Part shown: one piece after another, positions 1 through 64,000 of the stretch
Layout: every line of letters starts with the position of its first letter
Position numbering within the stretch: the first letter of the stretch is position 1
Origin: a virus
IMG/VR virus record: IMGVR_UViG_3300045594_000630
Strand: one strand, 5' to 3'
Length of the DNA stretch: 64,000 nucleotides
Notes under the pieces: model-generated
What the model was told of the DNA's origin: nothing
What the model saw: only the letters and a program-made list of their open reading frames with translations
Database searches by the model: none
Position numbers and translations under genes: made by a program

Positions 1-189
1 ATGGGAAGCGTGTGGACAGTGGCGGGAGGAACATGCTGTCCACATCAGCGAGTAACGATCTGATCTCAATCTTCATGGTGTCAGGAATGTGGTCAATGAT
101 CGTCAAGGCAACGGGTTTCTTATCCATGAGGATGTCCTTGTATAGGGTCGATACTGATGTGAGGTCTTGCTCGATGCAGATCAACGATA

Positions 190-1002
190 TCAGAACGTGA
201 ACACGATCTTGAGTCTGCAGGTGTCAAGCAGCTTCAGATTGTATGAGAGACGATCGATGTCTGACAGCATGGACTGCAACGATCTGCTGCTACCGAGTCT
301 GGATAAGATCATGCCTTCAGGTGAGATCACCCATTCAGGATGCTGCGCGTCTTGATGGTCGAAGATCTTGGGCTTCCTGCCGATCCATGCAAGAGCTGGC
401 TTCATAGATGCGGACAGGTTGAGGACAGCGTCAGACCACGCTTCAGCATAAGCGGTCTTCACGCCCTCCTTCCTCAGATCGTTCCAGGTGATGTCCTCAT
501 TCCTGATAGCATCATAGATCCCGACACTTACCGTCTTATGAATGATCGTGCTGTCCTTACTGATCCCCTCCGACCATGACGCGATCTGCTCCAGTCCACC
601 CGAGTACAAGCCCATACGATCGAGTTCACCGTCTGATGAGACGCTCCGGACGTCTGACCACCATTCGGGTCTGCGCATGATCGAATCTGCGGAAGGCCTC
701 CATATGGGCTCGAAGATCAATGGTTCTCCAGATCTGTGATGATCCCGCACCATGCGGATGAGTCGCATGCTGATGAGCGCGCGGGCTGACGACATCTCCT
801 GGGATGCAGGTGTCCGCAGTGTCTTCATGACCGGGGGATCAGTCTTGTCATGATCTTCCAGCCAGGCCACGGCTGCATTCTTGTCCGTCCAGTGTCTCAT
901 GGGCTTCCCGTTCTTATCCCTATGATTACGGCACTGCTTCGGGTCTTTCGCATAGCATTTCTCAAGACGTCCATCAGATATGACCCAGGAGATCTTCGAC
1001 AT
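190..1002 (-). CDS. hypothetical protein with N-terminal G-x-C-x-A-x-C-x-H motif
   Basis: ORF track 190..1068; start moved to the ATG at 1002 (MSKISW) because the shared Cys/His motif then lies at the N-terminus, as in three other proteins here. Confidence 0.7.
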   Translation of the reverse strand: MSKISWVISDGRLEKCYAKDPKQCRNHRDKNGKPMRHWTDKNAAVAWLEDHDKTDPPVMKTLRTPASQEMSSARALISMRLIRMVRDHHRSGEPLIFEPIWRPSADSIMRRPEWWSDVRSVSSDGELDRMGLYSGGLEQIASWSEGISKDSTIIHKTVSVGIYDAIRNEDITWNDLRKEGVKTAYAEAWSDAVLNLSASMKPALAWIGRKPKIFDHQDAQHPEWVISPEGMILSRLGSSRSLQSMLSDIDRLSYNLKLLDTCRLKIVFTF

Positions 1003-1190
1003 GGTATGAAGATATGCAGATCTGGGCTCTTGTAGGATGCGGACAAGACCTGGCGGCGATGATAGCATCTACGGCCACCGGGTACGTCTGGACTCTCGTG
1101 GACACGCCGGCTAAGTAAGATCATAAAAAGTTTTTTGGCTACGGGTCTCAACGTTTAGAGCATATCTGCAAAAGATCTTCCTGATAGATG

Positions 1191-1219
1191 TTGCATTCAT
1201 GCTAGCTCCGTGATATATT
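1191..1219 (+). promoter_or_regulatory. sigma70-type promoter upstream of the stand-alone omega-RNA
   Basis: TTGCAT-17 nt-TATATT with extended -10 TG. Confidence 0.65.
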
Positions 1220-1224
1220 ATCTA

Positions 1225-1425
1225 TTGTATTTGAAAGTTAAACAACTTGAATACAAGTTCGGGTTGAGCACCGTGTTACAGACGGAACGCTCCTGGCGTC
1301 CGAGAGGCGTCAGTCAAACCCCTGCTAGTAATCAGGGTTGACGTGAACGAGGATTCTCGGTAACGGCGACGGGTTTAACCAAGAATAACGGTTACTAGCA
1401 ACTGTCAACGTTCATAGGGAACGCT
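1225..1425 (+). ncRNA. stand-alone TnpB omega-RNA scaffold (to about 1405) plus putative guide
   Basis: About 1249-1405 is colinear with the 3' ends of both tnpB elements; conserved GCTAGTAA/TTACTAGC pseudoknot and AACTGT end; no tnpB ORF upstream. Confidence 0.8.
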
Positions 1426-1446
1426 ACTGATAAGGAACTGGAGGTC

Positions 1447-1596
1447 ATGATGGCAGCATTGCGTACAGTCAAATCAATGCGGTCGGCTCTTCAGGGCCAG
1501 TGGCCGCTTCAATCAGCTATGGATTATCAGCGCCTGAGTAGCGCAACGGCGTGCCTGATTAAGCATGTCTTTAATCCAGCGAGGATGATTGCGTAA
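1447..1596 (+). CDS. small ORF, 49 aa (MMAALRTVKS...RMIA)
   Basis: GGAGG Shine-Dalgarno before ATG; followed by a terminator; too short for the ORF track. Confidence 0.45.
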   Translation: MMAALRTVKSMRSALQGQWPLQSAMDYQRLSSATACLIKHVFNPARMIA

Positions 1597-1617
1597 CGTT
1601 GTAGATCTGTGGAAACA

Positions 1618-1658
1618 GAAACGGCGCAATCTTATCACGGGGATTGCGCCGTTCTTTG
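1618..1658 (+). terminator. intrinsic terminator
   Basis: aacggcgcaatc/gattgcgccgtt stem followed by a T-rich tail. Confidence 0.65.
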
Positions 1659-1682
1659 TATCTGTCACATAATTGAAGATTA

Positions 1683-1756
1683 CGGGTCGTAGCCCAGCTT
1701 GGTAGGGCGCCTCGTTCGGGACGAGGAGGCCGCGGGTTCAAATCCCGCCAACCCGA
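1683..1756 (+). tRNA. tRNA-Pro(CGG)
   Basis: cctcg-ttCGGga-cgagg. Confidence 0.92.
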
Positions 1757-1847
1757 CACGCCGTGGGAACACGATTGTCAACGACCGTGTTATCATGGAT
1801 AACGCCGCGCTTCACGGAGCGTCGATAACTTAAGAATGCACCATCAA

Positions 1848-1921
1848 CGGGATGTAGCGCAGCTTGGTAGCGCGCTTGCTTTGGGAGCAAGATGCCGCAG
1901 GTTCGAATCCTGTCATCCCGA
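1848..1921 (+). tRNA. tRNA-Pro(TGG)
   Basis: cttgc-ttTGGga-gcaag. Confidence 0.95.
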
Positions 1922-2459
1922 CGATGATCGCCTGATTCTCGTGACTGACTGATCGAGTGACGCTCGTGAAGATCAGCCGCGATGGTGATCTGAATAACTG
2001 AATACAGAACTGCTCGCACCAGTTGGAAGCAAAGTGCGCGACGGCCCGGGTACCGGAATGTGAAAGAACTCACCCTGCTTGGTCACGAAGATCACCATGT
2101 AGTCGATGGTGCAGTGACGGAGCGCCTGAATACAGGATCGAGCATGGGGAAGCCATCGCCCTGATTCTTGAAGGTCCGTATGGATCTGATGGAGATGTAC
2201 ATTGTACGTCAGCAACGCGATGATAACTCATGAACGGGATTACCAGCGTCATTCATGGAATGTTGACGACCCGTAGACATAAACAAGTTCCTTCAGATTA
2301 TCTTCAAAACGATGCAGATCTGCGGTCGGTGCGATGCAGATCTGAGGTCGTCGTCCCACCGGTGAGATGCACCGGCAACCGTTGATGATGCTGTGACCGC
2401 ATCATTGACAGCACATGTGGTCATCGTCGTGCTGGCGGACGTGAAACGCCAGTTCTTAT

Positions 2460-2534
2460 TCCCCGGGAGCAACCTTCGGCGGCTGCGATCGACTGTTAAT
2501 CGATAGAGAGCTGGTTCGACTCCAGTCCGGGGAG
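2460..2534 (+). tRNA. tRNA-Asn(GTT), atypical D arm (G8)
   Basis: atcga-ctGTTaa-tcgat; acceptor tccccgg/ccgggga. Confidence 0.8.
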
Positions 2535-2736
2535 CGATGGTTGAAAAGGGCGAAGATTGTTAAAAGATTGCTCATCATTCTGAATCCACGTGGTAGCTCC
2601 TCGTGGACGATGATAGGAAAGTCCGGAATCGAAAACTGATGACGATCATACTCTGGTCAATGTGCCATACAATCGGGAGGTCCATATCGTAATTCAGCGA
2701 GGCCTAGCGAGTAATTGACCTCAAGGTCCATCCAAT

Positions 2737-2813
2737 GCTTTCATGGCCCAATCGGCAGAGGCGCAGGGCACACTGCAGACCTGTTCATACTGGTTCGACT
2801 CCAGTTGGAAGCA
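2737..2813 (+). pseudogene. Leu-body tRNA-like gene with a 10-nt scrambled anticodon loop
   Basis: Body matches 6485-6558; anticodon arm caggg-cacactgcag-acctg. Confidence 0.65.
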
Positions 2814-2926
2814 CGCAGTATCAGTAGGCTATGAGCTGGCAGCGTGACGCAAGTCATCTTGGTTATCTGTGACCACCAGCGAGCTGAATGCAATAGCAGA
2901 CGGGTGAGTGCAAGGCTCACCATCAT

Positions 2927-3011
2927 GGATGATTCGCATAGAGGCCTAGTGCACTTGTCTTGAAAACAAGAGTGGGTCACACCACCGGGGGTTCGAATCC
3001 CTCATCATCCG
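2927..3011 (+). tRNA. tRNA-Ser(TGA)
   Basis: cttgt-ctTGAaa-acaag; long variable arm. Confidence 0.92.
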
Positions 3012-3121
3012 CGACCCGTACGTTGGGTCCATCTGGCGACACGATGGATTGGCGGTCCATCTTCTCCTGGCGGGGGATAGCCGGTTGATGTGATCGCATA
3101 CGGATTGCATCGCATACAGAT

Positions 3122-3206
3122 GCCCTCATGGCTGGAATAGGTAGACGCGGACGGCTCAAACCCGTCTCCCGTAATGGGGATCTCGGTTCGACTCCGAGTG
3201 AGGGTA
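3122..3206 (+). tRNA. tRNA-Leu(CAA)
   Basis: gacgg-ctCAAac-ccgtc; long variable arm. Confidence 0.92.
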
Positions 3207-3471
3207 CGACGAACACATCGGGCGGCTTAATCACCCGTCCGGTCGTGGGCATACATATGTCGCGCGTGGACGTGATTGATCCACGTGGATAGCCCGTTGC
3301 CAGGCATGTCCCGGCGGAAGTTTGATGCAGATTCTGCGTAGTTCGTCTTCCGTTGGGATCACTTGAAGACAGGTGCGGCCCGTTGGCTGCGGTGGAAGTG
3401 GGGTCCGAGTACCCAACGGTACCGGTTAGACTCCGGCTCCGGCGCGTGGGAACTCATCCATCTCCATATCT

Positions 3472-3545
3472 GCTCTCTTAGCCCAATTGGTAGAGGCGAT
3501 AGACCAAGGATCTATTCAGTGCGGGTTCGAGTCCCGTGGAGAGCA
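3472..3545 (+). tRNA. tRNA-Leu(AAG), C33, short variable loop
   Basis: ataga-ccAAGga-tctat; same body as the Leu TAG and CAG genes. Confidence 0.8.
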
Positions 3546-3896
3546 CAGATCTCATGACATCCTTACGGATGTCCTCTGAGATTCAGGGTCGATTCACTGT
3601 GGTGGTGATGAACATGCTCAAGGCCCGTCATGCAAGCATAGGAGTATGGAGCGAAGTTCCTATGTGGCTGCTGGTGCTGCGTAAACTGGTCGCGGTACAC
3701 GAATAACCAGATGATGTCCGGACTACTTGCCGGACAGACATGACAAGCAAGATGCTAACCACTGATTGCTTCCAGCATTAAATTGACTGGATAATGGCGA
3801 GATGGTGAAAGCCCATCGAGTGGAGTTAAAACCCGCGGCTTAATTAACCGTGGGGATCAGGGAGACTATGAATCGATCTGTTCACGCCACGCTTAC

Positions 3897-3969
3897 GCCC
3901 TTATAGCTCAGATGGTAGAGCAGCTGACTCTTAATCAGCGTGTCCGGGGTTCGAGCCCCCGTGAGGGCA
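3897..3969 (+). tRNA. tRNA-Lys(CTT)
   Basis: gctga-ctCTTaa-tcagc. Confidence 0.95.
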
Positions 3970-4017
3970 CTTATGAGCATTGATAGCATTGTGGCGCATT
4001 GATGATCATATGATTAT

Positions 4018-4101
4018 GGATGGTAGGCTGAGCGGTTAAGGCGCCTGTTCGCTAAACAGGTTCGTGTCACAGCGTGGTGGGTTCGACTCCCGCATCATCC
4101 G
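4018..4101 (+). tRNA. tRNA-Ser(GCT) copy 1, C33
   Basis: cctgt-tcGCTaa-acagg; paralog of 11519-11602. Confidence 0.82.
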
Positions 4102-4224
4102 CGGTCGGTAGGGGTTGTCCTCACTGGGCGATCAGCGACCTCATGAGCGCACGCATGGGATCAGTCACAGATCGTTGCAGTGCAGAACCCCTTCAGAAGA
4201 TGGACTCCGTGAAGGTCCACGAAT

Positions 4225-4297
4225 GCCGTCATAGCTCAGATGGTAGAGCGGCGAGCTGAAACCTCGCAGGTCGCTGGTTCAAGTCCAGTTGTCGGCA
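4225..4297 (+). tRNA. tRNA-Phe(GAA)
   Basis: gcgag-ctGAAac-ctcgc. Confidence 0.93.
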
Positions 4298-4298
4298 C

Positions 4299-4382
4299 GG
4301 TGCGGCTGAGCGACGGTCGCTCAGGTGGCCGTAACCCACCCGTTCGTAATGAGCATTGCAGGTTCGAATCCTGTCCGCACCA
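4299..4382 (+). tRNA. tRNA-Tyr(GTA), C33, atypical D arm
   Basis: ggtgg-ccGTAac-ccacc; acceptor ggtgcgg/ccgcacc. Confidence 0.75.
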
Positions 4383-4406
4383 CTCAGATCTGAAACAGAT
4401 CTGTAT

Positions 4407-4477
4407 GCGTCCATCGTATAATGGTAGTACTTGAGCTTCCAAACCTCATGATCTGGGTTCGATTCCTAGTGGGCGTG
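4407..4477 (+). tRNA. tRNA-Trp(CCA), probable (Gly-like D arm)
   Basis: tgagc-ttCCAaa-cctca with a C31-C39 mismatch; G73 and acceptor resembling 7618-7690. Confidence 0.65.
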
Positions 4478-4629
4478 CGAGACCAAGCCGTGAGGTGAGG
4501 TCATGGTTGACTGCATGATCGCCTACAATGCGTGTGGCTAGACACTGAAGTCATGCAGACAGCGTCGTCACTGGTATCGGCGGTGACGGCAACCGGTTCT
4601 CGTGTCCGGCTTACCAAAATACGACCAAT

Positions 4630-4702
4630 GGGGGCATGGCGCAGCTGGTAGCGCAACTCCTCAGCAAGGAGTAGGTCGCGGGTCCGAGTCCCGCTGCTTC
4701 CA
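4630..4702 (+). tRNA. tRNA-Ala(AGC), C33, C55
   Basis: actcc-tcAGCaa-ggagt; G3-U70, A73. Confidence 0.82.
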
Positions 4703-4929
4703 CTTGGATCCATCAAGACAGGGCGGCGTCAGCAGCATGATGGATCCGCGACACGCCGGTGATTGAGATCGGGCTGACTATGTTACAATGGTATTGTCCA
4801 CGAAAACGATGGATCACCCGAAGCCTGATAACCTAATCTAAGTCAATCATCTGGATCCATTGTCCACAGCGTATGCTCAGGATGATGGCAGGATGTCAAA
4901 GTCCCCGCGATGACGATAAACCCGCGAAT

Positions 4930-5010
4930 GCCCCTATGGTAGGAATTGGTAGACACGGTCGACTTAAAATCGATTGCTTAGGCGTCCCGGTTCGAGTCCG
5001 GGTGGGGGTA
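4930..5010 (+). tRNA. tRNA-Leu(TAA)
   Basis: gtcga-ctTAAaa-tcgat. Confidence 0.92.
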
Positions 5011-5125
5011 CAAGGTCGCGCCTAGGCGCGACCGCTCATCGGATCCATGTGATTCGATGAGCATGCAGTACCGTGAGATGATGCGGGTTCGAGTCCGCCT
5101 GGCAATCATTAACGGTGACGGAGTT

Positions 5126-5197
5126 GATCTAGTAACTCAATGGCAGAAGCTACTCCATTTATTGTGGAAATGCGGGTTCGAATCCCGCCTAGTGATC
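5126..5197 (+). pseudogene. degenerate tRNA (loop ttTATtg)
   Basis: Intact T arm gcggg-ttcgaat-cccgc; 2-nt insertion in the acceptor; weak D arm. Confidence 0.45.
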
Positions 5198-5282
5198 CGT
5201 CACAGATGATGCTGTGCGTCAATGGCGCATTGGAATAGATTCAACATTCTAATGGGGCCAGTCATCCAGCGTCCGCATGAAT

Positions 5283-5356
5283 GCTTTCATAGCCCAATAG
5301 GTAGAGGCGATGGATTTAGGATCCATTCAGTGCTGGTTCGAGTCCAGTTGAAAGCA
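5283..5356 (+). tRNA. tRNA-Leu(TAG), short variable loop
   Basis: atgga-ttTAGga-tccat. Confidence 0.9.
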
Positions 5357-5359
5357 CAA

Positions 5360-5446
5360 TGTCCGAATCAACTTAACGGCAGAGCAGCGGCCGAAACGCC
5401 GTGCGCGGGTCATTCCCGGCCTGTAGGGTTCGACTCCCACCGGACA
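5360..5446 (+). pseudogene. class II tRNA-like gene with a 6-nt anticodon loop
   Basis: gcggc-cgaaac-gccgt; variable-arm hairpin; ttcgact T loop. Confidence 0.4.
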
Positions 5447-5587
5447 GGAGCTGTATGCAAGTGGTGACGATCATGAGCATACGGTTCACAGCGTGGCGAA
5501 GATCTTGACGATGATCTTCATCACGCACGTTTGGCTCTATCATCGCTTGGCGATGATTGCAAGGTTCATCCCAAGGAGCCAATTCAT

Positions 5588-5659
5588 GGCCGTGAGGTCC
5601 TACGGTTGGACGCCTGCCTGTCGAGCAGGTTGCAGCGGGTTCAACTCCCGTCATGGTCG
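5588..5659 (+). tRNA. tRNA-Asp(GTC) copy 1
   Basis: cctgc-ctGTCga-gcagg. Confidence 0.88.
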
Positions 5660-5904
5660 CAAGGTGCCTGGTGTCTGCGCCGAGGATCAGCCCCTGGCTG
5701 ATCCATGACACCCGGTGGAAACGGCATGGTGACATGAAAACAGCATGGATCCATGATACGCCCTCCGTCTGTTACTTTCCGTCGGTGATGCTGAGGCGGC
5801 GGGGTTAACGATCTGTATTGTAGCGGATCGCTGCCGGCACGACCACATGGTCTTGAATGGACATGAAGCATCTCACGTGACGTCCGTGAAGCGTCACTTA
5901 AATT

Positions 5905-5984
5905 GGTGCGTTGGCAGAGCGGCAAATGCGGCTGGCTGTAAACCAGCTCTTTCGGGTTCGGGGGTTCGAGTCCCTCACGCACCA
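5905..5984 (+). tRNA. tRNA-Tyr(GTA)
   Basis: gctgg-ctGTAaa-ccagc. Confidence 0.93.
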
Positions 5985-6129
5985 CACAACATGTTTGGAT
6001 GGGTTAAAGGACACCAATGGCCCCATCCTGTTGACAGTGCTCACTGTCAACAGCGTGTGATCGTGCAGTGCAGGTGCCCAGTCGACCACTGCACGGGATA
6101 GTCCTCATGATGACGATAAAAGCATGAAT

Positions 6130-6200
6130 GCCTCTATAGTTCAAAGGAAGAACTTCGGACTTTTAATCCGCAGATCGGATATCGTAATTCCGTGGGGGCA
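6130..6200 (+). tRNA. tRNA-Lys(TTT) with aberrant T loop ATCGTAA
   Basis: tcgga-ctTTTaa-tccgc; acceptor gcctcta/tgggggc. Confidence 0.7.
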
Positions 6201-6484
6201 CGATGGTCATGTGGATTGCAACTGCGTGATCACGACTCGAATCTGCAGATTCGGGAATATGGATGCAAGTGAGCACAAGCCGCTGGTTGTGGTTCGAATC
6301 CCGCTCCTCAATGGTTATACCGGCGAGGGCGCGCCAATCGGTAGAGCGGGCGGCTGAACTCAACTGCATTCATCATGCAAGCATGTGGGGGTGTTCGACT
6401 CCCGCCTAGGGGCTCCATCGTGAGAGCGGTGGACACGCCCTTGGTGGTCTAGGGGTCATGGCGCTTCATATTGCTTGCACTTAT

Positions 6485-6558
6485 GCTTCCATAGCCCAAC
6501 AGGTAGAGGCGCAGGCTTCAGGAGTCTGTCAGTGCCGGTTCGAATCCAGTTGGAAGCA
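6485..6558 (+). tRNA. tRNA-Leu(CAG), short variable loop
   Basis: caggc-ttCAGga-gtctg. Confidence 0.88.
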
Positions 6559-6695
6559 CGGGCCACTAAAGATGTGAGTTCGCTCTGAAATCTAGCTAGA
6601 TACATCAATTGACCAAGGATGGTAACGTTGCGGAGTCATGATCCGTATGACGCGGATGTCACACGATGTTGGCATCATGCATCACCATTCGATAT

Positions 6696-6769
6696 GCTCT
6701 CATAGCCCAATGGATCAGAGCGCTTGTCTACGGAACAAGAGGGTGCGGGTTCGAGTCCCGCTGGGAGCA
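6696..6769 (+). tRNA. tRNA-Arg(ACG)
   Basis: cttgt-ctACGga-acaag. Confidence 0.93.
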
Positions 6770-6795
6770 CCGTGACCACATGGTGTGGTCATTAT

Positions 6796-6866
6796 TGCCC
6801 ATTCGTCTAACGGCAGGACGAAGGTCTTTGGTACCTTTAAAGTTGGTTCGAATCCAGCATGGGCAG
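6796..6866 (+). tRNA. tRNA-Gln(TTG)
   Basis: aaggt-ctTTGgt-acctt. Confidence 0.92.
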
Positions 6867-6867
6867 C

Positions 6868-6940
6868 GCTTCTCTGGCTCAATGGTTACAGCATCTGACT
6901 CTTAATCAGAGGATTGTGGGTTCGATCCCCACGGGGAGCA
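6868..6940 (+). tRNA. tRNA-Lys(CTT) copy 2
   Basis: tctga-ctCTTaa-tcaga. Confidence 0.9.
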
Positions 6941-6974
6941 CTTGGGGACATTCTGGTGACAGATGTCTACCATA

Positions 6975-7014
6975 GGGGCGGCTATATACCATGGTTCAAA
7001 TCCATGGCGCTCCA
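6975..7014 (+). ncRNA. tRNA-Ala-like minihelix (acceptor plus T arm only)
   Basis: ggggcg/cgctcc with G3-U70 and A73; ccatgg-ttcaaat-ccatgg; 8-nt linker replaces the D and anticodon arms. Confidence 0.5.
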
Positions 7015-7056
7015 CGACGGATGATGTCAGATCTGCTCCACATCGTCCTCACGTAT

Positions 7057-7129
7057 TGCTTGATAGCGCAACTGGGAACGCGCTCCGCTCTGGACGGAGA
7101 GATTGCAGGTCCGAATCCTGCTCAAGCAG
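7057..7129 (+). tRNA. tRNA-Gln(CTG), C55
   Basis: ctccg-ctCTGga-cggag. Confidence 0.88.
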
Positions 7130-7217
7130 CTTCACAGGTTTGGTGGCTAGCGTCGGCGGGTTGATACTGCCGACGCCCGTAGCGAGGGAGAGTCCTCGTG
7201 CAGATCTGTGGATTCTT

Positions 7218-7292
7218 GCCCTTGTAGCTCAGCGGATCAGAGCATCGGTCCTCGGAACCGAGTTGTCGCAGGTTCGAATCCTGTCAGGGGCA
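7218..7292 (+). tRNA. tRNA-Arg(TCG), C33
   Basis: tcggt-ccTCGga-accga. Confidence 0.85.
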
Positions 7293-7330
7293 CTGGCGAT
7301 GGTGCAGGCAGTGATGCTTGCGGATCGCCT

Positions 7331-7375
7331 GCAGCGTCACCGGGTCAGGGTGGGAACACAGCAGCCCAGCGCTGT
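7331..7375 (+). ncRNA. ffs: minimal SRP (4.5S-like) RNA, domain IV/helix 8
   Basis: cagcgt-cacc-ggg-tcagg-gtg-GGAA-cac-agcag-ccc-a-gcgctg: GGAA tetraloop with the symmetric and asymmetric loops of the SRP consensus. Confidence 0.8.
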
Positions 7376-7377
7376 TT

Positions 7378-7450
7378 GGGGTTGTAGCTCAGATGGTAGA
7401 GCGCTTCGTTCGCATCGAAGAGGTCGCGGGTTCGACTCCCGCTAATTCCA
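7378..7450 (+). tRNA. tRNA-Ala(CGC)
   Basis: cttcg-ttCGCat-cgaag; G3-U70. Confidence 0.92.
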
Positions 7451-7532
7451 CTGACCTTGGATCTGGTCTTACCATTGATGGGGCGCTTAGCTCCGTCATC
7501 TTCTGTACCTAGGCTGGTCCGAGTGTCTTCAT

Positions 7533-7615
7533 GGTGCGTTGGCAGAACGGCGAATGCAGTCGATCATACAGATCGGCATCTTCGGGATACGGGGGTTCGA
7601 GTCCCTCACGCACCG
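7533..7615 (+). pseudogene. Tyr-body tRNA-like gene with extended anticodon arm and G73
   Basis: Paralog of 5905-5984; arm gtcgatc-ataca-gatcggc. Confidence 0.6.
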
Positions 7616-7617
7616 CA

Positions 7618-7690
7618 TCGTCCGTGGCGTAAATGGTAGCGCAGCGGTCTCCAAAACCGCAGATTGCAGGTTCGAGTCCTGTCGGGCGTG
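7618..7690 (+). tRNA. tRNA-Trp(CCA)
   Basis: gcggt-ctCCAaa-accgc; G73. Confidence 0.9.
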
Positions 7691-7724
7691 CTATGACTGC
7701 AACCTGTAAAAAGGGTAGTCGTAT

Positions 7725-7796
7725 GCCGGTATAGCACAATGGTCAATGCTTCTGCTTAGTAAACAGATGATGATGGTTCGATTCCATCTATCGGCT
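7725..7796 (+). tRNA. tRNA-Thr(AGT)
   Basis: tctgc-ttAGTaa-acaga (C31-A39 mismatch). Confidence 0.82.
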
Positions 7797-7797
7797 C

Positions 7798-7871
7798 GTT
7801 CGCGTGGCGCAGTTGGTTAGCGCGCTTCCATGACACGGAAGAGGTCGCCTGTTCGAGTCAGGCCGTGAGCA
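7798..7871 (+). tRNA. tRNA-Val(GAC)
   Basis: cttcc-atGACac-ggaag. Confidence 0.92.
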
Positions 7872-7872
7872 C

Positions 7873-7945
7873 GCCTCCATAGCTCAGATGGTAGAGCGGC
7901 TCTCTCGTAAAGAGCAGGTCTCCGGTCCGATTCCGGATGGTGGCT
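7873..7945 (+). tRNA. tRNA-Thr(CGT), C55
   Basis: gctct-ctCGTaa-agagc. Confidence 0.9.
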
Positions 7946-7975
7946 CTAGTGGAACAGATCTGTATCCACGATCAT

Positions 7976-8047
7976 GCGGGTATCGTACATCGGTAAGTAC
8001 ATCTTTCTGATGAGAAGAAAAGCGGAGTTCGACTCTCTGTACCCGTA
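7976..8047 (+). tRNA. tRNA-Ile(GAT), Gly-like body
   Basis: tcttt-ctGATga-gaaga; A73. Confidence 0.75.
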
Positions 8048-8071
8048 CTGGTGACAGACTGCTGTCATCAT

Positions 8072-8144
8072 GGGGACGTAACTCAATTGGTAGAGTGCTT
8101 CCCTTGCAAGGAAGATGTAGCGAGTTCGAATCTCGTCGCCTCCA
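8072..8144 (+). tRNA. tRNA-Ala(TGC)
   Basis: cttcc-ctTGCaa-ggaag; G3-U70. Confidence 0.92.
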
Positions 8145-8267
8145 CGGCGCCCGTTCAACGGGCTATGTCATTAGAAGCGTTCTAACGCGCATTAGACGTG
8201 AGACCATCATGAAGATGAGTGTTCATTCATCTTCATGGTTATCTCGCTTAGAACGCAATCTAAGCAT

Positions 8268-8339
8268 CCGGATGTAGTACAACGGTTAGTATAATTGTCT
8301 GATACACAATTGACGATAGTTCAACTCTATCCATCCGGA
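8268..8339 (+). tRNA. tRNA-Ile(GAT)
   Basis: attgt-ctGATac-acaat. Confidence 0.88.
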
Positions 8340-8406
8340 CTATGGATCCATATGATGTGGACATGTGAGCAAGCATTGAGCCCGTCATGATGGATCCATT
8401 CTGCAT

Positions 8407-8480
8407 CGCTGCGTAGCTCAGTTGGTGAGAGCGTTCGACCCATAATCGAGAGGTCGGTGGTTCGAGTCCACCCGTAGTGA
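8407..8480 (+). tRNA. tRNA-Met or Ile2 (CAT), C33
   Basis: ttcga-ccCATaa-tcgag; positions 1-72 paired. Confidence 0.82.
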
Positions 8481-8601
8481 CGATCCTGTTAGCATGACGA
8501 CTGGTCATCTCATGCTGATGGGGTAAGAATGAGAGCAGCGTTGGATTGACCGATCCGCGTGGATTTGCGTCCGTTAGTGGCGTGATCCCCCATTCGATTA
8601 T

Positions 8602-8674
8602 GGTCCTATGGAGCAACGGTCACCTCGTCTGATTCTCAGTCAGAAGATTCCGGGTTCGATTCCCGGTGGGACTA
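8602..8674 (+). tRNA. tRNA-Glu(CTC)
   Basis: tctga-ttCTCag-tcaga. Confidence 0.92.
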
Positions 8675-8892
8675 CGCAGCATTGAGTACATGTCCGGTTC
8701 AATGGGCACATCCAAATAGTCTCTCAGGATCAATGTGAGGATGGGTCAGATCATGATGGAAGTCCTGTAGATCGTGGTCATCATGCTGCACGCAACATAC
8801 GGGTCTAGCGGTCCCGTCGGTGATCATTGCGAGCATTACAGCGCATCGTGCTCGCATGATCTTACAGATCCTCCGTCAATGGATCTTATTAT

Positions 8893-8964
8893 GGCCTTGA
8901 GGTCCTCCGGTTGGACGCCTGCCTGTCGAGCAGGTTGCAGCGGGTTCGATTCCCGTCATGGTCG
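8893..8964 (+). tRNA. tRNA-Asp(GTC) copy 2
   Basis: Near duplicate of 5588-5659; one acceptor mismatch. Confidence 0.85.
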
Positions 8965-8965
8965 C

Positions 8966-9036
8966 CGTGGTGTGGCCGAATGGTTAGGCGGCGGTCTGCA
9001 AAACCGTATAAGTCAGTTCGATTCTGATCACCACGT
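8966..9036 (+). tRNA. tRNA-Cys(GCA)
   Basis: gcggt-ctGCAaa-accgt; U73. Confidence 0.92.
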
Positions 9037-9039
9037 CTT

Positions 9040-9353
9040 GAGTTCCGCTTGACGTCGCGCGTCTAACAGGCGTGAGGAAATTCGGGGCATCATAGGGCAG
9101 GGGTGTGGATTAGACCACCGATCGTGAGATCAGCGATAGCGCCGCAGAGACCATACCGCCGATGGATCCATACGGGTCACAGGCAAGGGTGAAAAGCGTG
9201 AGGTAAGAGCTCACGGGATAATCTTCGCGAGGAGATCCTTGGCAAGCCGACCCTGATGAAACCACAAGTCGTGCTGGGCGGCCCGTCCAATAGCACAGGT
9301 AGCGGGATCAGATGGATGGCGTCTTAGACAGAACTCCGGTTACGGTGGAACTC
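9040..9353 (+). ncRNA. rnpB: RNase P RNA (bacterial type A-like, compact)
   Basis: P1 gagttccgc/gtggaactc; CR-I gaggaaattcgggg; agcgccgcagaga; accgccgatgg; aagggtgaaaag-ggtaagagc; CR-V acagaactccggtta. Confidence 0.9.
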
Positions 9354-9378
9354 ATGAACGATCTGCTCGACACTCCGG

Positions 9379-9407
9379 TTGTCAAGATGCTCGATCAGTG
9401 ATATGAT
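9379..9407 (+). promoter_or_regulatory. internal sigma70-type promoter of the array
   Basis: TTGTCA-17 nt-TATGAT with extended TG. Confidence 0.55.
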
Positions 9408-9488
9408 GGATCATGTTGTTCCTGATGACAACAGAAGCTTGATAACAGGATAGTGATTGACCCGATGAAGTCAGTAAACTCATCATAT

Positions 9489-9562
9489 GCCCGCATAGCC
9501 CAATGGACTAGAGCGCCAGTTTCCTAAACTGTAGGTTGTCGGTTCGAATCCGACTGTGGGCA
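9489..9562 (+). tRNA. tRNA-Arg(CCT)
   Basis: ccagt-ttCCTaa-actgt. Confidence 0.9.
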
Positions 9563-9735
9563 CTTGGACACTCCGGTGAAGCTATCCTCATGTGAAGACG
9601 TAGGGGCTTGACAGGGGCTGGTGGAGTGGACAATCGTGTAGGCAATGCGGTTAAGCGTCGTCAATGGTCGCAAAGTAGGCGGAAGCGTTGACAAGCATGC
9701 CGATCCCAGCAGGATGGCGCCATCTTGCTGGTTAC

Positions 9736-9809
9736 GCCTCGGTAGTCTAATGGATCAAAACGCCACTCCTCTAAAGTGGATAGTATGGGTTCGAATCCCA
9801 TTCGAGGCA
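9736..9809 (+). tRNA. tRNA-Arg(TCT), C33
   Basis: ccact-ccTCTaa-agtgg. Confidence 0.85.
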
Positions 9810-9810
9810 C

Positions 9811-9885
9811 GTGGACTATGGCTCAATGGTAGAGCGACGGATTGTGGCTCCGTAGGTGCGGGTTCGATTCCCGCTAGCCCAACCA
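9811..9885 (+). tRNA. tRNA-His(GTG) with G-1, A73 and encoded CCA
   Basis: acgga-ttGTGgc-tccgt. Confidence 0.88.
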
Positions 9886-9926
9886 CCGATGAGAATGTCA
9901 ACAGATGTTGACAAGAATCATCGTAT

Positions 9927-10001
9927 GGCCCCGCGGTGTGCTTGGTCTGCGCATACGTGACTTTCAATCACATGGTGACGGTTCGAGTCCGTCCGGGGCT
10001 A
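9927..10001 (+). tRNA. tRNA-Glu(TTC)
   Basis: cgtga-ctTTCaa-tcaca. Confidence 0.85.
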
Positions 10002-10030
10002 CCCTCCATGAGACATGGATGAACGATCTT

Positions 10031-10101
10031 GCCCCATTGTCGCCGGTTGCGCAACGATATCTTATAAACATTGTAAGAGGGTTCAACTCCTTCATGGGGT
10101 A
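10031..10101 (+). tRNA. tRNA-Ile(TAT), atypical D arm
   Basis: gatat-ctTATaa-acatt; acceptor gccccat/atggggt; A73. Confidence 0.6.
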
Positions 10102-10266
10102 CTTGTCGGGGAATGGCATAGTCTCCAGCGCACGTCATCCTAGGTGGCGTGGTCAACTGGCGGCAAGCGCCAGCAGATCTGATCTGTCGCTTCCCGTAAG
10201 AACAGCTCCTCTCCCCGACCACATCGTGATATCTTGTACACGACATTGGTATCATGGTGCTTGCAT

Positions 10267-10337
10267 GCGGATGTAGCCCAATGGTAAGGCGTCAGTCTTC
10301 CAAACTGATTACGCGGGTCCGATTCCCGTCATCCGCT
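10267..10337 (+). tRNA. tRNA-Gly(TCC), C55
   Basis: tcagt-ctTCCaa-actga; U73. Confidence 0.9.
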
Positions 10338-10493
10338 CTGAAGGCCAACAGCTCCTGGACTAGCGATCCGAGAGTTGCATAAACGGTGTGGTAGTCTGTT
10401 GGCCTGTAACACGCGCTGCGTCTCATGTGCCGGCAAGCGCCGTCACGCAGGCTATATCGGACACTCACGTGGTGAGACAGGGTGTCCACCAAT

Positions 10494-10566
10494 GCGGACA
10501 TGGTCTAGCTGGTAAGACGCGACCTTCCCAAGGTTGAGATCGCGGGTTCGAGCCCCGTTGTCCGCT
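10494..10566 (+). tRNA. tRNA-Gly(CCC)
   Basis: cgacc-ttCCCaa-ggttg. Confidence 0.92.
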
Positions 10567-10693
10567 CGATCGTCATTGCGGTAATGGCTGGCCGGGCAGT
10601 AATGGCGTTGATACCCGGAACTGCGCTCCTTGTGGATTCGATTGTATCCACGCAGGGTTAGGCGATCACGATGGAGCTTGTCGCCGCCATTAT

Positions 10694-10766
10694 GCTTCCG
10701 TAGCTCAGATGGCAGAGCGCCTCGGTCACATCGAGGATGTCGATGGTTCAAGTCCATTCGGAAGCA
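10694..10766 (+). tRNA. tRNA-Val(CAC)
   Basis: cctcg-gtCACat-cgagg. Confidence 0.92.
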
Positions 10767-10767
10767 C

Positions 10768-10844
10768 TGCGGGGTCGAGTAGCAATTCGGTAGCTCTCGT
10801 GGCTCATACCCACGGTGTTGCAGGTTCAAATCCTGCCCCCGCTA
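10768..10844 (+). tRNA. initiator-like tRNA-fMet(CAT)
   Basis: cgtgg-ctCATac-ccacg; U1-U72 mismatch; only two of the three G-C pairs. Confidence 0.8.
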
Positions 10845-10885
10845 CTAAGATCTGCGCTCATGAACGCAGATCTGCATGCAGTCTT

Positions 10886-10961
10886 GCTCCTGTAGCCCAG
10901 TCCGGCCCAAGGCGTCTGCCTTACACGCAGAAGATCCATGGTTCGAATCCATGTGGGAGCA
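10886..10961 (+). tRNA. tRNA-Val(TAC)
   Basis: tctgc-ctTACac-gcaga. Confidence 0.92.
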
Positions 10962-11105
10962 CGGCGGAACCTACTTGCAAGAGTCATCGTGCTGATAGTT
11001 CCCGAACGGGAGTAAGACGAGTGCAGGGAATGCCCTGGACTCGTCGAGAATTCAATGGTCGACTGGTTCCTTTCGCAATGCTGGCATTCAAGCATTGCAC
11101 TCAAT

Positions 11106-11178
11106 GCGGACATAGCTTAGTTGGTAAAGCGCGACCTTGCCAAGGTCGAGACCGCGGGTTCAAGTCCCGTTGTCCGCT
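11106..11178 (+). tRNA. tRNA-Gly(GCC)
   Basis: cgacc-ttGCCaa-ggtcg. Confidence 0.95.
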
Positions 11179-11182
11179 CTTC

Positions 11183-11255
11183 GCCTTGTTAGCTCAGATG
11201 GTAGAGCGGCCGCCTTGTAAGCGGCAGGTCTCCGGTTCAAGCCCGGAACATGGCT
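11183..11255 (+). tRNA. tRNA-Thr(TGT)
   Basis: gccgc-ctTGTaa-gcggc. Confidence 0.93.
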
Positions 11256-11256
11256 C

Positions 11257-11341
11257 GGATGATTCGCATAGTGGTCGAGTGCACTTGTCTAGAAAACAAG
11301 AGTGGGTCACACCGCCGGGGGTTCGAATCCCTCATCATCCG
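11257..11341 (+). tRNA. tRNA-Ser(AGA)
   Basis: cttgt-ctAGAaa-acaag; near duplicate of Ser(TGA) at 2927. Confidence 0.88.
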
Positions 11342-11518
11342 CTATTGATGATGGATAGATCGGTCTTCAACGATCTTATCAGCAGTCAAGAAACATGATA
11401 GCAGGGATTGAAGATACTTGCTGTCATGGATCGTGGTGGACACGCCCTGGTGCATAGCCAGGAACACGATCTAGTCAGGGTGGCTCCATGCCATCACTGA
11501 CAGCGCCATGATCATTAT

Positions 11519-11602
11519 GGATGGTAGGCTGAGCGGTTAAAGCGCCTCACTGCTAATGAGGTTCGGGTAACACCGTGGCGGGTTCGACTCCCGCATCATC
11601 CG
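11519..11602 (+). tRNA. tRNA-Ser(GCT) copy 2
   Basis: cctca-ctGCTaa-tgagg. Confidence 0.92.
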
Positions 11603-11857
11603 CAAGATCATGCCGGCAGTGATGTGGACATGATCCCTCCGCCGCAGGGGAACTGGGGAGCCGTGTGGGATCCCCGACTGCGGTCATGTCGGCTCTGCCC
11701 ACAGACTGCCGGCATCGTGGAGATCCCTGGTCGCGCAGGTCAAGACGCGCCGTGGAGGCTGGCCGTGCTCCACGATCATCAAAAACCAGGCGGATATGCT
11801 AAACAGAGCTAATAGGAATCTGGGAACCATGCTGTCTGCATGTGAGACAGCATGTAT

Positions 11858-11943
11858 GGAGAGTGTGATCTATTGGTAAGGTCGACCCGCTTCGAATACG
11901 GGCGCCGGTAATACGGTTAGGGGTTCGATTCCCTTACTCTCCG
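11858..11943 (+). tRNA. tRNA-Ser(CGA)
   Basis: cccgc-ttCGAat-acggg; long variable arm; G73. Confidence 0.85.
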
Positions 11944-11958
11944 CAATCATTGTCACGG

Positions 11959-12888
11959 TCATACCATCGTCGGTATGAAACCGATCTGGAAGATCTGCTG
12001 TCGTCCTCCCATGTTCAATATGACAGCTCTCCCCCTTGGCCTAGCCGGGAGATCATACCTCGGGTTCTCCGAGAACAAATCCCTGAATGCTTTCCAATTC
12101 TGATGTCCGCAATAGATCTTCGTCATAGAGTTCGATACGATCTCACGACCAGAAGTACTGATCGTATCAAGATAGCCAGTGATCATGAAGACATAGATGC
12201 CGGCGCTCCTGCACAGCCTGACCAGATAGTTGATAGTGTCAGTCATGAGCGAGATCTTCTCTGCCGCATGGACAGTTCCCATTCTAGACGGGCTCAGCGT
12301 GGAGACCCCTCCGAGCAGCCAGTCAGCTGGATCAATAATGATCCATTCAGTCTTCCTCGACGATAAGATCTTCTCCTCGCCCTCAGCGTCACCAACCGTG
12401 TTAGCAAGCTGCTTGTACGTGTCATTCATCTCAACCCTCAGACGAGTGATGAGATCATACGCCTCATCTATGCTCCGGGCCACACGGTCACCTTGACGAA
12501 GATTCTTCTGGACTCCATTAAGATCAATGACGTTCAGTCTGATCCCATCATGACGGAGTCCGTGCTCGATGATCGTCCTCATAAGAACGGTCTTACCGCT
12601 TCCTGTTCCTCCGGATACGATCACACTGGGATTCTTGTTAAGATCGAGGATCACATCCTTACCGCCCTCTCCAGCACCTATGCGGACAGTTGAGCGCGGA
12701 TCGTCATCATCGTTCCTGGAGTCGGTATCGATCGGCTTGTATATGAGCTCGTTGGGGAGATCGGGGTCTGGAGCACTGACCCCAAGTTGCTTCAGATTGG
12801 AGTCAAGGGTCTTCCATGTCGGGGTTCCCGGATTCACCGTGACGAGGAACGGCTTGCCGTTAAGCGCTTCATCCCTACTTGACAACAA
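11959..12888 (-). CDS. FtsK/SpoIIIE-like P-loop ATPase
   Basis: VILDLNKNPSVIVSGGTGSGKT Walker A; LVRLCRSAGI motif; start uncertain. Confidence 0.75.
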   Translation of the reverse strand: MLSSRDEALNGKPFLVTVNPGTPTWKTLDSNLKQLGVSAPDPDLPNELIYKPIDTDSRNDDDDPRSTVRIGAGEGGKDVILDLNKNPSVIVSGGTGSGKTVLMRTIIEHGLRHDGIRLNVIDLNGVQKNLRQGDRVARSIDEAYDLITRLRVEMNDTYKQLANTVGDAEGEEKILSSRKTEWIIIDPADWLLGGVSTLSPSRMGTVHAAEKISLMTDTINYLVRLCRSAGIYVFMITGYLDTISTSGREIVSNSMTKIYCGHQNWKAFRDLFSENPRYDLPARPRGRAVILNMGGRQQIFQIGFIPTMV

Positions 12889-12959
12889 TATGGATCCATC
12901 AGATCTGTAATCATACTGAATGTTAAGATCATTAGTCGTTTTCTTATTCCTTATTCCAT

Positions 12960-14714
12960 TGTAAACGTTAGATACCTGTTTTTCTTGTTATTTATGTTAC
13001 CGTCGTGATAATGATTAACGAGTTGCCTTTATAATGATCTTGAATGGTATAATATTCATTATCATAGTCAAGGGGTGAATAACCGTGAGGAAGAGCAAGA
13101 TCATCAGCATGGCGCTGAGCCTTAACCTGAGCGATGCTATCATTACCCCGTCACCCGGGAAGCGGCAGCCAAGCGTTACGGAATGGCCACCTTACATCAT
13201 GAGCACCCTACAGACTCAGACGAGGGATCAGAATAAGATCATAAGGCTTAACAAGGGCTTGGATCCTGATGACATGACTACTGGTCTCAAGTACTCGGAT
13301 CCCCTCATCCGCAAGAACATGATCATCCCGTCCAGCGTCAAGGAGAGCAGGGCGAGCGCATGGTTGAACACGGCATGGAGTCTGATTAACGACCAGTTAG
13401 AGTCATGGCGCTTACTCGCTCCATGGGCTCAACGATCCAGGCTCTTTGACGAAATCCGCGAGGGACCGAGCCTCGGGTTCAAGGACTTCAGGAGGAAGCA
13501 CGGGTACGAGTACCTGGACTACCAGCTCTGGTCTAACGTGCAGAGAATGAAGAGTAAGCCAGGACTCCCCGTCGTGAAGTCAGCGAGAATCTCGTACTCC
13601 AAGATGGGAGTACAGTGCTCCGGGGCGCCATGGTACGATAGTAAGACTGGAGTCTTGCACTGGGAATGCGTGAACATCGGTCAAGCGCGCCTAGACTTCT
13701 CATGGCACGCTCCGTGGATTCGTGCACGATACCCTCGCAGGTCCCTTCAGACCGGACGGATCAGCCGAGGAACGGTCCAGGCCGTACCCATGACTAGCCA
13801 CTCATTCAGCGTGGGGTACGGGGAGGACGCGAGCGGTAAGATCCGTGCTAGCATCTCTCGTGAGAATAACCGAGTAACATTCAGCCCGGCGACGGATGAC
13901 GTACGATTCACCTTCACGATTAAGGCTACTCGGCCATCGATACGCAAGCGTGTTAAGGCGGTTGCCGGGTTTGATATCGGGATGGAGTCGCACGCGGTGA
14001 TAGCCGGCCGGCGCGTGAGCCTGAACGGCGGAACGAGCAGGCCGCTCACGCTGAGCCGGGAGGGATTATCCCTCCAGCGTCACATCATCTCGCTCCAGCT
14101 AAAAGAACGGGAGGCTCTCGCGAAGCTCTCGAGGATCATGCAGGATCATGAGCCTGTGGCGAACCCGAGGCTCGTGGAGGGTGCTATCCATCTTCACGAG
14201 AAGCTGGAGGCGCTGAAGGCCGCGATGGACTGGGTCGCCGCGGACTCAGCCGTGAAGCACTGCCGTCCGGGTGACGTGCTCGTAATGGAGGAGCTCTCAT
14301 GGTCTGGCGGTGGCGCGGTGAAGTTCCGTCACGGCCGGCAGCAGGCTCGTGTCCAGCACCTCGCCGCTAGGCGCGGTTTCAGGATGGTTAGGGTGAACCC
14401 TGCCGGATCTAGTCACGAGTGTCCATCATGCCACGCCGCGTACGATGCGGATCCGAGGAGTCACGCCTTCAAGTGCAGCTCTTGCGGGTACGCGGGGGAT
14501 AAGGATGACGCGGCCGGTTTTATCATCGCACTCCGCGGCTTGGAGAAGCTCCGCAAGAATAACAATTACGGGTTGAGCGCCGTGGTACAGACGGTCCGCT
14601 CTCGTCGTCCAAGAGGCGACGGTTATGCCCATGCTAGTAACCAGGGTCACCGCGAACGAGCATGCTCGGTAACGGCGGCGGGTCTAACCAAGAATAACGG
14701 TTACTAGCAACTGT
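12960..14714 (+). mobile_element. non-autonomous tnpB-only element, copy 1 (IS200/605/607 superfamily)
   Basis: Homology with copy 2 runs from TGTAAAC to AACTGT; no tnpA; omega-RNA overlaps the last ~46 codons. Confidence 0.85.
13085..14707 (+). CDS. tnpB: TnpB RNA-guided endonuclease, 540 aa
   Basis: RuvC FDIG / VMEEL / DKDDAA; CPSC-CSSC zinc finger. Confidence 0.85.
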   Translation: MRKSKIISMALSLNLSDAIITPSPGKRQPSVTEWPPYIMSTLQTQTRDQNKIIRLNKGLDPDDMTTGLKYSDPLIRKNMIIPSSVKESRASAWLNTAWSLINDQLESWRLLAPWAQRSRLFDEIREGPSLGFKDFRRKHGYEYLDYQLWSNVQRMKSKPGLPVVKSARISYSKMGVQCSGAPWYDSKTGVLHWECVNIGQARLDFSWHAPWIRARYPRRSLQTGRISRGTVQAVPMTSHSFSVGYGEDASGKIRASISRENNRVTFSPATDDVRFTFTIKATRPSIRKRVKAVAGFDIGMESHAVIAGRRVSLNGGTSRPLTLSREGLSLQRHIISLQLKEREALAKLSRIMQDHEPVANPRLVEGAIHLHEKLEALKAAMDWVAADSAVKHCRPGDVLVMEELSWSGGGAVKFRHGRQQARVQHLAARRGFRMVRVNPAGSSHECPSCHAAYDADPRSHAFKCSSCGYAGDKDDAAGFIIALRGLEKLRKNNNYGLSAVVQTVRSRRPRGDGYAHASNQGHRERACSVTAAGLTKNNGY

Positions 14715-14793
14715 CATTGTGATAGCCTTATGATCATACGATGGTAAGATATGTCTTCAACGGGAATGATCTTGTCATGGCGTGACGTTATAA

Positions 14794-15360
14794 TTGCTGT
14801 ATGTTCCAAATGGTACAGATTTTCTATCAACGGTAAGCATGGATGGGTCGATCGTGTCTGATAAGAAGCATCGGTATGGAAAGAACAGTAAGATGAGAGC
14901 GTATTACGATTCTGTCATCAGCGACTTCAACGATGATTCCGATGAGTCGTATCTGGCAGAAGCCTATGAGAACATGCTGATGGATCAGGGTGCTAGTAGC
15001 CCCGATGACATCCTCGGAACCATGGACTACTATGAGTATGACAACGGTGAGGACATTGTCCACATCGTGACGGATGAGGTCGGGGAAGATGATGCTAAAC
15101 GAGCAATGGTGCTGTACTCCGCGACGAAGGACGGTGGCTCCCCGATCTATGGACTGAGTGACGATGAGATCAATGATGTTCTCACCGATGACGACAAGTT
15201 CGAGGAAGCGTATAAGGAATTGGAAGACGCAGGGATCGTCACCGAGAAGGAATATGAGGACGAAGATGCGATTAATAAGTTCATTGATGACAATTGGGAT
15301 TACATCGGGCCGTCATACGATTCAAGCGATGGTCTTGGAACGTATCATCAGCGGGTATGA
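14794..15360 (+). CDS. acidic hypothetical protein (start may be 14839)
   Basis: ORF with the element's codon style. Confidence 0.7.
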   Translation: MLYVPNGTDFLSTVSMDGSIVSDKKHRYGKNSKMRAYYDSVISDFNDDSDESYLAEAYENMLMDQGASSPDDILGTMDYYEYDNGEDIVHIVTDEVGEDDAKRAMVLYSATKDGGSPIYGLSDDEINDVLTDDDKFEEAYKELEDAGIVTEKEYEDEDAINKFIDDNWDYIGPSYDSSDGLGTYHQRV

Positions 15361-15512
15361 TGAAGACTGATGGTTCTGAATTCATGGATTGCCGGCACCG
15401 GGCGCTGACAGATCTATAGCCCCATCTTTGGTACCATTGCCGTCATGTATGTTTCGATTGATGCGATGACGGGTGACCATATCGTCATCAAGATCTTGAA
15501 GGAGAAGAGCTG

Positions 15513-16037
15513 ATGCTGGCTAAGCCGAGGAATGGATGGACAGCCCTTGAGACCACGGTTGAGGGCAAGCCGGTGACGATCGGTCCAATCAGCTACCTGT
15601 CTGACGCGCCGGTCATGCTGGCAGAGGCATTCTGGGCGCGGTTCATCGAGGAAGAGCCATTGAACGTGACGTTCGAGTCAGAGTCTGAAGGATATGTAGA
15701 TCTGGTTGAGATCGACGATTGCATCTTCGCTATGAAGCATTTTGATCAGAAGGATCCGGACATCCATGGGACCCTCATCGGATTCTCTGATATGATACCC
15801 GATCTTGCCAGTGAGCTCATTGTGGACATCACTGAGAACATTGACGGCTGGGCCTTGTTCGAAGAGCTGGGATCTGCAGATCTGGATGAGATCGGTGAAC
15901 GATCTGCGGAATCTGAACAAGAACGGCGCCGTATCGCCCTGGACGACTGGTGCACTGAGCTGTCCGACGTTCTTACCAAGTTCAAGATCGTTGACTCGAA
16001 GTTCAACCATGACGTCAGACGGCGCGCACGATGCTGA
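15513..16037 (+). CDS. hypothetical protein
   Basis: AGGAG SD; 174 aa. Confidence 0.75.
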   Translation: MLAKPRNGWTALETTVEGKPVTIGPISYLSDAPVMLAEAFWARFIEEEPLNVTFESESEGYVDLVEIDDCIFAMKHFDQKDPDIHGTLIGFSDMIPDLASELIVDITENIDGWALFEELGSADLDEIGERSAESEQERRRIALDDWCTELSDVLTKFKIVDSKFNHDVRRRARC

Positions 16038-16134
16038 CGCTAATGATTTCACTTCCCGTCTTGTCTATGATACGATGATCACATGGTTGATGATCACATT
16101 GATCATCAAAGACCGGCGAGATTAGGAGCAGATC

Positions 16135-16629
16135 ATGGCATTGATACAGCAAAGCATTGACCCAGCGACGGGTGAGATCATTGATGACAGTGATGAGTAC
16201 GGGAATAAGATACCGGTCAGTCTTGACGATGGAGCGCAGGTTCCGTCATACGCTCACGGTGATGACGCTGGTGCAGATCTGACATCGGTCGAAGATGTCA
16301 TGATCAATCCCGGGGAGCGGGTTCTTGTCCGCACCGGCGTCCATATCGAACTGGATGCAGATCTGCTTGCATGGGTGACGCCCCGATCCGGTCTTGCCGT
16401 GAAGCACGGCATTACGATCGTGAATGCGCCTGGTCTCATTGACGGCGGGTACCGTGGTGAGATCATGGTCTGCCTTCTGAATACGAGCGGTGAAGCCTAT
16501 CAGGTCAAGAAGGGCGATAAGATCGCACAGCTCGTGATCCAGGAGTACATTCACGCTGGATTCAAGGTGGTTCCAGAACTGCAGGCGAGTGATCGTGAAT
16601 CAGGGGGATTCGGATCAACGGGAAGATGA
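16135..16629 (+). CDS. dut: dUTPase
   Basis: AGADL, PRSGLA, GLIDGGYRGEI, IAQLVI and RESGGFGSTG motifs. Confidence 0.95.
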   Translation: MALIQQSIDPATGEIIDDSDEYGNKIPVSLDDGAQVPSYAHGDDAGADLTSVEDVMINPGERVLVRTGVHIELDADLLAWVTPRSGLAVKHGITIVNAPGLIDGGYRGEIMVCLLNTSGEAYQVKKGDKIAQLVIQEYIHAGFKVVPELQASDRESGGFGSTGR

Positions 16630-16660
16630 CAGCCCGAGGGTATGATCAGTAAGCAGTGAT

Positions 16661-16692
16661 AGTCCATGGCCGGTGACGGTCATGGACTTTTT
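16661..16692 (+). terminator. intrinsic terminator
   Basis: agtccatggcc/ggtcatggact stem plus T run. Confidence 0.7.
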
Positions 16693-16749
16693 CATATCCT
16701 CGTCATAGAGCTGGTCTTTTGACAACCACCCTGCTGATATCTTACCTGT

Positions 16750-17838
16750 ATGGACAATGGACATGATTCTTCGAACTACGTGGGGATAGATCTGTTCAGG
16801 AGAACCCTACCCGTGTTCAAGAAGGGTCTTGAGGCCAAGGACAGGCTTGCCAAGCGTGACGGAACGATCTCCAGATCTGAGAAGGTCAAGCTCCGTCGCC
16901 TGGCGACGCTTGGTGACGCTGCGTACCAGGAGGTTTGCGACGCTTGTGAGTGGATGGTGAATCGCGCGGTCAGGAAAGAGCTGAACAGGCCAAGATCGTT
17001 CCATGTCATCATGAATGACGAAGATCTTAGGCAGGCTGGATTCGAGGCTGTCTTCAAGATGATGAAGACCGCTGATCTGAGTAAGATGCACGGATCGGCC
17101 GTGAACTATCTTATGCAATGGATATCCACGAATGTGAGCAGGGCTGCCCTCAAGGATGAGGCCGAGTTCGGCATGAGTTCTAGTAAGCTCGTCATCATGC
17201 GGAAGATAGCAGCCGTCCGTGCGAGACTGGGAAAGACCCTTGGCCGGACCGCAACCGACGATGAGGTCTACGAGTTCTTGCAGTCAGGTGCTGCCGACAT
17301 GAAGACAATGTACGGTAGATCTGACGGGTCATCAAAGCATCATGCTAATGATAAGATCTCGCTGGATATGATCCATGACCAGTCCAGGCTGAATTCAGGG
17401 ACGCCGATGAAGTTCGCCGTTACAGACCCGATAGCCATTGACGCTGAGGTCAACTCTGAAGATCTTGGGGTCTCTGACTATGATGCTGTTCTTGAACCTC
17501 CAACCAAGACATTCTGGACAAGCTGGATGAAGCATGTCGGCATCAGTGAGAAGCAGTGGGACGTCATTGCCATTCTGACGGGGATCTATGACACCGGACC
17601 TGACATCAAGCGTCCGAGACGGGCGGCAAGACTAGTCAATGAGTTCTACATGCTTGTCGGAAGTAAGACCGGTGCTATCAACCTGTATGCGAAGCAATGG
17701 TCTAAGGATCATGGGCCCGGGCAGTGGGATGTCTTCTCCGACATAGAGCTTTCCGATGAGATACCAATCCACGGCGTCGATAAGAACGGAAGTCCGTTAT
17801 TCAACGTACTTAAGATCAATAGGGAGACGGAAGAATGA
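16750..17838 (+). CDS. divergent sigma-70-like factor
   Basis: Region 2-like EDLRQAGFEAVFKMMK...YLMQWI; leaderless after TGATATCTT. Confidence 0.5.
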   Translation: MDNGHDSSNYVGIDLFRRTLPVFKKGLEAKDRLAKRDGTISRSEKVKLRRLATLGDAAYQEVCDACEWMVNRAVRKELNRPRSFHVIMNDEDLRQAGFEAVFKMMKTADLSKMHGSAVNYLMQWISTNVSRAALKDEAEFGMSSSKLVIMRKIAAVRARLGKTLGRTATDDEVYEFLQSGAADMKTMYGRSDGSSKHHANDKISLDMIHDQSRLNSGTPMKFAVTDPIAIDAEVNSEDLGVSDYDAVLEPPTKTFWTSWMKHVGISEKQWDVIAILTGIYDTGPDIKRPRRAARLVNEFYMLVGSKTGAINLYAKQWSKDHGPGQWDVFSDIELSDEIPIHGVDKNGSPLFNVLKINRETEE

Positions 17839-18392
17839 ACATAATGATGATACTGGCATGGTCCCTGTTCCTGCTGCTTGGGGCGGTCGTGGCCTTCGCG
17901 ATCTATGCCGTTCTCAGGGGTAGGAAGGAAGACAGGGAGTATGAGTCTCTCCGACTGCCATCAATTGCCGGCGATGATGCGTCCGGGGGATTAGACAGCC
18001 TGCAATCATTAAGCGTGAACGACGTCGTCAAGGACGATGACCAGCCGGCTGATGACGTGGACGAGATCCCTGAGCCGGCAGAACCTGTGTCCGCATTGCC
18101 GATGCCAGATGACTACAGATCTGCTCCTCATGATGAAGACAGTCAGTCTTTGCCGATGCCGACGGACGACCGTGACGAGCTTGCCCTTCCGCTGCCGTCT
18201 AGCGAGCCGGAAGATCAGTCCCTCCCGCTTCCTCCTGACGTGACGGGTGACGGCCAAGACGATGGACCGCAGTTTGATCGGCAATTCGATCCGTTGGAGG
18301 GATCTGCGGACGATGCAGACGATCCTGTCGGCAAGATCGACAGCATGATCAATGACGACCATGAGACTAATCCATTCCAGTTCAACTTATAA
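17835..18392 (+). CDS. membrane-anchored acidic Pro-rich protein
   Basis: N-terminal TM helix; four LP[ML]P repeats. Confidence 0.75.
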   Translation: MNIMMILAWSLFLLLGAVVAFAIYAVLRGRKEDREYESLRLPSIAGDDASGGLDSLQSLSVNDVVKDDDQPADDVDEIPEPAEPVSALPMPDDYRSAPHDEDSQSLPMPTDDRDELALPLPSSEPEDQSLPLPPDVTGDGQDDGPQFDRQFDPLEGSADDADDPVGKIDSMINDDHETNPFQFNL

Positions 18393-18408
18393 AGGATCCG
18401 GTGAAGAT

Positions 18409-18705
18409 ATGAGCGATTATGTTTCTAGTAGAGATCTCGTCAAGAAGGTCGCAGACGATCTTGGTGTCAGCGTGTATTCGGTCGAATCCATGATCACAGC
18501 CCTTGGCAGCGAGGCCGCCGAGGCGCTTAAAGACGGTAAGACGGTTAAGATCCGCGGTCTTGTGAAGCTGTCCGTCCAGCGTAAGAAGGATAGGATCGTG
18601 TACTCACCGTATGATCATAGGAAGATCACGGTCCCCGCTCATGATGTGATCAGGGCTGAGAGCGCTGTCAAGATCGGGGATGATAGCACGGGCGAACCGG
18701 TATGA
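18409..18705 (+). CDS. HU/IHF-like DNA-binding protein
   Basis: MSDYVSSRDLVKKVA...EALKDGKTVKIRGLVKL...YSPYDHRKITVPA; start moved from 18352. Confidence 0.8.
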   Translation: MSDYVSSRDLVKKVADDLGVSVYSVESMITALGSEAAEALKDGKTVKIRGLVKLSVQRKKDRIVYSPYDHRKITVPAHDVIRAESAVKIGDDSTGEPV

Positions 18706-18757
18706 TCTCATATCTTCATCATAGTGATCATGAACGTCGAATGGAGGCATAAGTAGC

Positions 18758-19945
18758 ATGAGTTCTAATGATGCACCGATCAAGATAGATCTTAGAGGCG
18801 TGCAGTACAAGCAATGGCAGAGCATCTTCAGTCTGCTAGCATACCCGGGTTGCTCGGAGGTTGAGATCAACGGACCTGACCTGGTGTTCATCAAGCATCG
18901 TGGCAAGAGGCTTCAGGTAGGCATAGACACCCCGAACCCGATCGCATGGGTCGATAACAGTGACTTCGAGCGCACGATGTCTGACGTTGAGAGCCATATG
19001 GTGAGATACGGTCAAGACTTCAAGGACTCATTCTGTATCTATGAGGGTGGACTCAGATTGAAGACACTTGACGGGGCGCCTGAGATCCGCGCCAGGTTCC
19101 ATTGCTTGAAGCCGCCGGTCTGCGAGTTCCCTGCTGTCACGATCGCGAAGCAGTCGGTAGAGCTTGCCACGCTGGATTCGATCTTGAAATCAGGATCGTT
19201 ATCCTTGGAGATGGCCAATTTCATCAAGGGACTTATGGCCAAGCGGCAGACGCTGGTGTTCTCAGGTGGAACAGGTGCCGGCAAGACTACATTCTTGAAC
19301 GCAGTGTCGAAGCTCATTGACCCTAAGGAGAGGGTCATTGTCTGCGAGGACGCCCCTGAGCTTCTGTTCGATCATATCCCCGACACCGTGTACTTGAGAT
19401 CATATCCTCGTCAGCCCGGCAAGAGTACTGATGACCAGGCCACTCTTTCATGGGTGGTGGCGCAGACAGCCCGTCAACGATGCGATCGTATCATCATCGG
19501 TGAGACCCGTGGACCTGAATTCTCCGACTTCCTCACCGCCGCGAACTCAGGCTTCGACGGCTCGATGACCACGCTCCATGCGAACACTCCTCGAATGGCG
19601 CTGGACAAGATGTTCAACTTCTCCAAGCGCGCTCCGGGCAACGGATCTACTCCGTCATCATCGATCAACCAAGACATTGCGAACGCCGTCGACTACATTA
19701 TCCAGCTCGGACGGCCCGGTGGAAGCAAGTATCGTGTTCTTGCGATCGAGGAGGTCACGAAGGTCGTTGGCGACACTGAGGCGGCCAAGATCAAGACGAA
19801 CCCGATCTTCCAGTATGACAAGGATGCCGATTCATGGCGTCGTGTTGGATGGCCGTCTGATGACACTATGAGGGAAGCTCTTAACAAGTTCGAGAGCGGG
19901 CAGTTCAGCCAGGAGCACCGCCGTCATACGACGAGAAGAATATGA
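18758..19945 (+). CDS. CpaF/TadA/VirB11-family secretion ATPase
   Basis: GGTGAGKTT, EDAPEL, RIIIGETRGPE, GSMTTLHAN. Confidence 0.92.
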   Translation: MSSNDAPIKIDLRGVQYKQWQSIFSLLAYPGCSEVEINGPDLVFIKHRGKRLQVGIDTPNPIAWVDNSDFERTMSDVESHMVRYGQDFKDSFCIYEGGLRLKTLDGAPEIRARFHCLKPPVCEFPAVTIAKQSVELATLDSILKSGSLSLEMANFIKGLMAKRQTLVFSGGTGAGKTTFLNAVSKLIDPKERVIVCEDAPELLFDHIPDTVYLRSYPRQPGKSTDDQATLSWVVAQTARQRCDRIIIGETRGPEFSDFLTAANSGFDGSMTTLHANTPRMALDKMFNFSKRAPGNGSTPSSSINQDIANAVDYIIQLGRPGGSKYRVLAIEEVTKVVGDTEAAKIKTNPIFQYDKDADSWRRVGWPSDDTMREALNKFESGQFSQEHRRHTTRRI

Positions 19946-19977
19946 TCATCATGATCACTCTTTGATATCTTCGTCAT

Positions 19978-22506
19978 ATGTTAGAAGATCAGGATAGATA
20001 CGTAGCCCGTAGCAACGAGCGTAACGGGTTCGATGGGACGTATAACTCCGGTGACTGGGGCGCATCAAACAACGGATGGGATGATCATCAGAGCGAGGAG
20101 CTCTTGAAGAGTGTCGGATTCTTCATCGGCATCATTGCTGCACTTCTGGTGCTTCCAATTGCTATCGTTGCTGTCATCTTCTACTGGGCCATGTTCCGGC
20201 TGCTCAGATACAGACCATTGTTCACTGCTGCCGTTGATGCTGTCGTCACTCTGATAGCAGTCAAGGTCTTCAATGATCATGGCGGATTCGCCCCACTGGT
20301 AAGCTTCATCAGATCATACAAGTTCGACGGATTCGGATCCATCAGTCCATTCCTGTCATCGATAGCTCCAACGTTCATCGGAACGCTCTTCATGGTCGGG
20401 TTCATCGTCGGTCCATGGATCGCGCTTATCATGGAACTGTTCCAGATCAACAGGATGAAGACAAGTCCATTCCTCGTCGTGAATGAGGGCGTCGGCCCGA
20501 AATGGATGTACCACTTCAGATTCAACATGAGTCCGATTGAGATCATCAAGAAGTCCATGATGATCAGAAGCATCAAGTCTGATTCCCTGAAGCCGCATCA
20601 CCGGAACGATCTGATCCCACTCGGTGTCGAGGAGGAGCCCCTCAACGCCCCTGAAGACCCGTCCAAGATCAAGAAGGACGTTCTTGTCTGCAGAGCTGAA
20701 GACGAGGTCCCCAAGCATACGATGGTGACTGGCGCTGCCGGATCTGGTAAGACCGTCACCCTGAAGTCCATGATGACGAGGGACATCGATGCTCACAAGA
20801 CCGTCTTCATGATCGACTGCAAGAAGGATCCGGAGGTCGCCGAGTTCTTATCCCGGCGGGCTAAGGAGGCAGGGTGCAACTTCTATCACTTCTCCACGGA
20901 CCTCCCCTACATGATCCAGGGGAACCCGGAGGGTCCATCATCGTACGATCCGTTGTCTTCAGGGTCAACATCGAAGAAGGTCGACATGATGCTGAACACT
21001 AGGGAGTGGGATACCGCGTCAGCCGTCTATCGTGAGCAAGCGCAAGCGTTCCTGTCCAAGGTGTTCGCCGTCATGGATGAGGCCAGGAAGTACGGGATAC
21101 TTGACAAGGTGAAGGCTCTGGACACTACGTACGGTCAGATGTGGACGTTCACCCAGATGCTCGATCCACCGATCTTCAACGCAGTCATCGTAGCGATGAA
21201 CCAGATACCGGAAGCGTCATACATCCGTCAGCAGGCTTCGGAATTGAATGAGCTGCTGTCATCCCCGCGCCGGGACGCTAAGGTGCAGGCCGCCCAGCAC
21301 TCCCAGCAGGAGTACCTGTCCACGATGACAGGTCTGATGACAAGCTCGTACGGTAAATGGCTTCGTGGAGGTGAAAGCGCTGGATCTGGTAAGATCATCA
21401 ACATCACAGATCTCTCGTCAGAGCCGGGGAACGTGGTCTTGTTCTCACTCGACGCCGCACAGAAGGGTGATATGGGCTCATTCATGGGATCGATCATCTG
21501 TACAGATCTGGCGAACATGACGGAGACGAGGAAGAATCTTGGACAGGACAATCCGCTGTCCGTCTACATCGACGAGTTCCAGTCTCTACCACCGGAATGC
21601 GTGAAGTCCATGCTTCAGAAGGCCCGATCTGCGGACGTCGGCCTATCACTCGCATTCCAGTCGCTAGATCAGGTGTCCGCGTCCACCGGATCGGATACAT
21701 ACGTGAAATCACTTCTTGACACCTGCTCGAACTTCATCTTCCATGCCGGATCAAATTATGACACCGGTCTGATGGCGTCCAAGATCATTGGAACTCATAA
21801 GAAGAACATCTACATCGTGAACCGTAGGAATGAGACGAAGCTAGGCGCGTTCAACTGGAACAATAACAGGGACCTGCAGGTCAACACGGCGCCGTCCGAC
21901 GAATGGATCGTCGACCCGTCCGAGTTCGCTAAGCTGTCCATGCCGAACAAGCAGAATGGATACAAGTCTGAGGCGATCATCATCAAGAAGGCATCATCCG
22001 ATCCAATTGACAAGAAAACTGTCGGAGCGGTCGCGCATAAGACGAAGATGATCCCACCTGACTGCGTTCTTACCGAGTACTTTGATCCGCATGCGAAGCC
22101 GATCGACATTGATGCCCCGATTGATGTCAGAATGAGTCGGGGGTTCGCAAGGGACGCGAAGAAGGCGATAGCGGGGTCTCAGATCAAGCCCGTGACCGCA
22201 CCTGCAAGCATGCCTGTGGACATCCATGACCATGATGATCTGAGGCCCGCGAGACGGACTGTCCGCAGGATGCCGTCAGCCACTGTCCGCAGGTCTGTGG
22301 ACGATCATGATGACGCTGCGCTTCCGATGCCAGATCTTGATGGCAGTTCTGAAGACACCGTCCCGAAGCGCCCGCAGGAGCATAGGACGCGGCATCGTCC
22401 TATCCGTGACACGAATGGAAGCAATGGAATGCTTCCAATGCCATCAGATGAGCCCAGGAAGCCCCGTAGGGGTCTTGGCAGGGGAGCTAGTCTAGACGAC
22501 TTCTGA
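19978..22506 (+). CDS. VirD4/TraD-like conjugative coupling protein
   Basis: N-terminal TMs; HTMVTGAAGSGKT; IDCKKDP; VYIDEFQ; QKARSA. Confidence 0.88.
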   Translation: MLEDQDRYVARSNERNGFDGTYNSGDWGASNNGWDDHQSEELLKSVGFFIGIIAALLVLPIAIVAVIFYWAMFRLLRYRPLFTAAVDAVVTLIAVKVFNDHGGFAPLVSFIRSYKFDGFGSISPFLSSIAPTFIGTLFMVGFIVGPWIALIMELFQINRMKTSPFLVVNEGVGPKWMYHFRFNMSPIEIIKKSMMIRSIKSDSLKPHHRNDLIPLGVEEEPLNAPEDPSKIKKDVLVCRAEDEVPKHTMVTGAAGSGKTVTLKSMMTRDIDAHKTVFMIDCKKDPEVAEFLSRRAKEAGCNFYHFSTDLPYMIQGNPEGPSSYDPLSSGSTSKKVDMMLNTREWDTASAVYREQAQAFLSKVFAVMDEARKYGILDKVKALDTTYGQMWTFTQMLDPPIFNAVIVAMNQIPEASYIRQQASELNELLSSPRRDAKVQAAQHSQQEYLSTMTGLMTSSYGKWLRGGESAGSGKIINITDLSSEPGNVVLFSLDAAQKGDMGSFMGSIICTDLANMTETRKNLGQDNPLSVYIDEFQSLPPECVKSMLQKARSADVGLSLAFQSLDQVSASTGSDTYVKSLLDTCSNFIFHAGSNYDTGLMASKIIGTHKKNIYIVNRRNETKLGAFNWNNNRDLQVNTAPSDEWIVDPSEFAKLSMPNKQNGYKSEAIIIKKASSDPIDKKTVGAVAHKTKMIPPDCVLTEYFDPHAKPIDIDAPIDVRMSRGFARDAKKAIAGSQIKPVTAPASMPVDIHDHDDLRPARRTVRRMPSATVRRSVDDHDDAALPMPDLDGSSEDTVPKRPQEHRTRHRPIRDTNGSNGMLPMPSDEPRKPRRGLGRGASLDDF

Positions 22507-22570
22507 CAGTTGCGGTTCTCCCCGATCGTGATTACAATGGATCATATGACGCAAACGATGAGGAGAACTA

Positions 22571-23176
22571 ATGTCAGTTGATGATGTTGCATACAAGTTC
22601 GGGGCGTTCCTCCGCAAGACGGTAGATTCGGCTGGGAACGTCATGGATCATTACCATGAACTCTCCGACGATGAAGACGATCTGATGGCATCTGACACCA
22701 CGTCTGATGCAGATCTGTTCCATGCGGATCCGGTGGAAGATGAATCTGATTACGGCAGGCCGGGCATGGAGCGGTATATTACGATGTCATTCCCTGACAA
22801 CAGTCAGATCAAATGGCGAGTGGTCAATGATCAGCGGTCTAATGACGCTCTTGAGGTGGCTACGGAGGTCTTCCTGAAGAAGGCCGTGAAGTTCGTCAAT
22901 GATGACAGTAAGGATTATCACGAGCCAACCGTGAAGTCGGCGATCATTGATGACCGGACACGATGCATCGTGGTCGTGTACGTTGACAGCAGCGGGTTCA
23001 ATCATGGGGATGTCTTGTCAATCGTGCAGATCAGCGAGTCTGAGCCTGTTGCGGATAGCGCACTGCTTCCGAAGGTACCATACAATCCGTACGGGCTGCA
23101 ATGGCCATGGGACCCTGAAGACCAGTCGAAGTACCATTACGCGGCGAGAAGTATAAGATCATATGGAAGATCGTGA
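22571..23176 (+). CDS. hypothetical protein
   Basis: GAGGAG SD; 201 aa. Confidence 0.75.
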   Translation: MSVDDVAYKFGAFLRKTVDSAGNVMDHYHELSDDEDDLMASDTTSDADLFHADPVEDESDYGRPGMERYITMSFPDNSQIKWRVVNDQRSNDALEVATEVFLKKAVKFVNDDSKDYHEPTVKSAIIDDRTRCIVVVYVDSSGFNHGDVLSIVQISESEPVADSALLPKVPYNPYGLQWPWDPEDQSKYHYAARSIRSYGRS

Positions 23177-23185
23177 GGATAAGCA

Positions 23186-23854
23186 ATGAAGATTGACGAT
23201 AGTGTGGCCAAGGCTAACACGGTAAGTATCAAGCTCTTAAAGGACGCGGTGAAGAATGCAGGTCTGAAGCCGAAGGATCTGGCATCCAGGTTCGATGTTG
23301 ATGAAGACACGGTGCGGTCATGGTTTGACGACACGGTGCCGTACTCAGTCTTCCTGCAGATCTGTAAGATCACCCACGTGAAGGCTACCGCGATCTTCGA
23401 TGGGACCAAGGCTGAACTCAAGGCCGAGCGCGCTGCCGCCAAGGCCGATCCATCATCTGCGCCAGCACCGGCCGTGAAGCAAGATGCTGCCCCGGCTCCG
23501 GCCGAGACCGTTGACAAGAGCGTGACGGTTGATGATGACCCTGAAGAGCTTCCATTCCCTCTTATCACCGCTGAAGACGCTGGTCTGAAGAATGCTGACG
23601 CGATGCTGGCAGAATGGCCTACGGTCAAGAAGGAGGCCATCGAGCGGCGAGATGATTTGACTGACGCGCAGAAGCAGAATAAGATCGCCAAGTACCCGAA
23701 GCCGGTGAAACTGGCGAATGATAAGGTCGAGTTAGGCTTCAAGACGTACAAGTCCATGCAAGGGTTCGTGAACGGCGGATACTTGAATGACATCAATGAC
23801 GTGGTCGCGAAGAGAAGGTATGGCGTGACCGTGACCGTTAAAGATCATGAGTAG
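23186..23854 (+). CDS. protein with N-terminal XRE-like HTH
   Basis: AVKNAGLKPKDLASRFDVDEDTVRSWF. Confidence 0.6.
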   Translation: MKIDDSVAKANTVSIKLLKDAVKNAGLKPKDLASRFDVDEDTVRSWFDDTVPYSVFLQICKITHVKATAIFDGTKAELKAERAAAKADPSSAPAPAVKQDAAPAPAETVDKSVTVDDDPEELPFPLITAEDAGLKNADAMLAEWPTVKKEAIERRDDLTDAQKQNKIAKYPKPVKLANDKVELGFKTYKSMQGFVNGGYLNDINDVVAKRRYGVTVTVKDHE

Positions 23855-25241
23855 AAAGGCTATCGAGTTGACAAGAGGCAAAGATCTATCGCCGGAGTTC
23901 TTGGCGAAGATGAGTGATGATGAGATCAGCAACCTGCTGAAGGAGTCATATGCTCACAAGACGCCGGCGTCTGACAGCAAAGACATCGATCTTGATGACC
24001 TGACGAACAGTCTTGAGGAGTCGATCCGTCAGCAGCGGAAGTACATTCAGGATTCATTGAACGACATCGTCACCGAGGGCGGGAGCTCGCAGGCGGCTGC
24101 CGTCAGACCTCCAAAGACGATGGCCGAAGAGCTGGCCGGCAGATCTGGTCAGGGTGTGATCGTGAACAAGACACCGGATGAGATCAATAAGATGACGGAC
24201 GAGGAGCGGAAGAAGAAGGACGCCGAGGAGCGTGCCAAGATCTTGAAGGAAGCGCTAGACTCCCTCCATAAGCTTACCGGTCTGAAGAGCGTGAAGGATC
24301 AGGTTCTGGAGTTGCAGGCTACGATAGCGGCCGAGCAGGTCAGGAAGAAGCTGGGCATGCTTGACAAGAATGATCCGGAATCTGATGACATCTCAGTGCA
24401 TCTCGCCTTGCTGGGAGCACCCGGAACGGGTAAGACCACCGTTGCCAGGATCTATGCCAAGATTCTCCGCGGCATCGGACTGTTGAACAAGGGTCAGCTC
24501 GTGGAGACGGACAGATCTGGTCTTGTGGCCGAGTACCAGGGTCAGACGGCTCCGAAGACGAATAAGGTGATCGACTCCGCTCTTGACGGGGTCTTGTTCA
24601 TTGACGAGGCTTACAATCTGAATACGGGAGATCAGGACACCTTCGGCCAGGAGGCCATCGCGACCCTCATGAAGCGGATGGAGGATGATCGTGATCGTCT
24701 AGTCGTCATCATCGCCGGGTACACGGACGTCACCGAGCACTTCCTGGACTCGAACCCGGGTCTGCGGTCAAGGTTCGTGGAGAAGATCGAGTTCCCGAAC
24801 TATATGAATGACGAGCTTGTCGAGATCGCCGTGAGGAAGGCCAAGTCCAAGGGCGTTGAGATCAGTGATGCGAACAGGAAGATACTGACCGAGTCATTCA
24901 CGAAGCTCCGTGACACGGCCGCGTTCGCTAATGGACGGACGGCACGGGTTCTTGTAGACAACGCGATGAAGGCGCAGTCCCTCCGGTTCATGGATGAGAT
25001 GAAGAAGCGTCCGGACATGACCGAGGATGAGCAGAAGAAGTTCTTGGGGTCGCTAGATGACACGGATCTGCTTGAGGCCGAATCCAAGACGATCGACATG
25101 AGTACTTCAAAGCAGTCGGCGGAGAGCAAGATGATCGATGATAAGGTCAGGATTGCCGAGCTGTTCAAGCATGCCGGGGAAGATGTCTCCAAGAAGCTGC
25201 ATTCAGACTCGAATGCGGTCAAAGAGCTGTCCGCAGAGTGA
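23847..25241 (+). CDS. AAA+ ATPase, CbbX/SpoVK/EccA family
   Basis: LTGLKSVK, GAPGTGKTTVAR, LVAEYQGQTA, LFIDEAY, SNPGLRSRF, FANGR. Confidence 0.9.
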   Translation: MSRKAIELTRGKDLSPEFLAKMSDDEISNLLKESYAHKTPASDSKDIDLDDLTNSLEESIRQQRKYIQDSLNDIVTEGGSSQAAAVRPPKTMAEELAGRSGQGVIVNKTPDEINKMTDEERKKKDAEERAKILKEALDSLHKLTGLKSVKDQVLELQATIAAEQVRKKLGMLDKNDPESDDISVHLALLGAPGTGKTTVARIYAKILRGIGLLNKGQLVETDRSGLVAEYQGQTAPKTNKVIDSALDGVLFIDEAYNLNTGDQDTFGQEAIATLMKRMEDDRDRLVVIIAGYTDVTEHFLDSNPGLRSRFVEKIEFPNYMNDELVEIAVRKAKSKGVEISDANRKILTESFTKLRDTAAFANGRTARVLVDNAMKAQSLRFMDEMKKRPDMTEDEQKKFLGSLDDTDLLEAESKTIDMSTSKQSAESKMIDDKVRIAELFKHAGEDVSKKLHSDSNAVKELSAE

Positions 25242-25310
25242 CATCATCAGGTATGCCAGTGCTGATATCTTCCTATCGTCAATGTACAACTAGTCACGTT
25301 AGGAGCAGTC

Positions 25311-25880
25311 ATGTCAGAATTTGACGGCAGCAATGTCTTCACCAGCGAACCTGAAGACACGCAATCGGACACCTCTTCAGAGGAATCCCGCGCTGAGGAA
25401 TCTAAGCCGAAGAGCAGGCCATCAAGAAGAGTCATCAAGAAGGCGAACATCACCCCGCAGGCCGTCGAGGCTGTTCTTGAATGGAAGTCTCGCGTAGATC
25501 AGACCGACGCTAAGACGCTTGATCTTGCGGCCGATCTGTTGAGCGTGAAGCGAGACGATGAGGCGAAGTTCATCTCCGCTCTCATGGACAGCAGCGCGGT
25601 GTCAGCAGCTCGCAAGACGATCAGCAATGCGCTCGATCTGGCCGCACTTGATGACCTCAAGTTCGCCGTCGAGGTCTCTAAGATCGATAGGAACGATCGT
25701 AAGGATCTGTGGAATCTTGAATCCCATGTGGACCCGGATCTGGCGAACTCGCTCACGGATGGATCTGGCAAGCTTCCGACGAATGATCTGTATGCTGAGG
25801 TCAGTGTCATCAGGCGTCTGCAGAAGGAGTCGCCGGAGTTCCGGGAAGCCCTAGATGCCGTCACCGCCCTGCTAGGGTGA
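25311..25880 (+). CDS. hypothetical protein
   Basis: AGGAG SD; TGATATCTT upstream. Confidence 0.75.
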   Translation: MSEFDGSNVFTSEPEDTQSDTSSEESRAEESKPKSRPSRRVIKKANITPQAVEAVLEWKSRVDQTDAKTLDLAADLLSVKRDDEAKFISALMDSSAVSAARKTISNALDLAALDDLKFAVEVSKIDRNDRKDLWNLESHVDPDLANSLTDGSGKLPTNDLYAEVSVIRRLQKESPEFREALDAVTALLG

Positions 25881-25930
25881 AGTAGACACTGTCAATAGCA
25901 CGATCAGTCGACGTAAAGGATAGCAAGAAC

Positions 25931-26680
25931 ATGGCCAGGAAGAAACTTACTGATGGTCAGAAGACCATACTGCGGAGGCGCCGGAAGATAGCGTCCATGA
26001 TCTTAAAGGGTGAGACCAATAAAGCGGTCGCGAAAGCACTGTCCGTATCCGCTTCGACGGTGGCGAGGGATGTCCGGTGGATCAGGGACAATGAGCCGGA
26101 GAGACTAGAACGCGGCGCTGGGAAGCAGGACAAGACTACCCCCTCAGACGTCAAAGAAGGGCATTCTAACGCTCCGTCGACAGATGATGACAGATTGTCA
26201 ACACCGACGGTGCAAGACGCATCTATCAGTGAATCCGAGCGTTCTAGTGATGGTTCACCGTCCACCGTCACCGCGGACGAGTCTGTATCCCCTGTAGACA
26301 CCCCTGAACCCGATCTGGGGAAGACAGTCCCATCTGCCGGCGATGCTGTACACCCTGTAGACAGATCTGAAGCGCCTGTGGATCAGGTCAATGCCGTTGA
26401 AGAACCTGTAGATCACGATGATGTCAAGAAGTGGTGGGAAGACGGATCAAGTACTCTCGAGGATGCCGCCCTCAGGCGGGGAACATTCTCGCATGCGACC
26501 AAGGGCGCCATCAGATCTGTCCGTAAGGAGGCTGAGGATCTGGAACGATTCGATAGCGTGCCGGATGCGGAGAAGTACACGTACTTCAAGAACAGCGTCC
26601 ATCAGGCCAGATTCGAGACCATCACGGCGGTCGCACTAGCAGCTATGGTCGCGTTCATCATTCTCTGGATCGCACTGTAA
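25931..26680 (+). CDS. N-terminal HTH protein with C-terminal membrane anchor
   Basis: KGETNKAVAKALSVSASTVARDVR; terminal hydrophobic helix. Confidence 0.65.
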   Translation: MARKKLTDGQKTILRRRRKIASMILKGETNKAVAKALSVSASTVARDVRWIRDNEPERLERGAGKQDKTTPSDVKEGHSNAPSTDDDRLSTPTVQDASISESERSSDGSPSTVTADESVSPVDTPEPDLGKTVPSAGDAVHPVDRSEAPVDQVNAVEEPVDHDDVKKWWEDGSSTLEDAALRRGTFSHATKGAIRSVRKEAEDLERFDSVPDAEKYTYFKNSVHQARFETITAVALAAMVAFIILWIAL

Positions 26681-26690
26681 GGAAGTAGAT

Positions 26691-27542
26691 TTGAGCGGTG
26701 ACGATTGGGATGATCTCGGAGCAAATCAGAATGAGGACGATCCGGCAGGCCATACGCTGTTCATGGATCGTGGCAACGAGTACTATGACATCGACGCGGC
26801 CATAGGCTTCCCGATCTGGGTGGATGAAAGCACGCTTGAGTTCATCTTCTCCATCAGATACAATTCGCCGGCCTTCAACGATTCCATCTTACAGGAAGAT
26901 TACCGGATCATGACGCATAAGACCTTCTCTGACCTCATCAAGGAGCTCATCGTCCAGAAGCTTAAGATGATGGACAAGAGGCCAGATCTGTATCAGAATT
27001 CAAGCGTGAAGGCCAGCGGATACAATCTGAATACGATCAACACGAAGGACATCATAGCGATATCGGAGTCTATAGGTATAGATCCCGGTAAGATCGATGT
27101 TCTCACCCTGGTTGCAGACGTCGTCCAGTCACTGGAGAAGATCGTCGTGAACACGATCCGCAGGCGTCCCGGCATGAACAGCGGGGAGAAGATGCGATCC
27201 ATCAAGTTCATGGACGGCCAGCTATGGGATGAGGACGCTCAGTTAAGATGGAGAGCTGTCCATGCGAAGACGCTGGCGACTATGTACTCGTATGAGAATC
27301 TGCCCCGGTCAGTGAGGATCATCGACTCGCTTGACACGTACATCAACAATGAGATCAGATCTGGCCACATCAGTGGGGACATGTCCGTCACGTTCATGGA
27401 CTCGTATCTGAGTGATGACGTGATCACTTACGTTCTTGATCAGCTTGAATGCAAGGACCCCGGCATGGCCGATGAGATGGTGATCGATAATGCTATCGAA
27501 GATGTCCGCACGGGCGAATGGATGGATGATGACCATTGGTGA
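26691..27542 (+). CDS. hypothetical protein
   Basis: 283 aa ORF in operon context. Confidence 0.75.
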   Translation: MSGDDWDDLGANQNEDDPAGHTLFMDRGNEYYDIDAAIGFPIWVDESTLEFIFSIRYNSPAFNDSILQEDYRIMTHKTFSDLIKELIVQKLKMMDKRPDLYQNSSVKASGYNLNTINTKDIIAISESIGIDPGKIDVLTLVADVVQSLEKIVVNTIRRRPGMNSGEKMRSIKFMDGQLWDEDAQLRWRAVHAKTLATMYSYENLPRSVRIIDSLDTYINNEIRSGHISGDMSVTFMDSYLSDDVITYVLDQLECKDPGMADEMVIDNAIEDVRTGEWMDDDHW

Positions 27543-27600
27543 CAAGGCCATGATCTTTTGATATGATGTTCCATGGAAAGATCTTCATCAGGAATGGAGT

Positions 27601-28239
27601 ATGATCTTGAGGAAACATCTGCGTGGGAAGATTGCGGGCATAGCGATCATGGTGGGAGCGCTTGTTCTGATAGTAGGCGCGTTCACCCATCTGCTCATTG
27701 ATGCTATCATCATGCTGATCACCATAGCCGGGCTGTCATTAGGAATGGCCATCCCGGTCATGTGGCTCGCCCGCAAGATCAGGTACAAGAATGCTATCAA
27801 TGATGTTCGCAACTCGATGAAAGCGCAAGCGAGATCTGTCAGGGAGAACCGGGTTGAGGTGTCTGCCGAGTCTCCGCTAGCCGCCATGCGGGAGGCCTTG
27901 ACCGACCATGATCCGTACGCGATCAGCGTCATGGACTCATACCGGAATCTTGAACGCGAAGCAATGGACGCTCATGCGTCCCTAGAGCCGATCAGGGAGA
28001 AGTATCGGGTCAAGTTCGATGGTCTTGACAGGCTGCTGTCATTCAGGAAAGATCTGATCCGTGACCCGAAGCTGTACGGAATAGATCTGAAGACTGCGAA
28101 CACGATGATAGCAGAGTCAACCAGATCTATCGAGCTGTCTATTCTCGACGATACCAGATCATTCACGGACAGGAAGGTCATGGAAGCCCGAGCTACCGCT
28201 GACTACATCAACTCTGACGCGCCATCACCATCGATCTGA
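27601..28239 (+). CDS. membrane protein (2 TM)
   Basis: N-terminal hydrophobic hairpin; GGAG SD. Confidence 0.75.
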   Translation: MILRKHLRGKIAGIAIMVGALVLIVGAFTHLLIDAIIMLITIAGLSLGMAIPVMWLARKIRYKNAINDVRNSMKAQARSVRENRVEVSAESPLAAMREALTDHDPYAISVMDSYRNLEREAMDAHASLEPIREKYRVKFDGLDRLLSFRKDLIRDPKLYGIDLKTANTMIAESTRSIELSILDDTRSFTDRKVMEARATADYINSDAPSPSI

Positions 28240-28302
28240 TACCATATCGGCGATTCTTACGATATCTATGTTATAATGATCTTGTACACACTATGAGGTC
28301 AG

Positions 28303-28932
28303 ATGGAGGCAATCATGGATGACGACGCCAAGACTACGAGGATCGATCCGGTGGACAAGTATCAGGGGCCATCTACAACAGAGCATGATGAGCCTAAGGT
28401 CAAGGATGATCCGGCTGCAAGCAATGATCATGACGGATCTGGCAAGAGAATGGATCATAGCGGAAAGATCATCATAACGATAAGCGTTCTTGCAATGATC
28501 GTGGTGCTTGGAAGAATCGCCTTCATTGATGGTAACCATGGATCTGCTCCCTCTACCCCGGTGACGACAAGCTCATCGTATGATGATGCAAGCAAGAAGT
28601 CGGAAGCTCCGTCGCCCTCGGAATCATCGAAGACGGTTGATCTCAATGATCTTAAGGGACAGAAATGGAGCAACGCGAAGAAGATCGTGAAGAGCCGTGG
28701 TGGAGATCTGTCTAACGCTCTTGTACTCACCGATGACGGCAAGGAGCCGGTGGTCGACAGTAACTGGACGGTGAAGGACATCAGTCAAGATGCGAATGGT
28801 CTTATCACGGTCCATCTCACCCATGACAGCAGTGACGTTGACGTGAGCGGCCCGGTCAGCGGTCTTAAGGACGCTGGAGAGGATGCATGGAACAGCGTGA
28901 AGGATGGAACCGTAGGCCTCGGCCAGCACTGA
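28303..28932 (+). CDS. membrane-anchored protein with PASTA-like domain
   Basis: One TM, Ser-rich linker, LNDLKGQKWSNAKKIV...DSNWTV. Confidence 0.6.
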   Translation: MEAIMDDDAKTTRIDPVDKYQGPSTTEHDEPKVKDDPAASNDHDGSGKRMDHSGKIIITISVLAMIVVLGRIAFIDGNHGSAPSTPVTTSSSYDDASKKSEAPSPSESSKTVDLNDLKGQKWSNAKKIVKSRGGDLSNALVLTDDGKEPVVDSNWTVKDISQDANGLITVHLTHDSSDVDVSGPVSGLKDAGEDAWNSVKDGTVGLGQH

Positions 28933-29021
28933 TAGATGCAATGATCAGTAGCCATCTGTTGATATCTTAGTCCTCTTGTGGTACAATGATTATATAAAGA
29001 ACATTCATAAGGAGAAGAAGA

Positions 29022-31145
29022 TTGGTTAGCAACGATGAATCGTACACTGCTGACGACATCACGCATCTTGAATACCCGGTCTCTATATGGAAGAGACCGT
29101 CCATGTATCTTGGTGAACGTGGAGAGCAGCAGTCTGTCGGTATCCGTGAGCTCACGGACAATGCGACGCAGGAAGGCCTGAGAGGATTCGCAGATCATGT
29201 TCGCGTGATCTTCAATGAAGATGAATCCATCATCGTTCAGGACAATGGCCGCGGTCTTCCAGTTGACGTGAACAGGAAGACCGGTGAGAATGGCATCATT
29301 CTCACAATGGCCACGCTGCATGCAGGTGCTAACTTCAAGTCTGACGTGAAGGCGGGGCAGGCAGGAGCTGGTCTGAATGGTGTCGGCGCATCCGTCACGA
29401 ACGCTCTTGCGAAGAGATTTGACGTACTGGTGTACAGATCTGGCAAGGAGTACAGTCTGTCATTCCAGAATGGATACCCCGGACACTTCAATGGTGAAGA
29501 CCCTGACGCTGCGTTCAAGAAGGGCAAGGACATCATTGTCCATAAAGATCCCCGCCCTGCTGATGAACGCAAGACATGGAAGACAGGGACGTGGATACGG
29601 ATCTGGTATAATCAGGAGCACTTCCCTGATGATGAGAGCGTGGATCGGGAAGATCTCATCGAGCGCTTGAAGGGCGTGAGCTACATCATCCCCGGTCTTC
29701 ATATCGACATTGAAGACAGGATGCGCCATAATGAAGATGGCACGCCGTACTCATACTCGTTCTACTCGGAGCACGGTATACCTGAGTTCGTTGAGAACAT
29801 CTCCCCTGACGCTCTTCTTCCCGGATCTGAGACGAAGAGCGGCGGCGAATTCGAGAAGAAGGGCATCTACTCCGTCAAGGTGAATGGTCATTATGACGAG
29901 CACACGACGAATGAGCAGGGCAAGCCGATCATTGCTAAGAGAACGGTGACGGCAGATCTTGCCATGAGATGGGGCGTCGGTTATGAGCCTACCCTGAAGT
30001 CATACGTGAACACGATCCAGACGCATAACGGCGGTGTCCATGAGAAGGCGTTCGAAGACGCTATCGCGAAGACCTTCTCGCAACGGATGTCGTCAATGCG
30101 CGGGATGATCACGAAGAAGGACGAGCCGCCAATCTCGGAAGACATTCTTGGCGGCGCTACGATCGTTCTCTCCATCAATGTGCCGGAGCCGCAGTTCGTC
30201 GGACAGCAGAAGGACGAACTCTCCGGGCCAGAGGTGAAGAAGGCGCTGACGGCTGCATTCACCAGTGGATTCAATCGTCTTCTGAATTCAGCCCGTGAGC
30301 AGGATGCGCTCAGATCAATCTTCGAGAAGATCAAGACGGCTGCGAATGACCGTAAGTCCGCGCAAGACGCTAAGCTACTCAAGCGGCAGTCTCACCGCGT
30401 GACAAGCGCATCCCTTCCACCCAAGCTGTCTGACTGCGACGTGACTGACACCCCGGACTCAGAACTGCTGATCTGCGAGGGTGATTCCGCAGCAGGTACG
30501 ATCACCAAGGCCCGTGACGCGACGTACCAGGCTGTCATGCCGATCCGTGGTAAGATCTTGAACTGCTTGAAGGCTGACATGAAGAAGATACTCAGCAACG
30601 GTGAGGTCAATGACATTGCCAAGGCTCTCGGCGCTGGAATGGGAGACAACTTTGACTCAGAGCGATGCAGGTACGGGAGGGTCATCTTCGCGGCTGACGC
30701 CGATGTCGATGGCCTGCAGATCGATAACCTGCTGTACACGGTGTTCTACAGGCTGTTCAGAAGTCTTATCGAGGAGGGCAGGGTCTATCAAGCCGTGTCA
30801 CCATTGTATGAGATCAGATCTGGTTCCGGTAAGAATCAGAAGACTTACTACGCGATCGACGGTGAGGCCAGGGATAAGATCACGAAGAGACTCGACGCCG
30901 AGCATAAGACGTACAAGGTCGATCGTGATAAGGGACTTGGAGAGATGGACATCGATGACTTCTGGAACAGTGTGCTCGACCCCGAGAACAGGACGCTGAA
31001 GAAGCTCACACTTGATGATGTCCATGCTGCCGAGGACGCACTCACCCTGACGATGGATGATTCGTCTCAGGAGAAGAAGGATTTCATGAGTAACAACTTC
31101 GAGGCCGCTATTGAGACCGGGCTTATCGAAGGATTTGGAGACTGA
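29022..31145 (+). CDS. type IIA topoisomerase B subunit (GyrB/ParE)
   Basis: ELTDNA, DNGRGLP, GLNGVGAS, EGDSA, PIRGKILN, DADVDG, KGLGEM. Confidence 0.95.
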   Translation: MVSNDESYTADDITHLEYPVSIWKRPSMYLGERGEQQSVGIRELTDNATQEGLRGFADHVRVIFNEDESIIVQDNGRGLPVDVNRKTGENGIILTMATLHAGANFKSDVKAGQAGAGLNGVGASVTNALAKRFDVLVYRSGKEYSLSFQNGYPGHFNGEDPDAAFKKGKDIIVHKDPRPADERKTWKTGTWIRIWYNQEHFPDDESVDREDLIERLKGVSYIIPGLHIDIEDRMRHNEDGTPYSYSFYSEHGIPEFVENISPDALLPGSETKSGGEFEKKGIYSVKVNGHYDEHTTNEQGKPIIAKRTVTADLAMRWGVGYEPTLKSYVNTIQTHNGGVHEKAFEDAIAKTFSQRMSSMRGMITKKDEPPISEDILGGATIVLSINVPEPQFVGQQKDELSGPEVKKALTAAFTSGFNRLLNSAREQDALRSIFEKIKTAANDRKSAQDAKLLKRQSHRVTSASLPPKLSDCDVTDTPDSELLICEGDSAAGTITKARDATYQAVMPIRGKILNCLKADMKKILSNGEVNDIAKALGAGMGDNFDSERCRYGRVIFAADADVDGLQIDNLLYTVFYRLFRSLIEEGRVYQAVSPLYEIRSGSGKNQKTYYAIDGEARDKITKRLDAEHKTYKVDRDKGLGEMDIDDFWNSVLDPENRTLKKLTLDDVHAAEDALTLTMDDSSQEKKDFMSNNFEAAIETGLIEGFGD

Positions 31146-31148
31146 CAT

Positions 31149-33551
31149 ATGGCAAGAAGGAAACGTAAGAACTCAGAACTCATCCAGGAGTCTCAGCAGA
31201 GATTCAAGAACGTGGCGAAGAACATCGATGAAGTCCAGGTGCAGGACTGGCTAAAGACCAACTTCATCCCCTATGCATGGTCGTATAACCTGGACCGTGC
31301 GCTTGTTGACGTATCCGGTCTGAAGCCGGTGCAACGGCGCATACTGTATACGATGTACAAGCAAGGCTTGTCACCGTCTGCGAACAGATCTAAGGTGGCC
31401 ACACTTGGTGGCGCCGTCTTGCATCTGCATCCCCACGGTGACTCGTCAGTGGTCGACGCACTTAAGAACATGGCCAGATCTCACATCTTCCGGGTACCGC
31501 TCATTGACGGCAAGGGTGACTTCGGAGCGCCGGGGAAGCCGGGCGCCGCAGGAAGATACATCGAGGCGAGACTGTCCAGGGCCGCATGGCTGAACGTGAC
31601 TGACATCGGCATGAATGCCGTCAAGATGATACCGAACTATGACAACACGACGACAGAGCCGGCGTACATCCCGGTCAAGTGGCCCGTTGGTGTCATCAAT
31701 GGCGGATCTGGAATGGCCGTGGCCTATGCGTCGAACATCCCATCGCATAATCCGGGTGAGATCATGCGGGCATGCATCCAGCTGGTGAGGGATCCGAGGA
31801 CATCAGACAAGAAGCTTGAATCGATCATCAAGGGACCTGACTTCAAGATGGGTGGTCTGGTCACCAGCATCGACGGCGTCCATGACTACTTGGAGACAGG
31901 TGCGGGCACGTTCACCCTCAGAGCTAAGTATGAAGAGGAGACGATAGCCCGAGGTGCTACCAGGGTCGAGTTCTATGAGATCCCATTCGGAACATACCCG
32001 GAGAAGATCTTGGACTCCATCCAGAAGCAGATGAGCAACGGGAAGCTCCAGGACATCTCCGAGTACAAAGATCTGTCCGATCGTGAGCATCCCATCAGGA
32101 TCGTGGTCATCATCAAGCCAGGCGCTCAGAAGAAGAAGGCTATCGAGGACATCTTCAAGTACACGCCATTGCAGACCAGATTCTCCGTGAACATGACGAC
32201 GATCATGAAGAACAGGCCAACGCAGTCGTCCATGAAGGACATTCTTCTTGACTTCATCGAATTCAGGAAGCTCTGCGTGACGCATATTCTGAATTACGAT
32301 CTTGCCAGGAAGAAGGATAGGGCGCATCTTATTGATGGCATTCTCAAGGTTCTGCTTGACATTGACGCGGCTATAACGATCATCAGGAGATCTGATGATG
32401 CTGAATCTGCGAAGACCAAGTTGGAGAAGAGATTCAAGATCGATGACCAGCAGGCCGATTACGTGCTCTCGCTCCAGCTGCGCCGCCTCACGAGGATGGA
32501 CAGCGTTGCCCTCAAGAATGAAGACAAGCAGCTGTCCGCTGATGTGGCCGGCATTGCTGACACGCTGAATGATGAGGCCAAGTTCAAGGAGTACCTCATC
32601 AATGAGTTCAAGGACACGATGAAGATCATCGATGATCCGAGGTGCACTGAGATCAATGGCGTGACGGAGGAGGAGTTCAAGGCTGCGCAGACGGCCGCGG
32701 CTCGTAAGATCAAGGCTGCCAGCAAGGGTGCGTCCACGTATCTTGTCCAGCTGTCCGACGGATCCATCATGAAGAGTCTTGAGAAGATACCGACCTCGGT
32801 GGAGACGCATACTGCCGGCAAGGTGCGGTCGATCCCAATCAGATCTGTCAGCAAGCTCGCTGGCAATGCAAGCATCGCTCTCATAGGATCTGACGGATCT
32901 GCCTACACGTCGAGTCTGCTGTCCATGGATGACGGGAAGCAGGTCAAGACCAAGTCTCTTGGTGTACTGCCGTCAGGGGTCACATCACAGGCTATCATCG
33001 GTCCAGGGCATTCCACAGTACTGATCTGCACGCGCAAGGGCAAGGTGCGGCACGTCAATGTGGACAATGACGGCAAGTGGACGAGCGAACCTGTGGTGAG
33101 ACTAGACGATGGTGACACTATCGTAGGCGCCGTCGACACTACAAAGATCGTGAAGAATTCGACTGCTATCATCGTGACGAAGAAGGGTCGTGCGCTCAGA
33201 TTCAGGATAGACGACATCAGGCCATGCGGAGCCGGTTCACAGACCATCGCTGGTATGAATCTGGGGAAGGACGATGAAGTCGTCAGCATCGTTGCCGCCA
33301 GACCTGACGCTCATAGTCTGGTCACGACGTCGACCGTCACCATCAAGACCACGTCCCTAGATGACATCACGGTCCATGGACGCGGTGGCTCTGGCGTCGC
33401 TGTCCATAACCTGCTAGCGACTGACGGCATCACGCAAGCAGCCGTTGACCCGGTGATCGTCCACGGGCACACGATCGTGGACATCCCATCACCGTCATCA
33501 AGATCTGCACGGCCCGCTCCGCTCCAGAAGGGGTCGTTGCTATCCATCTGA
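31149..33551 (+). CDS. type IIA topoisomerase A subunit (GyrA/ParC)
   Basis: GLKPVQRRILY, HPHGD, catalytic AAGRYIEARL, pinwheel-like C-terminus. Confidence 0.95.
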   Translation: MARRKRKNSELIQESQQRFKNVAKNIDEVQVQDWLKTNFIPYAWSYNLDRALVDVSGLKPVQRRILYTMYKQGLSPSANRSKVATLGGAVLHLHPHGDSSVVDALKNMARSHIFRVPLIDGKGDFGAPGKPGAAGRYIEARLSRAAWLNVTDIGMNAVKMIPNYDNTTTEPAYIPVKWPVGVINGGSGMAVAYASNIPSHNPGEIMRACIQLVRDPRTSDKKLESIIKGPDFKMGGLVTSIDGVHDYLETGAGTFTLRAKYEEETIARGATRVEFYEIPFGTYPEKILDSIQKQMSNGKLQDISEYKDLSDREHPIRIVVIIKPGAQKKKAIEDIFKYTPLQTRFSVNMTTIMKNRPTQSSMKDILLDFIEFRKLCVTHILNYDLARKKDRAHLIDGILKVLLDIDAAITIIRRSDDAESAKTKLEKRFKIDDQQADYVLSLQLRRLTRMDSVALKNEDKQLSADVAGIADTLNDEAKFKEYLINEFKDTMKIIDDPRCTEINGVTEEEFKAAQTAAARKIKAASKGASTYLVQLSDGSIMKSLEKIPTSVETHTAGKVRSIPIRSVSKLAGNASIALIGSDGSAYTSSLLSMDDGKQVKTKSLGVLPSGVTSQAIIGPGHSTVLICTRKGKVRHVNVDNDGKWTSEPVVRLDDGDTIVGAVDTTKIVKNSTAIIVTKKGRALRFRIDDIRPCGAGSQTIAGMNLGKDDEVVSIVAARPDAHSLVTTSTVTIKTTSLDDITVHGRGGSGVAVHNLLATDGITQAAVDPVIVHGHTIVDIPSPSSRSARPAPLQKGSLLSI

Positions 33552-33591
33552 TAGCATCCATGGAAGACGAGTGTCTTGATATCTTCCCCAT

Positions 33592-34458
33592 ATGATTGGA
33601 GTCATGTCATATGTAAGATCTAGGATGCGGACAGAGGGTGGATTCATGGGGCTGACCCATGCGCTCAGTGCTGTCGCCATCATTCTCACGATCATGGCTA
33701 TACGCCCGGAATGGATCACAATAGTCACTAAGGGCGCCGGGACTCCGTACCTGATCTTACTGCTTCTCGTCGTGGTCGGTGGCGCGCTCATGCCGGATCT
33801 TGATAACACTGACTCGTCCGCCGAATCCGCTCTGGGGTTCATTGGATCTGGTATCAGCTGGTTCATGAGACTGACCGCGCCGATCATCCAGGGAGCTATC
33901 CATACGAAGTATGATAAGGACACGGAGAATGCGCACCGCGGATTCTATCACACGGCACTCGCGGCCGCTCTCTTCGGGTCGCTGACCTCATTCTTGTGCT
34001 CAGATGCTATTGACGTTCCAGTATACGGACCGTTCCATCTGAACGGCAAGATTATAGCGATCATCATCGCGTTCATCGGTGTCCACATCGCGTTGTCCAC
34101 GCTAGGCAAGCCGATCATCAAGAAGGCGCAGAGCCAGGCTGGTCTGCTTGGATTCATCGTGCCCACGTTGCTGTCAGCCGTCGTCGTTAGTGTATTATGG
34201 TCGCAGCTCCCGGAAGAGACTGACTACACGATCATTGGTATCGCGTTCGGAGCTGGATGGCTGATCCACGAACTTGGGGACATGTGCACGACGGCCGGGG
34301 TGCCGGTCTTATTCCCTCTCCCGATCCGAGGGCATCTCTGGTGGAATGTCCGTCTATTGCCGATCAAGGCGGGTGGAGTGATCGAGAACTATTTCTTCAT
34401 ACCGCTCTTCCTGATCGTATCCGTGGTCATGCTTGTTCTGATACTGCACATCACCTGA
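33592..34458 (+). CDS. YdjM-like membrane metal-dependent hydrolase
   Basis: GLTHA, LMPDLD, HRGFYHT, HELGDMCTTAGVP. Confidence 0.8.
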   Translation: MIGVMSYVRSRMRTEGGFMGLTHALSAVAIILTIMAIRPEWITIVTKGAGTPYLILLLLVVVGGALMPDLDNTDSSAESALGFIGSGISWFMRLTAPIIQGAIHTKYDKDTENAHRGFYHTALAAALFGSLTSFLCSDAIDVPVYGPFHLNGKIIAIIIAFIGVHIALSTLGKPIIKKAQSQAGLLGFIVPTLLSAVVVSVLWSQLPEETDYTIIGIAFGAGWLIHELGDMCTTAGVPVLFPLPIRGHLWWNVRLLPIKAGGVIENYFFIPLFLIVSVVMLVLILHIT

Positions 34459-34539
34459 ACGGTTATGAACAGGACCGCGTTACATAATATAATGCAAGAA
34501 TGTATATCTTCCCGTTATTAGGAAGATGGAGGATTCATT

Positions 34540-35247
34540 ATGGCGACTAGAAAATGGGGATTGACGATCGACCCTGACGGCACGATGCGGACAAGCATCT
34601 GCAGGGCTAAGAGGCCGGGGACCGGTAGGTGCCATCACTTTGCTCACGTGAAGGACGCTGAGACCGCGCAGAAGTACATCGCCCTCCACCAGTTGCAGCC
34701 AGATCTGATGAAGATCGTAGACTATGATAAGGACATGAAGTCACTGAGCAGCGCGGTGAGGGACTATCTTGAAGATCGTGGAGTTCAGGTCGAGCACACC
34801 CCTGCTGACGAGAATGTCAGCATCTTGGACACCTGGTTCCATGGTGACCGCAAGCTTGCTGACAAGATTCTCGGTGACGCCCAGGAGGCGAATGTGATAC
34901 CCTCCATCAAGGCGAATAGGAGCGTGACCAGCAGTGTCAAGGATCTTGTCAAGGATGGCGTGAAGGTCAAGGTCGACGGGAACAGATTCGCGGGGATGTC
35001 CATGGAGTACGATTCAGAGCTTGATACCGATGTCTGGATGACCGCGAATGGTCTGAACGCTGACAAGCTTGACGGCGACGCGCCCGTGACGATCATGGTG
35101 GCCAACGGATCCGATGAGAACGCGGCTGTCGGACACGTGCGGTCAAGCTGGGCTCATCATGAAGACAATGATGATCTGCTGTCAGAAGAGCGCCGGGAAG
35201 ATTTCAAGAACGCTGGATATGCTAGTCTGCATGGTCATAAGGTCTGA
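34540..35247 (+). CDS. hypothetical protein with N-terminal Cys/His motif
   Basis: DPDG...ICRAKRPGTGRCHHFAH. Confidence 0.75.
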   Translation: MATRKWGLTIDPDGTMRTSICRAKRPGTGRCHHFAHVKDAETAQKYIALHQLQPDLMKIVDYDKDMKSLSSAVRDYLEDRGVQVEHTPADENVSILDTWFHGDRKLADKILGDAQEANVIPSIKANRSVTSSVKDLVKDGVKVKVDGNRFAGMSMEYDSELDTDVWMTANGLNADKLDGDAPVTIMVANGSDENAAVGHVRSSWAHHEDNDDLLSEERREDFKNAGYASLHGHKV

Positions 35248-35269
35248 CTAGTCCGGCGGTAAAAGATAT

Positions 35270-35311
35270 AGCCCTAGGAACGTTGCTATTCCAGCGTTCA
35301 TAGGGCTTTTT
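35270..35311 (+). terminator. intrinsic terminator
   Basis: agcccta-gaacg/cgttc-tagggct plus T run. Confidence 0.65.
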
Positions 35312-35629
35312 CAGATATTTGGTTTCAATTCCAGACAACGATTTTATAATGATATCTGTCATCGGGTACCAGCTCATCTACTGATATCTTACATGTATCT
35401 CTCACATACACAAGTTGTGAAGACAAGGACTACATAAGGGGCGGAGATCATAAACAGCAGCGCAGTTTCTCAACAGCAGGTCAATTCTGATCAATCGAAT
35501 CAAATCGAACATCATAGCAGGTTCACGGCTGATGACGTCAGGCTGACAGCGTTAAGCAGGCAGGCCCGTCTTGCGGCGAGTGGCAATGCCAAGTACTTTG
35601 ATCTTGAAGAGGAGCTCTTCCTCGGGAGA

Positions 35630-36496
35630 ATGATCAGGCTGGCCAGGGAGAACCCTAGCAAGGAGTCAGAACGCCGTGCTAGAAGGGCTAAGCAATGCTT
35701 GGCGGATTCTAATGCCAGGTTGGTCTACAAGAAGGCTAACGCGGCATGGAAAAGATATCTGAATGGCAAGAAGAATCGGCCAGGTACTAGTCTTGAAGAT
35801 CTTATCGGAGCTGGAAGGGTTGGACTGTCCCGCGCTCTCAAAGACTATGACGATCTCCGCGGATTCAAGTTCTCAACGTACGCGATCTGGTGGATCAGGC
35901 ATTACATCCAGCGACTAGGCTATAAGATATCCAAAGTCGGCAATCTTCCCGGTAGCAAGATCAGCATACTCATGGACGTGAATAAGGACATCTCCGCCAT
36001 TCAGGCCGAGGACAGGAAAGTCACCCATGATGAGATGCATGAGATCTTGGTGAAGCACGGTATCGATGAGGCCGAGTACAATAAGATCAAATCATTCGAC
36101 GCGACAGCGTACAGTCTTGACGCTCCGGTGTTTGATGACGGATCGGCCACGGTGGGTGATGTTCTCATGTGTGAGGACACGAGCTATGGCACGACAGGCC
36201 AGGGTGACCTCAATCCGGAGTCAGAGGCGCTGCGTTCGGACACGATCTCAACGTTCAATACGATCTTGGACGAGCTTACCCCGTTGCAGAGATCACTCGT
36301 GACGATGATGTACATCGAGGACAATCCCATGGGTGCGAATGGTGAGATCAAGCGGACCAGGGCGTCTGTCCGCAGGGAGCTTGGGGTCACGAAGGCTAAG
36401 GCTGACAAGGAGCTGAACGATGCTCTTGCCATTCTCCGACGTGAGATGACGGCTGCCGGCTACGGCCCGGCATCCGGTGACTGGTCTAATCGTTAG
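35630..36496 (+). CDS. sigma-70 family RNA polymerase sigma factor (true start may lie upstream)
   Basis: EDLIGAGRVGL...FKFSTYAIWWIRHYI; SLDAPV; region 4-like C-terminus. Confidence 0.88.
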   Translation: MIRLARENPSKESERRARRAKQCLADSNARLVYKKANAAWKRYLNGKKNRPGTSLEDLIGAGRVGLSRALKDYDDLRGFKFSTYAIWWIRHYIQRLGYKISKVGNLPGSKISILMDVNKDISAIQAEDRKVTHDEMHEILVKHGIDEAEYNKIKSFDATAYSLDAPVFDDGSATVGDVLMCEDTSYGTTGQGDLNPESEALRSDTISTFNTILDELTPLQRSLVTMMYIEDNPMGANGEIKRTRASVRRELGVTKAKADKELNDALAILRREMTAAGYGPASGDWSNR

Positions 36497-36540
36497 ATAC
36501 TATTCAGTGACGACAGTTGTCCTCAGATGGAGATGGAACG

Positions 36541-38793
36541 ATGCATGACGTCTGGCACATGACCCCGAACGGACCTAAACGATGCTCTGCCCATGATCGT
36601 AGCTCTTGCCCGTATCATGACAGGATGCACGGTAGTCATGATGATCTGGTTAAGACTTATGAGACGGACATGACCGCAGTCCATGACCTCAAGGCAAGAC
36701 TTACGGACGCGGCCAAGGCGTATTACCAGGGTTCTGACATTGACTCCCCCATGACGGATGAGGAGTATGACGCCGGGATCAAGTATCTTCGCCAGTTGGA
36801 TCATGATTACGATCTGAAGGATACGGCGATCACATCCCTACTTGACGGTAAGGTCGCGGGCGGTACTAGCGTTGAAGACAAGAATGCGAACAAGGTCCAT
36901 CATGATGTTCCCATGCTTTCCCTGCGTAAGGCTGACAATGAGGAGCAAGTGCAAGACTATCTGAGGGACATGGAGGCCGAGGGAGCTACTGGATTCAAGT
37001 TGCAGGCCAAGCTTGACGGCATCGCGTGCTCCGCGCAGTATGATGGCGGGCAGCTCGTGAAGATGAGCACCCGTGGGAACGGATCTGAGGGCGAGGACAT
37101 GTCTTACCTGATCTCCAGCCCTGACGTCCAGGTGAAGGGTCTTCCGAAGCAGCTTGGAGGAAAGCTGTCAGGCAAGAGCGTTGAGATCCGTGGAGAGCTG
37201 TTCTTGCGTCCATCCGAGTTCGAGAAGATGAACGCGGAGAGGCGGGCGTCCGGTGGGGACGAGTACAAGAACCCGAGGAATACGAACGCTGGCATCGTGA
37301 AGCGGGCCGCCCGGGGGATGAATGGAGAGAAGGCTACGCTCCAGTTCGTCATGTACAAGATCGTGGGACCAACGTCTGCCGATGATCTTGCAGATGCGGG
37401 AGTTGCCGAGATCTCAAGGGTCACTGAAGACGAGTGGAGGAAGACGGGTGATGCGGCCCCGGCATCCCTCATCGTGATGATGAAGGGTAAGACGCCGGAT
37501 GAGGTCACCGCTGACACGATGAACGTGATCAACATGTTCGGCCCTGTCCGTGATGATCTGGACATCCCCACTGACGGCATCGTCATCAAGCCCGTGAACG
37601 AGACGGAGATGGACCGGAAGATGGGTCATAACGCTCATCATCCGTTATCCCAGCTTGCATGGAAGTACAGTGGCGCCATGGCTCAGGTGAAGGTGCAGGA
37701 TGTGGAGTGGACTGTAGGAAAGTCTGGCAAGCTGACTCCAACGGTGATCTATGAGCCGGCTTCATTCGGCGGGTCAATGAACTCACGGGCGACGCTGCAT
37801 AACCCGGCTATCTTGGAAGAGCTTCAGATCTCGAAGGGGAGCGTCATTCAGGTCGAGAAGCGCCACGATGTGATCCCTGAGATCAAGCGTGAGAAGCCGA
37901 TCTTCACGCCTGCCAACACTGACGCTATCAAACCGCCCAAGACCTGCCCGTACTGCGGACAGACCATTGTCCGGAAGGGAAGGGTCTACTCCTGCCCGAA
38001 TCCGCAGTGCCCATCCAGGGGATCGTACATGCTGAAGGCGGCTGCCGGCAAGGGTGCTCTCAACTTTGATGGCATGGGTGGGAATCTTATCGAATCCCTG
38101 CAGGACAGCGGAGCAGTATCTACCATAGCCGACTTCTATGATCTCACCGAGGACTCCCTGGCCGAGACACCCGTTGGCACTCGTGAAGACGGGACGCCAA
38201 AGACCTTCGGCCATACAAGAGCCCAGCACGTCATGGAGTTCATCAACGCGAGCAAGAATCTTCCATTCCATAAGGTCTTACCAGCCTTGTCCATCAATGA
38301 TCTTGGTCCACAGACCGCCAAGGCCATCATATCCAAGTACCCGTCCATAGATGAGATCAGATCTGCGTCCGTGGACGATCTTGCCAGCATCGAGGGCATT
38401 GGACCGGAGACAGCCCGTAAGGTGAAGGACGGGATATCCGCGCAATGGCCCGTCATCCAGAGGCTTAAGACCGCGGGTCTGCAGATGGAGGAGAAGCATC
38501 AGCCCTTGAACCATGAGAACGGATCTGATCCAGCCGTGAGGGCTGTCAAGGGTCTTAGATTCAGCATCAGCGGCGCGGTTCCAAGCGGATACAAGAATCG
38601 TGGCGAATGGCAGGAGTTCGTGGACGCGATGGGCGGTGAAGCCCAGAGCGCCCCCAATGCTGACACTGACTACATGATCGGTGATCCGTCATCCACATCT
38701 GGTAAGATCATGAAGGCGAAGAAGCTCGGGGTGAAGATCATATCCCCAGACGAGTTCATGGACGCGGTGAAGAGAGGCTCGTTCACCGCTTGA
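36541..38793 (+). CDS. ligA: NAD-dependent DNA ligase with extra N-terminal Cys/His motif
   Basis: HDVPMLSL, AKLDG, TRGNG, DGIVIK, CPYC-CPNPQC, HhH, BRCT; GGAG SD before ATG 36541. Confidence 0.95.
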   Translation: MHDVWHMTPNGPKRCSAHDRSSCPYHDRMHGSHDDLVKTYETDMTAVHDLKARLTDAAKAYYQGSDIDSPMTDEEYDAGIKYLRQLDHDYDLKDTAITSLLDGKVAGGTSVEDKNANKVHHDVPMLSLRKADNEEQVQDYLRDMEAEGATGFKLQAKLDGIACSAQYDGGQLVKMSTRGNGSEGEDMSYLISSPDVQVKGLPKQLGGKLSGKSVEIRGELFLRPSEFEKMNAERRASGGDEYKNPRNTNAGIVKRAARGMNGEKATLQFVMYKIVGPTSADDLADAGVAEISRVTEDEWRKTGDAAPASLIVMMKGKTPDEVTADTMNVINMFGPVRDDLDIPTDGIVIKPVNETEMDRKMGHNAHHPLSQLAWKYSGAMAQVKVQDVEWTVGKSGKLTPTVIYEPASFGGSMNSRATLHNPAILEELQISKGSVIQVEKRHDVIPEIKREKPIFTPANTDAIKPPKTCPYCGQTIVRKGRVYSCPNPQCPSRGSYMLKAAAGKGALNFDGMGGNLIESLQDSGAVSTIADFYDLTEDSLAETPVGTREDGTPKTFGHTRAQHVMEFINASKNLPFHKVLPALSINDLGPQTAKAIISKYPSIDEIRSASVDDLASIEGIGPETARKVKDGISAQWPVIQRLKTAGLQMEEKHQPLNHENGSDPAVRAVKGLRFSISGAVPSGYKNRGEWQEFVDAMGGEAQSAPNADTDYMIGDPSSTSGKIMKAKKLGVKIISPDEFMDAVKRGSFTA

Positions 38794-38950
38794 TGGTATT
38801 ATAGATCTTCGCTGATCTTCCATGCAGATCGTTTCTACATGACGATCACATGTTAGATCTAATGCACCCTCTAAAATGGGGATCATGATAGTATCGAGCT
38901 TGATATCTTCATTGTCCGCGCTAAAATCGAATAGGAAGGAGTAAGAAGTA

Positions 38951-39175
38951 ATGGTTACCATATACACGAAGCAACATTGCCCGCAGTGCGCTGCGACGAA
39001 GAGAAGACTCGCCAGGAACGGCGTGCAGTTCGTTGAGCAGGATGCGATCAGCAATCTTGATTCACTGAAGTCGATGGGGTTCAGAGCAGCCCCGGTTGTG
39101 ATCACATCTGAGACGAAATGGTCGGGCTACCGTCCAGATCTCATTGATGAGATAAGGGTCCCGGTGGCTGCGTAA
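38951..39175 (+). CDS. nrdH: NrdH glutaredoxin-like protein
   Basis: VTIYTKQHCPQC...APVV...WSGYRPD. Confidence 0.9.
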   Translation: MVTIYTKQHCPQCAATKRRLARNGVQFVEQDAISNLDSLKSMGFRAAPVVITSETKWSGYRPDLIDEIRVPVAA

Positions 39176-39195
39176 CAGTTCGCCCGGACTCTTTG

Positions 39196-39222
39196 GGAAT
39201 AGCGTCGAGCTATTCCTTTTTT
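39196..39222 (+). terminator. intrinsic terminator
   Basis: ggaatagc/gctattcc plus T6. Confidence 0.75.
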
Positions 39223-39240
39223 CATGCGTTCTTACCGGGC

Positions 39241-39374
39241 TGAGATCCAGCTATGTTCAGAAGCATAGGCCCTGCTAGTGTTCTAGACGCATTCGGAACG
39301 GCACCATGCGAGAATCACCGATCTAGTATGACGTTACTTCTTGAACACTACCGCGTCTTCAGATTCCAGATCTG
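39241..39374 (+). repeat. 134-bp dispersed repeat, copy A
   Basis: Gapless 97/134 match (hand count) to the reverse complement of 53059-53192; first 23 nt identical. Confidence 0.85.
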
Positions 39375-39403
39375 TTGACTAGATGGTAACATGATGTTAG
39401 CAT
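39375..39403 (+). promoter_or_regulatory. sigma70-type promoter directly abutting repeat A
   Basis: TTGACT-17 nt-TAGCAT. Confidence 0.55.
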
Positions 39404-39437
39404 TAGATGAAACGGATCATTAAGGAATGGAGGAATC

Positions 39438-40013
39438 ATGCTTGATGGCAAGACCGAGTTCAGTCTGACGGTAGGTGAGATCAATGACATGATCACCACC
39501 TCGGTTCTCTACGCTTGCGGCCGTTCGTCTTACATCACCAGCGTGGTGGGAGACTTCATGAAGACAATGGCCGATCATGCTTCAGGTGAGACCATTGACG
39601 CTGTCATGAAGATCATTGCGGATCAGTCATCTCGTTCACGAAATGATTATGACATGATCTACGTATGGGCTCCAGTCATGGACTTGTACGGCAGACTAGA
39701 GCGCAGATCAGTCGACCCTGATGACGTGATCGTGTTCACGTATGAACTTGATGATTTCTATCTTGTCCTAGGATCGTGCCACAGGGCCATCTGCTACCAT
39801 GATCCCAAGCCCGTCATGAGCATCGATACGTTCAAGAACATCATCAGACGGAATCCGGGGACGATGAATGAGAAGTGGAAGCGTAATCTTCTCCGGGACA
39901 TCAACGATCTCCTGTACATCGACAAGCGATCAGATGCGGAGTTCATCAAGCAACAGAAGACGTATGACGGCGCTGGTGAATATCTTCGCAATGAGCGAGG
40001 AGAGATTCTATGA
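39438..40013 (+). CDS. hypothetical protein
   Basis: GGAGG SD; 191 aa. Confidence 0.75.
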   Translation: MLDGKTEFSLTVGEINDMITTSVLYACGRSSYITSVVGDFMKTMADHASGETIDAVMKIIADQSSRSRNDYDMIYVWAPVMDLYGRLERRSVDPDDVIVFTYELDDFYLVLGSCHRAICYHDPKPVMSIDTFKNIIRRNPGTMNEKWKRNLLRDINDLLYIDKRSDAEFIKQQKTYDGAGEYLRNERGEIL

Positions 40014-40684
40014 ACAAGGTCATCGGGTTAGTATTAGGGGTCTTCATCGGATCGGTCGTCTTGATAGCCCAGCCATTGGGAGTTCTCTGGAGCCTGCCGC
40101 TTGCCCTGGGGATCGGTGGAGGCGTCGGAGCGCTGGTCGCTAAGATCTATGCCCCTGAGGTGAAGGTCGGGAACGTGAAAGCCGCTCTCGTGAAAGATCC
40201 CAAGGCCGTTGCAGACAAGCTGGAGAAGGGTAAGGACTTCCTCTCCATGCTGGTCGCAAGACAGGGCCAGGTGAAAGATCCCACGGTGTCTGGTGAGATC
40301 AACGAGCTCATAGATGATGTCACCAGATTGATCTCATACGTGGAAGATCATCCCTCGCAGTACCAGTCCCTCGGATCATTCTTATCGTCGTACGCGATGC
40401 AGGCAGATCAGGTGCTGTCAGGCTACGTGACCATAGAGGCGTACGGCGGCCACGTCGACGCTGCTAGGGAGAACACGATCAACGCTTTGAACGCTCTTGA
40501 GGGTGCAGCCCGTGGTAGTCTAGATCATATCAGTACTGCGCAGAGCACGGCCGTCGAGGCAAGCAGCGAGGCTATCAACCGGCTGGTATCCATGCAAGGG
40601 TACCAGCCCGATGAGAACCAGTCTGCTGACACGCTGAATGCAGCGTCTGAATTGAAGAAGCTCGCGTCACCATCCAACGGGTGA
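40010..40684 (+). CDS. XpaC-like protein
   Basis: N-terminal TMs plus helical domain, directly upstream of a TelA homolog (xpaC-yaaN arrangement). Confidence 0.65.
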   Translation: MNKVIGLVLGVFIGSVVLIAQPLGVLWSLPLALGIGGGVGALVAKIYAPEVKVGNVKAALVKDPKAVADKLEKGKDFLSMLVARQGQVKDPTVSGEINELIDDVTRLISYVEDHPSQYQSLGSFLSSYAMQADQVLSGYVTIEAYGGHVDAARENTINALNALEGAARGSLDHISTAQSTAVEASSEAINRLVSMQGYQPDENQSADTLNAASELKKLASPSNG

Positions 40685-40726
40685 CGCATAATAGTAACCA
40701 TCATCACTAATCACAAGGAGAACATC

Positions 40727-41893
40727 GTGACGGAAGCAACAGCTAGTGCAGCCGAGAACGCGCCGGACAGTAATGACATCTCGCTAGACGATCTGACGGC
40801 AGCGTCTGGTACGGAGGTAGCGCAAGCCCAGCCGGCAGCGTCTGACGTGACCGTGGCAGCACCAGTCGAGCAGAAGCTGTCCGCTGAAGATCAGGCTAAG
40901 GCCGATGAGATCGCCAAGAGCATCGACTTCACGAAGGACAACATCGAATCTTCATACGGATCTGAAGCCCAGCGGACGCTCGGTGAATTCGCTGACTCCA
41001 TTCTAGACAACACGAGATCTAAGGACGCTGGTCAGGCCGGGGAGCTGATGCAGAAGCTCGTGACCACGATCGATGACTCTCATCTGAACGGGGTGAAGAA
41101 GATACCGATCATCGGGAACGTGACGATGAAGATCGATGAGATCAGGCGCCGTTACCAGAAGGTGACCCCACAGATCGATGACATTGTGGACAAGCTGCTT
41201 CAAGCGCAAGCGCAGATGCAGGCAGACATCGCCATGTATGATGTCATGTATGATCGTAACTACGCCCAGTACAAGGCGTTGAAGATCTACGTGGCAGCTG
41301 GTAAGAAGAGTCTTGAGGAGTTCAAGAAGGATAAGCTCCCGAAGCTGGAAGCGCAGGCTGCAAGCAGTAATGATCCCATGAAGGCCCAGGTTCTGAAGGA
41401 CTTCAAGGACAAGCTGGATCGGTTCGCCAAGCACCTTGATGACCTGGACAGGATCAGCGTCGTATCGCTTCAGAACGCTCCGCAGATCAAGGTCTTGCAG
41501 AACGCTGACCGCAAGGTTGCTGACAAGGTGAACACGACGATCACAACCACGATCCCGCTCTGGAAGTCCCAGATGGTGATCGCCCTCGGTCTTGAACGCC
41601 AGCGCCAGGCCATCGATCTCCAGAACAGGGTTGATGACACGACGAACAAGCTGCTGGCGCAGAACGCTGAACTTCTTCATACTGGAGCAGTCGCAGCCGA
41701 GAAGGCTAGCCAGCGATCCGTGGTCGACATCGAGACCCTACAGAAGGTGAACAGCGAATTGATCGCAACCTTGAAGGAGACCCAGCAGATCCAGGAGGAA
41801 GGTCGCCAGAAGAGAGCGGCTGCAGAGGGTCAGATGCGACAGATCGAGCAAGAGCTCAAGACCGCCCTCCGTGAGAACGCGAAATCCATGTGA
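40727..41893 (+). CDS. TelA/KlaA toxic anion resistance family protein
   Basis: YGSEAQ, QNAPQIKVLQ, TTIPLWKSQM, VVDIETL. Confidence 0.9.
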   Translation: MTEATASAAENAPDSNDISLDDLTAASGTEVAQAQPAASDVTVAAPVEQKLSAEDQAKADEIAKSIDFTKDNIESSYGSEAQRTLGEFADSILDNTRSKDAGQAGELMQKLVTTIDDSHLNGVKKIPIIGNVTMKIDEIRRRYQKVTPQIDDIVDKLLQAQAQMQADIAMYDVMYDRNYAQYKALKIYVAAGKKSLEEFKKDKLPKLEAQAASSNDPMKAQVLKDFKDKLDRFAKHLDDLDRISVVSLQNAPQIKVLQNADRKVADKVNTTITTTIPLWKSQMVIALGLERQRQAIDLQNRVDDTTNKLLAQNAELLHTGAVAAEKASQRSVVDIETLQKVNSELIATLKETQQIQEEGRQKRAAAEGQMRQIEQELKTALRENAKSM

Positions 41894-41930
41894 ATGATTC
41901 CGCTATGATGCGGATTGATATCTTCACCAT

Positions 41931-42689
41931 GTGAGAATAGCTACATGGAACGTGCTTAATGACACGGAGTCTTGGTGGAAGCGGATACCGGGCATCGTTG
42001 GCGTGATCCGGCGTGATGATCCTGACATCATATGTCTTCAGGAGGTCATTGACGCGGGTAAGAATACGATGAAGATCCAGCTGAAACGCGCAGGATATGA
42101 GATCAGTGAAGCATCAGACACTAATGGAACTGACAAGTGCTATGTAGCATGGAAGTCTGACGGATACGATCTCTCCGGCGAGTACAGCATCTCCGGAATT
42201 GATGTCAAGATCGTACGGCTTGCAACCAGATCTGGCAGCAGGCTCTTCATAGCGTCGTATCACGGGCTATGGGGGGCTGAGCGCAATCATGAACGCACGA
42301 TCGAAGTCAGATCTATAATCTCATGGATGGAAGGCCATACCGGGCCGGGAGATCTGGTCTATCTAGCCGGCGACTTCAACGCTCGTCCATACGATCATGC
42401 GCTCAAAGTGCTGCATGGAGAGGAAGATGATGACACGTACTGGACTGACGCTGCTTCCGCGCCGGTCGTCCGGGGACTTGGCCACGGAACGTCATTGAAG
42501 ACGGGGATGGCCTTGAAGACCGCGAAGAGAAAGTCGATCATCATGCCGTCCGCGCTCCCTGACAGAACGATTGATCATATACTTGTCCGCGGATGGATGC
42601 ATGGCAAGCGCGGCGGGTTCAAGGCCCTGGAAGCGCGATCGTTCGCAGATCTGAGTGATCATGCTCTTCTCATGGCCGACATCATCTAA
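41931..42689 (+). CDS. endonuclease/exonuclease/phosphatase family protein
   Basis: ATWNV, LQEV, AGDFNA, IDHI, SDH. Confidence 0.88.
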   Translation: MRIATWNVLNDTESWWKRIPGIVGVIRRDDPDIICLQEVIDAGKNTMKIQLKRAGYEISEASDTNGTDKCYVAWKSDGYDLSGEYSISGIDVKIVRLATRSGSRLFIASYHGLWGAERNHERTIEVRSIISWMEGHTGPGDLVYLAGDFNARPYDHALKVLHGEEDDDTYWTDAASAPVVRGLGHGTSLKTGMALKTAKRKSIIMPSALPDRTIDHILVRGWMHGKRGGFKALEARSFADLSDHALLMADII

Positions 42690-42780
42690 TGGATCAGAGA
42701 ATATATTGATACTGGCCTTCAGAGGTCTGAATCTGTGCGCGTTCAGAGGAAGACGCTGAAGGTCTCCCTACTTGGTAAGG

Positions 42781-43173
42781 TTAAGCCCGCTCCACGATGG
42801 ACAATAGGCTGTCCCGATCACCAGCGGCTGCAAGCATGGCAGCTTTCACCACGTCATCATCACTGATCTTCAACGGGCCACGCACCATGTCAATGATCGT
42901 GAGACCGGAGATCACAGCTGTTCTCTTGTTGCCATCAGGGAATCCGTGGTCGCGCGCTATTCTGATCATAAGGTCCGTAACCTGGTCATTCAGACCGTCA
43001 TACATCTCGGCTCTTGCTACGAAGACCACGTAGACTATTGAACCGATGACCTTCCTGCTGGAATACGACACGGCGTTCAGACCCTTGCTCATGGTGAGCA
43101 GGGCGTCATGAGTGGCCATGATGAGCTCGATCATGTCTTCAATGGTTCTTTCACCTAATTCTATCGGCTTCAC
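42781..43173 (-). CDS. Doc/Fic-family toxin
   Basis: HGFPDGNKRTA. Confidence 0.88.
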   Translation of the reverse strand: MKPIELGERTIEDMIELIMATHDALLTMSKGLNAVSYSSRKVIGSIVYVVFVARAEMYDGLNDQVTDLMIRIARDHGFPDGNKRTAVISGLTIIDMVRGPLKISDDDVVKAAMLAAAGDRDSLLSIVERA

Positions 43174-43367
43174 TTGTCTTCAAGCTCCCGTATGGCCGTA
43201 GGGAGCGTTCTAATGACGTTCTTAAGCGAGAACAGTGCTTCCCGCAGGGAAAATGCGGGCGCCTCTCCGCCCGCGTCTATGGTGCGTTCTATCGCTTCTG
43301 AACCGGTATTCTTTTCCACGAGATCAATGGTATCACGCGGATATGATCGCGGCGATAAGATCGTCAT
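43170..43367 (-). CDS. probable antitoxin, 65 aa
   Basis: Small ORF whose stop overlaps the doc start. Confidence 0.55.
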   Translation of the reverse strand: MTILSPRSYPRDTIDLVEKNTGSEAIERTIDAGGEAPAFSLREALFSLKNVIRTLPTAIRELEDK

Positions 43368-43896
43368 GCTTCTTCACGGAGTCGATGCCGGCAGGATCAA
43401 ACTTGAAGGCCGCCGGGTCGCTATCGCCGTTCCGAATCCATACCGCACCGAGGTCGTCATTGTACTCGATGTCGACGAGCTTGCTTCCAGATCGTATCCA
43501 CAGATCAATGAATCCGTCACTGATCTTCAGTCTTGACATCTTGGAGGATGGATCCCTCGCCGTCCAGCGCTGCTGGATGAGGTCAGCCCTGGAATCGATC
43601 GTGATGCCATCAATGGGATCATCTGGAAGGCCGGGTGCGGGTGGCTCCGGGACATCATCCTCCAGATCTTGCTGACGGTCATGATCTTCCATGCCCTCGG
43701 CAGCATCGTCTTCATGATCGTCCGCATTAGGCGTCTCATCAGATCCGTCGTCTTCATCCGTATCCGTGTCACTGAGACCGGTAAGATCTTCATCTTCTTC
43801 AGGAGCTGGATCTTGCTGATCATCAATCATGTCTTGACTGTTCTCATCTGAAGGAACGTCAGTATCGTCTGTATGACCCTTAAACCATTTGAACAT
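43333..43896 (-). CDS. acidic hypothetical protein
   Basis: Leaderless after CGATATCTT. Confidence 0.7.
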   Translation of the reverse strand: MFKWFKGHTDDTDVPSDENSQDMIDDQQDPAPEEDEDLTGLSDTDTDEDDGSDETPNADDHEDDAAEGMEDHDRQQDLEDDVPEPPAPGLPDDPIDGITIDSRADLIQQRWTARDPSSKMSRLKISDGFIDLWIRSGSKLVDIEYNDDLGAVWIRNGDSDPAAFKFDPAGIDSVKKHDDLIAAIISA

Positions 43897-43970
43897 GATG
43901 ATAAGATATCGGTCTCACTGTCTTTTCCAGATCTGAGGTAATATAATGACTATAGGATTGGGGTGGCGTC

Positions 43971-44888
43971 ATGATAAGAACGTTGATCGTTGGTGATGGC
44001 CATGACAAGTGGTCGACCATACTGCCGTTGGTTGATGCGGTCGTGAAGCGCTATACTGTTAGCCGGGTCATTCTTATGGGTGATCTGGTGAATGATTGGT
44101 CTGTGACGGCTCATGACGAGCTGAATGAGATCAGACTGCTTACAAGATGGATCAACACGAGTAAGATCCAGGTGGAGACCCTGATCGGGAATCATGATGT
44201 CTATTACTTGCTTGACTCAGGTGACCATCGACCGGAGACGGAAGAGGTGAGATCTGCATCACCGGGCCATCATTATGAGCTCCGTGGAGAGGTGAAGGCA
44301 CTGCTCTCAGATCTGAATCGCCCGTTGAAGATATCCACCGTCATCACGGTCGATGATCGTGAGTTCTTGCTTACTCATGCTGGACTTACGAAGCGATGGG
44401 CGGACTTCCATCTTGATCATGCGCAGGGCATCCGGCGTCTTAACCGGGCTCTTAACCATATGTATGACGAGTATGACTGGGCGGATCTGTACACGATCGG
44501 CCCTGCGCGCGGAGGCATCTCGATCCCCAGCCCGTTATGGGCTGACAGGGAGGAGCTGCTTGCAGATCCGTATCCAGATCTGCCGCAGATCGTTGGTCAC
44601 ACTCCGGTAAGCTCCGTTGAGGAGTGGATCCGTCCGAAGGGCGAGTACAGGACAGGATGGCCGCTGATCTTCTGCGACACGATGAGTTCAGCGTCTGATG
44701 GCACCCGGATCGGTGACTGGACTGCTCTTCTCGTTGATGATGAGTTCAGCGTGGTCAGTCTCGAGGACCCTGGTGATCTGAATCCGCTAGAGCATCAGTA
44801 TGAGACAAGGTACGAACGTCTTAAGGCTGATCGTAAGGCGCATGATCATGATGAGCATCCGGCATGGCGTCATCATCGCAGGAATTGA
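43971..44888 (+). CDS. calcineurin-like metallophosphoesterase
   Basis: GDGH, GDLVN, GNHD, THAG, GHT. Confidence 0.88.
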   Translation: MIRTLIVGDGHDKWSTILPLVDAVVKRYTVSRVILMGDLVNDWSVTAHDELNEIRLLTRWINTSKIQVETLIGNHDVYYLLDSGDHRPETEEVRSASPGHHYELRGEVKALLSDLNRPLKISTVITVDDREFLLTHAGLTKRWADFHLDHAQGIRRLNRALNHMYDEYDWADLYTIGPARGGISIPSPLWADREELLADPYPDLPQIVGHTPVSSVEEWIRPKGEYRTGWPLIFCDTMSSASDGTRIGDWTALLVDDEFSVVSLEDPGDLNPLEHQYETRYERLKADRKAHDHDEHPAWRHHRRN

Positions 44889-44929
44889 TATCTTCACCAT
44901 GCATACGTAACCAACATCAGGAGGTCAAC

Positions 44930-45226
44930 ATGTTCTGGTCACTGCTTACCGCGCTTACCGCGCTTGTCCTGCTCGCTCTCGTTCTTCCCAAGGTCATGGA
45001 TGCAGACAAGGGGAAGACCGGCAAGGTCGTGTCGATCACATGGAAGGTGATAGCCTTCGGACTGGTGGCGATCGCATTCTTCAACGTCTTCGAAGTTCTG
45101 ATGTTCTTCATCAGGTTCATTCTAGCCCTGCTGGTTGACGCTGTCATCTTGATGGCATTCATTGGGCTCGTTGTCTTCATCGTGAACAAGATCAGGGGCC
45201 ATAGGGACAGATCAGACATGAAATGA
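44930..45226 (+). CDS. small membrane protein
   Basis: GGAGG SD before MFWSLL; three hydrophobic helices. Confidence 0.7.
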   Translation: MFWSLLTALTALVLLALVLPKVMDADKGKTGKVVSITWKVIAFGLVAIAFFNVFEVLMFFIRFILALLVDAVILMAFIGLVVFIVNKIRGHRDRSDMK

Positions 45227-45338
45227 TGATCATGTTGGTATCATGATCTCTTGTTATTAAGCAGGTCGGTTGAGATGGTATGGAACGCGGGCCACCGCGT
45301 CCCTGAATGTCGGATCGACCTAATAGCAAGGAGATCTA

Positions 45339-47108
45339 GTGACAAGAAAAAGAAATGCGGACAAGATCCAGGGGCGAATGATGTTCTCTGGAGTCCAGCT
45401 GCCGAAGATCGATTACAGATTTGATGCAGCGTATCCCATTGAGAACGTGAAGATACCGCAGACGCTTGACGGATCTGAATACGATCCGGAGAAGGGCGTC
45501 AGGAAGTATGACGAGGAGGCTGACGAGGCACTTAAATCCAGCATGAAGAAGTTCGGGTTCATTGACCCCATCGTGCTGTCAGGTGATGGCGTCGTCATCC
45601 ACGGGCTTCACAGATTCCTCATTGCAGTCCAGCTCCAGCAGGCCACGATACCTGCCATCATCGTGAAGAACTGGGATCATACGGTCGATGAGACGCAGTT
45701 CTTCAACATCATGTCGAATAAGCTGAATGACTGGTCCACATGGCTAGCTCCGAATGTTGACCGTGTTCTCAGGAATCTTGACGGAGGCGTGAAGAGCAGG
45801 GTCATCCGTGGGGACGATGGAACATTCGTGGTCGTGGCCGATGAGTCCGGCGAGTACAGGGATCTTGCCAGGAAGCTCGGACTGTTCATTGATGTGATCC
45901 CCCGGCAGCTGTGCGCGTCTGCCGTCGATCTGCTTACACTCGCGAAGATGCGGGTTAAGACCCTAGGCCGCCGGTACCAGTACAATGACGAACAGATCTT
46001 GTACATCGAGACGCTGAGGGATCAGATAGATCAGTACAGGCGCAAGGCCGTAGAGGTCGGCATCGACACGTCAGGGAACGTCGCGCAGAAGCTCCAGCAG
46101 GAGACCACGTGGAATGAGAACATCGAGAAGGATGGTATCAAGGTCGCCAGGATCGTGCTGCTGCATTCGATCGGCGTGCCGAACGCAGAGATCGCTAAGA
46201 TCGTTGATGTTCCCGTGGACAATAAGGCTACGCGGAAAGCGGCCAAGGACGCTGGTCTTGACACGTTCATGGAACAGGTCACCGTCGAGAACGCGCTGCT
46301 CAGATCCTCGAAGCGAGAATTTGATCCATTAGCGTCATACGGGTACTGGATCGATAAGACTCTGCGTGAACGGTACGAGGTTCTTAAGGACGTTGATGTA
46401 AGATCTGCGCTTGCTCATCTTGACCAGTACCGTGTAGACGTCAAGGTCACCGTGAAGACAGATGAGATCACTCCGCCGGACAAGAAGCTCGTGCTTGACT
46501 CCGAGGAGGCGAAGGATGAGTTCAATGCTGCCGTTGACCTCATTGAAGCCAAGCTCCCGGACAAGGAGCTGCCACGGATCGTAGTGGAGGATTGGGTCCG
46601 CTGGCCGCAGACTCTGAAGTTCTATGCGAACGAATGCTTCAAGGATGTCCTGCTGGTGGACAAGAAGCTGCATCCGGAGAACATCTCCGCCAAGACCCCG
46701 ATGGACGTGAAGACGACGCGACAGACGACGGACAAGGCTTGCGCTAAGACTGAATGGAATGAGATCTGGTGGCTTGACAAGGTGAATTCAGGTGAGGTCA
46801 AGATACCGCTCATCGAACCTGACTACACGATCGTCGCTGATAGGGATGATCTGAGTGAGGATGAAGCCCTGGCCATCGTCACCGAAGATGCGAACAAGAG
46901 ACTCGACGCGGAGGTGGATAAGCTCCGTAAGGCCGAGAACGTCAAGTCTAGCGCCATCTATGACAAGCTCGTCGCCAGGGACTTCAATAAGATACTGATC
47001 GGTATCCGGAAGAAGTATGAGAAGGGACCGATCAACCTGTTCTCGATCGGTAAGAACAGGGATGGGAACGTTGACGATGACCCTGACGCTAAGGGCGTGA
47101 AGTCATGA
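45339..47108 (+). CDS. protein with N-terminal ParB/Srx-like domain
   Basis: LKSSMKKFGFIDPIVL...VIHGLHRFLIA...IPAIIV. Confidence 0.7.
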   Translation: MTRKRNADKIQGRMMFSGVQLPKIDYRFDAAYPIENVKIPQTLDGSEYDPEKGVRKYDEEADEALKSSMKKFGFIDPIVLSGDGVVIHGLHRFLIAVQLQQATIPAIIVKNWDHTVDETQFFNIMSNKLNDWSTWLAPNVDRVLRNLDGGVKSRVIRGDDGTFVVVADESGEYRDLARKLGLFIDVIPRQLCASAVDLLTLAKMRVKTLGRRYQYNDEQILYIETLRDQIDQYRRKAVEVGIDTSGNVAQKLQQETTWNENIEKDGIKVARIVLLHSIGVPNAEIAKIVDVPVDNKATRKAAKDAGLDTFMEQVTVENALLRSSKREFDPLASYGYWIDKTLRERYEVLKDVDVRSALAHLDQYRVDVKVTVKTDEITPPDKKLVLDSEEAKDEFNAAVDLIEAKLPDKELPRIVVEDWVRWPQTLKFYANECFKDVLLVDKKLHPENISAKTPMDVKTTRQTTDKACAKTEWNEIWWLDKVNSGEVKIPLIEPDYTIVADRDDLSEDEALAIVTEDANKRLDAEVDKLRKAENVKSSAIYDKLVARDFNKILIGIRKKYEKGPINLFSIGKNRDGNVDDDPDAKGVKS

Positions 47109-47196
47109 GGGATCACACGACAGATAGCATGGACGGCAGTCCGATGATGATCAACTACTTCATCATCGGTCAGGGATCAATCAAGGTGATAGCGTA

Positions 47197-48423
47197 ATGG
47201 ATACAGTCTTCATACCAAGCAAGGGCAGATCGTCTAATTGCAGTACGCATCGGAGTCTAGAGGCGTTCGACATGCATGACTGGGTGTACGTGGTGGAGCC
47301 CGACGATTACTGGGCATACATCCACCGACTCCGTGAAGACGGTGTCTACATGCCAGAGACTCACGTGTACTCATTTGATGTCGAAAGATTCAAAAGCCCT
47401 AGAAGCGCTGAGCACCCGGACGGATTCGACTACTGTGATGATCTTGGCTGGAAGCCAGGTCTGACAACAGGACCGGGTCCGGCTAGGAACGCCCTGCACC
47501 AGCTGGCCATTGACATGGGTCTTAAGCACTACTGGATGATGGATGATGACATCCAGAGCTTCTCGATCGACGCCTTCTACTTCCAGAAGAACATCTGGAC
47601 GAAAGACATTGCGAATGGAGGGGTGAAGGAGCGCCGGATCAGTCTGATCGACACGTTTGATCTGTATCAGAGATTCCTTGACAAGTTCAGTAATGTCGGC
47701 ATAGCCGAGCTTGACAAGCAAGGCCTTGTCCAGAATCATCGTAAGAACAGCCAGTTCTCAGTGAACTGCAAGGCTTACTCATGCATCAGGTTCAGAACCG
47801 ATGGCCCGAAGATACCGTGGAGATCACGGTTCAATGATGATGTGACGATCTCCCTAGACTATGAGAAGCGCGGATTCGTGAACGTATCTAGTAAGATCAT
47901 GGCGTACCAGACACCTGACACGCAGAGACAGAAGGGTGGCATGACGGAGGCGTTCCATCAGGAGGGGACGCTTCGTAAGGTCAAGTATCTTGTCAAGCAG
48001 TATCCGGAGACCACATTCGCCATCTTGAAGTTCGGAAGGATCCATCACTTCGTGGACTACTCGAAGTTCCGTCAGCGTCTGAGCAGGAATCCGGGCGTCG
48101 AGAATCTTAAGGATCTGCTCCCGGAGTCTTACGGCCCGTACAGATCGTTCATCCCGTATCTTGACGGGGCGACGACCGAGGCTGAGAAGGATCTGCATTG
48201 GAAGAATGTGGACGATGAGCTCCGCAGAGAGTACATTCTTGAACAGCGGAAGATCTATGGTGACTTCTTCGGCGCTGGGAACAAGGCGACCTATGACAAG
48301 AGGATCATCCCCGGATTCATCTCACCGTCTGCCGTGAATGACAACGATGATGAAGATCAGGATATTACAGACAATGAAGACATTGCTGACAGCACTGATG
48401 GCAGCGAGGAAGCACCATTCTAA
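47197..48423 (+). CDS. GT-A glycosyltransferase, TET-associated/GREB1-like type
   Basis: VFIPSKGR, VVEPDDY, GPARN, WMMDDDI, NDDV, QKGG. Confidence 0.7.
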   Translation: MDTVFIPSKGRSSNCSTHRSLEAFDMHDWVYVVEPDDYWAYIHRLREDGVYMPETHVYSFDVERFKSPRSAEHPDGFDYCDDLGWKPGLTTGPGPARNALHQLAIDMGLKHYWMMDDDIQSFSIDAFYFQKNIWTKDIANGGVKERRISLIDTFDLYQRFLDKFSNVGIAELDKQGLVQNHRKNSQFSVNCKAYSCIRFRTDGPKIPWRSRFNDDVTISLDYEKRGFVNVSSKIMAYQTPDTQRQKGGMTEAFHQEGTLRKVKYLVKQYPETTFAILKFGRIHHFVDYSKFRQRLSRNPGVENLKDLLPESYGPYRSFIPYLDGATTEAEKDLHWKNVDDELRREYILEQRKIYGDFFGAGNKATYDKRIIPGFISPSAVNDNDDEDQDITDNEDIADSTDGSEEAPF

Positions 48424-48434
48424 GGAACACTCAT

Positions 48435-49325
48435 ATGGCAGGAAGATCTAAGGGGAATAGGAACAGAAAGAGCAAGGAGCGGGAGACAGCCGTCACGGAT
48501 CCGACGATGATTCAGGTCTCACCGGAAGATGCGAGGAAGCAGACCATCATAGGTGTGATCGTCGTGGCTCTTGTCATCGCTCTTATCGGCGGGATCATGA
48601 CATGGAGGATCATAGCCGGGAAGCAGGACGCTGAGCAGGTGGCCACATCACAGGGGTCAGCGTATGACATCATGAATTCATCCAGCACGGATCGCCCGTC
48701 CGACTATCTGACGAAGGATGGAGCGTTCGTCGTCACGAAGGATGGTGTCGTGAAGGATCCGGCGACAGTCGTCAGCAAGCTTGGTAAGAACGTCAAGATC
48801 GTTGACACGTATGTTGATCTGAACTGCCCGGGCTGCGGTGCCGTTGATCGTAGCCTGAACAGGTATTACCAGCAGTATCTCGAGAATGGCAAGATAGCTC
48901 TTAGAGTGCACCTGATCGCATTCTTGAACAATGTGAGTTCAGATCAGTATTCAGAGCGTGCTGCCAACGCTGTCTACAGGATGCTAGACGTAGCTCCGGA
49001 TAAGACACTTGACTACATGACGTACTTGCTGTCTGATGGCGTCCAGCCCGGTGAGGGAGCTGAATACAAGTCGTTCACGGACAAGGATCTCCAGGCTGCT
49101 GCCGTGAAGGTAGGCGTCGACCAGGGTAAGGTCTCGACGCTCACAGATAAGAAGTATGACACGTATGTCACTAACGTGACGACGTATGTCGTGAACGATA
49201 AGGATCTGTGGAAGGAGAACGCGACGTCATTCACGACGCCGATCGTTCTTGTTGACGGCAAGCAGCTGACATTTGATGACAGCGGTGCGTTCATCAACCA
49301 GTTCATTGACCTTATCAATAAGTAA
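48435..49325 (+). CDS. membrane-anchored DsbA/thioredoxin-fold protein
   Basis: One TM; DLNCPGC; TTPIVLVDG. Confidence 0.85.
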   Translation: MAGRSKGNRNRKSKERETAVTDPTMIQVSPEDARKQTIIGVIVVALVIALIGGIMTWRIIAGKQDAEQVATSQGSAYDIMNSSSTDRPSDYLTKDGAFVVTKDGVVKDPATVVSKLGKNVKIVDTYVDLNCPGCGAVDRSLNRYYQQYLENGKIALRVHLIAFLNNVSSDQYSERAANAVYRMLDVAPDKTLDYMTYLLSDGVQPGEGAEYKSFTDKDLQAAAVKVGVDQGKVSTLTDKKYDTYVTNVTTYVVNDKDLWKENATSFTTPIVLVDGKQLTFDDSGAFINQFIDLINK

Positions 49326-49383
49326 GATCCGTATCTTGCCATGTTAGATCTTCTGTACACATGTCTACAAGGAGATCGTTATC

Positions 49384-50670
49384 ATGGCGAAGTATCATAT
49401 CGGTAAGGATGGGGAGCCACATCTCTGCAACGCGGAGAAGAGACCATGCCCGTTGAAGCAGGCTGACGGCAGTCCGGTTCCCCATTACGGATCAATGGAG
49501 CAAGCGTACGAGGCTCTGTACGTGAAGGAATCACACTCCCTCAATGACGCGATCAGGTACCAGAAGAAGTATGAGAATTGGGCTGACAAGGATCAGGACG
49601 TCCAGGACATCATTGACGATGCATTCGCCGGTAAAAGATTCCAGATGTTCAAGACTGCTAACGCTGAGTACAGTGTCCCCGTGAAGACGGTCAGACAGTC
49701 GAAGGCGACGAGGGAACTCACGGCGGGGATGCATGACAGGTTCAAGAGCGTCAGATCTGCGCAAGAGGCAATGACCCCTGACGGCAAGCTGGCCGCGCAG
49801 TACGCATCAATGACCGCAATCGAATCCGACATGAAGCGGCTGAAGGCAAGTACAGCGCAGGAATCCCTCGCTAACGTTCTTTACGTGAACAGCAGGGCTG
49901 ATGGAGCATTCCAGGTACAGGTCAGCGCTTCAATAGACAAGAACAAGATCAAGAGCGATCTTGACATGAGTGACGCTGATCTTGAGAAGTTCTATGATGT
50001 GAGCACCGGTGATTACTCGGTGTCCAGCGTCAAGAAGGCGTTCAACGATTCTATTGCTGACGCTATACCGGCAGGAACCAGGGGAGCTCCGGCGAAGCGG
50101 AAGGCCGCTTGGGACGCTAGCGGGCTTGCCGTCGATGAGGTCACGTACAGCCCTGACAAGAAGGCTCTTGAAGCCGTGGCCAGTGCTCACAATGATGCTG
50201 TCATCAGTGAGCAGTTCGATGACGACAAGCTCGGAACCATGTGGGGTTCAGCGAAGCGTGCAGCCCTCTGCGAGCTGGGCGTCCAGCACCAGATCTTGAA
50301 GGATGAGATATCCGCTCGTGAGGATGCGCTGAGGAAGCAGGGCGCATCAGAGTCTGGTGATCCCAACGCTGTATTCAAGAAGCTGTCAGAATCAGACTCT
50401 GACGGTCTGAAGTTCAAGGAGCGACATTCAGCCGTACTGAATGAGAAGAACGTGGATGCATTCGCCAGGCAGCATGGTATTGATGCGAAGACGCTCCGCA
50501 AGACATCAAAGTCATTCACTCTTGACAAGTTCAAGGAGTTCGCAAAAGACAAGAAGATACCGACGTTCAAGTATCTGAAGCCGCAACGGGCCGTCCATCT
50601 TCGCTACATGAAGAATCAGAAGGCGTACGATGATCACACCGTGGCAGCCAGGGATGTTGTCAATGCATGA
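49384..50670 (+). CDS. hypothetical protein with N-terminal Cys/His motif
   Basis: KYHIGKDGEPHLCNAEKRPCP...HY. Confidence 0.8.
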   Translation: MAKYHIGKDGEPHLCNAEKRPCPLKQADGSPVPHYGSMEQAYEALYVKESHSLNDAIRYQKKYENWADKDQDVQDIIDDAFAGKRFQMFKTANAEYSVPVKTVRQSKATRELTAGMHDRFKSVRSAQEAMTPDGKLAAQYASMTAIESDMKRLKASTAQESLANVLYVNSRADGAFQVQVSASIDKNKIKSDLDMSDADLEKFYDVSTGDYSVSSVKKAFNDSIADAIPAGTRGAPAKRKAAWDASGLAVDEVTYSPDKKALEAVASAHNDAVISEQFDDDKLGTMWGSAKRAALCELGVQHQILKDEISAREDALRKQGASESGDPNAVFKKLSESDSDGLKFKERHSAVLNEKNVDAFARQHGIDAKTLRKTSKSFTLDKFKEFAKDKKIPTFKYLKPQRAVHLRYMKNQKAYDDHTVAARDVVNA

Positions 50671-50726
50671 TCATCATGGTATGATTGATCATGTTAATAG
50701 GAGCGTATCGATGCAAGGGGAAGACA

Positions 50727-51038
50727 ATGGCTGAGCTTAGCAAGGCTAAGGACAATGAAGTACCAGCGTACGTGACGTGGTGGCTCAAGGACAATGAGTC
50801 TAGGGAGATCGATGAAGACCGGTGCATCGTACTGCAGGCCATGCACGGTGACGACATTGATTACGAGACAGGCCCGTACGTCATCGAATTCGCTGAGCCC
50901 GTAGCCATGAGGTTCTTCTATGCGAACGGACTGGACAGGCTTATTGCTAAGCTGAATGATGATCATCCTGGAGATTCATTCGAGCCGGTGACGGCTAGTG
51001 AAGATCCGTACGCTGATGAAGATGAGTTCTTAATCTGA
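50727..51038 (+). CDS. small acidic hypothetical protein
   Basis: ORF track 50685; SD-supported start MAELSK. Confidence 0.65.
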   Translation: MAELSKAKDNEVPAYVTWWLKDNESREIDEDRCIVLQAMHGDDIDYETGPYVIEFAEPVAMRFFYANGLDRLIAKLNDDHPGDSFEPVTASEDPYADEDEFLI

Positions 51039-51159
51039 CGCAGACAAGATCAGATGGGCGCTGAAGACATCTGGACTCAGCATAAGTCAGCTAGCGTGGT
51101 TGATAGGCGCTTCAGTAGGAATGCTTCAACGATGGATCGTTGGAGATGAAATCCATCCA

Positions 51160-52909
51160 ACAGTTGCTAGTAACCGTTATTCTTGGTTAGACCCGCCGCC
51201 GTTACCGAGCATGCTCGTTCACGGTGGCCCTGGTTACTAGCATGGGCATGACCGTCGCCTCTCGGACGACGAGAGCGGACCGTCTGTACCACGGCGCTCA
51301 ACCCAAACTTGTTATTCTTGCGGAGCTTCCCCAGGCCGCGCAGCGCGAGAGTGAAGCTAGCCGCGTCATCCTTATCCCCCGCGTAACCGCACCTCACGCA
51401 CTTGAATGAGTGCGATCGGGGATCAGCATCATACGCGGCGCGGCATGACGGGCACTCGTGACTCGACCCGGCAGGATCCACCCTCACCATCTTGACGCCA
51501 CGCCTATCGGCGAGGTGCTGGACACGAGCCTGCTGCCGCCCATGACGGAACTTCACCGCGCCGCCGCCAGCCCATGAGAGCTCCTCCATTACGAGCACGT
51601 CACCCGGGCGGCAGTGCTTCACGGCTGAGTCAGCAGCGACCCAATCCATCGCATCCTTCAAGAGCTCCAGCTTCTCGTGAAGATGGATAGTACCCTCCAC
51701 GAGCCTCGGGTTCGCCATGGGCTCATGATCCTGCATGATCCTCGAGAGCTTCGCGAGAGCCTCCCGTTCTTTTAGCTGGAGCGAGATGATGTGACGCTGG
51801 AGTGATGATCCCTCCCGGCTCAGCGTGAGCGGCCTGCTCGTTCCGCCGTTCAGGCTCACGCGCCGTCCGGCTATCACCGCGTGCGACTCCATCCCGATAT
51901 CGAACCCGACGACCGCATTGACGCGCTTGCGTATCGACGGTGCCGTGGACTTGATCGTGAAGGTGAATCGTACGTCGTCCGTCGCCGGGTTGAATGACAC
52001 GGTGTTAACAGTACGTGAGATCTTGGCGCGGATCTTACCAGCCACGTCTTCCTTGTATCCTACGCTGAATGAGTGGCTAGTCTTAGGGACGGCCTGGATC
52101 GTTCCCCGGCTGATCCTGCCAGCCTGGAGCGAGCGGCGGGGGTACCGGGCACGGATCCACGGAGCGTGCCATGCGAAGTCTAGGCGAGCTTGACCGATGT
52201 TCACGTTATCCCAGTGCAAGACTCCAGTCTTACGATCGTACCATGGCTTATTAGAGATCTGCATGGCCATCTTGGAATACGCGATCCGCGCTGACTCCAC
52301 GACGGGGAGTCCTGGCTTACTCTTCATTCTCTGCACGTTAGACCAGAGCTGGTAGTCCAGGTACTCGTACTCGTGCTTCTTCTTGAAGTCCTTGAAGCTT
52401 AATGGGCCTTTATCAGAACGGGCCTCATCAAAGAGCCTGGATCGTTGAGCCCATGGCGCGAGTAAGCGCCATGCTTCTAATTGATCGTTAATCAGGCTCC
52501 ATGCCGTGTTCGACCATGCTTCCGTCCTGCTCTCCTTGACACTTGGAGGGATGATCATGTTCTTGCGAATCAGGGGATCCGAGTACTTGAGGCCAGTAGT
52601 CATGTCATCAGGGTCCAGGCCCTTATTAGCGCTTATGATCTTATTCTGATCCGCCGTCTGGGTTTTCAGAATACTCACGATGTAAGATGGCCAGTCCGTC
52701 ACGCCCGGTTGCCGCTTCCCGGGCGACGGGGTGATGATCGCGCCGCTCAGATTAAGGCTAAGTGCCATGCTGATGGTCTTACGCTTCCTCACGATTATTC
52801 ACCCCTTGACTATGATAATGAATATTATACCATTCAATATCATTATAAGGGTAACTCATTATCACGGAGGTAACATCAATAACAAGAAGACAGGTATCTA
52901 ATGTTTACA
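51160..52909 (-). mobile_element. non-autonomous tnpB-only element, copy 2
   Basis: Same TGTAAAC left end and AACTGT right end as copy 1. Confidence 0.85.
51167..52792 (-). CDS. tnpB: TnpB RNA-guided endonuclease, 541 aa
   Basis: Close paralog of 13085-14707; RuvC D/E/D and zinc finger intact. Confidence 0.85.
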   Translation of the reverse strand: MRKRKTISMALSLNLSGAIITPSPGKRQPGVTDWPSYIVSILKTQTADQNKIISANKGLDPDDMTTGLKYSDPLIRKNMIIPPSVKESRTEAWSNTAWSLINDQLEAWRLLAPWAQRSRLFDEARSDKGPLSFKDFKKKHEYEYLDYQLWSNVQRMKSKPGLPVVESARIAYSKMAMQISNKPWYDRKTGVLHWDNVNIGQARLDFAWHAPWIRARYPRRSLQAGRISRGTIQAVPKTSHSFSVGYKEDVAGKIRAKISRTVNTVSFNPATDDVRFTFTIKSTAPSIRKRVNAVVGFDIGMESHAVIAGRRVSLNGGTSRPLTLSREGSSLQRHIISLQLKEREALAKLSRIMQDHEPMANPRLVEGTIHLHEKLELLKDAMDWVAADSAVKHCRPGDVLVMEELSWAGGGAVKFRHGRQQARVQHLADRRGVKMVRVDPAGSSHECPSCRAAYDADPRSHSFKCVRCGYAGDKDDAASFTLALRGLGKLRKNNKFGLSAVVQTVRSRRPRGDGHAHASNQGHRERACSVTAAGLTKNNGY

Positions 52910-53058
52910 TATGATCAGATCATTGAGAATGCGGTTGCCTTCATACGGTTGTATGATACTGGTGACAGATCGTCAACAAGGAATGCTATCATCAACGTTG
53001 ACAGATCGGGTTCATCACCATATGAAGAGTTCATCAAGAACCGTATAGATCATAAGCG

Positions 53059-53192
53059 CAGATCTGGCATCTGAGGAACGATCTGCGTTCAAGACGTGAC
53101 ATTATACTAGATCGGGCTTTCCGGCATGTGACCGATCTTAATGCGTTCAGAAACATAGGACCTACTACACTTCTGAACATAGCTGGATCTCA
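53059..53192 (-). repeat. 134-bp dispersed repeat, copy B (inverted relative to A)
   Basis: See copy A; contains a gttcagaa/ttctgaac inverted repeat. Confidence 0.85.
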
Positions 53193-53407
53193 TCCGATTG
53201 TAGGTGTCCTGTCTGACGGCCTTCTCGTAAGCTTCCGACGGTTCAGCTGAAAGATCTCGTTCAGATCAATCTGCGGCTTCGGCAATTGCATGATTATGAT
53301 CACAATCATCTTCTAAATGGATGCAGATCTGACTTCAGATTGAGAACAGATCTGTATTAATCACTACCCGGCGCGTTGAAGCCAGATCGGTGATATACTG
53401 GATGTAC

Positions 53408-53752
53408 GGGGTCGAAAGGAATCGATTGATCCTCATAACTGAACAGTGCAAGCCGCTGAACCACGATAGCACAGCGTATAAACTATTCGTGAAATTACAG
53501 AAGCTGCTTACAACACTTCTGACTTCGCTCTAGCAGCGTAGTCCGTGAACATGATGAGGTCACTATCTTGTAGTCATGTTCGCGTCGCAACAAGATAGCG
53601 AGGGCGAGATCGGGTCGACTCGTCTGGTTGCAGACCCGGAACCGAGTACCTAGGCCGATCCATGTCCGGTGGTACTTGTTAAGACATGGGAAGCTTGTAA
53701 TCCACTGCCAGGGCGAGGAGACAAGACCCGGGTTCGAATCCCGGCGGCTCCA
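53408..53752 (+). ncRNA. ssrA: tmRNA
   Basis: 5' GGGGTCGAAAGGAATCGA; 3' T arm and cggctcca with G3-U70; tag frame ending ...AAYNTSDFALAA-stop (53482-53541). Confidence 0.92.
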
Positions 53753-53843
53753 CAACTGATCTGTCACCCCTGTCATCCATCTTATCAGATTCATGGTATG
53801 ATGCTACCATTGTTACGTACTTACGGTAAGATGGAGGTAGAGC

Positions 53844-54359
53844 ATGGTGAAAGCACTGATAGGGACATCGTTGAAGACATATAACATCGTATTCATCCGT
53901 TACGATGGTGATCAGAGTATCGATGATCTGAAGAAGATCGTCGTGAATTGGGTGTCATCGATGACGATCAAGGATCTGACGAAGTATGGGAACGTCACAT
54001 TCCTCGGATCTGGACTCAGTGAGACCAAATGGCAGCAGGATGAACCCGAATCTGAACAGCCTAACTACACGCACTCAGTCGTCGTCAACAACATCACCGA
54101 CTTCACGGATCTCTTCAGGAGATCATTACCGGCCGTGAAGAGGGAGCAGTTCAAGAAGGAAGCCGACGAGAAGAATGCGAAGCTGGCGAAGGGTCGTAGG
54201 AGGGTCTCTCCCCGCAAGTGCTATTATAAGGACGATGGATTCAGACCTGAAGTCATGTTCCTCTGCAAGAACATCAATAACTCGACGATTGAATGGATGG
54301 TCAACGAGAATGACAAGAACGGGTGGCAGACATTGAAGACGATGAAAGATCAGGCTTGA
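53844..54359 (+). CDS. hypothetical protein
   Basis: GGAGG SD; 171 aa. Confidence 0.75.
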   Translation: MVKALIGTSLKTYNIVFIRYDGDQSIDDLKKIVVNWVSSMTIKDLTKYGNVTFLGSGLSETKWQQDEPESEQPNYTHSVVVNNITDFTDLFRRSLPAVKREQFKKEADEKNAKLAKGRRRVSPRKCYYKDDGFRPEVMFLCKNINNSTIEWMVNENDKNGWQTLKTMKDQA

Positions 54360-54367
54360 ACGATCCG

Positions 54368-55288
54368 TCACTCAGAACATGTCTTCAAGACTGTCTGCAT
54401 CTCGATCTTATCACGGGCGGTGACGGTGAGATCATACTTCAAGGCCGTATCGATCCATCTGTTCACATACTCGCAGGCATAGCTCTTATCAGATGGCGTC
54501 CATTCATCCGGTCCCTTATCCCCACGATCATCACTGGCAGATCTTGACACGGCCAGCAGTAACGATCCGTCATTAGCGTACGCCCTCTTCTGGTCGGGTG
54601 ACCACGATGCCCCGCCGTGCTGTTCAGCATACTTCAGGGGGATGACGTAGTCCACGGTGATGTCACTGATGTCAGATATCTTACCGCCGGTGAACGGATC
54701 AGTCACCGAGCCACCGGTGGGACGGCACTTGCTGTCAACTGAAAGCCCCGCATTCTTCATCACAAGTTCACGCGCATCACACTGGCCTGACACGATCGTC
54801 CAGTGAGGCCATTCAGCGGCCTTGAAAGCATCCCCGGACGGATCTGCCGTGGACAGCGAGTCAGCTCTCGTAGCCTCACTCTGCTTGCTGCCGGCCGATC
54901 CACCCTCCGTCACCCCATTCTCCATGGCGTACTCATCCGAGTCAGCGTTATCGATCTTGCCGTCATTGTTCACATCGCCGATCTTCGCCTGGACGTCCTT
55001 ATCATACAAGCATGATGCATCTTCAACGAAGTTGCAGATATTCGACAGCTTCTTGTCAAGCCCTGACCCCCGGATCGTCCTCGACGTCTCGTTAGACGCC
55101 CCTCTAAAATAGTCTATGGCCGCATTGATGCTGGTGATGTGATTGACCCGGAGGAATGCGAGAGCAGCTGCGATCGCAACGATGGTCACAATGACCCCAA
55201 AGATCTTACCACGGCCGGCAGAGCTTCCAGCTCTTCCCTTGGACTTCTTGCGGGCTGGTTTCCTGTTAGTAGCCATAGATCTCATCAC
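54368..55288 (-). CDS. exported DUF1524/HNH-like protein with degenerate active site
   Basis: N-terminal TM; DYVIPL...LLAVSRSASDDRGDKGPDEW...CEYVNRW. Confidence 0.7.
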   Translation of the reverse strand: MMRSMATNRKPARKKSKGRAGSSAGRGKIFGVIVTIVAIAAALAFLRVNHITSINAAIDYFRGASNETSRTIRGSGLDKKLSNICNFVEDASCLYDKDVQAKIGDVNNDGKIDNADSDEYAMENGVTEGGSAGSKQSEATRADSLSTADPSGDAFKAAEWPHWTIVSGQCDARELVMKNAGLSVDSKCRPTGGSVTDPFTGGKISDISDITVDYVIPLKYAEQHGGASWSPDQKRAYANDGSLLLAVSRSASDDRGDKGPDEWTPSDKSYACEYVNRWIDTALKYDLTVTARDKIEMQTVLKTCSE

Positions 55289-55353
55289 CTCTCCATGATA
55301 AGATATCGCGGTCTCGCTGCGGAGCGGTCAATCATCCATCATTCTGTAATGAT

Positions 55354-55716
55354 CTATCTCCGTCGCCGTACAGATCGTTTCACCCTGTCCGTGAAGTCCA
55401 CCCATGCGTAGCCAATGCCGAACTGCCTGGCTGAATCAATGAAGAGCTTGACCAGATCTGCGAACCATCCAATGGCCATGAAGATGAGAATACTGACTGC
55501 ATAGATGATAGCGGGTATCGTGAACAAGCCAAGACTGATCCACGTCATGATGATCATGTACCCGTTATAGGCAATGAGGATCAGATTGATCCATCCGTTC
55601 ACGCCGACAGGTCTTGCATCCCAGCGTCTGAACGGGAAGACATGATGCTTCCACTGATAGCCGATGACAGCGGTGATGACAGCCGTGACGGCAAGATTGA
55701 CGATCGTTATGATCAT
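55354..55716 (-). CDS. membrane protein
   Basis: Three hydrophobic segments; GGAG SD. Confidence 0.65.
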   Translation of the reverse strand: MIITIVNLAVTAVITAVIGYQWKHHVFPFRRWDARPVGVNGWINLILIAYNGYMIIMTWISLGLFTIPAIIYAVSILIFMAIGWFADLVKLFIDSARQFGIGYAWVDFTDRVKRSVRRRR

Positions 55717-55728
55717 GATGCCCTCCGG

Positions 55729-57519
55729 TCAGTCATCATCATCGGAACGACGTCTGCGCGTGATCCTTGCCCGATTCGTGAGAACGTACTGATAGCACGA
55801 TTCATCATCAGCGAACATGGTGTCGAGAAGAACGTCCTTACCGATCTCATGCTGGATCCTGTTCCTTGCCGACTTAGATCCGGCGCCCGCCAGAGCAGCA
55901 TTCAGATCCGTGACCCGCTTCTCATTCTCCATGAGTTCTATGCGAGCCTTCTTCGCACGCTTCCTGACCGCGGCGTCAGCACGCCTGGCGTCAGGGTCAA
56001 TGAGGAACGCTTCATCGGGCACCCCATCGCCCTCCATGATCACATCGTTGATCGAACGGCACCGGCTCAGAGCTACATATCCGAGCCCCTTCTGGAAGCA
56101 CCTGCTGAGGTCAATGATCGCACCATCTAGCGTCTGACCCTGCGACTTATGGACGGTGATAGCCCATGCAAGCCGGAGCGGAACATAGCTCACCGCCGCG
56201 TCCGTGACCTCGATCTCCTTGATGACCGGAAGTCCGTCATCATCAACGATCTTACGAGCTTCCACGTGAGTCTTCTTCACCTGAGCGTACCCGATGGTGA
56301 CGGTCTTGAACTCACTGCTGAGTTCATCAGACATCTCATCGCTGATCTGCATGTCCGAGGGTCCATTGTTCATCCGCACCTGGATGATTGGGATCATCTT
56401 ACCGTCAGCTCCCATCTCATCACCGAGCTTGGTCACCACGCCTAGGGATCCGTTCACGTATCCTGGAACCGCGCCATTTGATGTCAGCATGACGACAGCA
56501 CCCTCCTTGAGAGCAAGCGGCGAAAGGCGCCCGTTCTTGATGAGCTCCTTACAGTCGTCAGGGTCACCATGCCGTTTAAGATTATAGACATGATCTTTAC
56601 CGGGGATCGCATCAAGACGGGACTGGTTGTATGCATCCACGCTCCGGTTGATCGTCCGCAGGTGGGTATAGACCTTGTCGTCATCTTTGCCGGCATTGAA
56701 CCTTGGATAGATCATCTTACGAAGACTGCTAAGATCTTCACCGTCACGGATACCGTTCAGCAGATCGTTCAGAACCGGATCGTCAGATCTCCGCACCCGG
56801 TCAAGATAGCAGAACTTGAATCCCCCAGACGAAAAGATCTTATGACCATCAGGATCACGCGCCCGGAAACAGTATCCGCCGTCTACAGGGTTGCCATCAG
56901 AGTCAAGCTGATGGGAGTCCACGGGAGGGAGCTGCAGGAAGTCCCCCACCAGTACGATCTGCATGCCTCCGAATGGTATGCTCTTACCCTTGGCCTTCCT
57001 GCAGGCCGCATCAAGATTGGATAGGAAGTACGCTGGAAGCATGCTGACCTCATCAACGATCAGCACGTCAGTGTCCTTGATACGGCGCTTCGCATTGATC
57101 CACACGTGCTTCTGCTTGTCGGTCATCCTGGTCTCATCGAATGGATCCACGCTGATACCAAGACCTGACCATGAATGGATCGTACGGCCGAAGATCAGCG
57201 CGGCTGCCGCACCTGTACTAGCCGTCACCGCGACGTTCAGACGGTGAGAGTCAGAGTCTAATCTGCCGGAGAATCCGTGAATGATCTCCTGGTACTTATC
57301 GATCACCCATGACTTGCCTGCACCGGCAGCGCCACACAAGATCACATTATCCCCATGCAGCAGCCAGTACAAGGCTTCCATCTGGCTCGTGTACTCGCTC
57401 TTCGCCAGCTCGTCGGCACTATCGAATTCCGGAATGATCTTATGGAGGCCCTTCGGATAATGCGGATCTTCGGTCTCGTCGATCTCCCTGTCATTGAACA
57501 GATCTTCCATCATTATCAT
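55729..57519 (-). CDS. PIF1/RecD-like SF1B helicase
   Basis: GAAGAGKS, IVDEVSM, VGDFLQLPPV, AITVHKSQGQT, YVALSR. Confidence 0.92.
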   Translation of the reverse strand: MIMMEDLFNDREIDETEDPHYPKGLHKIIPEFDSADELAKSEYTSQMEALYWLLHGDNVILCGAAGAGKSWVIDKYQEIIHGFSGRLDSDSHRLNVAVTASTGAAAALIFGRTIHSWSGLGISVDPFDETRMTDKQKHVWINAKRRIKDTDVLIVDEVSMLPAYFLSNLDAACRKAKGKSIPFGGMQIVLVGDFLQLPPVDSHQLDSDGNPVDGGYCFRARDPDGHKIFSSGGFKFCYLDRVRRSDDPVLNDLLNGIRDGEDLSSLRKMIYPRFNAGKDDDKVYTHLRTINRSVDAYNQSRLDAIPGKDHVYNLKRHGDPDDCKELIKNGRLSPLALKEGAVVMLTSNGAVPGYVNGSLGVVTKLGDEMGADGKMIPIIQVRMNNGPSDMQISDEMSDELSSEFKTVTIGYAQVKKTHVEARKIVDDDGLPVIKEIEVTDAAVSYVPLRLAWAITVHKSQGQTLDGAIIDLSRCFQKGLGYVALSRCRSINDVIMEGDGVPDEAFLIDPDARRADAAVRKRAKKARIELMENEKRVTDLNAALAGAGSKSARNRIQHEIGKDVLLDTMFADDESCYQYVLTNRARITRRRRSDDDD

Positions 57520-57584
57520 TTAATTTGTCTCCATGTCCGCAGAATGCTTACATGATCATAGTACCATCAGTGCATGTGGATCGG

Positions 57585-58775
57585 TCAGACGAGAGTGATC
57601 ATCGTCCTGTCGACCATGAATTCAGGGCTGATAGCCGAGTATGATGTCAGACCGAATCTTCCCACGAAACTGCTGAACACGGTCATGACCCCATCCCTAG
57701 GGTCAATCGGGGCACGCTCATCGTCAGAGCCCGCTATCCATCGCTGGCTCGCGTCTAGCGACCCGCTGATGATCCTTGACTGCATCAGCTGGACGACCCC
57801 GTTCAGATGGGCGATCTTACCGTCAGATACCAGAATGACCCTCGGACCTGACTCCCCGCTGATGGCAAGCAGTGTCTTCAGATAGGCCATGAAAGCGTGA
57901 GCATCCGCCGTCGTCCCCTCCATGGGGTCATACCCGTTCTTGATGATCTGACTGATCTTCTCGATGACGACGGGAGGACCTGCGGGGGAGATCATCAGAC
58001 CGAGGTCAGATCCGGCGGCAAGGAACATCGGAGCGGCCTTCATGGTGATGGGATCCCTCCGCAGCCGATCCGTGAACGCATAGACGTCCTCATCCTGACC
58101 CTGTGAGACCAAGATGCAGACAGCGTAGGCAAGATCGTCATCGAATGATGACCGTATGGATTCGATCGTCAGTCCGCTCTCCCCAAGCGCCTTCTCATGC
58201 AGTATGGTGAGAGCGAGTATCGTAGCAGTCTTGGCTGCATCGTCCTCAGATCTGGAATCAATGAACTTCACGGTCTTGCCGGCAGCGTCGTCACCAATGA
58301 TCGGACTGACGATCTCAACCGCTCTCTCATATGATCCATCTGCGAGGGACGGCTCCGTTGGCGTGTACTCACCTTCCGTCAGCAGCTGCTCCCATCCTTC
58401 AAGTATGATCGTCCCTGACGGATGATCATCATCGGTAGACTTCGGATCGCTAGGATTCATGATCTTACCCGATATGGATGACACGATGATTGATCGTAGC
58501 CTGTCCGCTCCGTTATCTATGGTGAGCTTGTCCCCATCCGGGTTCAGAAGATCATCATTCGACAAGATGATCATGTCTTCATCAAGGGCTTCCAATGCTT
58601 TCATGACGCTGCGAGCCGCATCGATGCGGCCAGACCCCGCGATAAGAATATTGCTCTTACCGTCAAGATCGATCGTCCAGCTGGTCTCATTCTGCTGGAA
58701 TCTGAGTCCATGATTGATGCCGCTGCTTTTCCGCGGCTTCAACGGCTTGTCTTTCTTCTTTCCAAATCCGAACAT
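57585..58775 (-). CDS. hypothetical protein
   Basis: 396 aa; leaderless after TGATATAAT. Confidence 0.75.
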   Translation of the reverse strand: MFGFGKKKDKPLKPRKSSGINHGLRFQQNETSWTIDLDGKSNILIAGSGRIDAARSVMKALEALDEDMIILSNDDLLNPDGDKLTIDNGADRLRSIIVSSISGKIMNPSDPKSTDDDHPSGTIILEGWEQLLTEGEYTPTEPSLADGSYERAVEIVSPIIGDDAAGKTVKFIDSRSEDDAAKTATILALTILHEKALGESGLTIESIRSSFDDDLAYAVCILVSQGQDEDVYAFTDRLRRDPITMKAAPMFLAAGSDLGLMISPAGPPVVIEKISQIIKNGYDPMEGTTADAHAFMAYLKTLLAISGESGPRVILVSDGKIAHLNGVVQLMQSRIISGSLDASQRWIAGSDDERAPIDPRDGVMTVFSSFVGRFGLTSYSAISPEFMVDRTMITLV

Positions 58776-58884
58776 ATGATCATTATATCAATAGAACTCA
58801 TTGGACGCGTACATCGTCCCTTCATGTTAGATCGTTATTCTCATTGATATCTGAATCGTACTAAGCTAATCTAAACGGAGGAGA

Positions 58885-59475
58885 ATGATCATGGCTGATA
58901 AGAATGACGTGCAAGACAATGAGACGGATATCCGAATCGACCCTAAGGAAGATGCACAAGTGACTGACGCTGACGACAAGACCATTGCAGATGACGGCAG
59001 CGATGAGGCCAAGGATGAGGACGGATCATTCATCGCCAAGTCAATCGTGAAAGACGGCGCTGATCCGAAGATCACCGGCAAGAACGGTAAGGGCAGGCTT
59101 CCATCATTCGACTCCCTGCGGAAGGAGCATGACACGATGATCGTCACCAGGCTTGTCCTCACGGTCGTGGTCGCACTGATCCTTATGATCCCAATCCCGA
59201 TCACGTTCATCGGAGTGAAGTTCGTTCTCTTCGTCCTCCTAGCGTATGCGTCTATCTATAATGAGGTAGATCTGCGTAAAGAGTCGGAGCTTCGCAAGGA
59301 CGGATTCTCCCGAAGAGCTCATATCGCGTCATACGTCACGTTCACGATCGTACTAGCCCTGTTCTTACTGCTTGCTATCATTGCTGGTCTCAAGATGGCA
59401 GCGATGACGAACGCAACAGACTACGCTCTGTGGATCTTGAACCAGAACGGACTAGGTTCGGTCATCGTGAAGTAG
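58885..59475 (+). CDS. membrane protein
   Basis: Acidic N-terminus plus three TMs; GGAGGAG SD. Confidence 0.75.
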   Translation: MIMADKNDVQDNETDIRIDPKEDAQVTDADDKTIADDGSDEAKDEDGSFIAKSIVKDGADPKITGKNGKGRLPSFDSLRKEHDTMIVTRLVLTVVVALILMIPIPITFIGVKFVLFVLLAYASIYNEVDLRKESELRKDGFSRRAHIASYVTFTIVLALFLLLAIIAGLKMAAMTNATDYALWILNQNGLGSVIVK

Positions 59476-61120
59476 CAGCGTATGCACTGCTCTCGTACAG
59501 ATCGTATCCACCTGTTCTCATGACCAGCTTCAAATCGTTATCAGCATCACATGCTTCGGACAATGGCGTCCCCGTCTTGTAAAGATACCATCGGACATCC
59601 TTCCGCAGCGCAGCGACGTACCTCGGAGCCTTGGACGGATCTTGGTATGAGTCCACGAAGTCTTTCCAATCTTCATGTCCGTTCCCTGAGATTGCATTCG
59701 AGTACAGCTCCGGCCGCGCATCGATCACGATCTTATGGCCCATGTAGATCAGCTCTCCCCCGATAAGATCTGAGGACGCTACCGGATCCTTGTCCTTATT
59801 GATCGTATCCACGATCTGAGTCGGGATGAATGTCTCGCTCGGACCTTCCGCTTGGTATGAGTCTAGCGACCCGTACATGATGGTAAGACCGGCAATGACG
59901 ACAGCGCTGATACCGATCGTCAGCGGCCATACAAGCCTTCTAGGCATCACGATTCTCGTTGACCTGTTCTTAGCGTCATACAGGGCTATGATGATGAGCA
60001 CGGGTATGATCAGCAATTGGAAGTTCCTGATATGCAGACAGGTCTCGAATATGATCGCGTAGGTGAGCAGTGACGTGGCCACCCATTCGGTCGACCTCTT
60101 GTATGCTAGGACGAGAACCATGACAGTGACCAGCATGGCTGCGATCATGGCCGTACTGCTTCTGATCATCATCAATGGAAGCAGCTCGATGATGGCAGAT
60201 CCGTACTCGGCCTCACCGTACGCTTTAAAGATGAACGTCGCTCCGTCCAGGCCGTAAGGATTCACGATCAGAAGCGCGGGAAGCAGTACAGTCATGATGA
60301 TAGTCTGGATGACGACCCTGCGGTCAAGATCTGACGCCAGCGCTCGCATGATGATCACAGTGATCATGTACCCCACCGTTACGATGATGACCATGACGGA
60401 CATGGCAAGATGGAAGTTGTTCGCAACGATGAGGACAGTTGATATGATGGGGATGATCGTCCACGGGTGGCCATGACGATCCCAGCGTATGATCATGAAT
60501 GCGGCCAAGAGCGTGAACATGATGGTGATGATAGCAGGCCTCATGTGGAGGAACTGGACGAGTATGCACATCGATATGCTCATGGCTATGATCGAGAACG
60601 GGGTGAACCATTTCCCGGTGATTTCATGATGGATGAGGACTCCTATGCAGACGATCATGAAGAGGAAGATCCCGAACAGTACGGCGACACCTGCTTGACC
60701 CCACGTCGAGTACATCAGGTACACGATGATGGATGTGATCCATTGCTCGATGATGATCTTACCGCCATGGATCGACCACGGATTAGTGAACGGTATCCCA
60801 TGCTCGACTATCCATCTTCCATTGCTCATCATGAACCATTGGTCGGAAGACCAGCCACCGTCGCTGAAGAATGCGATGACCATGCACGCGGATAAGATGG
60901 ACAGTATGATGACGATCTGACGCCATGATGTCTGCACTGTTTTCACGATGATGAAGATGTTCTCCCTGCTGATATCTTCATCGTGAACCTGTTCTATTGA
61001 TATAAGGGGTATTATGGCACGGAAAACTCCAAAGAGAGGATCTAGAATCCTCACCCAGTCGTCCTCATATAAAGACACGAAGCTTCTATGGGCGATCATC
61101 GGTATCATCGCGATCATCAT
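59462..61120 (-). CDS. polytopic membrane protein, GT-C glycosyltransferase-like (start uncertain)
   Basis: More than 10 TMs; SDQWF...GRWIVEH.IP loop; C-terminal soluble domain. Confidence 0.55.
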   Translation of the reverse strand: MMIAMIPMIAHRSFVSLYEDDWVRILDPLFGVFRAIIPLISIEQVHDEDISRENIFIIVKTVQTSWRQIVIILSILSACMVIAFFSDGGWSSDQWFMMSNGRWIVEHGIPFTNPWSIHGGKIIIEQWITSIIVYLMYSTWGQAGVAVLFGIFLFMIVCIGVLIHHEITGKWFTPFSIIAMSISMCILVQFLHMRPAIITIMFTLLAAFMIIRWDRHGHPWTIIPIISTVLIVANNFHLAMSVMVIIVTVGYMITVIIMRALASDLDRRVVIQTIIMTVLLPALLIVNPYGLDGATFIFKAYGEAEYGSAIIELLPLMMIRSSTAMIAAMLVTVMVLVLAYKRSTEWVATSLLTYAIIFETCLHIRNFQLLIIPVLIIIALYDAKNRSTRIVMPRRLVWPLTIGISAVVIAGLTIMYGSLDSYQAEGPSETFIPTQIVDTINKDKDPVASSDLIGGELIYMGHKIVIDARPELYSNAISGNGHEDWKDFVDSYQDPSKAPRYVAALRKDVRWYLYKTGTPLSEACDADNDLKLVMRTGGYDLYESSAYAATSR

Positions 61121-62369
61121 CTCATTCGGCGTCTATTACATCTTGAATTCGATCACGAAGCAAGACACGTACTATGTCTTGAACACGAACATCCCGTCAA
61201 GAACGCAGATCATACCTGACTACCTCACCCCGGTGACGACTAGTCAAGGATCGGCCCCACAGAACGCCCTGGACATGAGTGATGTCCAGACCGGAACGGT
61301 CTACTCGAAGTATCCTCTGAACGCTGGCGATGTGGTTGCAGCATCAAACGCCGGCTCGTTGGATTCGATCAATGAGGGCGTTCCTGACAACTGGGTGGTC
61401 ACAAGCTTTGACCCTGGGGACAATGATCCCGTGGTCCAGAATCTGAAGAGGGGTGACTACTTCGACATCATGGTCACGAACATGAAGAAGAGTGACACGT
61501 CGACGCAAGTATCTGAAGATCAGAACAACGTGACAAGTAACATCAAGGTCGGCCAATGGCTCTTCAGGAACGTCATGGTTCTTGACAATCCTAGCGCTAC
61601 GGTCACGTCTGATTCGTCTGATTCATCGAATGGCGCGACGTCGCAGACCCAGAACACGACGACCATGTTCTTGCTCGGCATGAGCCCACAGAACGCGACG
61701 ATACTAGCAATGGCGGCATCACAGTTCACGATGAAGCTTGTCATCAGCCCGCAGCAGAACTCCTACACGAGCCCGAAGACATTGGATGCGCTGTACAAGA
61801 ACTTCGACTTCAATGATGTCATCGCGAAGAACCCTAACGGAATCATAGCAAGTGACTGCGTGGACTCGTCGACCGGTGAAGATCTCAGCTCTGACTGCAC
61901 TGACAACACGTTCTCCCCGCAGGAGAGGGATCGGTTCGGCGTTCCGTACAATGTCGGATCTGGCGACACTCGAGACGCGAACGGCAATCCGCAGCCACTC
62001 ACGAAGTTCGAGATCGAATGGTGCACGCAGCTGTTCTATGATAGCTCGAACAAGTACTACTACTACAAGAACATCGGTGATCAGACGGATAATGACGCGA
62101 AGCTTGCGGCTGCCAAGGACGACTATTACTGGGGATCTAAGTGGGATGACTCGAAGAAGTACTGCTCCGACCATAACGCGAAGGCCACGCAGGCCACGCC
62201 CGACGGTAAGACACCTGACTTCAAGACCCTTCTGAAGAACGAGAAAGATCTGAAGACGAAACTTGCGAACAGTAGCTCCAAGGACTCGTTCCGTAGCTCC
62301 AGCTCGTCTGACCAGTCTGCAAGCGGTGACAATGGATCCACGGACGGATCTGATTCATCTACGGAATGA
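61014..62369 (+). CDS. SAF-domain CpaB/RcpC-like Tad pilus assembly protein
   Basis: One TM; YYVLNTNIPSRTQI...YPLNAGDVV; LKRGDYFDI. Confidence 0.7.
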   Translation: MARKTPKRGSRILTQSSSYKDTKLLWAIIGIIAIIISFGVYYILNSITKQDTYYVLNTNIPSRTQIIPDYLTPVTTSQGSAPQNALDMSDVQTGTVYSKYPLNAGDVVAASNAGSLDSINEGVPDNWVVTSFDPGDNDPVVQNLKRGDYFDIMVTNMKKSDTSTQVSEDQNNVTSNIKVGQWLFRNVMVLDNPSATVTSDSSDSSNGATSQTQNTTTMFLLGMSPQNATILAMAASQFTMKLVISPQQNSYTSPKTLDALYKNFDFNDVIAKNPNGIIASDCVDSSTGEDLSSDCTDNTFSPQERDRFGVPYNVGSGDTRDANGNPQPLTKFEIEWCTQLFYDSSNKYYYYKNIGDQTDNDAKLAAAKDDYYWGSKWDDSKKYCSDHNAKATQATPDGKTPDFKTLLKNEKDLKTKLANSSSKDSFRSSSSSDQSASGDNGSTDGSDSSTE

Positions 62370-62457
62370 TTCAGATCTACACGCGGAGGATACCATATGA
62401 CCCGTCTTGATATCTTATCAACGTAGAGAATGTTCAATCCGAAGCGAGGAAAATAGA

Positions 62458-63954
62458 TTGCTGAAAGCAGTTTTCATAGGTTCTAAGTCCACTTATGACT
62501 TCCTAAGGAAGAACGTGAAGCCTAACTGGGACTGGCAGATTCCCGTCGCTACCATAGATGAGTTCTGGGATGACATCGACAATGACAGGCTTGACGGGGA
62601 TCACACCGTCGTCATCGTCATCTCAACCGAATTCTATAGAGCGGCGGTGAAGAAGAAGGACCCAGCACTTCTGGAATCATTCCTTGATCTCATCTTCTCA
62701 AGCACGCAGACCGCGTTCACGATGATCGTCGACTACTTCAATGACAGTGCGGATATCGAGAGAGATCTGCTCAAGTATTCAGGTCGTGAAGACAATCAGG
62801 AGGCAGGTGTTCTCAAGAGTTACTGGTGGATCGATCCGAGGAAGCCGAACCCGACGATCGACTCGGCCATCCGTGAGTACATCAACTCTCCAGACTCTGA
62901 GCCGGACATCGTCAAGGCCGTGGCCGAGGCTGAGAACATGCCCATCTCCACGGTGAAGAATGACGACTATGAGGACGATCAGGAAGAGCAGGAGAAGCGG
63001 GAGGAATGGTTCGGTGACTCGCTGTCAGAGGAAGGCCCTGAGGAGCAGTACTCGAACAATTACGGGAAGAAAGCCGAGATCATCTGCACCACCGGATCTA
63101 AGGGCGGGGTCGGTAAGACGACCACGGCCATGGGTCTGGGGGCATGGATCGCCATGTCTAGCGAGCAAGCAGCCGCTGCCGGCACCCTGAAAGCACCATT
63201 GAAGGTCTGCATCGTCGACTTCGACGTGAACGACGCGCAGATCGGGTCAATGATCGGCAAGACCACCCCGAACATCCTTCAGATCGCTATCGCTGAGGAC
63301 ATCAATCAGGATGTGGTGGGGAAGAACGTCATCTACTCTGATAGGATGAAGTGCTCATTCCTACTGTCCCCAAAGCTCCCCAAGAGTGCTGACAACATCC
63401 CCGTCAGCAAGTTCGATGAGATCATATCCGTCCTTCAGTACATGTTCGACGTGATCATCATCGACACCTCCGTGAACTATAAGGACAAGCTGTTCAGCGT
63501 GGTCACGTATCCACGCGCGGACAGGATCATCTTCGTCACCAGCCTTGATCGTAAGTCCGTCATCGGCATGATGAAGTGGATATACTATAACGGATCTAGT
63601 CAAGAGTCTGGCGGGACCGAGATCGATCTGAGTAAGGTCGGCGTCGTGGTCAACATGGCGCAGCACGATGTGAACATGACCAGCGGTGAGATCATGTCCA
63701 TCATCAACATGGCCACCCAGAGAGCATACTCCACGCTGGACAGAAGTATCAGACCCGAGGACTGGCATACTCCGAAGCTTATCGGGGCTATCCCGGTCAT
63801 TAAGAACGGGCTTCTCGTCAAGCTGTCGAACGTTCTGCAATTCGATCTCTCCATGGGCATCCCATTCTTCGAAGAGCCGATCAGTCAGATCGCGAAGGCC
63901 GTACTACCGGAGGCGTTCAGTAAGGTTCTGAATCCAATCAAGACCCCGGAATGA
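62458..63954 (+). CDS. CpaE/TadZ/MinD-like ATPase
   Basis: GSKGGVGKTT, VDFD, IIIDT; the ORF-track start 62407 is the promoter motif itself, so the SD-supported TTG was used. Confidence 0.85.
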   Translation: MLKAVFIGSKSTYDFLRKNVKPNWDWQIPVATIDEFWDDIDNDRLDGDHTVVIVISTEFYRAAVKKKDPALLESFLDLIFSSTQTAFTMIVDYFNDSADIERDLLKYSGREDNQEAGVLKSYWWIDPRKPNPTIDSAIREYINSPDSEPDIVKAVAEAENMPISTVKNDDYEDDQEEQEKREEWFGDSLSEEGPEEQYSNNYGKKAEIICTTGSKGGVGKTTTAMGLGAWIAMSSEQAAAAGTLKAPLKVCIVDFDVNDAQIGSMIGKTTPNILQIAIAEDINQDVVGKNVIYSDRMKCSFLLSPKLPKSADNIPVSKFDEIISVLQYMFDVIIIDTSVNYKDKLFSVVTYPRADRIIFVTSLDRKSVIGMMKWIYYNGSSQESGGTEIDLSKVGVVVNMAQHDVNMTSGEIMSIINMATQRAYSTLDRSIRPEDWHTPKLIGAIPVIKNGLLVKLSNVLQFDLSMGIPFFEEPISQIAKAVLPEAFSKVLNPIKTPE

Positions 63955-64000
63955 TATGAGGTCTCCTCATGTCTGATCTCATCACGTTCACAGCTCCATG

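What the first reader, a model, noticed from the sequence alone, without database searches (positions are those of the whole stretch)
729..58256. CAGATCTG is about 40 times over-represented, like a HIP1 octamer
Seen: a hand count gives at least 40 copies of this palindrome, in genes and spacers (e.g. 2315, 2337, 4385, 15877, 24151, 39367, 53059). Roughly 1 is expected from base composition. In genes it often forces AGA-TCT or NCA-GAT-CTG codons, and I saw none inside the two tnpB elements. Established: cyanobacterial HIP1 (GCGATCGC) is a comparable GATC-cored octamer linked to methyltransferases. Inference: a selected DNA signal for methylation or glycosylation, nucleoid binding, recombination or transfer.
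Basis: partly seen in the sequence, partly recalled or inferred. Interest (0 to 1): 0.65.

Follow-up and report, generated by a model that had tools for sequence, protein, structure and literature searches.

The report
Iterated CAGATCTG palindrome in giant element
A giant mobile DNA element carries the eight-letter palindrome CAGATCTG about once every 1.5 kb, written into genes at the cost of codons and even amino acids; it resembles the still unexplained "highly iterated palindromes" of cyanobacteria, but lies outside them and is absent from the element's closest known relatives.

Summary
Observation confirmed. CAGATCTG occurs 43 times, against 0.95 expected from composition, 3.5 from dinucleotides, 6 from Markov-3 and 19 from Markov-5.

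- **Nulls.** In genes there are 28 copies against 2.8 under a synonymous-codon shuffle. Against a shuffle that also keeps every dinucleotide the figure is 9.3. In spacers, 15 against 0.4–1.3.
- **Symmetry.** The full palindrome is 2.65× commoner than its half-sites predict (p=3e-8), and it does not extend beyond 8 bp.
- **Saturation.** 35% of positions where the proteins allow it carry it, against 1 of 61 in relatives.
- **Origin.** Orthologue comparison shows it arose by point substitution, both synonymous and amino-acid changing.
- **Lineage.** Syntenic relatives (GyrA 54–65% identical) lack it.
- **Placement.** Random; neither a mobile repeat nor the IS target.
- **GATC.** The 3.9× GATC excess is mostly lower-order grammar (AA/TT/TA avoidance) and nearly vanishes under the strict null.
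- **TnpB.** "None in tnpB" is true but not significant.

What reads or writes the word is not identified. There is no methyltransferase in the window, and the rest of the contig and the host could not be reached. Best reading: a HIP-like mark tied to a lineage-specific DNA-modifying or DNA-cutting enzyme. Main rival: a binding-site array.

The scan had already noted this word in the adjacent window, and comparable palindrome excesses on other DNA.

The parts
729..58254 (.). Span holding the 43 copies of CAGATCTG (mean gap 1369 bp; 28 in CDS, 15 in spacers, 0 in tRNA/tmRNA genes)
2315..2344 (.). Close pair of octamers, 22 bp apart, in the spacer upstream of tRNA-Asn
4385..4403 (.). Close pair, 11 bp apart, filling the spacer between tRNA-Tyr and tRNA-Trp; as RNA it could form an 8-bp stem with an AAA loop
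53324..53354 (.). Close pair, 23 bp apart, 53-76 bp upstream of the tmRNA gene
24512..24519 (+). Example of synonymous creation: conserved ETDRSGLV in the AAA ATPase reads GAC-AGA-TCT-GGT here, but CGA-TCA, CGG-TCT and CGC-TCC in three relatives
29435..29442 (+). Example of amino-acid-changing creation in GyrB: relatives have Arg-Asn, this lineage has Arg-Ser (AGA-TCT)
32840..32847 (+). Example of amino-acid-changing creation in GyrA: relatives have Thr/Val/Leu-Ser, this lineage has Arg-Ser
39367..39374 (.). Spacer copy directly abutting a predicted -35 hexamer (TTGACT at 39375); the only such case, so no consistent promoter relation
12960..14714 (+). TnpB insertion sequence, copy A: no octamer, GATC 8.0/kb, GC 0.565; its ends do not abut an octamer
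51160..52909 (-). TnpB insertion sequence, copy B (86% identical to A): no octamer, GATC 12.6/kb
45339..47108 (+). 589-aa protein with a ParB/Noc/KorB-like N-domain and an all-helical C-terminal body. A candidate DNA-binding reader, not a methyltransferase. A 63%-identical homologue is on record from a 491,046-bp contig, the length of the relative's contig, which lacks the motif
47197..48423 (+). TET-associated-type DNA glycosyltransferase (PF20691 1.6e-22; phrog_842 6e-31): shows the element has DNA base-modification capacity; no link to the motif is shown

Best explanation
CAGATCTG is a lineage-specific 'highly iterated palindrome' of a giant (at least 350 kb) extrachromosomal element. Shown: the copies were written in one by one by point substitution, in spacers and in all usable reading frames, under a DNA-level pressure strong enough to override codon preference and to change amino acids in gyrase and ligase. 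The pressure acts on the whole symmetric 8-bp word, not on its halves. Inferred: a symmetric 8-bp word is what a dimeric sequence-specific enzyme reads. I think the most likely reader or writer is a DNA methyltransferase, orphan or part of a restriction or base-modification system, that this lineage or its host acquired after splitting from its relatives. A high density of modified sites would then be kept as a 'self' mark on the element's DNA, for protection, for strand or self discrimination in repair or recombination, or for DNA handling during transfer. This is what is proposed for cyanobacterial HIP1 and its alternates. The surrounding 3.9-fold GATC excess is a separate, lower-order layer caused mainly by avoidance of AA/TT and TA steps.
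For: The excess survives all nulls. Full palindrome 43 vs 16.2 expected from independent half-site flanks (p=2.6e-8), the only NNGATCNN that stands out. No flank preference at -1, -3 or -4, so the word is 8 bp; -2 is marginal (p=0.046), and -5 (G, p<0.001) and -6 (p=0.02) deviate, which I attribute untested to codon phase. Arg-Ser uses AGA-TCT 32 times of 104 (3.5 expected). Asp-Leu uses GAT-CTG 59 of 132 (21 expected). The Arg-Ser dipeptide itself is in excess, 104 vs 73. 28 of 79 synonymously permissible positions carry the word, against 1 of 61 in relatives. Orthologous positions show both synonymous and amino-acid-changing gains. Flanks are unrelated, so it is not a mobile repeat. Placement is uniform within genes (KS p=0.73) and spacing is random (CV 0.88), as reported for HIP1 (PMC5861425). 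The word is absent from syntenic relatives, and no relative has any iterated octamer, just as alternate HIPs track methyltransferase specificity (PMC4390886). GATC usage swings from 0.3-0.43 (avoided) to 3.9 within the family, the kind of swing expected from restriction and modification pressures. ParB-like homologues of 62-63% identity exist on other long contigs, one of them the length of the motif-less 491-kb relative's contig, so that gene does not explain a lineage-specific word. The element has DNA-modification capacity (glycosyltransferase).
Against: No methyltransferase, restriction enzyme or TET/JBP was found in the 64 kb. The remaining roughly 285 kb of the contig and the host could not be examined. 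One-mismatch neighbours are not depleted, so the biased-repair version of the HIP model gets no support. No 8-bp enzyme specificity CAGATCTG is known to me (from memory, not checked against REBASE). Density in spacers is 2.4x that in genes and close pairs are in excess (p=0.008), which fits a binding protein at least as well. No strain variants exist among the fetched assemblies, so conservation of individual sites could not be tested.
Confidence: 0.4

Rival explanations
1. The octamers are a dense array of binding sites for an element-encoded dimeric DNA-binding protein, for example the ParB/Noc/KorB-like 589-aa protein or an HTH protein. The protein would coat, compact, partition or globally regulate the element's DNA.
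For: The palindrome shows half-site cooperativity. Density is 2.4x higher in spacers. Three pairs sit at 11, 22 and 23 bp, roughly whole helical turns, all upstream of RNA genes (3 vs 0.43 expected, p=0.008). One copy abuts a predicted -35. A ParB-N protein with a helical body and ParA-like ATPases are encoded here. Noc and KorB are ParB relatives that bind scattered palindromes (established knowledge; they also appear among the structural matches).
Against: Known ParB, Noc, KorB, MatP and SlmA sites are 12-16 bp and tens per replicon (from memory). This word is only 8 bp with no extension, at about one per 1.5 kb. 65% of copies lie inside genes, uniformly placed, some bought with amino-acid changes in gyrase and ligase. 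There is no consistent promoter relation. ParB-like homologues of 62-63% identity occur on other long contigs, one the length of the motif-less 491-kb relative's contig.
Confidence: 0.25
2. It has no reader: the word is a by-product of the element's extreme compositional grammar (AA/TT/TA avoidance, GA/TC and AT excess) and of mutation bias acting on common codon pairs.
For: Every dinucleotide step within the octamer is neutral or favoured, and the avoided steps AA/TT and TA are absent from it. GATC's own excess nearly disappears under the dinucleotide-preserving null, 788 vs 747. The maximal-order Markov expectation is 32.5 vs 43. A second octamer, TGCCGGCA, seems largely codon-driven.
Against: The octamer is still 3x over under the strictest codon and dinucleotide null, which itself retains many real copies. 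It is 11x over Markov-3 in non-coding DNA. It is 2.65x over its own half-sites, and the 15 other palindromic NNGATCNN words show no comparable excess (next best TGGATCCA, 9 vs 2.6, p=0.002). L003 shares much of the grammar (GATC O/E 2.55, A-tract O/E 0.24) but has one copy in 16.6 kb.
Confidence: 0.12
3. It is a recombination, uptake or transfer signal, that is, a Chi-like or DUS/USS-like 'self' word read by host RecBCD/AddAB or by the element's type IV secretion/Tad-like machinery. A DNA-uptake role has recently been proposed for HIP1.
For: The density of about one per 1.5 kb is in the range I recall for USS and DUS (memory, not checked). The element encodes VirB11-like, TraG/VirD4-like and Tad-like proteins. 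HIP1 abundance correlates with T4SS families and is reported to improve transformation in a methylation-dependent way (PMC13756078 abstract; bioRxiv 10.1101/2024.09.10.611283 abstract).
Against: Chi, USS and DUS as I recall them are asymmetric and orientation-biased, whereas this word is a perfect palindrome. No uptake-type competence genes were identified here, and nothing in the sequence ties the word to the secretion genes.
Confidence: 0.1

Closest known systems
HIP1 (GCGATCGC) and alternate highly iterated palindromes of cyanobacteria (Elhai 2015, PMC4390886; Xu, Lawrence and Durand 2018, PMC5861425)
   Same: An 8-bp palindrome with a GATC core at about one copy per 1-1.5 kb. Found in genes and spacers. 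Gained by nucleotide substitution rather than transposition. One-letter variants concentrate at the outer positions. No gene-level placement. Lineage-specific replacement of the word.
   Different: A different word (HIP1 itself has 2 copies here). It sits on a giant mobile element with no sign of a cyanobacterial host. The inner hexamer AGATCT has little excess of its own once the octamer is removed. No cognate methyltransferases were found in the 64 kb. Site conservation between genomes and long-range periodicity could not be tested. Fold excess over higher-order nulls (7x Markov-3) is lower than the 15-300x quoted for HIP1.
Scattered palindromic binding sites of ParB-family proteins (Noc NBS, KorB OB, parS)
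   Same: Palindromic sites. A ParB-N-domain protein and ParA-like ATPases are encoded in the window. Some copies are paired at helical-turn spacings in spacers.
   Different: Those sites are 13-16 bp and number from a few to about 70 per replicon, mostly intergenic or tolerated by chance (from memory). Here the word is 8 bp, about one per 1.5 kb, mostly inside genes and actively written into them.
Phage genomes enriched in their own methylase's site, and restriction-site avoidance (Rusinov et al. 2018, PMC6286503, known to me by title and abstract only)
   Same: Selection on short palindromes in mobile DNA. The same family shows both avoidance (GATC O/E 0.3-0.43 in the 520-536 kb clade) and enrichment.
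   Different: Here the plain GATC excess is mostly a lower-order composition effect, and the specific signal is an 8-mer for which no enzyme is known.
Chi, DUS and USS self-recognition words
   Same: A short word at roughly kilobase density that marks 'own' DNA.
   Different: Those words are asymmetric and strand- or orientation-biased (from memory). This one is a perfect palindrome.

Membership tests
Highly iterated palindromes (HIP1 and alternates) | 8-nt palindrome hyper-abundant relative to expectation (15-300x in cyanobacteria) | tested here: met
   43 vs 0.95 (45x, composition), 3.5 (12x, dinucleotide), 6.1 (7x, Markov-3)
Highly iterated palindromes (HIP1 and alternates) | Dispersed in coding and non-coding DNA, not part of a longer mobile repeat | tested here: met
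   28 in CDS across three frames and 15 in spacers. Flanks unrelated and no preference at -1, -3 or -4.
Highly iterated palindromes (HIP1 and alternates) | Spreads by nucleotide substitution | tested here: met
   Orthologous positions in three relatives carry the same or similar residues with other codons, or other residues
Highly iterated palindromes (HIP1 and alternates) | Cognate methyltransferase(s) for the word or nested words present in the genome | not testable with these tools
   None in the 64-kb window.
Highly iterated palindromes (HIP1 and alternates) | One-letter deviations biased to the outer positions | tested here: met
   Both-strand counts: positions 1 and 2 have 41 and 43 variants, positions 3 and 4 have 7 and 15. 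This is confounded by the general GATC-favouring grammar
Highly iterated palindromes (HIP1 and alternates) | Individual sites conserved between related genomes (evidence of selection, Xu 2018) | tested here: inconclusive
   The nearest relatives (GyrA 62-65% identical) lack the word altogether. All other assemblies of this element are 100% identical
Highly iterated palindromes (HIP1 and alternates) | Periodic distribution at 10-90 kb scale | not testable with these tools
   Only 64 kb are available; the short-range spacing looks random (CV 0.88)
Highly iterated palindromes (HIP1 and alternates) | Resident of cyanobacterial chromosomes | tested here: not met
   It sits on a giant element with T4SS/Tad-like genes and 51 tRNAs. 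GCGATCGC has 2 copies
ParB/Noc/KorB binding-site arrays | Palindromic site of about 13-16 bp | tested here: not met
   No preference at flank positions -1, -3 or -4, so the word is 8 bp
ParB/Noc/KorB binding-site arrays | Cognate ParB-family protein encoded | tested here: inconclusive
   ParB_N at E=1.9e-4, below the Pfam cut-off. phrog_620 at 2e-14. Structural hits to ParB, Noc and KorB N-domains have high probability but weak E-values. The C-terminal body has no match.
Vsr/VSP-type repair-driven word bias | Depletion of the deamination-product neighbours of the favoured word | tested here: not met
   Transition neighbours are enriched (41 vs 16.4), not depleted. The GATC/GATT ratio in spacers equals AATC/AATT
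IS200/IS605-TnpB target or TAM | The word abuts the IS left end | tested here: not met
   The IS ends at 12960 and 52909 have different flanks without the word

The most novel reading that the evidence does not exclude
A giant extrachromosomal element has evolved its own highly iterated palindrome de novo, since splitting from relatives that still share 62-65% identical gyrase. It fills about a third of all synonymously available positions and alters conserved enzymes to do so. That would mean HIP-type 'genome tagging' is not a cyanobacterial oddity. It would be a general, fast-evolving strategy driven by a reader or writer carried by the mobile element itself, possibly an 8-bp-specific methyltransferase or modification-dependent system. 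It would also offer a small, recent and tractable case for working out what HIPs are for.
Probability: 0.35. Interest if true: 0.75.

Novelty: new variant of a known kind. Interest (0 to 1): 0.6.

Why it matters
The function of highly iterated palindromes has been open for about 30 years, with repair, nucleoid structure and DNA uptake all proposed. All the well-studied cases are old, phylum-wide features of cyanobacterial chromosomes, so cause and effect are hard to separate. Here the same kind of signal appears on a mobile element. It is young, being absent from syntenic relatives. It was demonstrably built by substitution, and part of its cost is visible in conserved proteins. If the enzyme or protein that reads CAGATCTG is found on the rest of the contig or in the host, comparing this lineage with its motif-free sisters would give a direct test of what drives such palindromes. 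The work also gives a caution for the scan: a four-fold GATC excess can be almost entirely a by-product of dinucleotide grammar.

Tried and rejected
- **Whole genome or host comparison.** No genome is held.
- **Walking along the contig.** Five look-ups gave only 1.8 kb beyond the window. All short-read contigs end there and the long JGI contig was not returned.
- **TnpB as a probe for host or other parts of the contig.** Nothing in genome contigs or metagenome contigs. GyrA in viral contigs also gave nothing, and megablast against phages gave no match.
- **Other genomes rich in the word.** I scanned genome contigs and viral contigs for three clustered copies. More than 120 hits and 20 hits came back, but nearly all those inspected are tandem coding repeats. 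The one dispersed case, a Dysgonomonas MAG, has 96 copies in 7.8 Mb, about 55x sparser.
- **Repair-driven (VSP-like) origin.** Rejected for lack of neighbour depletion.
- **IS target or TAM.** Rejected.
- **Promoter or terminator element.** Rejected: there is no consistent position.
- **Regular spacing.** Not found.
- **Hidden methyltransferase in the ParB-domain protein.** Rejected. The phrog and PADLOC 'methyltransferase' hits cover only the ParB-like N-domain, and the remainder is all-helical. The model is of modest quality (mean pLDDT 60).
- **The 428-aa neighbour (49384-50670).** No family, PDB or Atlas match.
- **Literature.** A search for the word returned only incidental primer and sequence hits among the top 15 of 1,820 papers. 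A search for the sample identifiers returned nothing.

Full report
**1. The observation**

CAGATCTG occurs 43 times between 729 and 58254. It is the commonest 8-mer in the window. Expectations are 0.95 from base composition, 3.4-3.5 from dinucleotides (none of 100 shuffles came near; the maximum was 11), 6.1 under Markov-3, 19.3 under Markov-5 and 32.5 at maximal order.

**2. What the window is**

The window holds 51 tRNA genes and a tmRNA. It also encodes:
- gyrase B and A, NAD-ligase, a sigma-70-like factor, HU, dUTPase and TelA;
- VirB11-like and TraG/VirD4-like ATPases, and Tad-like proteins;
- a TET-associated-type glycosyltransferase, a ParB-domain protein and a GmrSD-like protein;
- two TnpB insertion sequences.

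Its GyrA is recorded on a contig of 349,703 bp. Relatives sit on contigs of 437-727 kb. No methyltransferase, restriction enzyme or TET/JBP oxygenase was detected in the 64 kb.

**3. Codon-aware nulls**

I built a gene model from ORFs and tRNAs. The window's 28 coding copies compare with the nulls as follows:

| Null | Expected in CDS | z |
|---|---|---|
| Synonymous codons permuted within genes | 2.8 | 15.7 |
| Codon order permuted | 1.6 | 20.3 |
| Protein, codon usage and all dinucleotides preserved | 9.3 (max 18 of 200) | 7.7 |

The last null changed about a third of the codons in the one gene checked, so it probably keeps many real copies and is conservative.

Frames are AGA-TCT 16, GAT-CTG 11 and CAG-ATC 1. 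Of 104 Arg-Ser dipeptides, 32 are AGA-TCT against 3.5 expected. Of 132 Asp-Leu dipeptides, 59 are GAT-CTG against 21 expected. The Arg-Ser dipeptide itself is in excess (104 vs 73), while Ser-Arg is not. Of the 79 positions where the protein sequence allows the octamer by synonymous choice, 28 (35%) carry it. In three relatives the figure is 1 of 61.

**4. Non-coding DNA**

Fifteen copies lie in 10.9 kb of spacers. Expectations computed from the spacers themselves are 0.43 (Markov-1), 1.3 (Markov-3) and 6.4 (Markov-5). Density is 1.38/kb in spacers and 0.57/kb in genes. So the signal is not a codon artefact.

**5. The word is the whole palindrome**

Among all NNGATCNN words, only CAGATCTG greatly exceeds what independent flanks predict (43 vs 16.2, p=2.6e-8). 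The other fifteen palindromic NNGATCNN words have 0-22 copies.

Flank positions -1, -3 and -4 show no preference. Position -2 is marginal (p=0.046). Positions -5 (G, p<0.001) and -6 (p=0.02) deviate, probably because of codon phase, which I did not test separately. AGATCT has little excess of its own once the octamer copies are removed. Flanking sequences are unrelated, so this is not a dispersed mobile repeat.

**6. Placement**

- Gaps look random (CV 0.88 against 0.96 for random placement).
- Relative position within genes is uniform (KS p=0.73).
- There is no consistent relation to predicted promoters or terminators; one copy abuts a -35 hexamer.
- Three close pairs (11, 22 and 23 bp apart) all lie in spacers upstream of RNA genes. 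That is more than chance gives (3 vs 0.43, p=0.008).

**7. How the copies arose**

I aligned 15 in-gene copies with orthologues in three syntenic relatives. At conserved Arg-Ser or Pro-Asp-Leu positions the relatives use other codons. For example, ETDRSGLV reads CGA-TCA, CGG-TCT and CGC-TCC in the relatives, and AGA-TCT here. Elsewhere this lineage changed the residue:
- GyrB, Arg-Asn to Arg-Ser;
- GyrA, Thr/Val/Leu-Ser to Arg-Ser;
- ligase, Arg-Gln to Arg-Ser.

One-mismatch neighbours are not depleted. Transition neighbours are enriched (41 vs 16.4) more than transversion neighbours (65 vs 53), which looks like a halo of decaying or nascent sites. This gives no support to a Vsr-like biased-repair origin. 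In spacers the GATC/GATT ratio equals AATC/AATT.

**8. Lineage specificity**

| Sequence | GyrA identity | Length | CAGATCTG | GATC O/E | A4/T4 O/E |
|---|---|---|---|---|---|
| Window, syntenic 22 kb | – | 22.0 kb | 17 | 4.03 | 0.10 |
| Window, whole | – | 64.0 kb | 43 | 3.93 | 0.18 |
| L003 | 65% | 16.6 kb | 1 | 2.55 | 0.24 |
| L001 (491-kb contig, same JGI sample) | 62% | 22.4 kb | 0 | 1.93 | 0.43 |
| L004 (536-kb clade) | 54% | 22.4 kb | 0 | 0.43 | 0.71 |
| L150, L151, L152 | 48-49% | about 22.5 kb each | not counted | 0.77-1.16 | 1.28-1.58 |

None of the six relatives shows any iterated palindromic octamer. Other assemblies of this element are 100% identical, so site conservation among strains could not be tested. 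The 1.8 kb recovered beyond the window holds two more copies.

**9. The GATC layer**

GATC is the commonest tetramer (975 copies, O/E 3.93). It is equally dense in genes (16.2/kb) and spacers (15.3/kb), but at background level in tRNA genes (4.5/kb). However:
- its Markov-2 O/E is only 1.17;
- the same dinucleotide grammar holds in genes and spacers (AA/TT 0.75, TA 0.56-0.76, AT 1.4-1.5, GA/TC 1.3-1.45);
- under the dinucleotide-preserving codon null the excess shrinks to 788 vs 747.

So the GATC excess is mostly a consequence of isolated A-T steps flanked by G/C. AAAA is almost absent (O/E 0.08 in genes). The cause of that grammar is unknown.

**10. TnpB elements**

The two IS copies span 12960-14714 and 51160-52909. 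They are 86% identical at both the DNA and the protein level. Their ends do not abut the octamer. They contain none, but only 2.3 are expected, so the contrast is not significant. Their GATC density (8.0 and 12.6/kb) and GC content (0.565) differ modestly from the backbone.

**11. Candidate readers**

The 589-aa protein next to the glycosyltransferase matches 'methyltransferase' families only through its ParB-like N-domain. A model built on 11 homologues (mean pLDDT 60) is all-helical after residue 150. It matches ParB, Noc, KorB and sulfiredoxin N-domains only. So it is a possible DNA-binding protein, not a methyltransferase. Homologues of 62-63% identity are on record from other long contigs (491,046 and 419,707 bp). 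The first has the same length as the relative's contig that shows no motif in the 22 kb examined. That weakens this protein as the cause of a lineage-specific word.

**12. Comparison with the known**

The closest known phenomenon is the cyanobacterial HIP family:
- Elhai 2015 (PMC4390886): 8-bp GATC-cored palindromes at about one per kb, with alternates that track methyltransferase specificity.
- Xu et al. 2018 (PMC5861425): selection, no gene-level function, long-range periodicity.
- Rodriguez-Cruz et al. 2026 (PMC13756078): correlation with T4SS families and a DNA-uptake proposal.

This case shares the pattern features that could be tested. It fails the taxonomic one, and the methyltransferase link could not be tested. 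ParB-type site arrays, Chi/DUS/USS words, VSP-driven bias and IS targets were considered. Each fails at least one defining feature, as listed in the membership table.

**13. Verdict**

The word is a real, DNA-level, lineage-specific iterated palindrome. The mechanism remains inferred:

| Reading | Probability |
|---|---|
| Mark tied to a sequence-specific modifying or cutting enzyme of this lineage or its host | 0.4 |
| Binding-site array | 0.25 |
| Compositional by-product | 0.12 |
| Recombination or transfer signal | 0.1 |
| Other | remainder |

The scan has reported comparable palindrome excesses on other DNA, and this same word in the adjacent window.

Noticed in passing
window 1-64000; L001, L003, L004, L150-L152: A/T runs are almost absent. 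AAAA O/E is 0.08 in genes and 0.43 in spacers; Lys is 93% AAG and Phe 93% TTC. Across the family, A-tract O/E (0.18, 0.24, 0.43, 0.71, 1.3-1.6) falls as GATC O/E rises (3.9, 2.6, 1.9, 0.43, about 1). The cause is unknown; it could be mutational or an escape from AT-tract-binding silencers.
   Followed up: partly
L004:1-22403, L005:1-18324: The widespread 520-536 kb clade of the same family avoids GATC (O/E 0.30-0.43) and CTAG (0.13), the opposite of the window. This suggests a GATC-cutting host defence there.
   Followed up: no
window 5832, 10428, 11611, 11707, 15390, 19276, 32813, 38043, 43386, 56688, 58277, 63177: A second over-represented palindromic octamer, TGCCGGCA: 12 copies vs 1.2 under Markov-3. 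All 7 coding copies read GCC-GGC (Ala-Gly, including a Walker A GAGKT), and 5 are in spacers.
   Followed up: partly
window, 28 copies of TGAGATCA; 16-mer at 27349, 30808, 38351: TGAGATCA is strand-specific (24 on the coding strand, against 7 for its complement), which is consistent with GAG-ATC or AGA-TCA codon pairs (frames not tabulated). The 16-mer ATGAGATCAGATCTGG occurs three times and encodes EIRSG/A in three unrelated proteins, including GyrB and ligase.
   Followed up: partly
window 45339-47108 (+): The 589-aa ParB-N-domain protein beside the glycosyltransferase has an all-helical C-terminal 440 residues with no structural match. Eleven homologues are known, and the named sources are all metagenomic.
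   Followed up: partly
L151:8380-9906: A distant relative (727-kb contig) carries a gene with a weak Mom-like (PF25680) DNA-modification match inserted between gyrB and gyrA, along with many DUF4379 genes and an IS605 TnpB.
   Followed up: no
L008:10493-12280 (about 1.8 kb beyond the window end): Short-read contigs from at least two runs (SRR16378848, SRR16378896), with similar places in others, all end about 1.8 kb past the window. This suggests a repeat or a variable region there.
   Followed up: no
window 49384-50670 (+) and 14794-15360 (+): Two genes with unusually low GATC density (7.8 and 8.8/kb against about 16) and more A/T runs. Neither has a family match. They may be recent acquisitions, like the IS copies.
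   Followed up: no

What the first reader, a model, noticed from the sequence alone, without database searches (positions are those of the whole stretch)
1191..1425. Stand-alone TnpB omega-RNA with its own promoter and a third, distinct guide
Seen: about 1249-1405 aligns with the RNA embedded in the 3' end of both tnpB genes. It keeps the 8-bp GCTAGTAA/TTACTAGC pseudoknot and stems with compensatory changes (gtcgtc/ggcgac versus ggcgtc/ggcgtc), and ends in AACTGT. There is no tnpB remnant or left end. Instead there is a TTGCAT-17-TATATT promoter and a 5' hairpin (ttgtatt...aatacaa). The three downstream sequences differ: caacgttcatagggaacg (orphan), cattgtgatagcc (copy 1) and tggatggatttc (copy 2). 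Established: the sequence 3' of the scaffold is the TnpB guide. Inference: a domesticated trans-acting guide that reprograms the two intact TnpBs against an outside target, a proto-CRISPR-like arrangement at the head of the tRNA island.
Basis: partly seen in the sequence, partly recalled or inferred. Interest (0 to 1): 0.85.

Follow-up and report, generated by a model that had tools for sequence, protein, structure and literature searches.

The report
Stand-alone TnpB guide RNA remnant
This is a real, gene-less copy of the guide-RNA module of an IS607-type TnpB transposon, left by an internal deletion in a huge phage-like genome; its RNA fold is still intact, but stand-alone guide RNAs of this kind are already known, and nothing shows it was re-aimed at an outside target.

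Summary
Window 1243-1405 is a third copy (84-88% identical, no indels) of the omega-RNA scaffold that overlaps the 3' end of the two 540/541-aa tnpB genes. All copies end in CAACTGT and diverge from the next base.

Relatives from metagenomes carry a serine-recombinase tnpA, so the family is IS607-type.

The orphan is not free of a left end. The best reading is an internally deleted third insertion: a left-end promoter piece fused to the right-end RNA module.

The tnpB frame is dead (TGA at 1339-1341; 8 of 9 changed codons non-synonymous). The fold is kept: 2 of 46 pairs are broken against about 8.7 expected, P about 0.0006, with two compensatory double changes.

The "third guide" is simply the DNA flanking a third insertion site. 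No exact target was found. One short match was at chance level, and one TAM-less near-match in the window stays unexplained. No RNA data exist.

Stand-alone omega-RNAs that act in trans are already described (PMC10691335, PMC10055086). Verdict: a new member of a known kind, of modest interest. The "domesticated, proto-CRISPR" reading is unsupported.

The parts
1189..1215 (+). Remnant of the IS left end (subterminal region that holds the tnpA promoter in full IS607-type relatives)
   Evidence: The local alignment to the copy 2 left end scores 28 against a null maximum of 27 in 1000 shuffles. The same left-end position is hit in copy 1, L004, L009 and L013, and CCGTGATATA is identical to L009. 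Whole-left-end alignments give p=0.002 and 0.0125.
1191..1219 (+). Promoter-like site: TTGCAT (1191-1196), 17-nt spacer, TG (1211-1212), TATATT (1214-1219)
   Evidence: Read from the sequence. It matches 8 of 12 consensus positions and was not called by the generic scan. The -10 box aligns with the TGATATAAT of the left-end promoter in relatives. Activity is inferred.
1225..1256 (+). AT-rich 5' hairpin between the -10 box and the scaffold; role unknown
   Evidence: Present in the minimum-free-energy and centroid folds of 1222-1425.
1243..1405 (+). Omega-RNA scaffold, which is the right end of the element (structured core 1261-1400); a dead tnpB 3' end
   Evidence: Searches give the homology: 84-88% identity with no indels. 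Searches give the structure: 46 pairs, of which the orphan breaks 2. One search shows the in-frame TGA at 1339-1341.
1323..1400 (+). Long-range 11-bp helix (1323-1333 with 1390-1400) containing GCTAGTAA/TTACTAGC; the pseudoknot-equivalent helix next to the guide
   Evidence: Helix 4. One pair covaries across the family (U-A in the three window copies, G-U in the four relatives).
1403..1405 (+). TGT core shared by the right end and the left-end flank (recombination core and part of the TAM)
   Evidence: All right ends finish in CAACTGT. All left ends are preceded by (A/T)T(T/A)GT.
1406..1425 (+). Guide position: the DNA flanking the right end (CAACGTTCATAGGGAACGCT)
   Evidence: Sequences diverge exactly here in all seven distinct scaffold sequences.
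1447..1596 (+). 49-aa ORF with a GGAGG ribosome-binding site directly after the guide; unsupported as a gene
   Evidence: One search lists the ORF. It has no Pfam or PHROG hit and no homologue.
1620..1653 (+). Intrinsic-terminator-like hairpin with a T tail, ahead of the first tRNA (1683)
12960..14714 (+). Copy 1: solo-tnpB element (tnpB 13085-14707, 540 aa), a candidate source of TnpB in trans
   Evidence: One search shows D297, E402, D474/D475 and four zinc-finger cysteines invariant across the family.
51160..52909 (-). Copy 2: solo-tnpB element (tnpB 51167-52792, 541 aa; 86% identical to the copy 1 protein)

Best explanation
The orphan is the right-end/omega-RNA module of a third, independent insertion of an IS607-type TnpB element. 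It lost tnpB (and tnpA) through an internal deletion. The deletion joined a piece of the left end, including the promoter that drives tnpA in full elements, to a point about 30 nt upstream of the scaffold. The left-end terminus has decayed, so the element is probably immobile. The result is a stand-alone omega-RNA gene.

Shown: the homology, the left-end remnant, the dead reading frame, and the preserved RNA fold.

Inferred: it is transcribed from the left-end-derived promoter, and the RNA is bound in trans by one or both resident TnpBs. Its guide is the DNA next to its own insertion site. The expected activity is therefore the ordinary TnpB one: cutting genomes that carry the unoccupied site (TAM ending in TGT, followed by CAACGTTCATAGGG...), such as co-infecting relatives. 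This favours retention or copying of this locus. It is not a re-aimed defence guide.
For: Homology and boundaries.

The family is IS607-type. Relatives with 54-73% identical TnpB carry an adjacent serine recombinase with an HTH domain.

A deletion series exists in the family. There are full elements (L004, L009-L012) and tnpA-deleted solo-tnpB elements (window copies 1 and 2; L006-L008, which keep a tnpA 5' stub). There is also a 438-nt element with left end, tnpA 5' part, tnpB 3' part and right end in the 419.7-kb phage G001 (L013).

Left-end remnant at 1189-1215.

No coding constraint remains. There is a TGA at 1339-1341, and 8 of 9 changed codons are non-synonymous.

RNA constraint is visible. 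With the structure derived from the six other sequences, the orphan differs from their consensus at 18 sites yet breaks 2 of 46 pairs. Random substitutions break 8.7 on average (P=0.0006). With only the 12 orphan-specific changes, P=0.014. There are two compensatory double changes. The single-sequence fold reproduces the consensus structure (z=-3.0).

The scaffold is far better kept than the adjoining left-end DNA.

Both TnpBs are full-length with a conserved D-E-D triad and zinc-finger cysteines.

Precedent: stand-alone omega-RNAs function in trans (PMC10691335), and PATE-like elements carry omega-RNAs (PMC10055086).
Against: There is no expression data of any kind, and the promoter is only a modest consensus match.

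The structure-preserving changes could have arisen while the scaffold still lay inside a working tnpB. The C-terminal tail of TnpB is weakly constrained as protein, so the dead frame does not date them.

Two pairs are broken (1270/1286 and 1341/1366). The orphan branch is longer than that of gene-embedded scaffolds (12 unique changes, against 4 differences between copies 1 and 2).

The orphan scaffold differs by 14-16% from the scaffolds of the two resident TnpBs, and cross-recognition is untested.

The related phage G001 keeps a similar derivative without any full-length cognate TnpB. This shows that such remnants can persist as plain relics.

No related genome with the same locus was available, so conservation of the orphan itself could not be tested.
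Confidence: 0.6

Rival explanations
1. It is an inert relic: the decaying stump of a deleted IS607-type element, not expressed or not bound, with no function. The good fold would reflect a short time since deletion, or changes made before the deletion.
For: The left-end terminus is unrecognisable and the promoter is sub-consensus. Two pairs are broken and the branch is long. G001 holds a comparable derivative with no cognate TnpB. No target was found for the guide.
Against: There are 18 differences from the family consensus with no indel and only 2 broken pairs (P=0.0006), including two compensatory doubles. The adjacent left-end-derived DNA has decayed much further than the scaffold. The 5' limit of the retained homology falls just upstream of the first helix (1243 against 1261). 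Two intact cognate TnpBs are present in the same genome.
Confidence: 0.25
2. One reading: a domesticated trans-acting guide kept by the phage to aim its TnpBs at an outside target such as a competitor phage, a plasmid or the host, as a proto-CRISPR-like arrangement.
For: The fold is intact and the promoter-like sequence is present. GT plus the first 16 nt of the guide match exactly inside a conserved gene (phrog_6721) of two unrelated IMG/VR phage contigs, preceded by TGTGT.
Against: That match is at chance level. About 1-2 hits are expected for an 18-mer in a collection of that size (my estimate), and the two hits are homologous to each other. The 20-nt guide has no exact match in IMG/VR or in 185,579 species genomes, and only chance-level BLAST hits in phages and plasmids. 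The guide position holds flanking DNA by construction. There is no array, no repeat and no acquisition machinery. The left-end remnant points to passive origin by deletion.
Confidence: 0.08
3. The scaffold has been recruited for a TnpB-independent role, for example as a structured 5' leader of the 49-aa ORF or of the tRNA operon transcript.
For: The ORF at 1447-1596 has a GGAGG site 22 nt after the scaffold, and a terminator follows at 1620-1653.
Against: The ORF has no homologue and no family hit. The preserved pairs are exactly those of the TnpB scaffold. The terminator separates the unit from the tRNAs.
Confidence: 0.04

Closest known systems
Stand-alone omega-RNAs of OMEGA systems (Altae-Tran et al. 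2021, as summarised in PMC10691335)
   Same: A scaffold plus guide with no adjacent effector or transposase, in a genome that also holds effector-encoding copies. These were reported to work in trans with compatible effectors.
   Different: Those were described as evidently mobilised copies. This one has lost a recognisable left-end terminus and is probably immobile. It is IS607-type and sits in a huge phage-like element, and its trans use is untested.
PATE-like gene-less IS200/IS605 elements carrying omega-RNAs in Geobacillus stearothermophilus (Meers et al., PMC10055086)
   Same: Left-end plus right-end mini-elements without protein genes, whose omega-RNA would need TnpB from another element.
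   Different: PATEs keep both functional ends and are moved by a Y1 TnpA. Here the relatives use a serine recombinase, and only a subterminal left-end piece survives.
IS607-family TnpB/omega-RNA, e.g. the CboIStron (PMC10690162)
   Same: A serine-recombinase tnpA in relatives. A short core is shared by the left-end flank and the right-end tip (GG there, GT/TGT here). The scaffold ends with the core and the guide starts at the next base. TnpB cuts the donor joint of TAM plus guide.
   Different: There is no intron. The TnpBs are larger (about 540 aa) and match only the Pfam TNB domain. The window copies lack tnpA.
TldR guide RNAs (nuclease-dead TnpB-derived repressors, PMC10705468)
   Same: A TnpB-family scaffold whose guide has a host-level function away from transposition.
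   Different: TldRs have lost the RuvC site, and their guides match conserved promoter targets. Here the RuvC triad is conserved and no target is known.
Type V CRISPR (tracrRNA/crRNA derived from a split omega-RNA)
   Same: An RNA scaffold separated from the nuclease gene.
   Different: There are no repeats, no array, no adaptation genes and no split of scaffold from guide. The proto-CRISPR label is only an analogy.

Membership tests
TnpB omega-RNA (right-end-derived guide RNA) | Sequence homologous to the 3' end of a tnpB gene and its right end, stopping at the transposon boundary | tested here: met
   84-88% identity to seven distinct scaffold sequences with no gaps. All end in CAACTGT.
TnpB omega-RNA (right-end-derived guide RNA) | Conserved secondary structure, including a long-range helix next to the guide | tested here: met
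   46-pair consensus with 97.8% of cells paired, against 29-48% in slid controls. The orphan breaks 2 pairs (P=0.0006).
TnpB omega-RNA (right-end-derived guide RNA) | Variable guide immediately 3' of the scaffold | tested here: met
   The seven distinct scaffold sequences have seven different flanking sequences from the base after CAACTGT.
TnpB omega-RNA (right-end-derived guide RNA) | Transcribed and bound by TnpB | not testable with these tools
   No RNA run was listed.
Stand-alone (effector-less) omega-RNA | No effector or transposase gene attached, with a compatible effector elsewhere in the same genome | tested here: met
   No tnpB sequence lies upstream of 1243, and the frame is dead. 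Two intact TnpBs lie at 13085-14707 and 51167-52792. Compatibility is inferred.
PATE/MITE-like non-autonomous element | Both transposon ends intact, so that it can be mobilised in trans | tested here: not met
   The right end is intact. Only a subterminal left-end segment is detectable, and the left-end terminus is not (p about 0.3).
IS607 family | Serine-recombinase TnpA next to tnpB | tested here: inconclusive
   Met in the relatives L004, L009-L012. Absent from all three window copies, which are deletion derivatives.
IS607 family | Identical short core at the left-end flank and the right-end tip | tested here: met
   TGT precedes every left end and ends every right end. This is the arrangement described for GG in PMC10690162.
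CRISPR-like array or proto-CRISPR | Repeated scaffold or repeat units with several spacers, or spacer matches to foreign DNA | tested here: not met
   It is a single unit with no repeats. There are no guide matches beyond chance.

The most novel reading that the evidence does not exclude
The phage keeps this tnpB-less guide on purpose. Loaded by the two resident TnpBs, it would cut co-infecting relatives that lack the insertion at the head of the tRNA island, or competitor phages that carry the phrog_6721 site. Repair from the orphan-bearing genome would then spread the adjoining tRNA island. That would be an RNA-guided gene drive or weapon between phages.
Probability: 0.07. Interest if true: 0.8.

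Novelty: new member of a known kind. Interest (0 to 1): 0.35.

Why it matters
It is a clean natural example of how a TnpB guide RNA becomes separated from its nuclease gene. An internal deletion put the transposon's own left-end promoter in front of the scaffold. The fold then stayed intact after the reading frame died. That step, an RNA module freed from the effector gene, is one that models of type V CRISPR origin need, so the locus is a useful data point. It also shows IS607-type TnpB elements in several stages of deletion in huge phage-like genomes from sludge. It does not by itself show a new function.

Tried and rejected
- Whole-genome search: no genome is held for the window.
- Phage-database BLAST of 1070-1680: no match.
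- TnpB search in IMG/VR by protein: nothing.
- The GCTAGTAA-N60-TTACTAGC pattern in IMG/VR gave three unrelated loci, L001-L003, with no scaffold homology.
- Two conserved scaffold patterns in metagenome contigs: 0 hits. In IMG/VR they hit only L013.
- Synteny test: the neighbour gene 190-1068 has no close relative in the protein collection. Its 47% homologue in G001 is not next to a tRNA array or an empty site.
- Small ORF 1447-1596: no homologue and no family.
- RNA evidence: no RNA holder was listed for this stretch.
- Laid DNA contigs showed no allele lacking the orphan. One 619-nt 'joint' (1228 to 1848, side 26 nt) looks like a tRNA or repeat artefact.
- A flanking direct repeat (CAACGTT at 1149 and 1406), as a target duplication or a second left end: rejected. 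The 7-mer occurs at chance frequency (11 seen, 7.8 expected), and flank-to-flank BLAST found nothing below E=0.09.
- A 12-nt identity between 1145-1156 and the L013 flank was treated as chance.
- Guide BLAST against phages and plasmids: only E of 2 or more.

Full report
CONTEXT. The window belongs to a 349.7-kb contig from bioreactor-sludge metagenomes. It carries 51 tRNA genes (1683-11944), an RNase P RNA and a tmRNA. It also encodes gyrase A and B, an NAD-dependent ligase, a TET-associated glycosyltransferase and a PIF1 helicase, and also VirB11-like and TraG-like ATPases. A distant relative (one protein at 47% identity) is a 419.7-kb IMG/VR contig with direct terminal repeats, G001. I therefore call it a huge phage-like element. 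No capsid gene lies in the window, so a megaplasmid is not excluded.

THE OBSERVATION. Positions 1253-1407 match 14562-14716 at 84%, and 1253-1405 matches the reverse complement of 51160-51312 at 86%. A profile search finds exactly three copies in the window, the orphan at 1243-1405 (E=2.6e-53). The two other copies are the last 160 nt of two tnpB genes, at 13085-14707 and 51167-52792. The proteins are 540 and 541 aa and 86% identical. They match the Pfam Cas12f1-like TNB domain. D297, E402, D474/D475 and four zinc-finger cysteines are invariant across the family. All copies end in CAACTGT and diverge at the next base. GCTAGTAA and TTACTAGC occur only as three pairs, against 0.3 expected matches.

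WHAT FAMILY IT IS. The protein has few relatives. Those whose contigs could be fetched show a serine recombinase with an HTH domain directly upstream of tnpB (L004, L009-L012). This is the IS607 arrangement. Every left end is preceded by (A/T)T(T/A)GT, and every right end finishes in TGT. A shared core of this kind is known for IS607: GG in the CboIStron, where the scaffold ends with the core and TnpB cuts the TAM-plus-guide donor joint (PMC10690162).

The family shows a deletion series:
- Full elements: L004, L009-L012.
- tnpA-deleted solo-tnpB elements: window copies 1 and 2, and L006-L008, which keep a tnpA 5' stub.
- A 438-nt element in G001 that keeps the left end, about 100 nt of tnpA, about 300 nt of the tnpB 3' end and the right end (L013, 715-1152 on the minus strand).

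G001 has no full-length cognate TnpB.

THE ORPHAN HAS A LEFT-END REMNANT. Positions 1189-1215 (TGTTGCATTCATGCTAGCTCCGTGATA) align with the subterminal left end of copy 2. The match is 22 of 27 positions with one 2-nt gap, and none of 1000 shuffles reaches the score. The best local alignment to copy 1, L004, L009 and L013 falls at the same left-end position, with p=0.27, 0.027, 0.011 and 0.064. Alignments over the whole left end give p=0.002 and 0.0125. In the relatives this segment holds the TGATATAAT box upstream of tnpA. The 'own promoter' is thus most simply the transposon's left-end promoter, brought next to the scaffold by an internal deletion. The left-end terminus itself is not detectable (p about 0.3), so the element is probably no longer mobile. 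As a sigma-70 site, TTGCAT-17-TATATT matches 8 of 12 positions and was not called by the generic scan. The TG at 1211-1212 gives it an extended -10 box. Activity is inferred.

IS THE RNA STILL UNDER CONSTRAINT? The seven distinct scaffold sequences align without gaps. RNAalifold gives 46 pairs in seven helices. Of all cells, 97.8% form standard pairs, against 29-48% when partners are slid. In the tnpB frame the orphan has a TGA at 1339-1341, and 8 of its 9 changed codons are non-synonymous.

I derived the structure from the six other sequences only. The orphan differs from their consensus at 18 sites yet breaks only 2 pairs (1270/1286 and 1341/1366). The same number of random substitutions breaks 8.7 pairs on average (P=0.0006). 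Its energy in the consensus fold is -56.5 kcal/mol, against -38.4 for the simulations (P=0.0013). Counting only the 12 orphan-specific changes gives P=0.014. Two stem pairs changed on both sides: 1294/1312 from C-G to U-A, and 1296/1310 from U-A to G-U. The orphan folded on its own reproduces the consensus structure and adds a 5' hairpin at 1225-1256 (z=-3.0).

There is a caveat. Some of these changes may predate the deletion, because the TnpB C-terminal tail is weakly constrained as protein. Even so, the scaffold is far better preserved than the neighbouring left-end-derived DNA.

The 'pseudoknot' is a nested 11-bp helix in the predicted fold (1323-1333 with 1390-1400). It lies next to the guide, as the pseudoknot helix of the ISDra2 omega-RNA does (PMC10097598).

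LINEAGE. The orphan is 84-88% identical to every other scaffold. At the fixed differences between the two groups it sides with the window copies at 5 sites and with the metagenomic relatives at 6. It is therefore a third lineage and not a copy of copy 1 or copy 2. Three insertions give three flanking sequences, so a 'third, distinct guide' needs no special explanation.

THE GUIDE AND TARGETS.
- The 20-mer CAACGTTCATAGGGAACGCT has no exact match in IMG/VR.
- With GT in front of 18 nt of guide, it has none in 185,579 species genomes.
- BLAST against phages and plasmids gives only hits with E of 2 or more.
- GT plus 16 nt matches two IMG/VR contigs inside a conserved gene of unknown function (phrog_6721), preceded by TGTGT. 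The two hits are homologous to each other. By my estimate of the collection's size, one or two such hits are expected by chance.
- Inside the window the best near-match is 20369-20387, in a TraG-like gene. It matches 18 of 20 positions with a 1-nt gap, and 1 of 300 shuffled guides does as well (p about 0.003). It has no TGT in front. I leave it unexplained.

EXPRESSION AND POPULATION DATA. No RNA run could be listed. Contigs of three sludge DNA runs cover the locus without differences. They break at 1405, and summed depth over 1264-1404 is 20-30 times that of the flanks. Loose ends there read into tnpB sequence. The IS family is therefore abundant in that community. No allele without the orphan was seen, but assembled contigs drop rare variants.

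COMPARISON WITH WHAT IS KNOWN. Stand-alone omega-RNAs without an effector or transposase, in genomes that also hold full OMEGA loci, have been described. They were reported to work in trans, and their biological role is stated to be unknown (PMC10691335, citing Altae-Tran et al. 2021). Gene-less PATE-like elements that carry omega-RNAs needing TnpB in trans were noted in Geobacillus (PMC10055086). This locus belongs to that known kind. Its particular features are an IS607-type scaffold, a huge phage-like host genome, a visible origin by internal deletion that fused the left-end promoter to the RNA, and loss of the left-end terminus.

VERDICT.
- 0.60: a real stand-alone omega-RNA, derived by deletion, with its fold kept and plausibly usable by the resident TnpBs for ordinary homing or retention.
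- 0.25: an inert relic.
- 0.08: a domesticated guide against an outside target.
- 0.04: another role for the RNA.

It is a new member of a known kind, with interest 0.35.

Noticed in passing
window 20369-20387: Inside the TraG/VirD4-like gene (19978-22506) lies a near-copy of the orphan guide. It matches 18 of 20 positions with one 1-nt gap (1 of 300 shuffled guides does as well). No TGT precedes it. This is unexplained.
   Followed up: partly
window 35270-35310: A terminator hairpin (AGCCCTAGGAACGTTG / CAGCGTTCATAGGGCT followed by TTTTT) has arms that each resemble the first 16 nt of the orphan guide, with 3 mismatches. CAACGTTCCTAGG also occurs about 90 nt beyond the right end of the L013 element in G001.
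   Followed up: partly
window 1189-14714: The 10-kb tRNA island is bracketed, in the same orientation, by the orphan (left-end remnant plus right end) on its left and by full copy 1 on its right. This layout would allow recombinase-mediated excision or composite mobilisation of the island. Not tested.
   Followed up: no
L013 715-1152 (minus strand; G001 about 333.6 kb): The 419.7-kb IMG/VR phage with direct terminal repeats carries a 438-nt internally deleted IS607-type element (left end, tnpA 5' stub, tnpB 3' end, right end). It has no full-length cognate TnpB anywhere in its genome.
   Followed up: yes
L004 9367-14091: Two different IS607-type units lie in tandem. The first is a recombinase with a 532-aa TnpB of this family. 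The second is a recombinase with a 413-aa OrfB_IS605-type TnpB.
   Followed up: no
window 18758-22506: A VirB11-like T2SSE ATPase and a TraG/TraD-like coupling protein lie side by side. An FtsK-like gene lies at 11959-12888. These are conjugation-type genes in a genome that otherwise looks like a huge phage.
   Followed up: partly
window 9039-9358 and 53408-53755: A full-length bacterial class A RNase P RNA (166 bits) lies inside the tRNA array, and a tmRNA with tag AAYNTSDFALAA lies elsewhere in the window.
   Followed up: no
window 1264-1404 in sludge runs X1-X3: Summed contig depth over the scaffold is 20-30 times that of the flanks, so this IS family is very abundant in the bioreactor community.
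   Followed up: partly
window 14546-14714 versus 51160-51328: Copies 1 and 2 are 97% identical over the scaffold but about 88% identical over the rest of the element. The RNA-coding 3' end evolves much more slowly than the rest of tnpB.
   Followed up: partly
window 47197-48423: A TET-associated glycosyltransferase domain suggests DNA hypermodification.
   Followed up: no

What the first reader, a model, noticed from the sequence alone, without database searches (positions are those of the whole stretch)
1683..53752. A mobile element carrying a near-complete set of housekeeping RNAs: all-20 tRNAs, RNase P, SRP and tmRNA
Seen: about 50 tRNAs covering 20 amino acids, rnpB (9040-9353), an SRP helix-8 RNA (7331-7375) and ssrA (53408-53752), next to conjugation genes, two sigma-like factors, topoisomerase and ligase. 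Established: tRNA arrays and tmRNA occur on phages and plasmids, and each of these RNAs needs a host protein (RnpA, Ffh, SmpB, synthetases, CCA enzyme); none is in this window. Inference: an RNA-only backup or takeover kit for translation, tRNA maturation, ribosome rescue and membrane targeting, useful if host RNAs are destroyed by defence nucleases or in a new host after transfer.
Basis: partly seen in the sequence, partly recalled or inferred. Interest (0 to 1): 0.85.

Follow-up and report, generated by a model that had tools for sequence, protein, structure and literature searches.

The report
Giant element with its own RNase P
A very large extrachromosomal DNA element (at least 350 kb) from bioreactor sludge carries a complete decoding set of 51 tRNAs, a full RNase P ribozyme gene, a tmRNA and a miniature SRP-RNA hairpin but none of their protein partners, and I found no earlier report of an RNase P ribozyme gene on a phage or plasmid.

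Summary
The window has 51 tRNA genes for all 20 amino acids (1683-11944), a full-length class-A RNase P RNA (9039-9358, 166.5 bits) and a tmRNA (53408-53755). It also has a 45-nt SRP helix-8 hairpin (7331-7375), which is only a domain-IV mimic (38.6 bits, cut-off 40).

The DNA is not a cell chromosome. It belongs to a metagenomic family of 310-540 kb replicons, with more distant relatives on 570-830 kb contigs. A complete 420 kb relative (G001, labelled viral in IMG/VR) is syntenic with the window. It has the same single tRNA array with rnpB inside, the same SRP hairpin and a tmRNA with the identical tag. It lacks 16S rRNA, RnpA, SmpB, Ffh/FtsY, EF-Tu-type GTPases and class-II synthetase cores.

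RNase P keeps 79 predicted pairs between the two elements, 19 of them through compensatory changes. It is therefore a selected ribozyme gene, not debris.

"RNA-only" is wrong. A CCA-adding enzyme and IF3 lie just left of the window, and G001 has a T4-type RNA ligase.

More distant relatives have the array and tmRNA but no detectable rnpB. Phage or plasmid is unresolved: no virion genes and no relaxase were found. Function is inferred and expression is untested. The scan's notes on other DNA record no complete rnpB on a mobile element.

The parts
1683..11944 (+). Array of 51 tRNA genes (20 amino acids, 43 anticodons). 50 of 51 encode the discriminator plus C74 but no CCA, and ten neighbouring pairs are 0-3 nt apart.
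9039..9358 (+). Compact class-A RNase P RNA (320 nt) inside the array, starting 2 nt after tRNA-Cys. All core blocks and the L15 GGU are present, P3 is short, and about 25 nt of the P16/P17 region are missing.
   Evidence: conservation with G001
7331..7375 (+). Mini SRP-RNA (4.5S domain IV / helix 8) hairpin with a GGAA tetraloop, ending 2 nt before tRNA-Ala(CGC).
53408..53755 (+). tmRNA with tag AAYNTSDFALAA, a G3:U70 acceptor stem, and no encoded CCA.
10031..10100 (+). Conserved tRNA-like cloverleaf that tRNA finders do not call (87% identical to G001, T-arm-like GGGUUCAACUCC).
2815..2926 (+). Conserved structured spacer RNA of about 115 nt, with 6 compensatory pairs against G001.
16135..16629 (+). 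dUTPase, the first gene of the block syntenic with the relatives.
16750..17838 (+). Divergent sigma-factor-like protein (no Pfam hit; similarity found by the protein atlas, features and structure).
18352..18705 (+). HU-like DNA-binding protein.
18758..19945 (+). CpaF/VirB11-family secretion ATPase (T2SSE), 76% identical in G001.
19978..22506 (+). TraG/VirD4-like coupling-protein homolog (TraG-D_C, TrwB_AAD_bind).
29022..33551 (+). GyrB and GyrA homologs.
35630..36496 (+). Sigma-70 region-2 protein.
36517..38793 (+). NAD-dependent DNA ligase.
13085..14707 (+). TnpB-like gene, absent from G001, so a recent insertion beside the array.
51167..52792 (-). Second TnpB-like gene beside the tmRNA, absent from G001.
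61014..63954 (+). CpaB/RcpC-like protein and a TadZ/ParA-like ATPase (Tad-pilus-type genes).

Best explanation
The window is part of a giant extrachromosomal replicon of at least 350 kb from bioreactor sludge. Its lineage carries a conserved stable-RNA module. The module is a complete decoder set of tRNAs made from one dense array, with the element's own RNase P ribozyme and a 4.5S-like hairpin embedded in it, and a tmRNA 42 kb away. I infer that the RNAs assemble with host proteins: RnpA, aminoacyl-tRNA synthetases, EF-Tu, SmpB and possibly Ffh. The element adds the few enzymes that finish or protect its tRNAs: a CCA-adding enzyme and IF3 directly upstream, and in the closest complete relative a T4-type RNA ligase. 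Proposed mechanism: RNase P cuts at each tRNA 5' end. Where genes abut, that same cut leaves the upstream tRNA ending in N73-C74. The element's CCA enzyme then completes the 3' end. This would give a translation supply that does not depend on host tRNA genes or host RNase P RNA. Such a supply would help when host RNA synthesis is shut off or host tRNAs are cleaved by defence nucleases, and the tmRNA would keep ribosomes free. Shown: the genes, their completeness, their conservation and covariation, and the absence of the partner proteins. Inferred: expression, assembly with host proteins, and the purpose.
For: The genes are real and full length. G001 is a 419,707-bp relative that IMG/VR rates complete. 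It is syntenic with window 13-64 kb at 30-77% protein identity. It has one array of 50 tRNAs and no tRNA elsewhere, with rnpB inside the array (148 bits), and a tmRNA with the identical tag. RNase P: 79 predicted pairs, 19 kept by changes on both sides, none broken. All conserved core blocks and the L15 GGU are present. SRP hairpin: the same core in G001 at a different position in the array, with 16 of 16 pairs kept and 2 compensatory. G001 and G002 lack 16S rRNA, RnpA, SmpB, SRP54-family proteins, EF-Tu-family proteins and tRNA-synt_2b, while the control genomes ring. A CCA-adding enzyme and IF3 lie just upstream of the array. The CCA enzyme is next to or inside the array in G001 and G002. 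C74 without CCA is found in 50/51, 49/50, 63/66 and 49/51 tRNA genes of four arrays. G001 has RNA_lig_T4_1 and AAA_33 kinase-like proteins. Depth is uniform at about 95x across the window in a sludge run, so the element is an abundant, intact population.
Against: There is no expression data. No run on record as RNA holds the stretch. The only hint is one 204-nt contig inside rnpB, from a run whose RNA nature is a guess. The host is unknown, so it is not shown that the host has its own copies. Relatives at 62% and 48% GyrA identity have equivalent arrays, and G002 also a tmRNA, but no rnpB was found: only the array region of the 491-kb relative was searched, and all of G002. So rnpB is not essential to this lifestyle. 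The SRP hairpin fails the Rfam cut-off and lacks the distal helix-5 region. In G001 its tetraloop is GAAG, not GNRA. Promoter and terminator scans are no better than shuffles.
Confidence: 0.55

Rival explanations
1. Essential secondary chromosome (chromid). The replicon belongs to a cell whose main chromosome has no tRNA, rnpB, ssrA or ffs genes, so these are the only copies and are ordinary housekeeping genes in an odd place.
For: The set is complete: 20 amino acids, essentially all sense codons, and three other housekeeping RNAs. The element also carries replication, repair and cell-wall genes, including a replicative DNA polymerase, DnaB, RecA, ribonucleotide reductases and a class-A PBP. 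The host is unknown.
Against: rnpB was not found in the array of the 491-kb relative or anywhere in G002, although both have the array. The SRP element is only a 45-nt hairpin. Relatives differ in GC from 35% to 55% and in tmRNA tag. About half the ORFs are orphans. TnpB insertions, a zeta toxin, CRISPR-Cas, a TET-associated glycosyltransferase and an Apyc1-like gene are typical of mobile elements. IMG/VR classes relatives as viral.
Confidence: 0.07
2. Decoy RNAs. The RNase P RNA, the mini-SRP hairpin and perhaps the tmRNA are made to soak up host RnpA, Ffh and SmpB, crippling or redirecting host tRNA maturation, membrane targeting and ribosome rescue rather than backing them up.
For: None of the partner proteins is encoded by the complete relatives. 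The SRP element is only the Ffh-binding domain IV. It lacks the distal helix that, by published work recalled here, is needed for GTPase activation. RNase P lacks the P16/P17 region.
Against: RNase P keeps every catalytic core block, the P4 pairing with its bulged U, and the substrate-binding GGU. It shows 19 compensatory pairs across the whole fold, which is more constraint than protein binding alone needs. It sits inside an array of 51 substrates. The tmRNA keeps an intact tag frame and alanine identity pair.
Confidence: 0.12
3. Codon-supply array with passengers. The tRNAs serve ordinary codon-usage compensation, as proposed for phage tRNAs. rnpB, the SRP hairpin and the other spacer RNAs are captured host fragments or integration-site remnants with no role of their own.
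For: Phages are known to carry pieces of rnpB or ffs as attachment sites (scan note e1-5347591; PMC12540744). Large arrays plus tmRNA occur on huge phages and on putative plasmids without rnpB (PMC7162821, PMC8172020).
Against: rnpB is full length, model 1-367, not a 3' fragment. It has diverged to about 68% identity from the G001 copy while every predicted pair is preserved. No integrase family was found in the window. The SRP hairpin is the apical domain, not a gene end, and it moved within the array while keeping its stem.
Confidence: 0.1

Closest known systems
Huge ('mega') phages and large putative plasmids with translation-related gene suites (Al-Shayeb et al. 2020, PMC7162821; Lui et al. 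2021, PMC8172020)
   Same: Genome size of 0.3-0.7 Mb. Dozens of tRNAs, tmRNA, CCA-adding enzyme, initiation factor, CRISPR-Cas, several sigma factors, ribonucleotide reductases and many orphan genes. Lui et al. describe a circular 536,059-nt genome with 74 tRNAs and one tmRNA. A relative found here is a 536,186-bp contig.
   Different: Those reports list tRNAs and tmRNA as the only structured RNAs and do not mention RNase P or SRP RNA. Here a complete rnpB and a 4.5S-like hairpin sit inside the array. No capsid, portal, terminase or sheath family was detected in two complete relatives. SmpB, which some huge phages carry, is absent.
Phage T4 tRNA cluster with the Rnl1/Pnkp tRNA repair system
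   Same: Co-located tRNA genes without encoded CCA that depend on RNase P and nucleotidyltransferase. A T4-type RNA ligase is present in the closest complete relative. The tRNA supply and repair logic fits a conflict with host anticodon nucleases.
   Different: T4 has 8 tRNAs and uses host RNase P and the host CCA enzyme. Here the set is complete, and the ribozyme and the CCA enzyme are element-encoded.
Organelle genomes (plastids, cyanelles, some mitochondria) that keep tRNAs, rnpB and sometimes ssrA while importing the protein partners
   Same: The RNA subunits are encoded locally and the protein subunits are supplied from another genome. Compact RNase P RNAs have lost peripheral helices.
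   Different: Organelles also keep rRNA and ribosomal protein genes. This element has no 16S rRNA and looks like a mobile or viral replicon.
tRNA array units on mycobacterial plasmids and cyanobacterial elements
   Same: Dense arrays of 20-40 tRNA genes on mobile DNA.
   Different: As far as I recall, those arrays are not reported with rnpB, an SRP-like RNA or tmRNA in the same element. This rests on my own knowledge and was not tested here.

Membership tests
Bacterial RNase P RNA class A (RF00010) | Score above the curated cut-off over the whole model | tested here: met
   166.5 bits against a cut-off of 100, model positions 1-367 of 367. G001 copy: 148.4 bits.
Bacterial RNase P RNA class A (RF00010) | Universal core: P4 helix with a bulged U, conserved regions CR-I to CR-V, and L15 GGU for the tRNA 3' end | tested here: met
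   The alignment to the model shows GAGGAAA.UC.GGGC, CAUAGGGCA, AAGGGUGAAAA, GGUAAGAGC, AGGUAG, AGAUG.AUG and ACAGAAC..GGUUA. The P4 strands pair in both copies with compensatory changes (read).
Bacterial RNase P RNA class A (RF00010) | Structure maintained by selection | tested here: met
   79 predicted pairs, 19 compensatory, 0 broken, between the window and G001. Only two sequences were compared.
Bacterial RNase P RNA class A (RF00010) | Catalytic activity, and an RnpA partner | not testable with these tools
   RnpA is absent from G001 and G002, so a host protein would be required. Activity needs a bench assay.
tmRNA (RF00023) | Score above the cut-off, a tRNA-like domain with G3:U70, and a tag reading frame ending in ALAA plus a stop | tested here: met
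   73.3 bits against a cut-off of 47. Tag AAYNTSDFALAA*. Acceptor GGGGUCG/CGGCUCC with a G:U at the third pair (sequence). The tag is identical in G001.
tmRNA (RF00023) | SmpB partner | tested here: not met
   No SmpB in G001 or G002. Host SmpB would be needed.
Bacterial small SRP RNA / 4.5S (RF00169) | Score above the curated cut-off | tested here: not met
   38.6 bits against a cut-off of 40, and part of the match is the neighbouring tRNA. No match at E <= 0.01 in G001's array.
Bacterial small SRP RNA / 4.5S (RF00169) | Helix-8 motifs: GNRA tetraloop and the symmetric and asymmetric loops (GUCAGG / AGCAGC) | tested here: met
   The window has GGGUCAGGGUG-GGAA-CACAGCAGCCC. G001 has the same loops, but its tetraloop is GAAG.
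Bacterial small SRP RNA / 4.5S (RF00169) | Extended helix 5 with a distal end | tested here: not met
   Only a basal stem of about 7 bp lies below the loops. The element is about 45 nt, against about 100 nt or more for the family.
Tailed (huge) phage | Major capsid protein, portal, large terminase, and tail sheath or tube | tested here: inconclusive
   No hit for Phage_capsid, Phage_portal, Terminase_6N or Phage_sheath_1 in G001 or G002. The one weak TerL_ATPase hit is an SbcC-like ATPase. None appears among the Pfam families listed for 151 G001 ORFs, or the PHROG hits for 40 ORFs. Huge-phage structural proteins are often too divergent for such profiles. IMG/VR classes G001 and G002 as viral.
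Conjugative plasmid / ICE | Coupling protein, VirB4-type ATPase, relaxase and mating-pore proteins | tested here: inconclusive
   A TraG-D_C/TrwB-like protein and a T2SSE ATPase are in the window. AAA_10, NlpC/P60 and CHAP are in G001. No Relaxase or TrwC hit was found. Other relaxase families were not tested.
Cellular chromosome | rRNA operon and genes for the translation proteins | tested here: not met
   No 16S rRNA, EF-Tu-family GTPase, SRP54-family protein or class-II synthetase core in the complete relatives.

The most novel reading that the evidence does not exclude
This lineage may be a new kind of giant extrachromosomal element with no recognisable virion or relaxase genes. It would encode the whole RNA side of tRNA supply and maturation, including a working RNase P ribozyme. 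That would be the first catalytic housekeeping RNA found on a mobile element. The ribozyme would pair with host RnpA and process the element's own abutted, C74-ending tRNA precursors, and a minimal SRP RNA would reprogram host Ffh.
Probability: 0.25. Interest if true: 0.85.

Novelty: new variant of a known kind. Interest (0 to 1): 0.66.

Why it matters
Giant phages and plasmids are known to carry tRNAs and tmRNA. RNase P RNA has been treated as a strictly cellular or organellar gene. A conserved, structurally intact rnpB inside a mobile element's tRNA operon would show three things. Mobile elements can take over tRNA 5' maturation as well as tRNA supply. A compact natural ribozyme (320 nt, without P16/P17) must work with a foreign RnpA. 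And the line between large mobile elements and reduced genomes is crossed on the RNA side first. The mini-SRP hairpin and the C74-only tRNA ends are testable natural experiments on minimal 4.5S function and on 3'-end processing. There is also a practical point. RNase P RNA and full tRNA sets are used as completeness markers for metagenome bins, and elements like this one can mislead such checks.

Tried and rejected
- No whole genome is held for the window, and the JGI and NCBI records behind L002 and L068 are not held.
- Megablast of 25 kb of the window against public plasmids and phages found no match.
- Blastn of the RNase P RNA against phages and plasmids found only short core matches to mislabelled chromosomes and one 35-nt match on a Parabacteroides plasmid.
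- Exact-pattern scans with a lineage-specific RNase P core 24-mer found nothing in metagenome contigs or genome contigs, and only G001 in viral contigs.
- The protein-pattern scan of genome contigs with the CpaF-like ATPase found nothing.
- Expression: no RNA holder is listed for the array or for rnpB. One run, guessed to be RNA, gave a single 204-nt contig inside rnpB and nothing on the other 19.8 kb. This is not evidence either way.
- Virion hunt: PHROGs on 20 window orphans and 20 large G001 ORFs; Pfam on 151 G001 ORFs; whole-record searches for sheath, Terminase_6N, TerL_ATPase, HK97 capsid, portal and NCLDV-type capsid; PDB sequence searches of seven conserved core proteins. Nothing structural was found. 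The weak terminase hit was an SbcC-like ATPase. Two core proteins turned out to be a class-A PBP and Mre11/SbcD.
- Relaxase and TrwC: no hit.
- Host clue: a 44%-identical CpaF-like protein is named 'Candidatus Dojkabacteria'. Its 6.7-kb contig has the element's own synteny, so it is a binned element fragment and not proof of a CPR host.
- Promoter and terminator scans of the array were no better than shuffles.
- The idea that the relatives on 570-830 kb contigs are CPR chromosomes was dropped. The one neighbourhood read (L040, from a 45.6-kb Logan contig carrying the same protein as the 683-kb JGI contig) is element-like.

Full report
**Observation.** ARAGORN finds 51 tRNA genes, all on the + strand, between 1683 and 11944, and a tmRNA at 53408-53753 with tag AAYNTSDFALAA. 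Rfam at gathering thresholds confirms 45 of the tRNAs, a class-A RNase P RNA at 9039-9358 and the tmRNA (73.3 bits, cut-off 47). The RNase P RNA scores 166.5 bits against a cut-off of 100 and aligns over model positions 1-367. All 20 amino acids are represented by 43 distinct anticodons. By standard wobble rules these read essentially every sense codon. Only AUA and the initiator/elongator split of the two CAU tRNAs were left unresolved.

The SRP claim needs trimming. RF00169 scores 38.6 bits, below its cut-off of 40, and the 3' part of that match is really tRNA-Ala. What exists is a hairpin of about 45 nt (7331-7375). It has the helix-8 signature GGGUCAGGGUG-GGAA-CACAGCAGCCC on a basal stem of about 7 bp.

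**What the DNA is.** No genome is held for the window. Exact-protein look-ups place it in bioreactor-sludge metagenomes. These are a JGI contig of 262,079 bp that begins inside gyrB, several Logan contigs, and a protein cluster whose longest contig is 349,703 bp. In one sludge run the stretch is covered evenly at about 95x.

About half of the ORFs have no Pfam or PHROG match. The rest are:
- two TnpB genes, dUTPase, HU and a CpaF/VirB11-type ATPase
- a TraG/VirD4-like protein, an AAA ATPase, GyrB, GyrA and YdjM
- sigma-like factors, an NAD ligase, TelA, a Fic-like protein and a ParB-like protein
- a TET-associated glycosyltransferase, a DsbA-like protein, a GmrSD-like protein and PIF1
- CpaB-like and TadZ-like proteins

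GyrA and the CpaF-like ATPase have relatives with conserved synteny. These lie on a 491-kb contig from the same sample (GC 44%), on many contigs of 484-536 kb from other studies (GC 55%), and, at lower identity, on contigs of 570-830 kb.

Two relatives are in IMG/VR. G001 is 419,707 bp, has direct terminal repeats and is rated 100% complete by CheckV. G002 is 309,534 bp. I fetched both whole. Window 13-64 kb is collinear with G001 257-306 kb at 30-77% protein identity. The two TnpB genes are missing there, so they are recent insertions.

Neither relative has 16S rRNA, an EF-Tu-family GTPase, an SRP54-family protein or a class-II synthetase core, while all control genomes ring. This is therefore not a cellular chromosome.

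**Phage or plasmid?** This is unresolved. G001 encodes a large replication and repair set:
- a replicative DNA polymerase, DnaB, primase, a clamp loader, RecA and SbcCD/Mre11
- two topoisomerases, class I and class III ribonucleotide reductases, and ThyX
- type I-E CRISPR-Cas, a zeta toxin, PhoH and a class-A penicillin-binding protein
- three T2SSE ATPases, an AAA_10 (VirB4-like) ATPase, and NlpC/P60, CHAP and lysozyme-type hydrolases

No capsid, portal, terminase, sheath or double-jelly-roll capsid family was found. The single weak terminase hit is an SbcC-like ATPase. No Relaxase or TrwC hit was found either.

Lui et al. met the same ambiguity with circular 0.5-Mb genomes. They called them first megaplasmids and then megaphages.

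**The RNA module is a conserved trait.** G001 has one array of 50 tRNAs and no tRNA elsewhere. RNase P RNA (148 bits) lies inside the array, and the tmRNA has the identical tag.

The two RNase P RNAs are about 68% identical. Of 79 predicted pairs, 19 are kept through changes on both sides and none is broken. The alignment to the family model shows all core blocks, the P4 strands and the L15 GGU. P3 is short, and about 25 nt of the P16/P17 region are missing.

The SRP-like hairpin recurs in G001 between a different pair of tRNAs. Its loops are identical and all 16 pairs are kept, 2 of them compensatory. Its tetraloop is GAAG instead of GGAA.

Further spacer elements are conserved. One is a tRNA-like cloverleaf at about 10031-10100. 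Another is a structured RNA of about 115 nt at about 2815-2926.

The 491-kb relative has a 51-tRNA array at the same site, in the same starting order, with two suppressor-type tRNAs and a Ro60/TROVE protein. No rnpB was found in its array region. G002 has 66 tRNAs and a tmRNA with another tag, and no rnpB. Arrays plus tmRNA are therefore general in the superfamily. The ribozyme and the hairpin mark the subclade of the window and G001.

**Partners.** RnpA, SmpB and Ffh/FtsY are absent from both complete relatives. The kit is still not RNA-only. On the contig that overlaps the window's first 1405 bases exactly, a CCA-adding enzyme (PolyA_pol + RNA-binding + HD, 481 aa) and IF3 lie 0.4-2.4 kb left of the window. 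They are co-directional with the array, and a clamp-loader subunit lies further upstream. A CCA enzyme also sits beside or inside the array in G001 and G002. G001 has a T4-type RNA ligase and AAA_33 kinase-like proteins.

This fits a design rule seen in all four arrays. C74 follows the discriminator in 95-98% of genes, but CCA is almost never encoded. That holds even in G002, where C is only 16% of the bases. In the window and G001, ten or eleven neighbouring pairs are 0-3 nt apart.

**Mechanism (inferred).** RNase P cuts at each 5' end. At abutted genes the same cut frees an upstream tRNA ending in N73-C74, and the element's nucleotidyltransferase completes CCA. The retained GGU of L15 could pair with C74. 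Host RnpA, synthetases, EF-Tu and SmpB would serve the element's RNAs.

The likely benefit is a translation supply that survives host shut-off or tRNA-directed defence. The RNA ligase and the two DNA/RNA non-specific endonucleases in G001 fit such a conflict.

The hairpin could supply minimal 4.5S function, or it could titrate Ffh. I rate these about equally.

**Literature and novelty.** Huge phages and some large plasmids are reported with tRNAs, tmRNA, SmpB, CCA enzyme and initiation factors. Neither Al-Shayeb et al. nor Lui et al. mentions RNase P or SRP RNA. Full-text searches found no complete rnpB on a phage or plasmid. Blastn against 50,697 phage and 72,556 plasmid records found none. 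The scan's own notes list phage tmRNA-like modules, and rnpB as an attachment site, but not this.

I class it as a new variant of a known kind. Expression is untested.

Noticed in passing
window 1683-11944; G001 306483-319944; G002 145134-175763; L041 1047-16899: In all four arrays 95-98% of tRNA genes encode C at position 74, right after the discriminator, but not CCA. This holds even where C is only 16% of the bases. It is a conserved 3'-end design, possibly tied to the element's CCA enzyme and to the GGU of RNase P L15.
   Followed up: partly
window 10031-10100: A conserved tRNA-like cloverleaf, 87% identical to G001 310731-810801 region (G001 310731-310801), with a T-arm-like GGGUUCAACUCC and an oversized anticodon-like loop. 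ARAGORN and Rfam do not call it.
   Followed up: partly
window 2815-2926: A structured RNA of about 115 nt following the odd tRNA with a four-base anticodon (2737-2814). It is conserved in G001 (317407-317521) with 6 compensatory pairs. No Rfam family matches it.
   Followed up: partly
L041 9129-9204 and 12712-12786; G002 152966-153037: Relatives carry suppressor-type tRNAs (anticodons UUA and CUA). This hints at stop-codon reassignment or read-through in parts of this superfamily.
   Followed up: no
L041 14257-15879: The 491-kb relative encodes a TROVE (Ro60-like) protein inside its tRNA array. Ro60 normally works with Y RNAs, so Y-like RNAs may be among the spacer RNAs.
   Followed up: no
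window 3472-11341: A34 tRNAs (Leu-AAG, Ala-AGC, Thr-AGT, Ser-AGA, Arg-ACG) stand in place of G34 isoacceptors, as another first-stage note says. G001 has the same A34 set, plus a tRNA called Ser-ACT.
   Followed up: partly
G001 157261-159570 (L022:17261-19570:-), conserved in G002 108497-110842: A class-A penicillin-binding protein (glycosyltransferase plus transpeptidase) is a core gene of these elements, alongside signal peptidase and several cell-wall hydrolases. This is unusual cargo for a phage or a plasmid.
   Followed up: partly
G001, within about 325-420 kb (ORF set A4): The relative carries a type I-E CRISPR-Cas set (Cse1, Cas7, Cas5, Cas3, Cas1). I did not look for its array or spacers.
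   Followed up: no
window 13085-14707 and 51167-52792: Two TnpB-like genes flank the RNA genes, one beside the array and one beside the tmRNA. Both are absent from the otherwise collinear G001, so they are recent insertions next to stable-RNA genes.
   Followed up: partly
G001 160756-178759 and G002 67257-80847: A syntenic block of giant orphan proteins (1039, 2370 and 1099 aa) is conserved between distant relatives, with no Pfam, PHROG or PDB match. They are candidates for the missing structural or transfer apparatus.
   Followed up: partly
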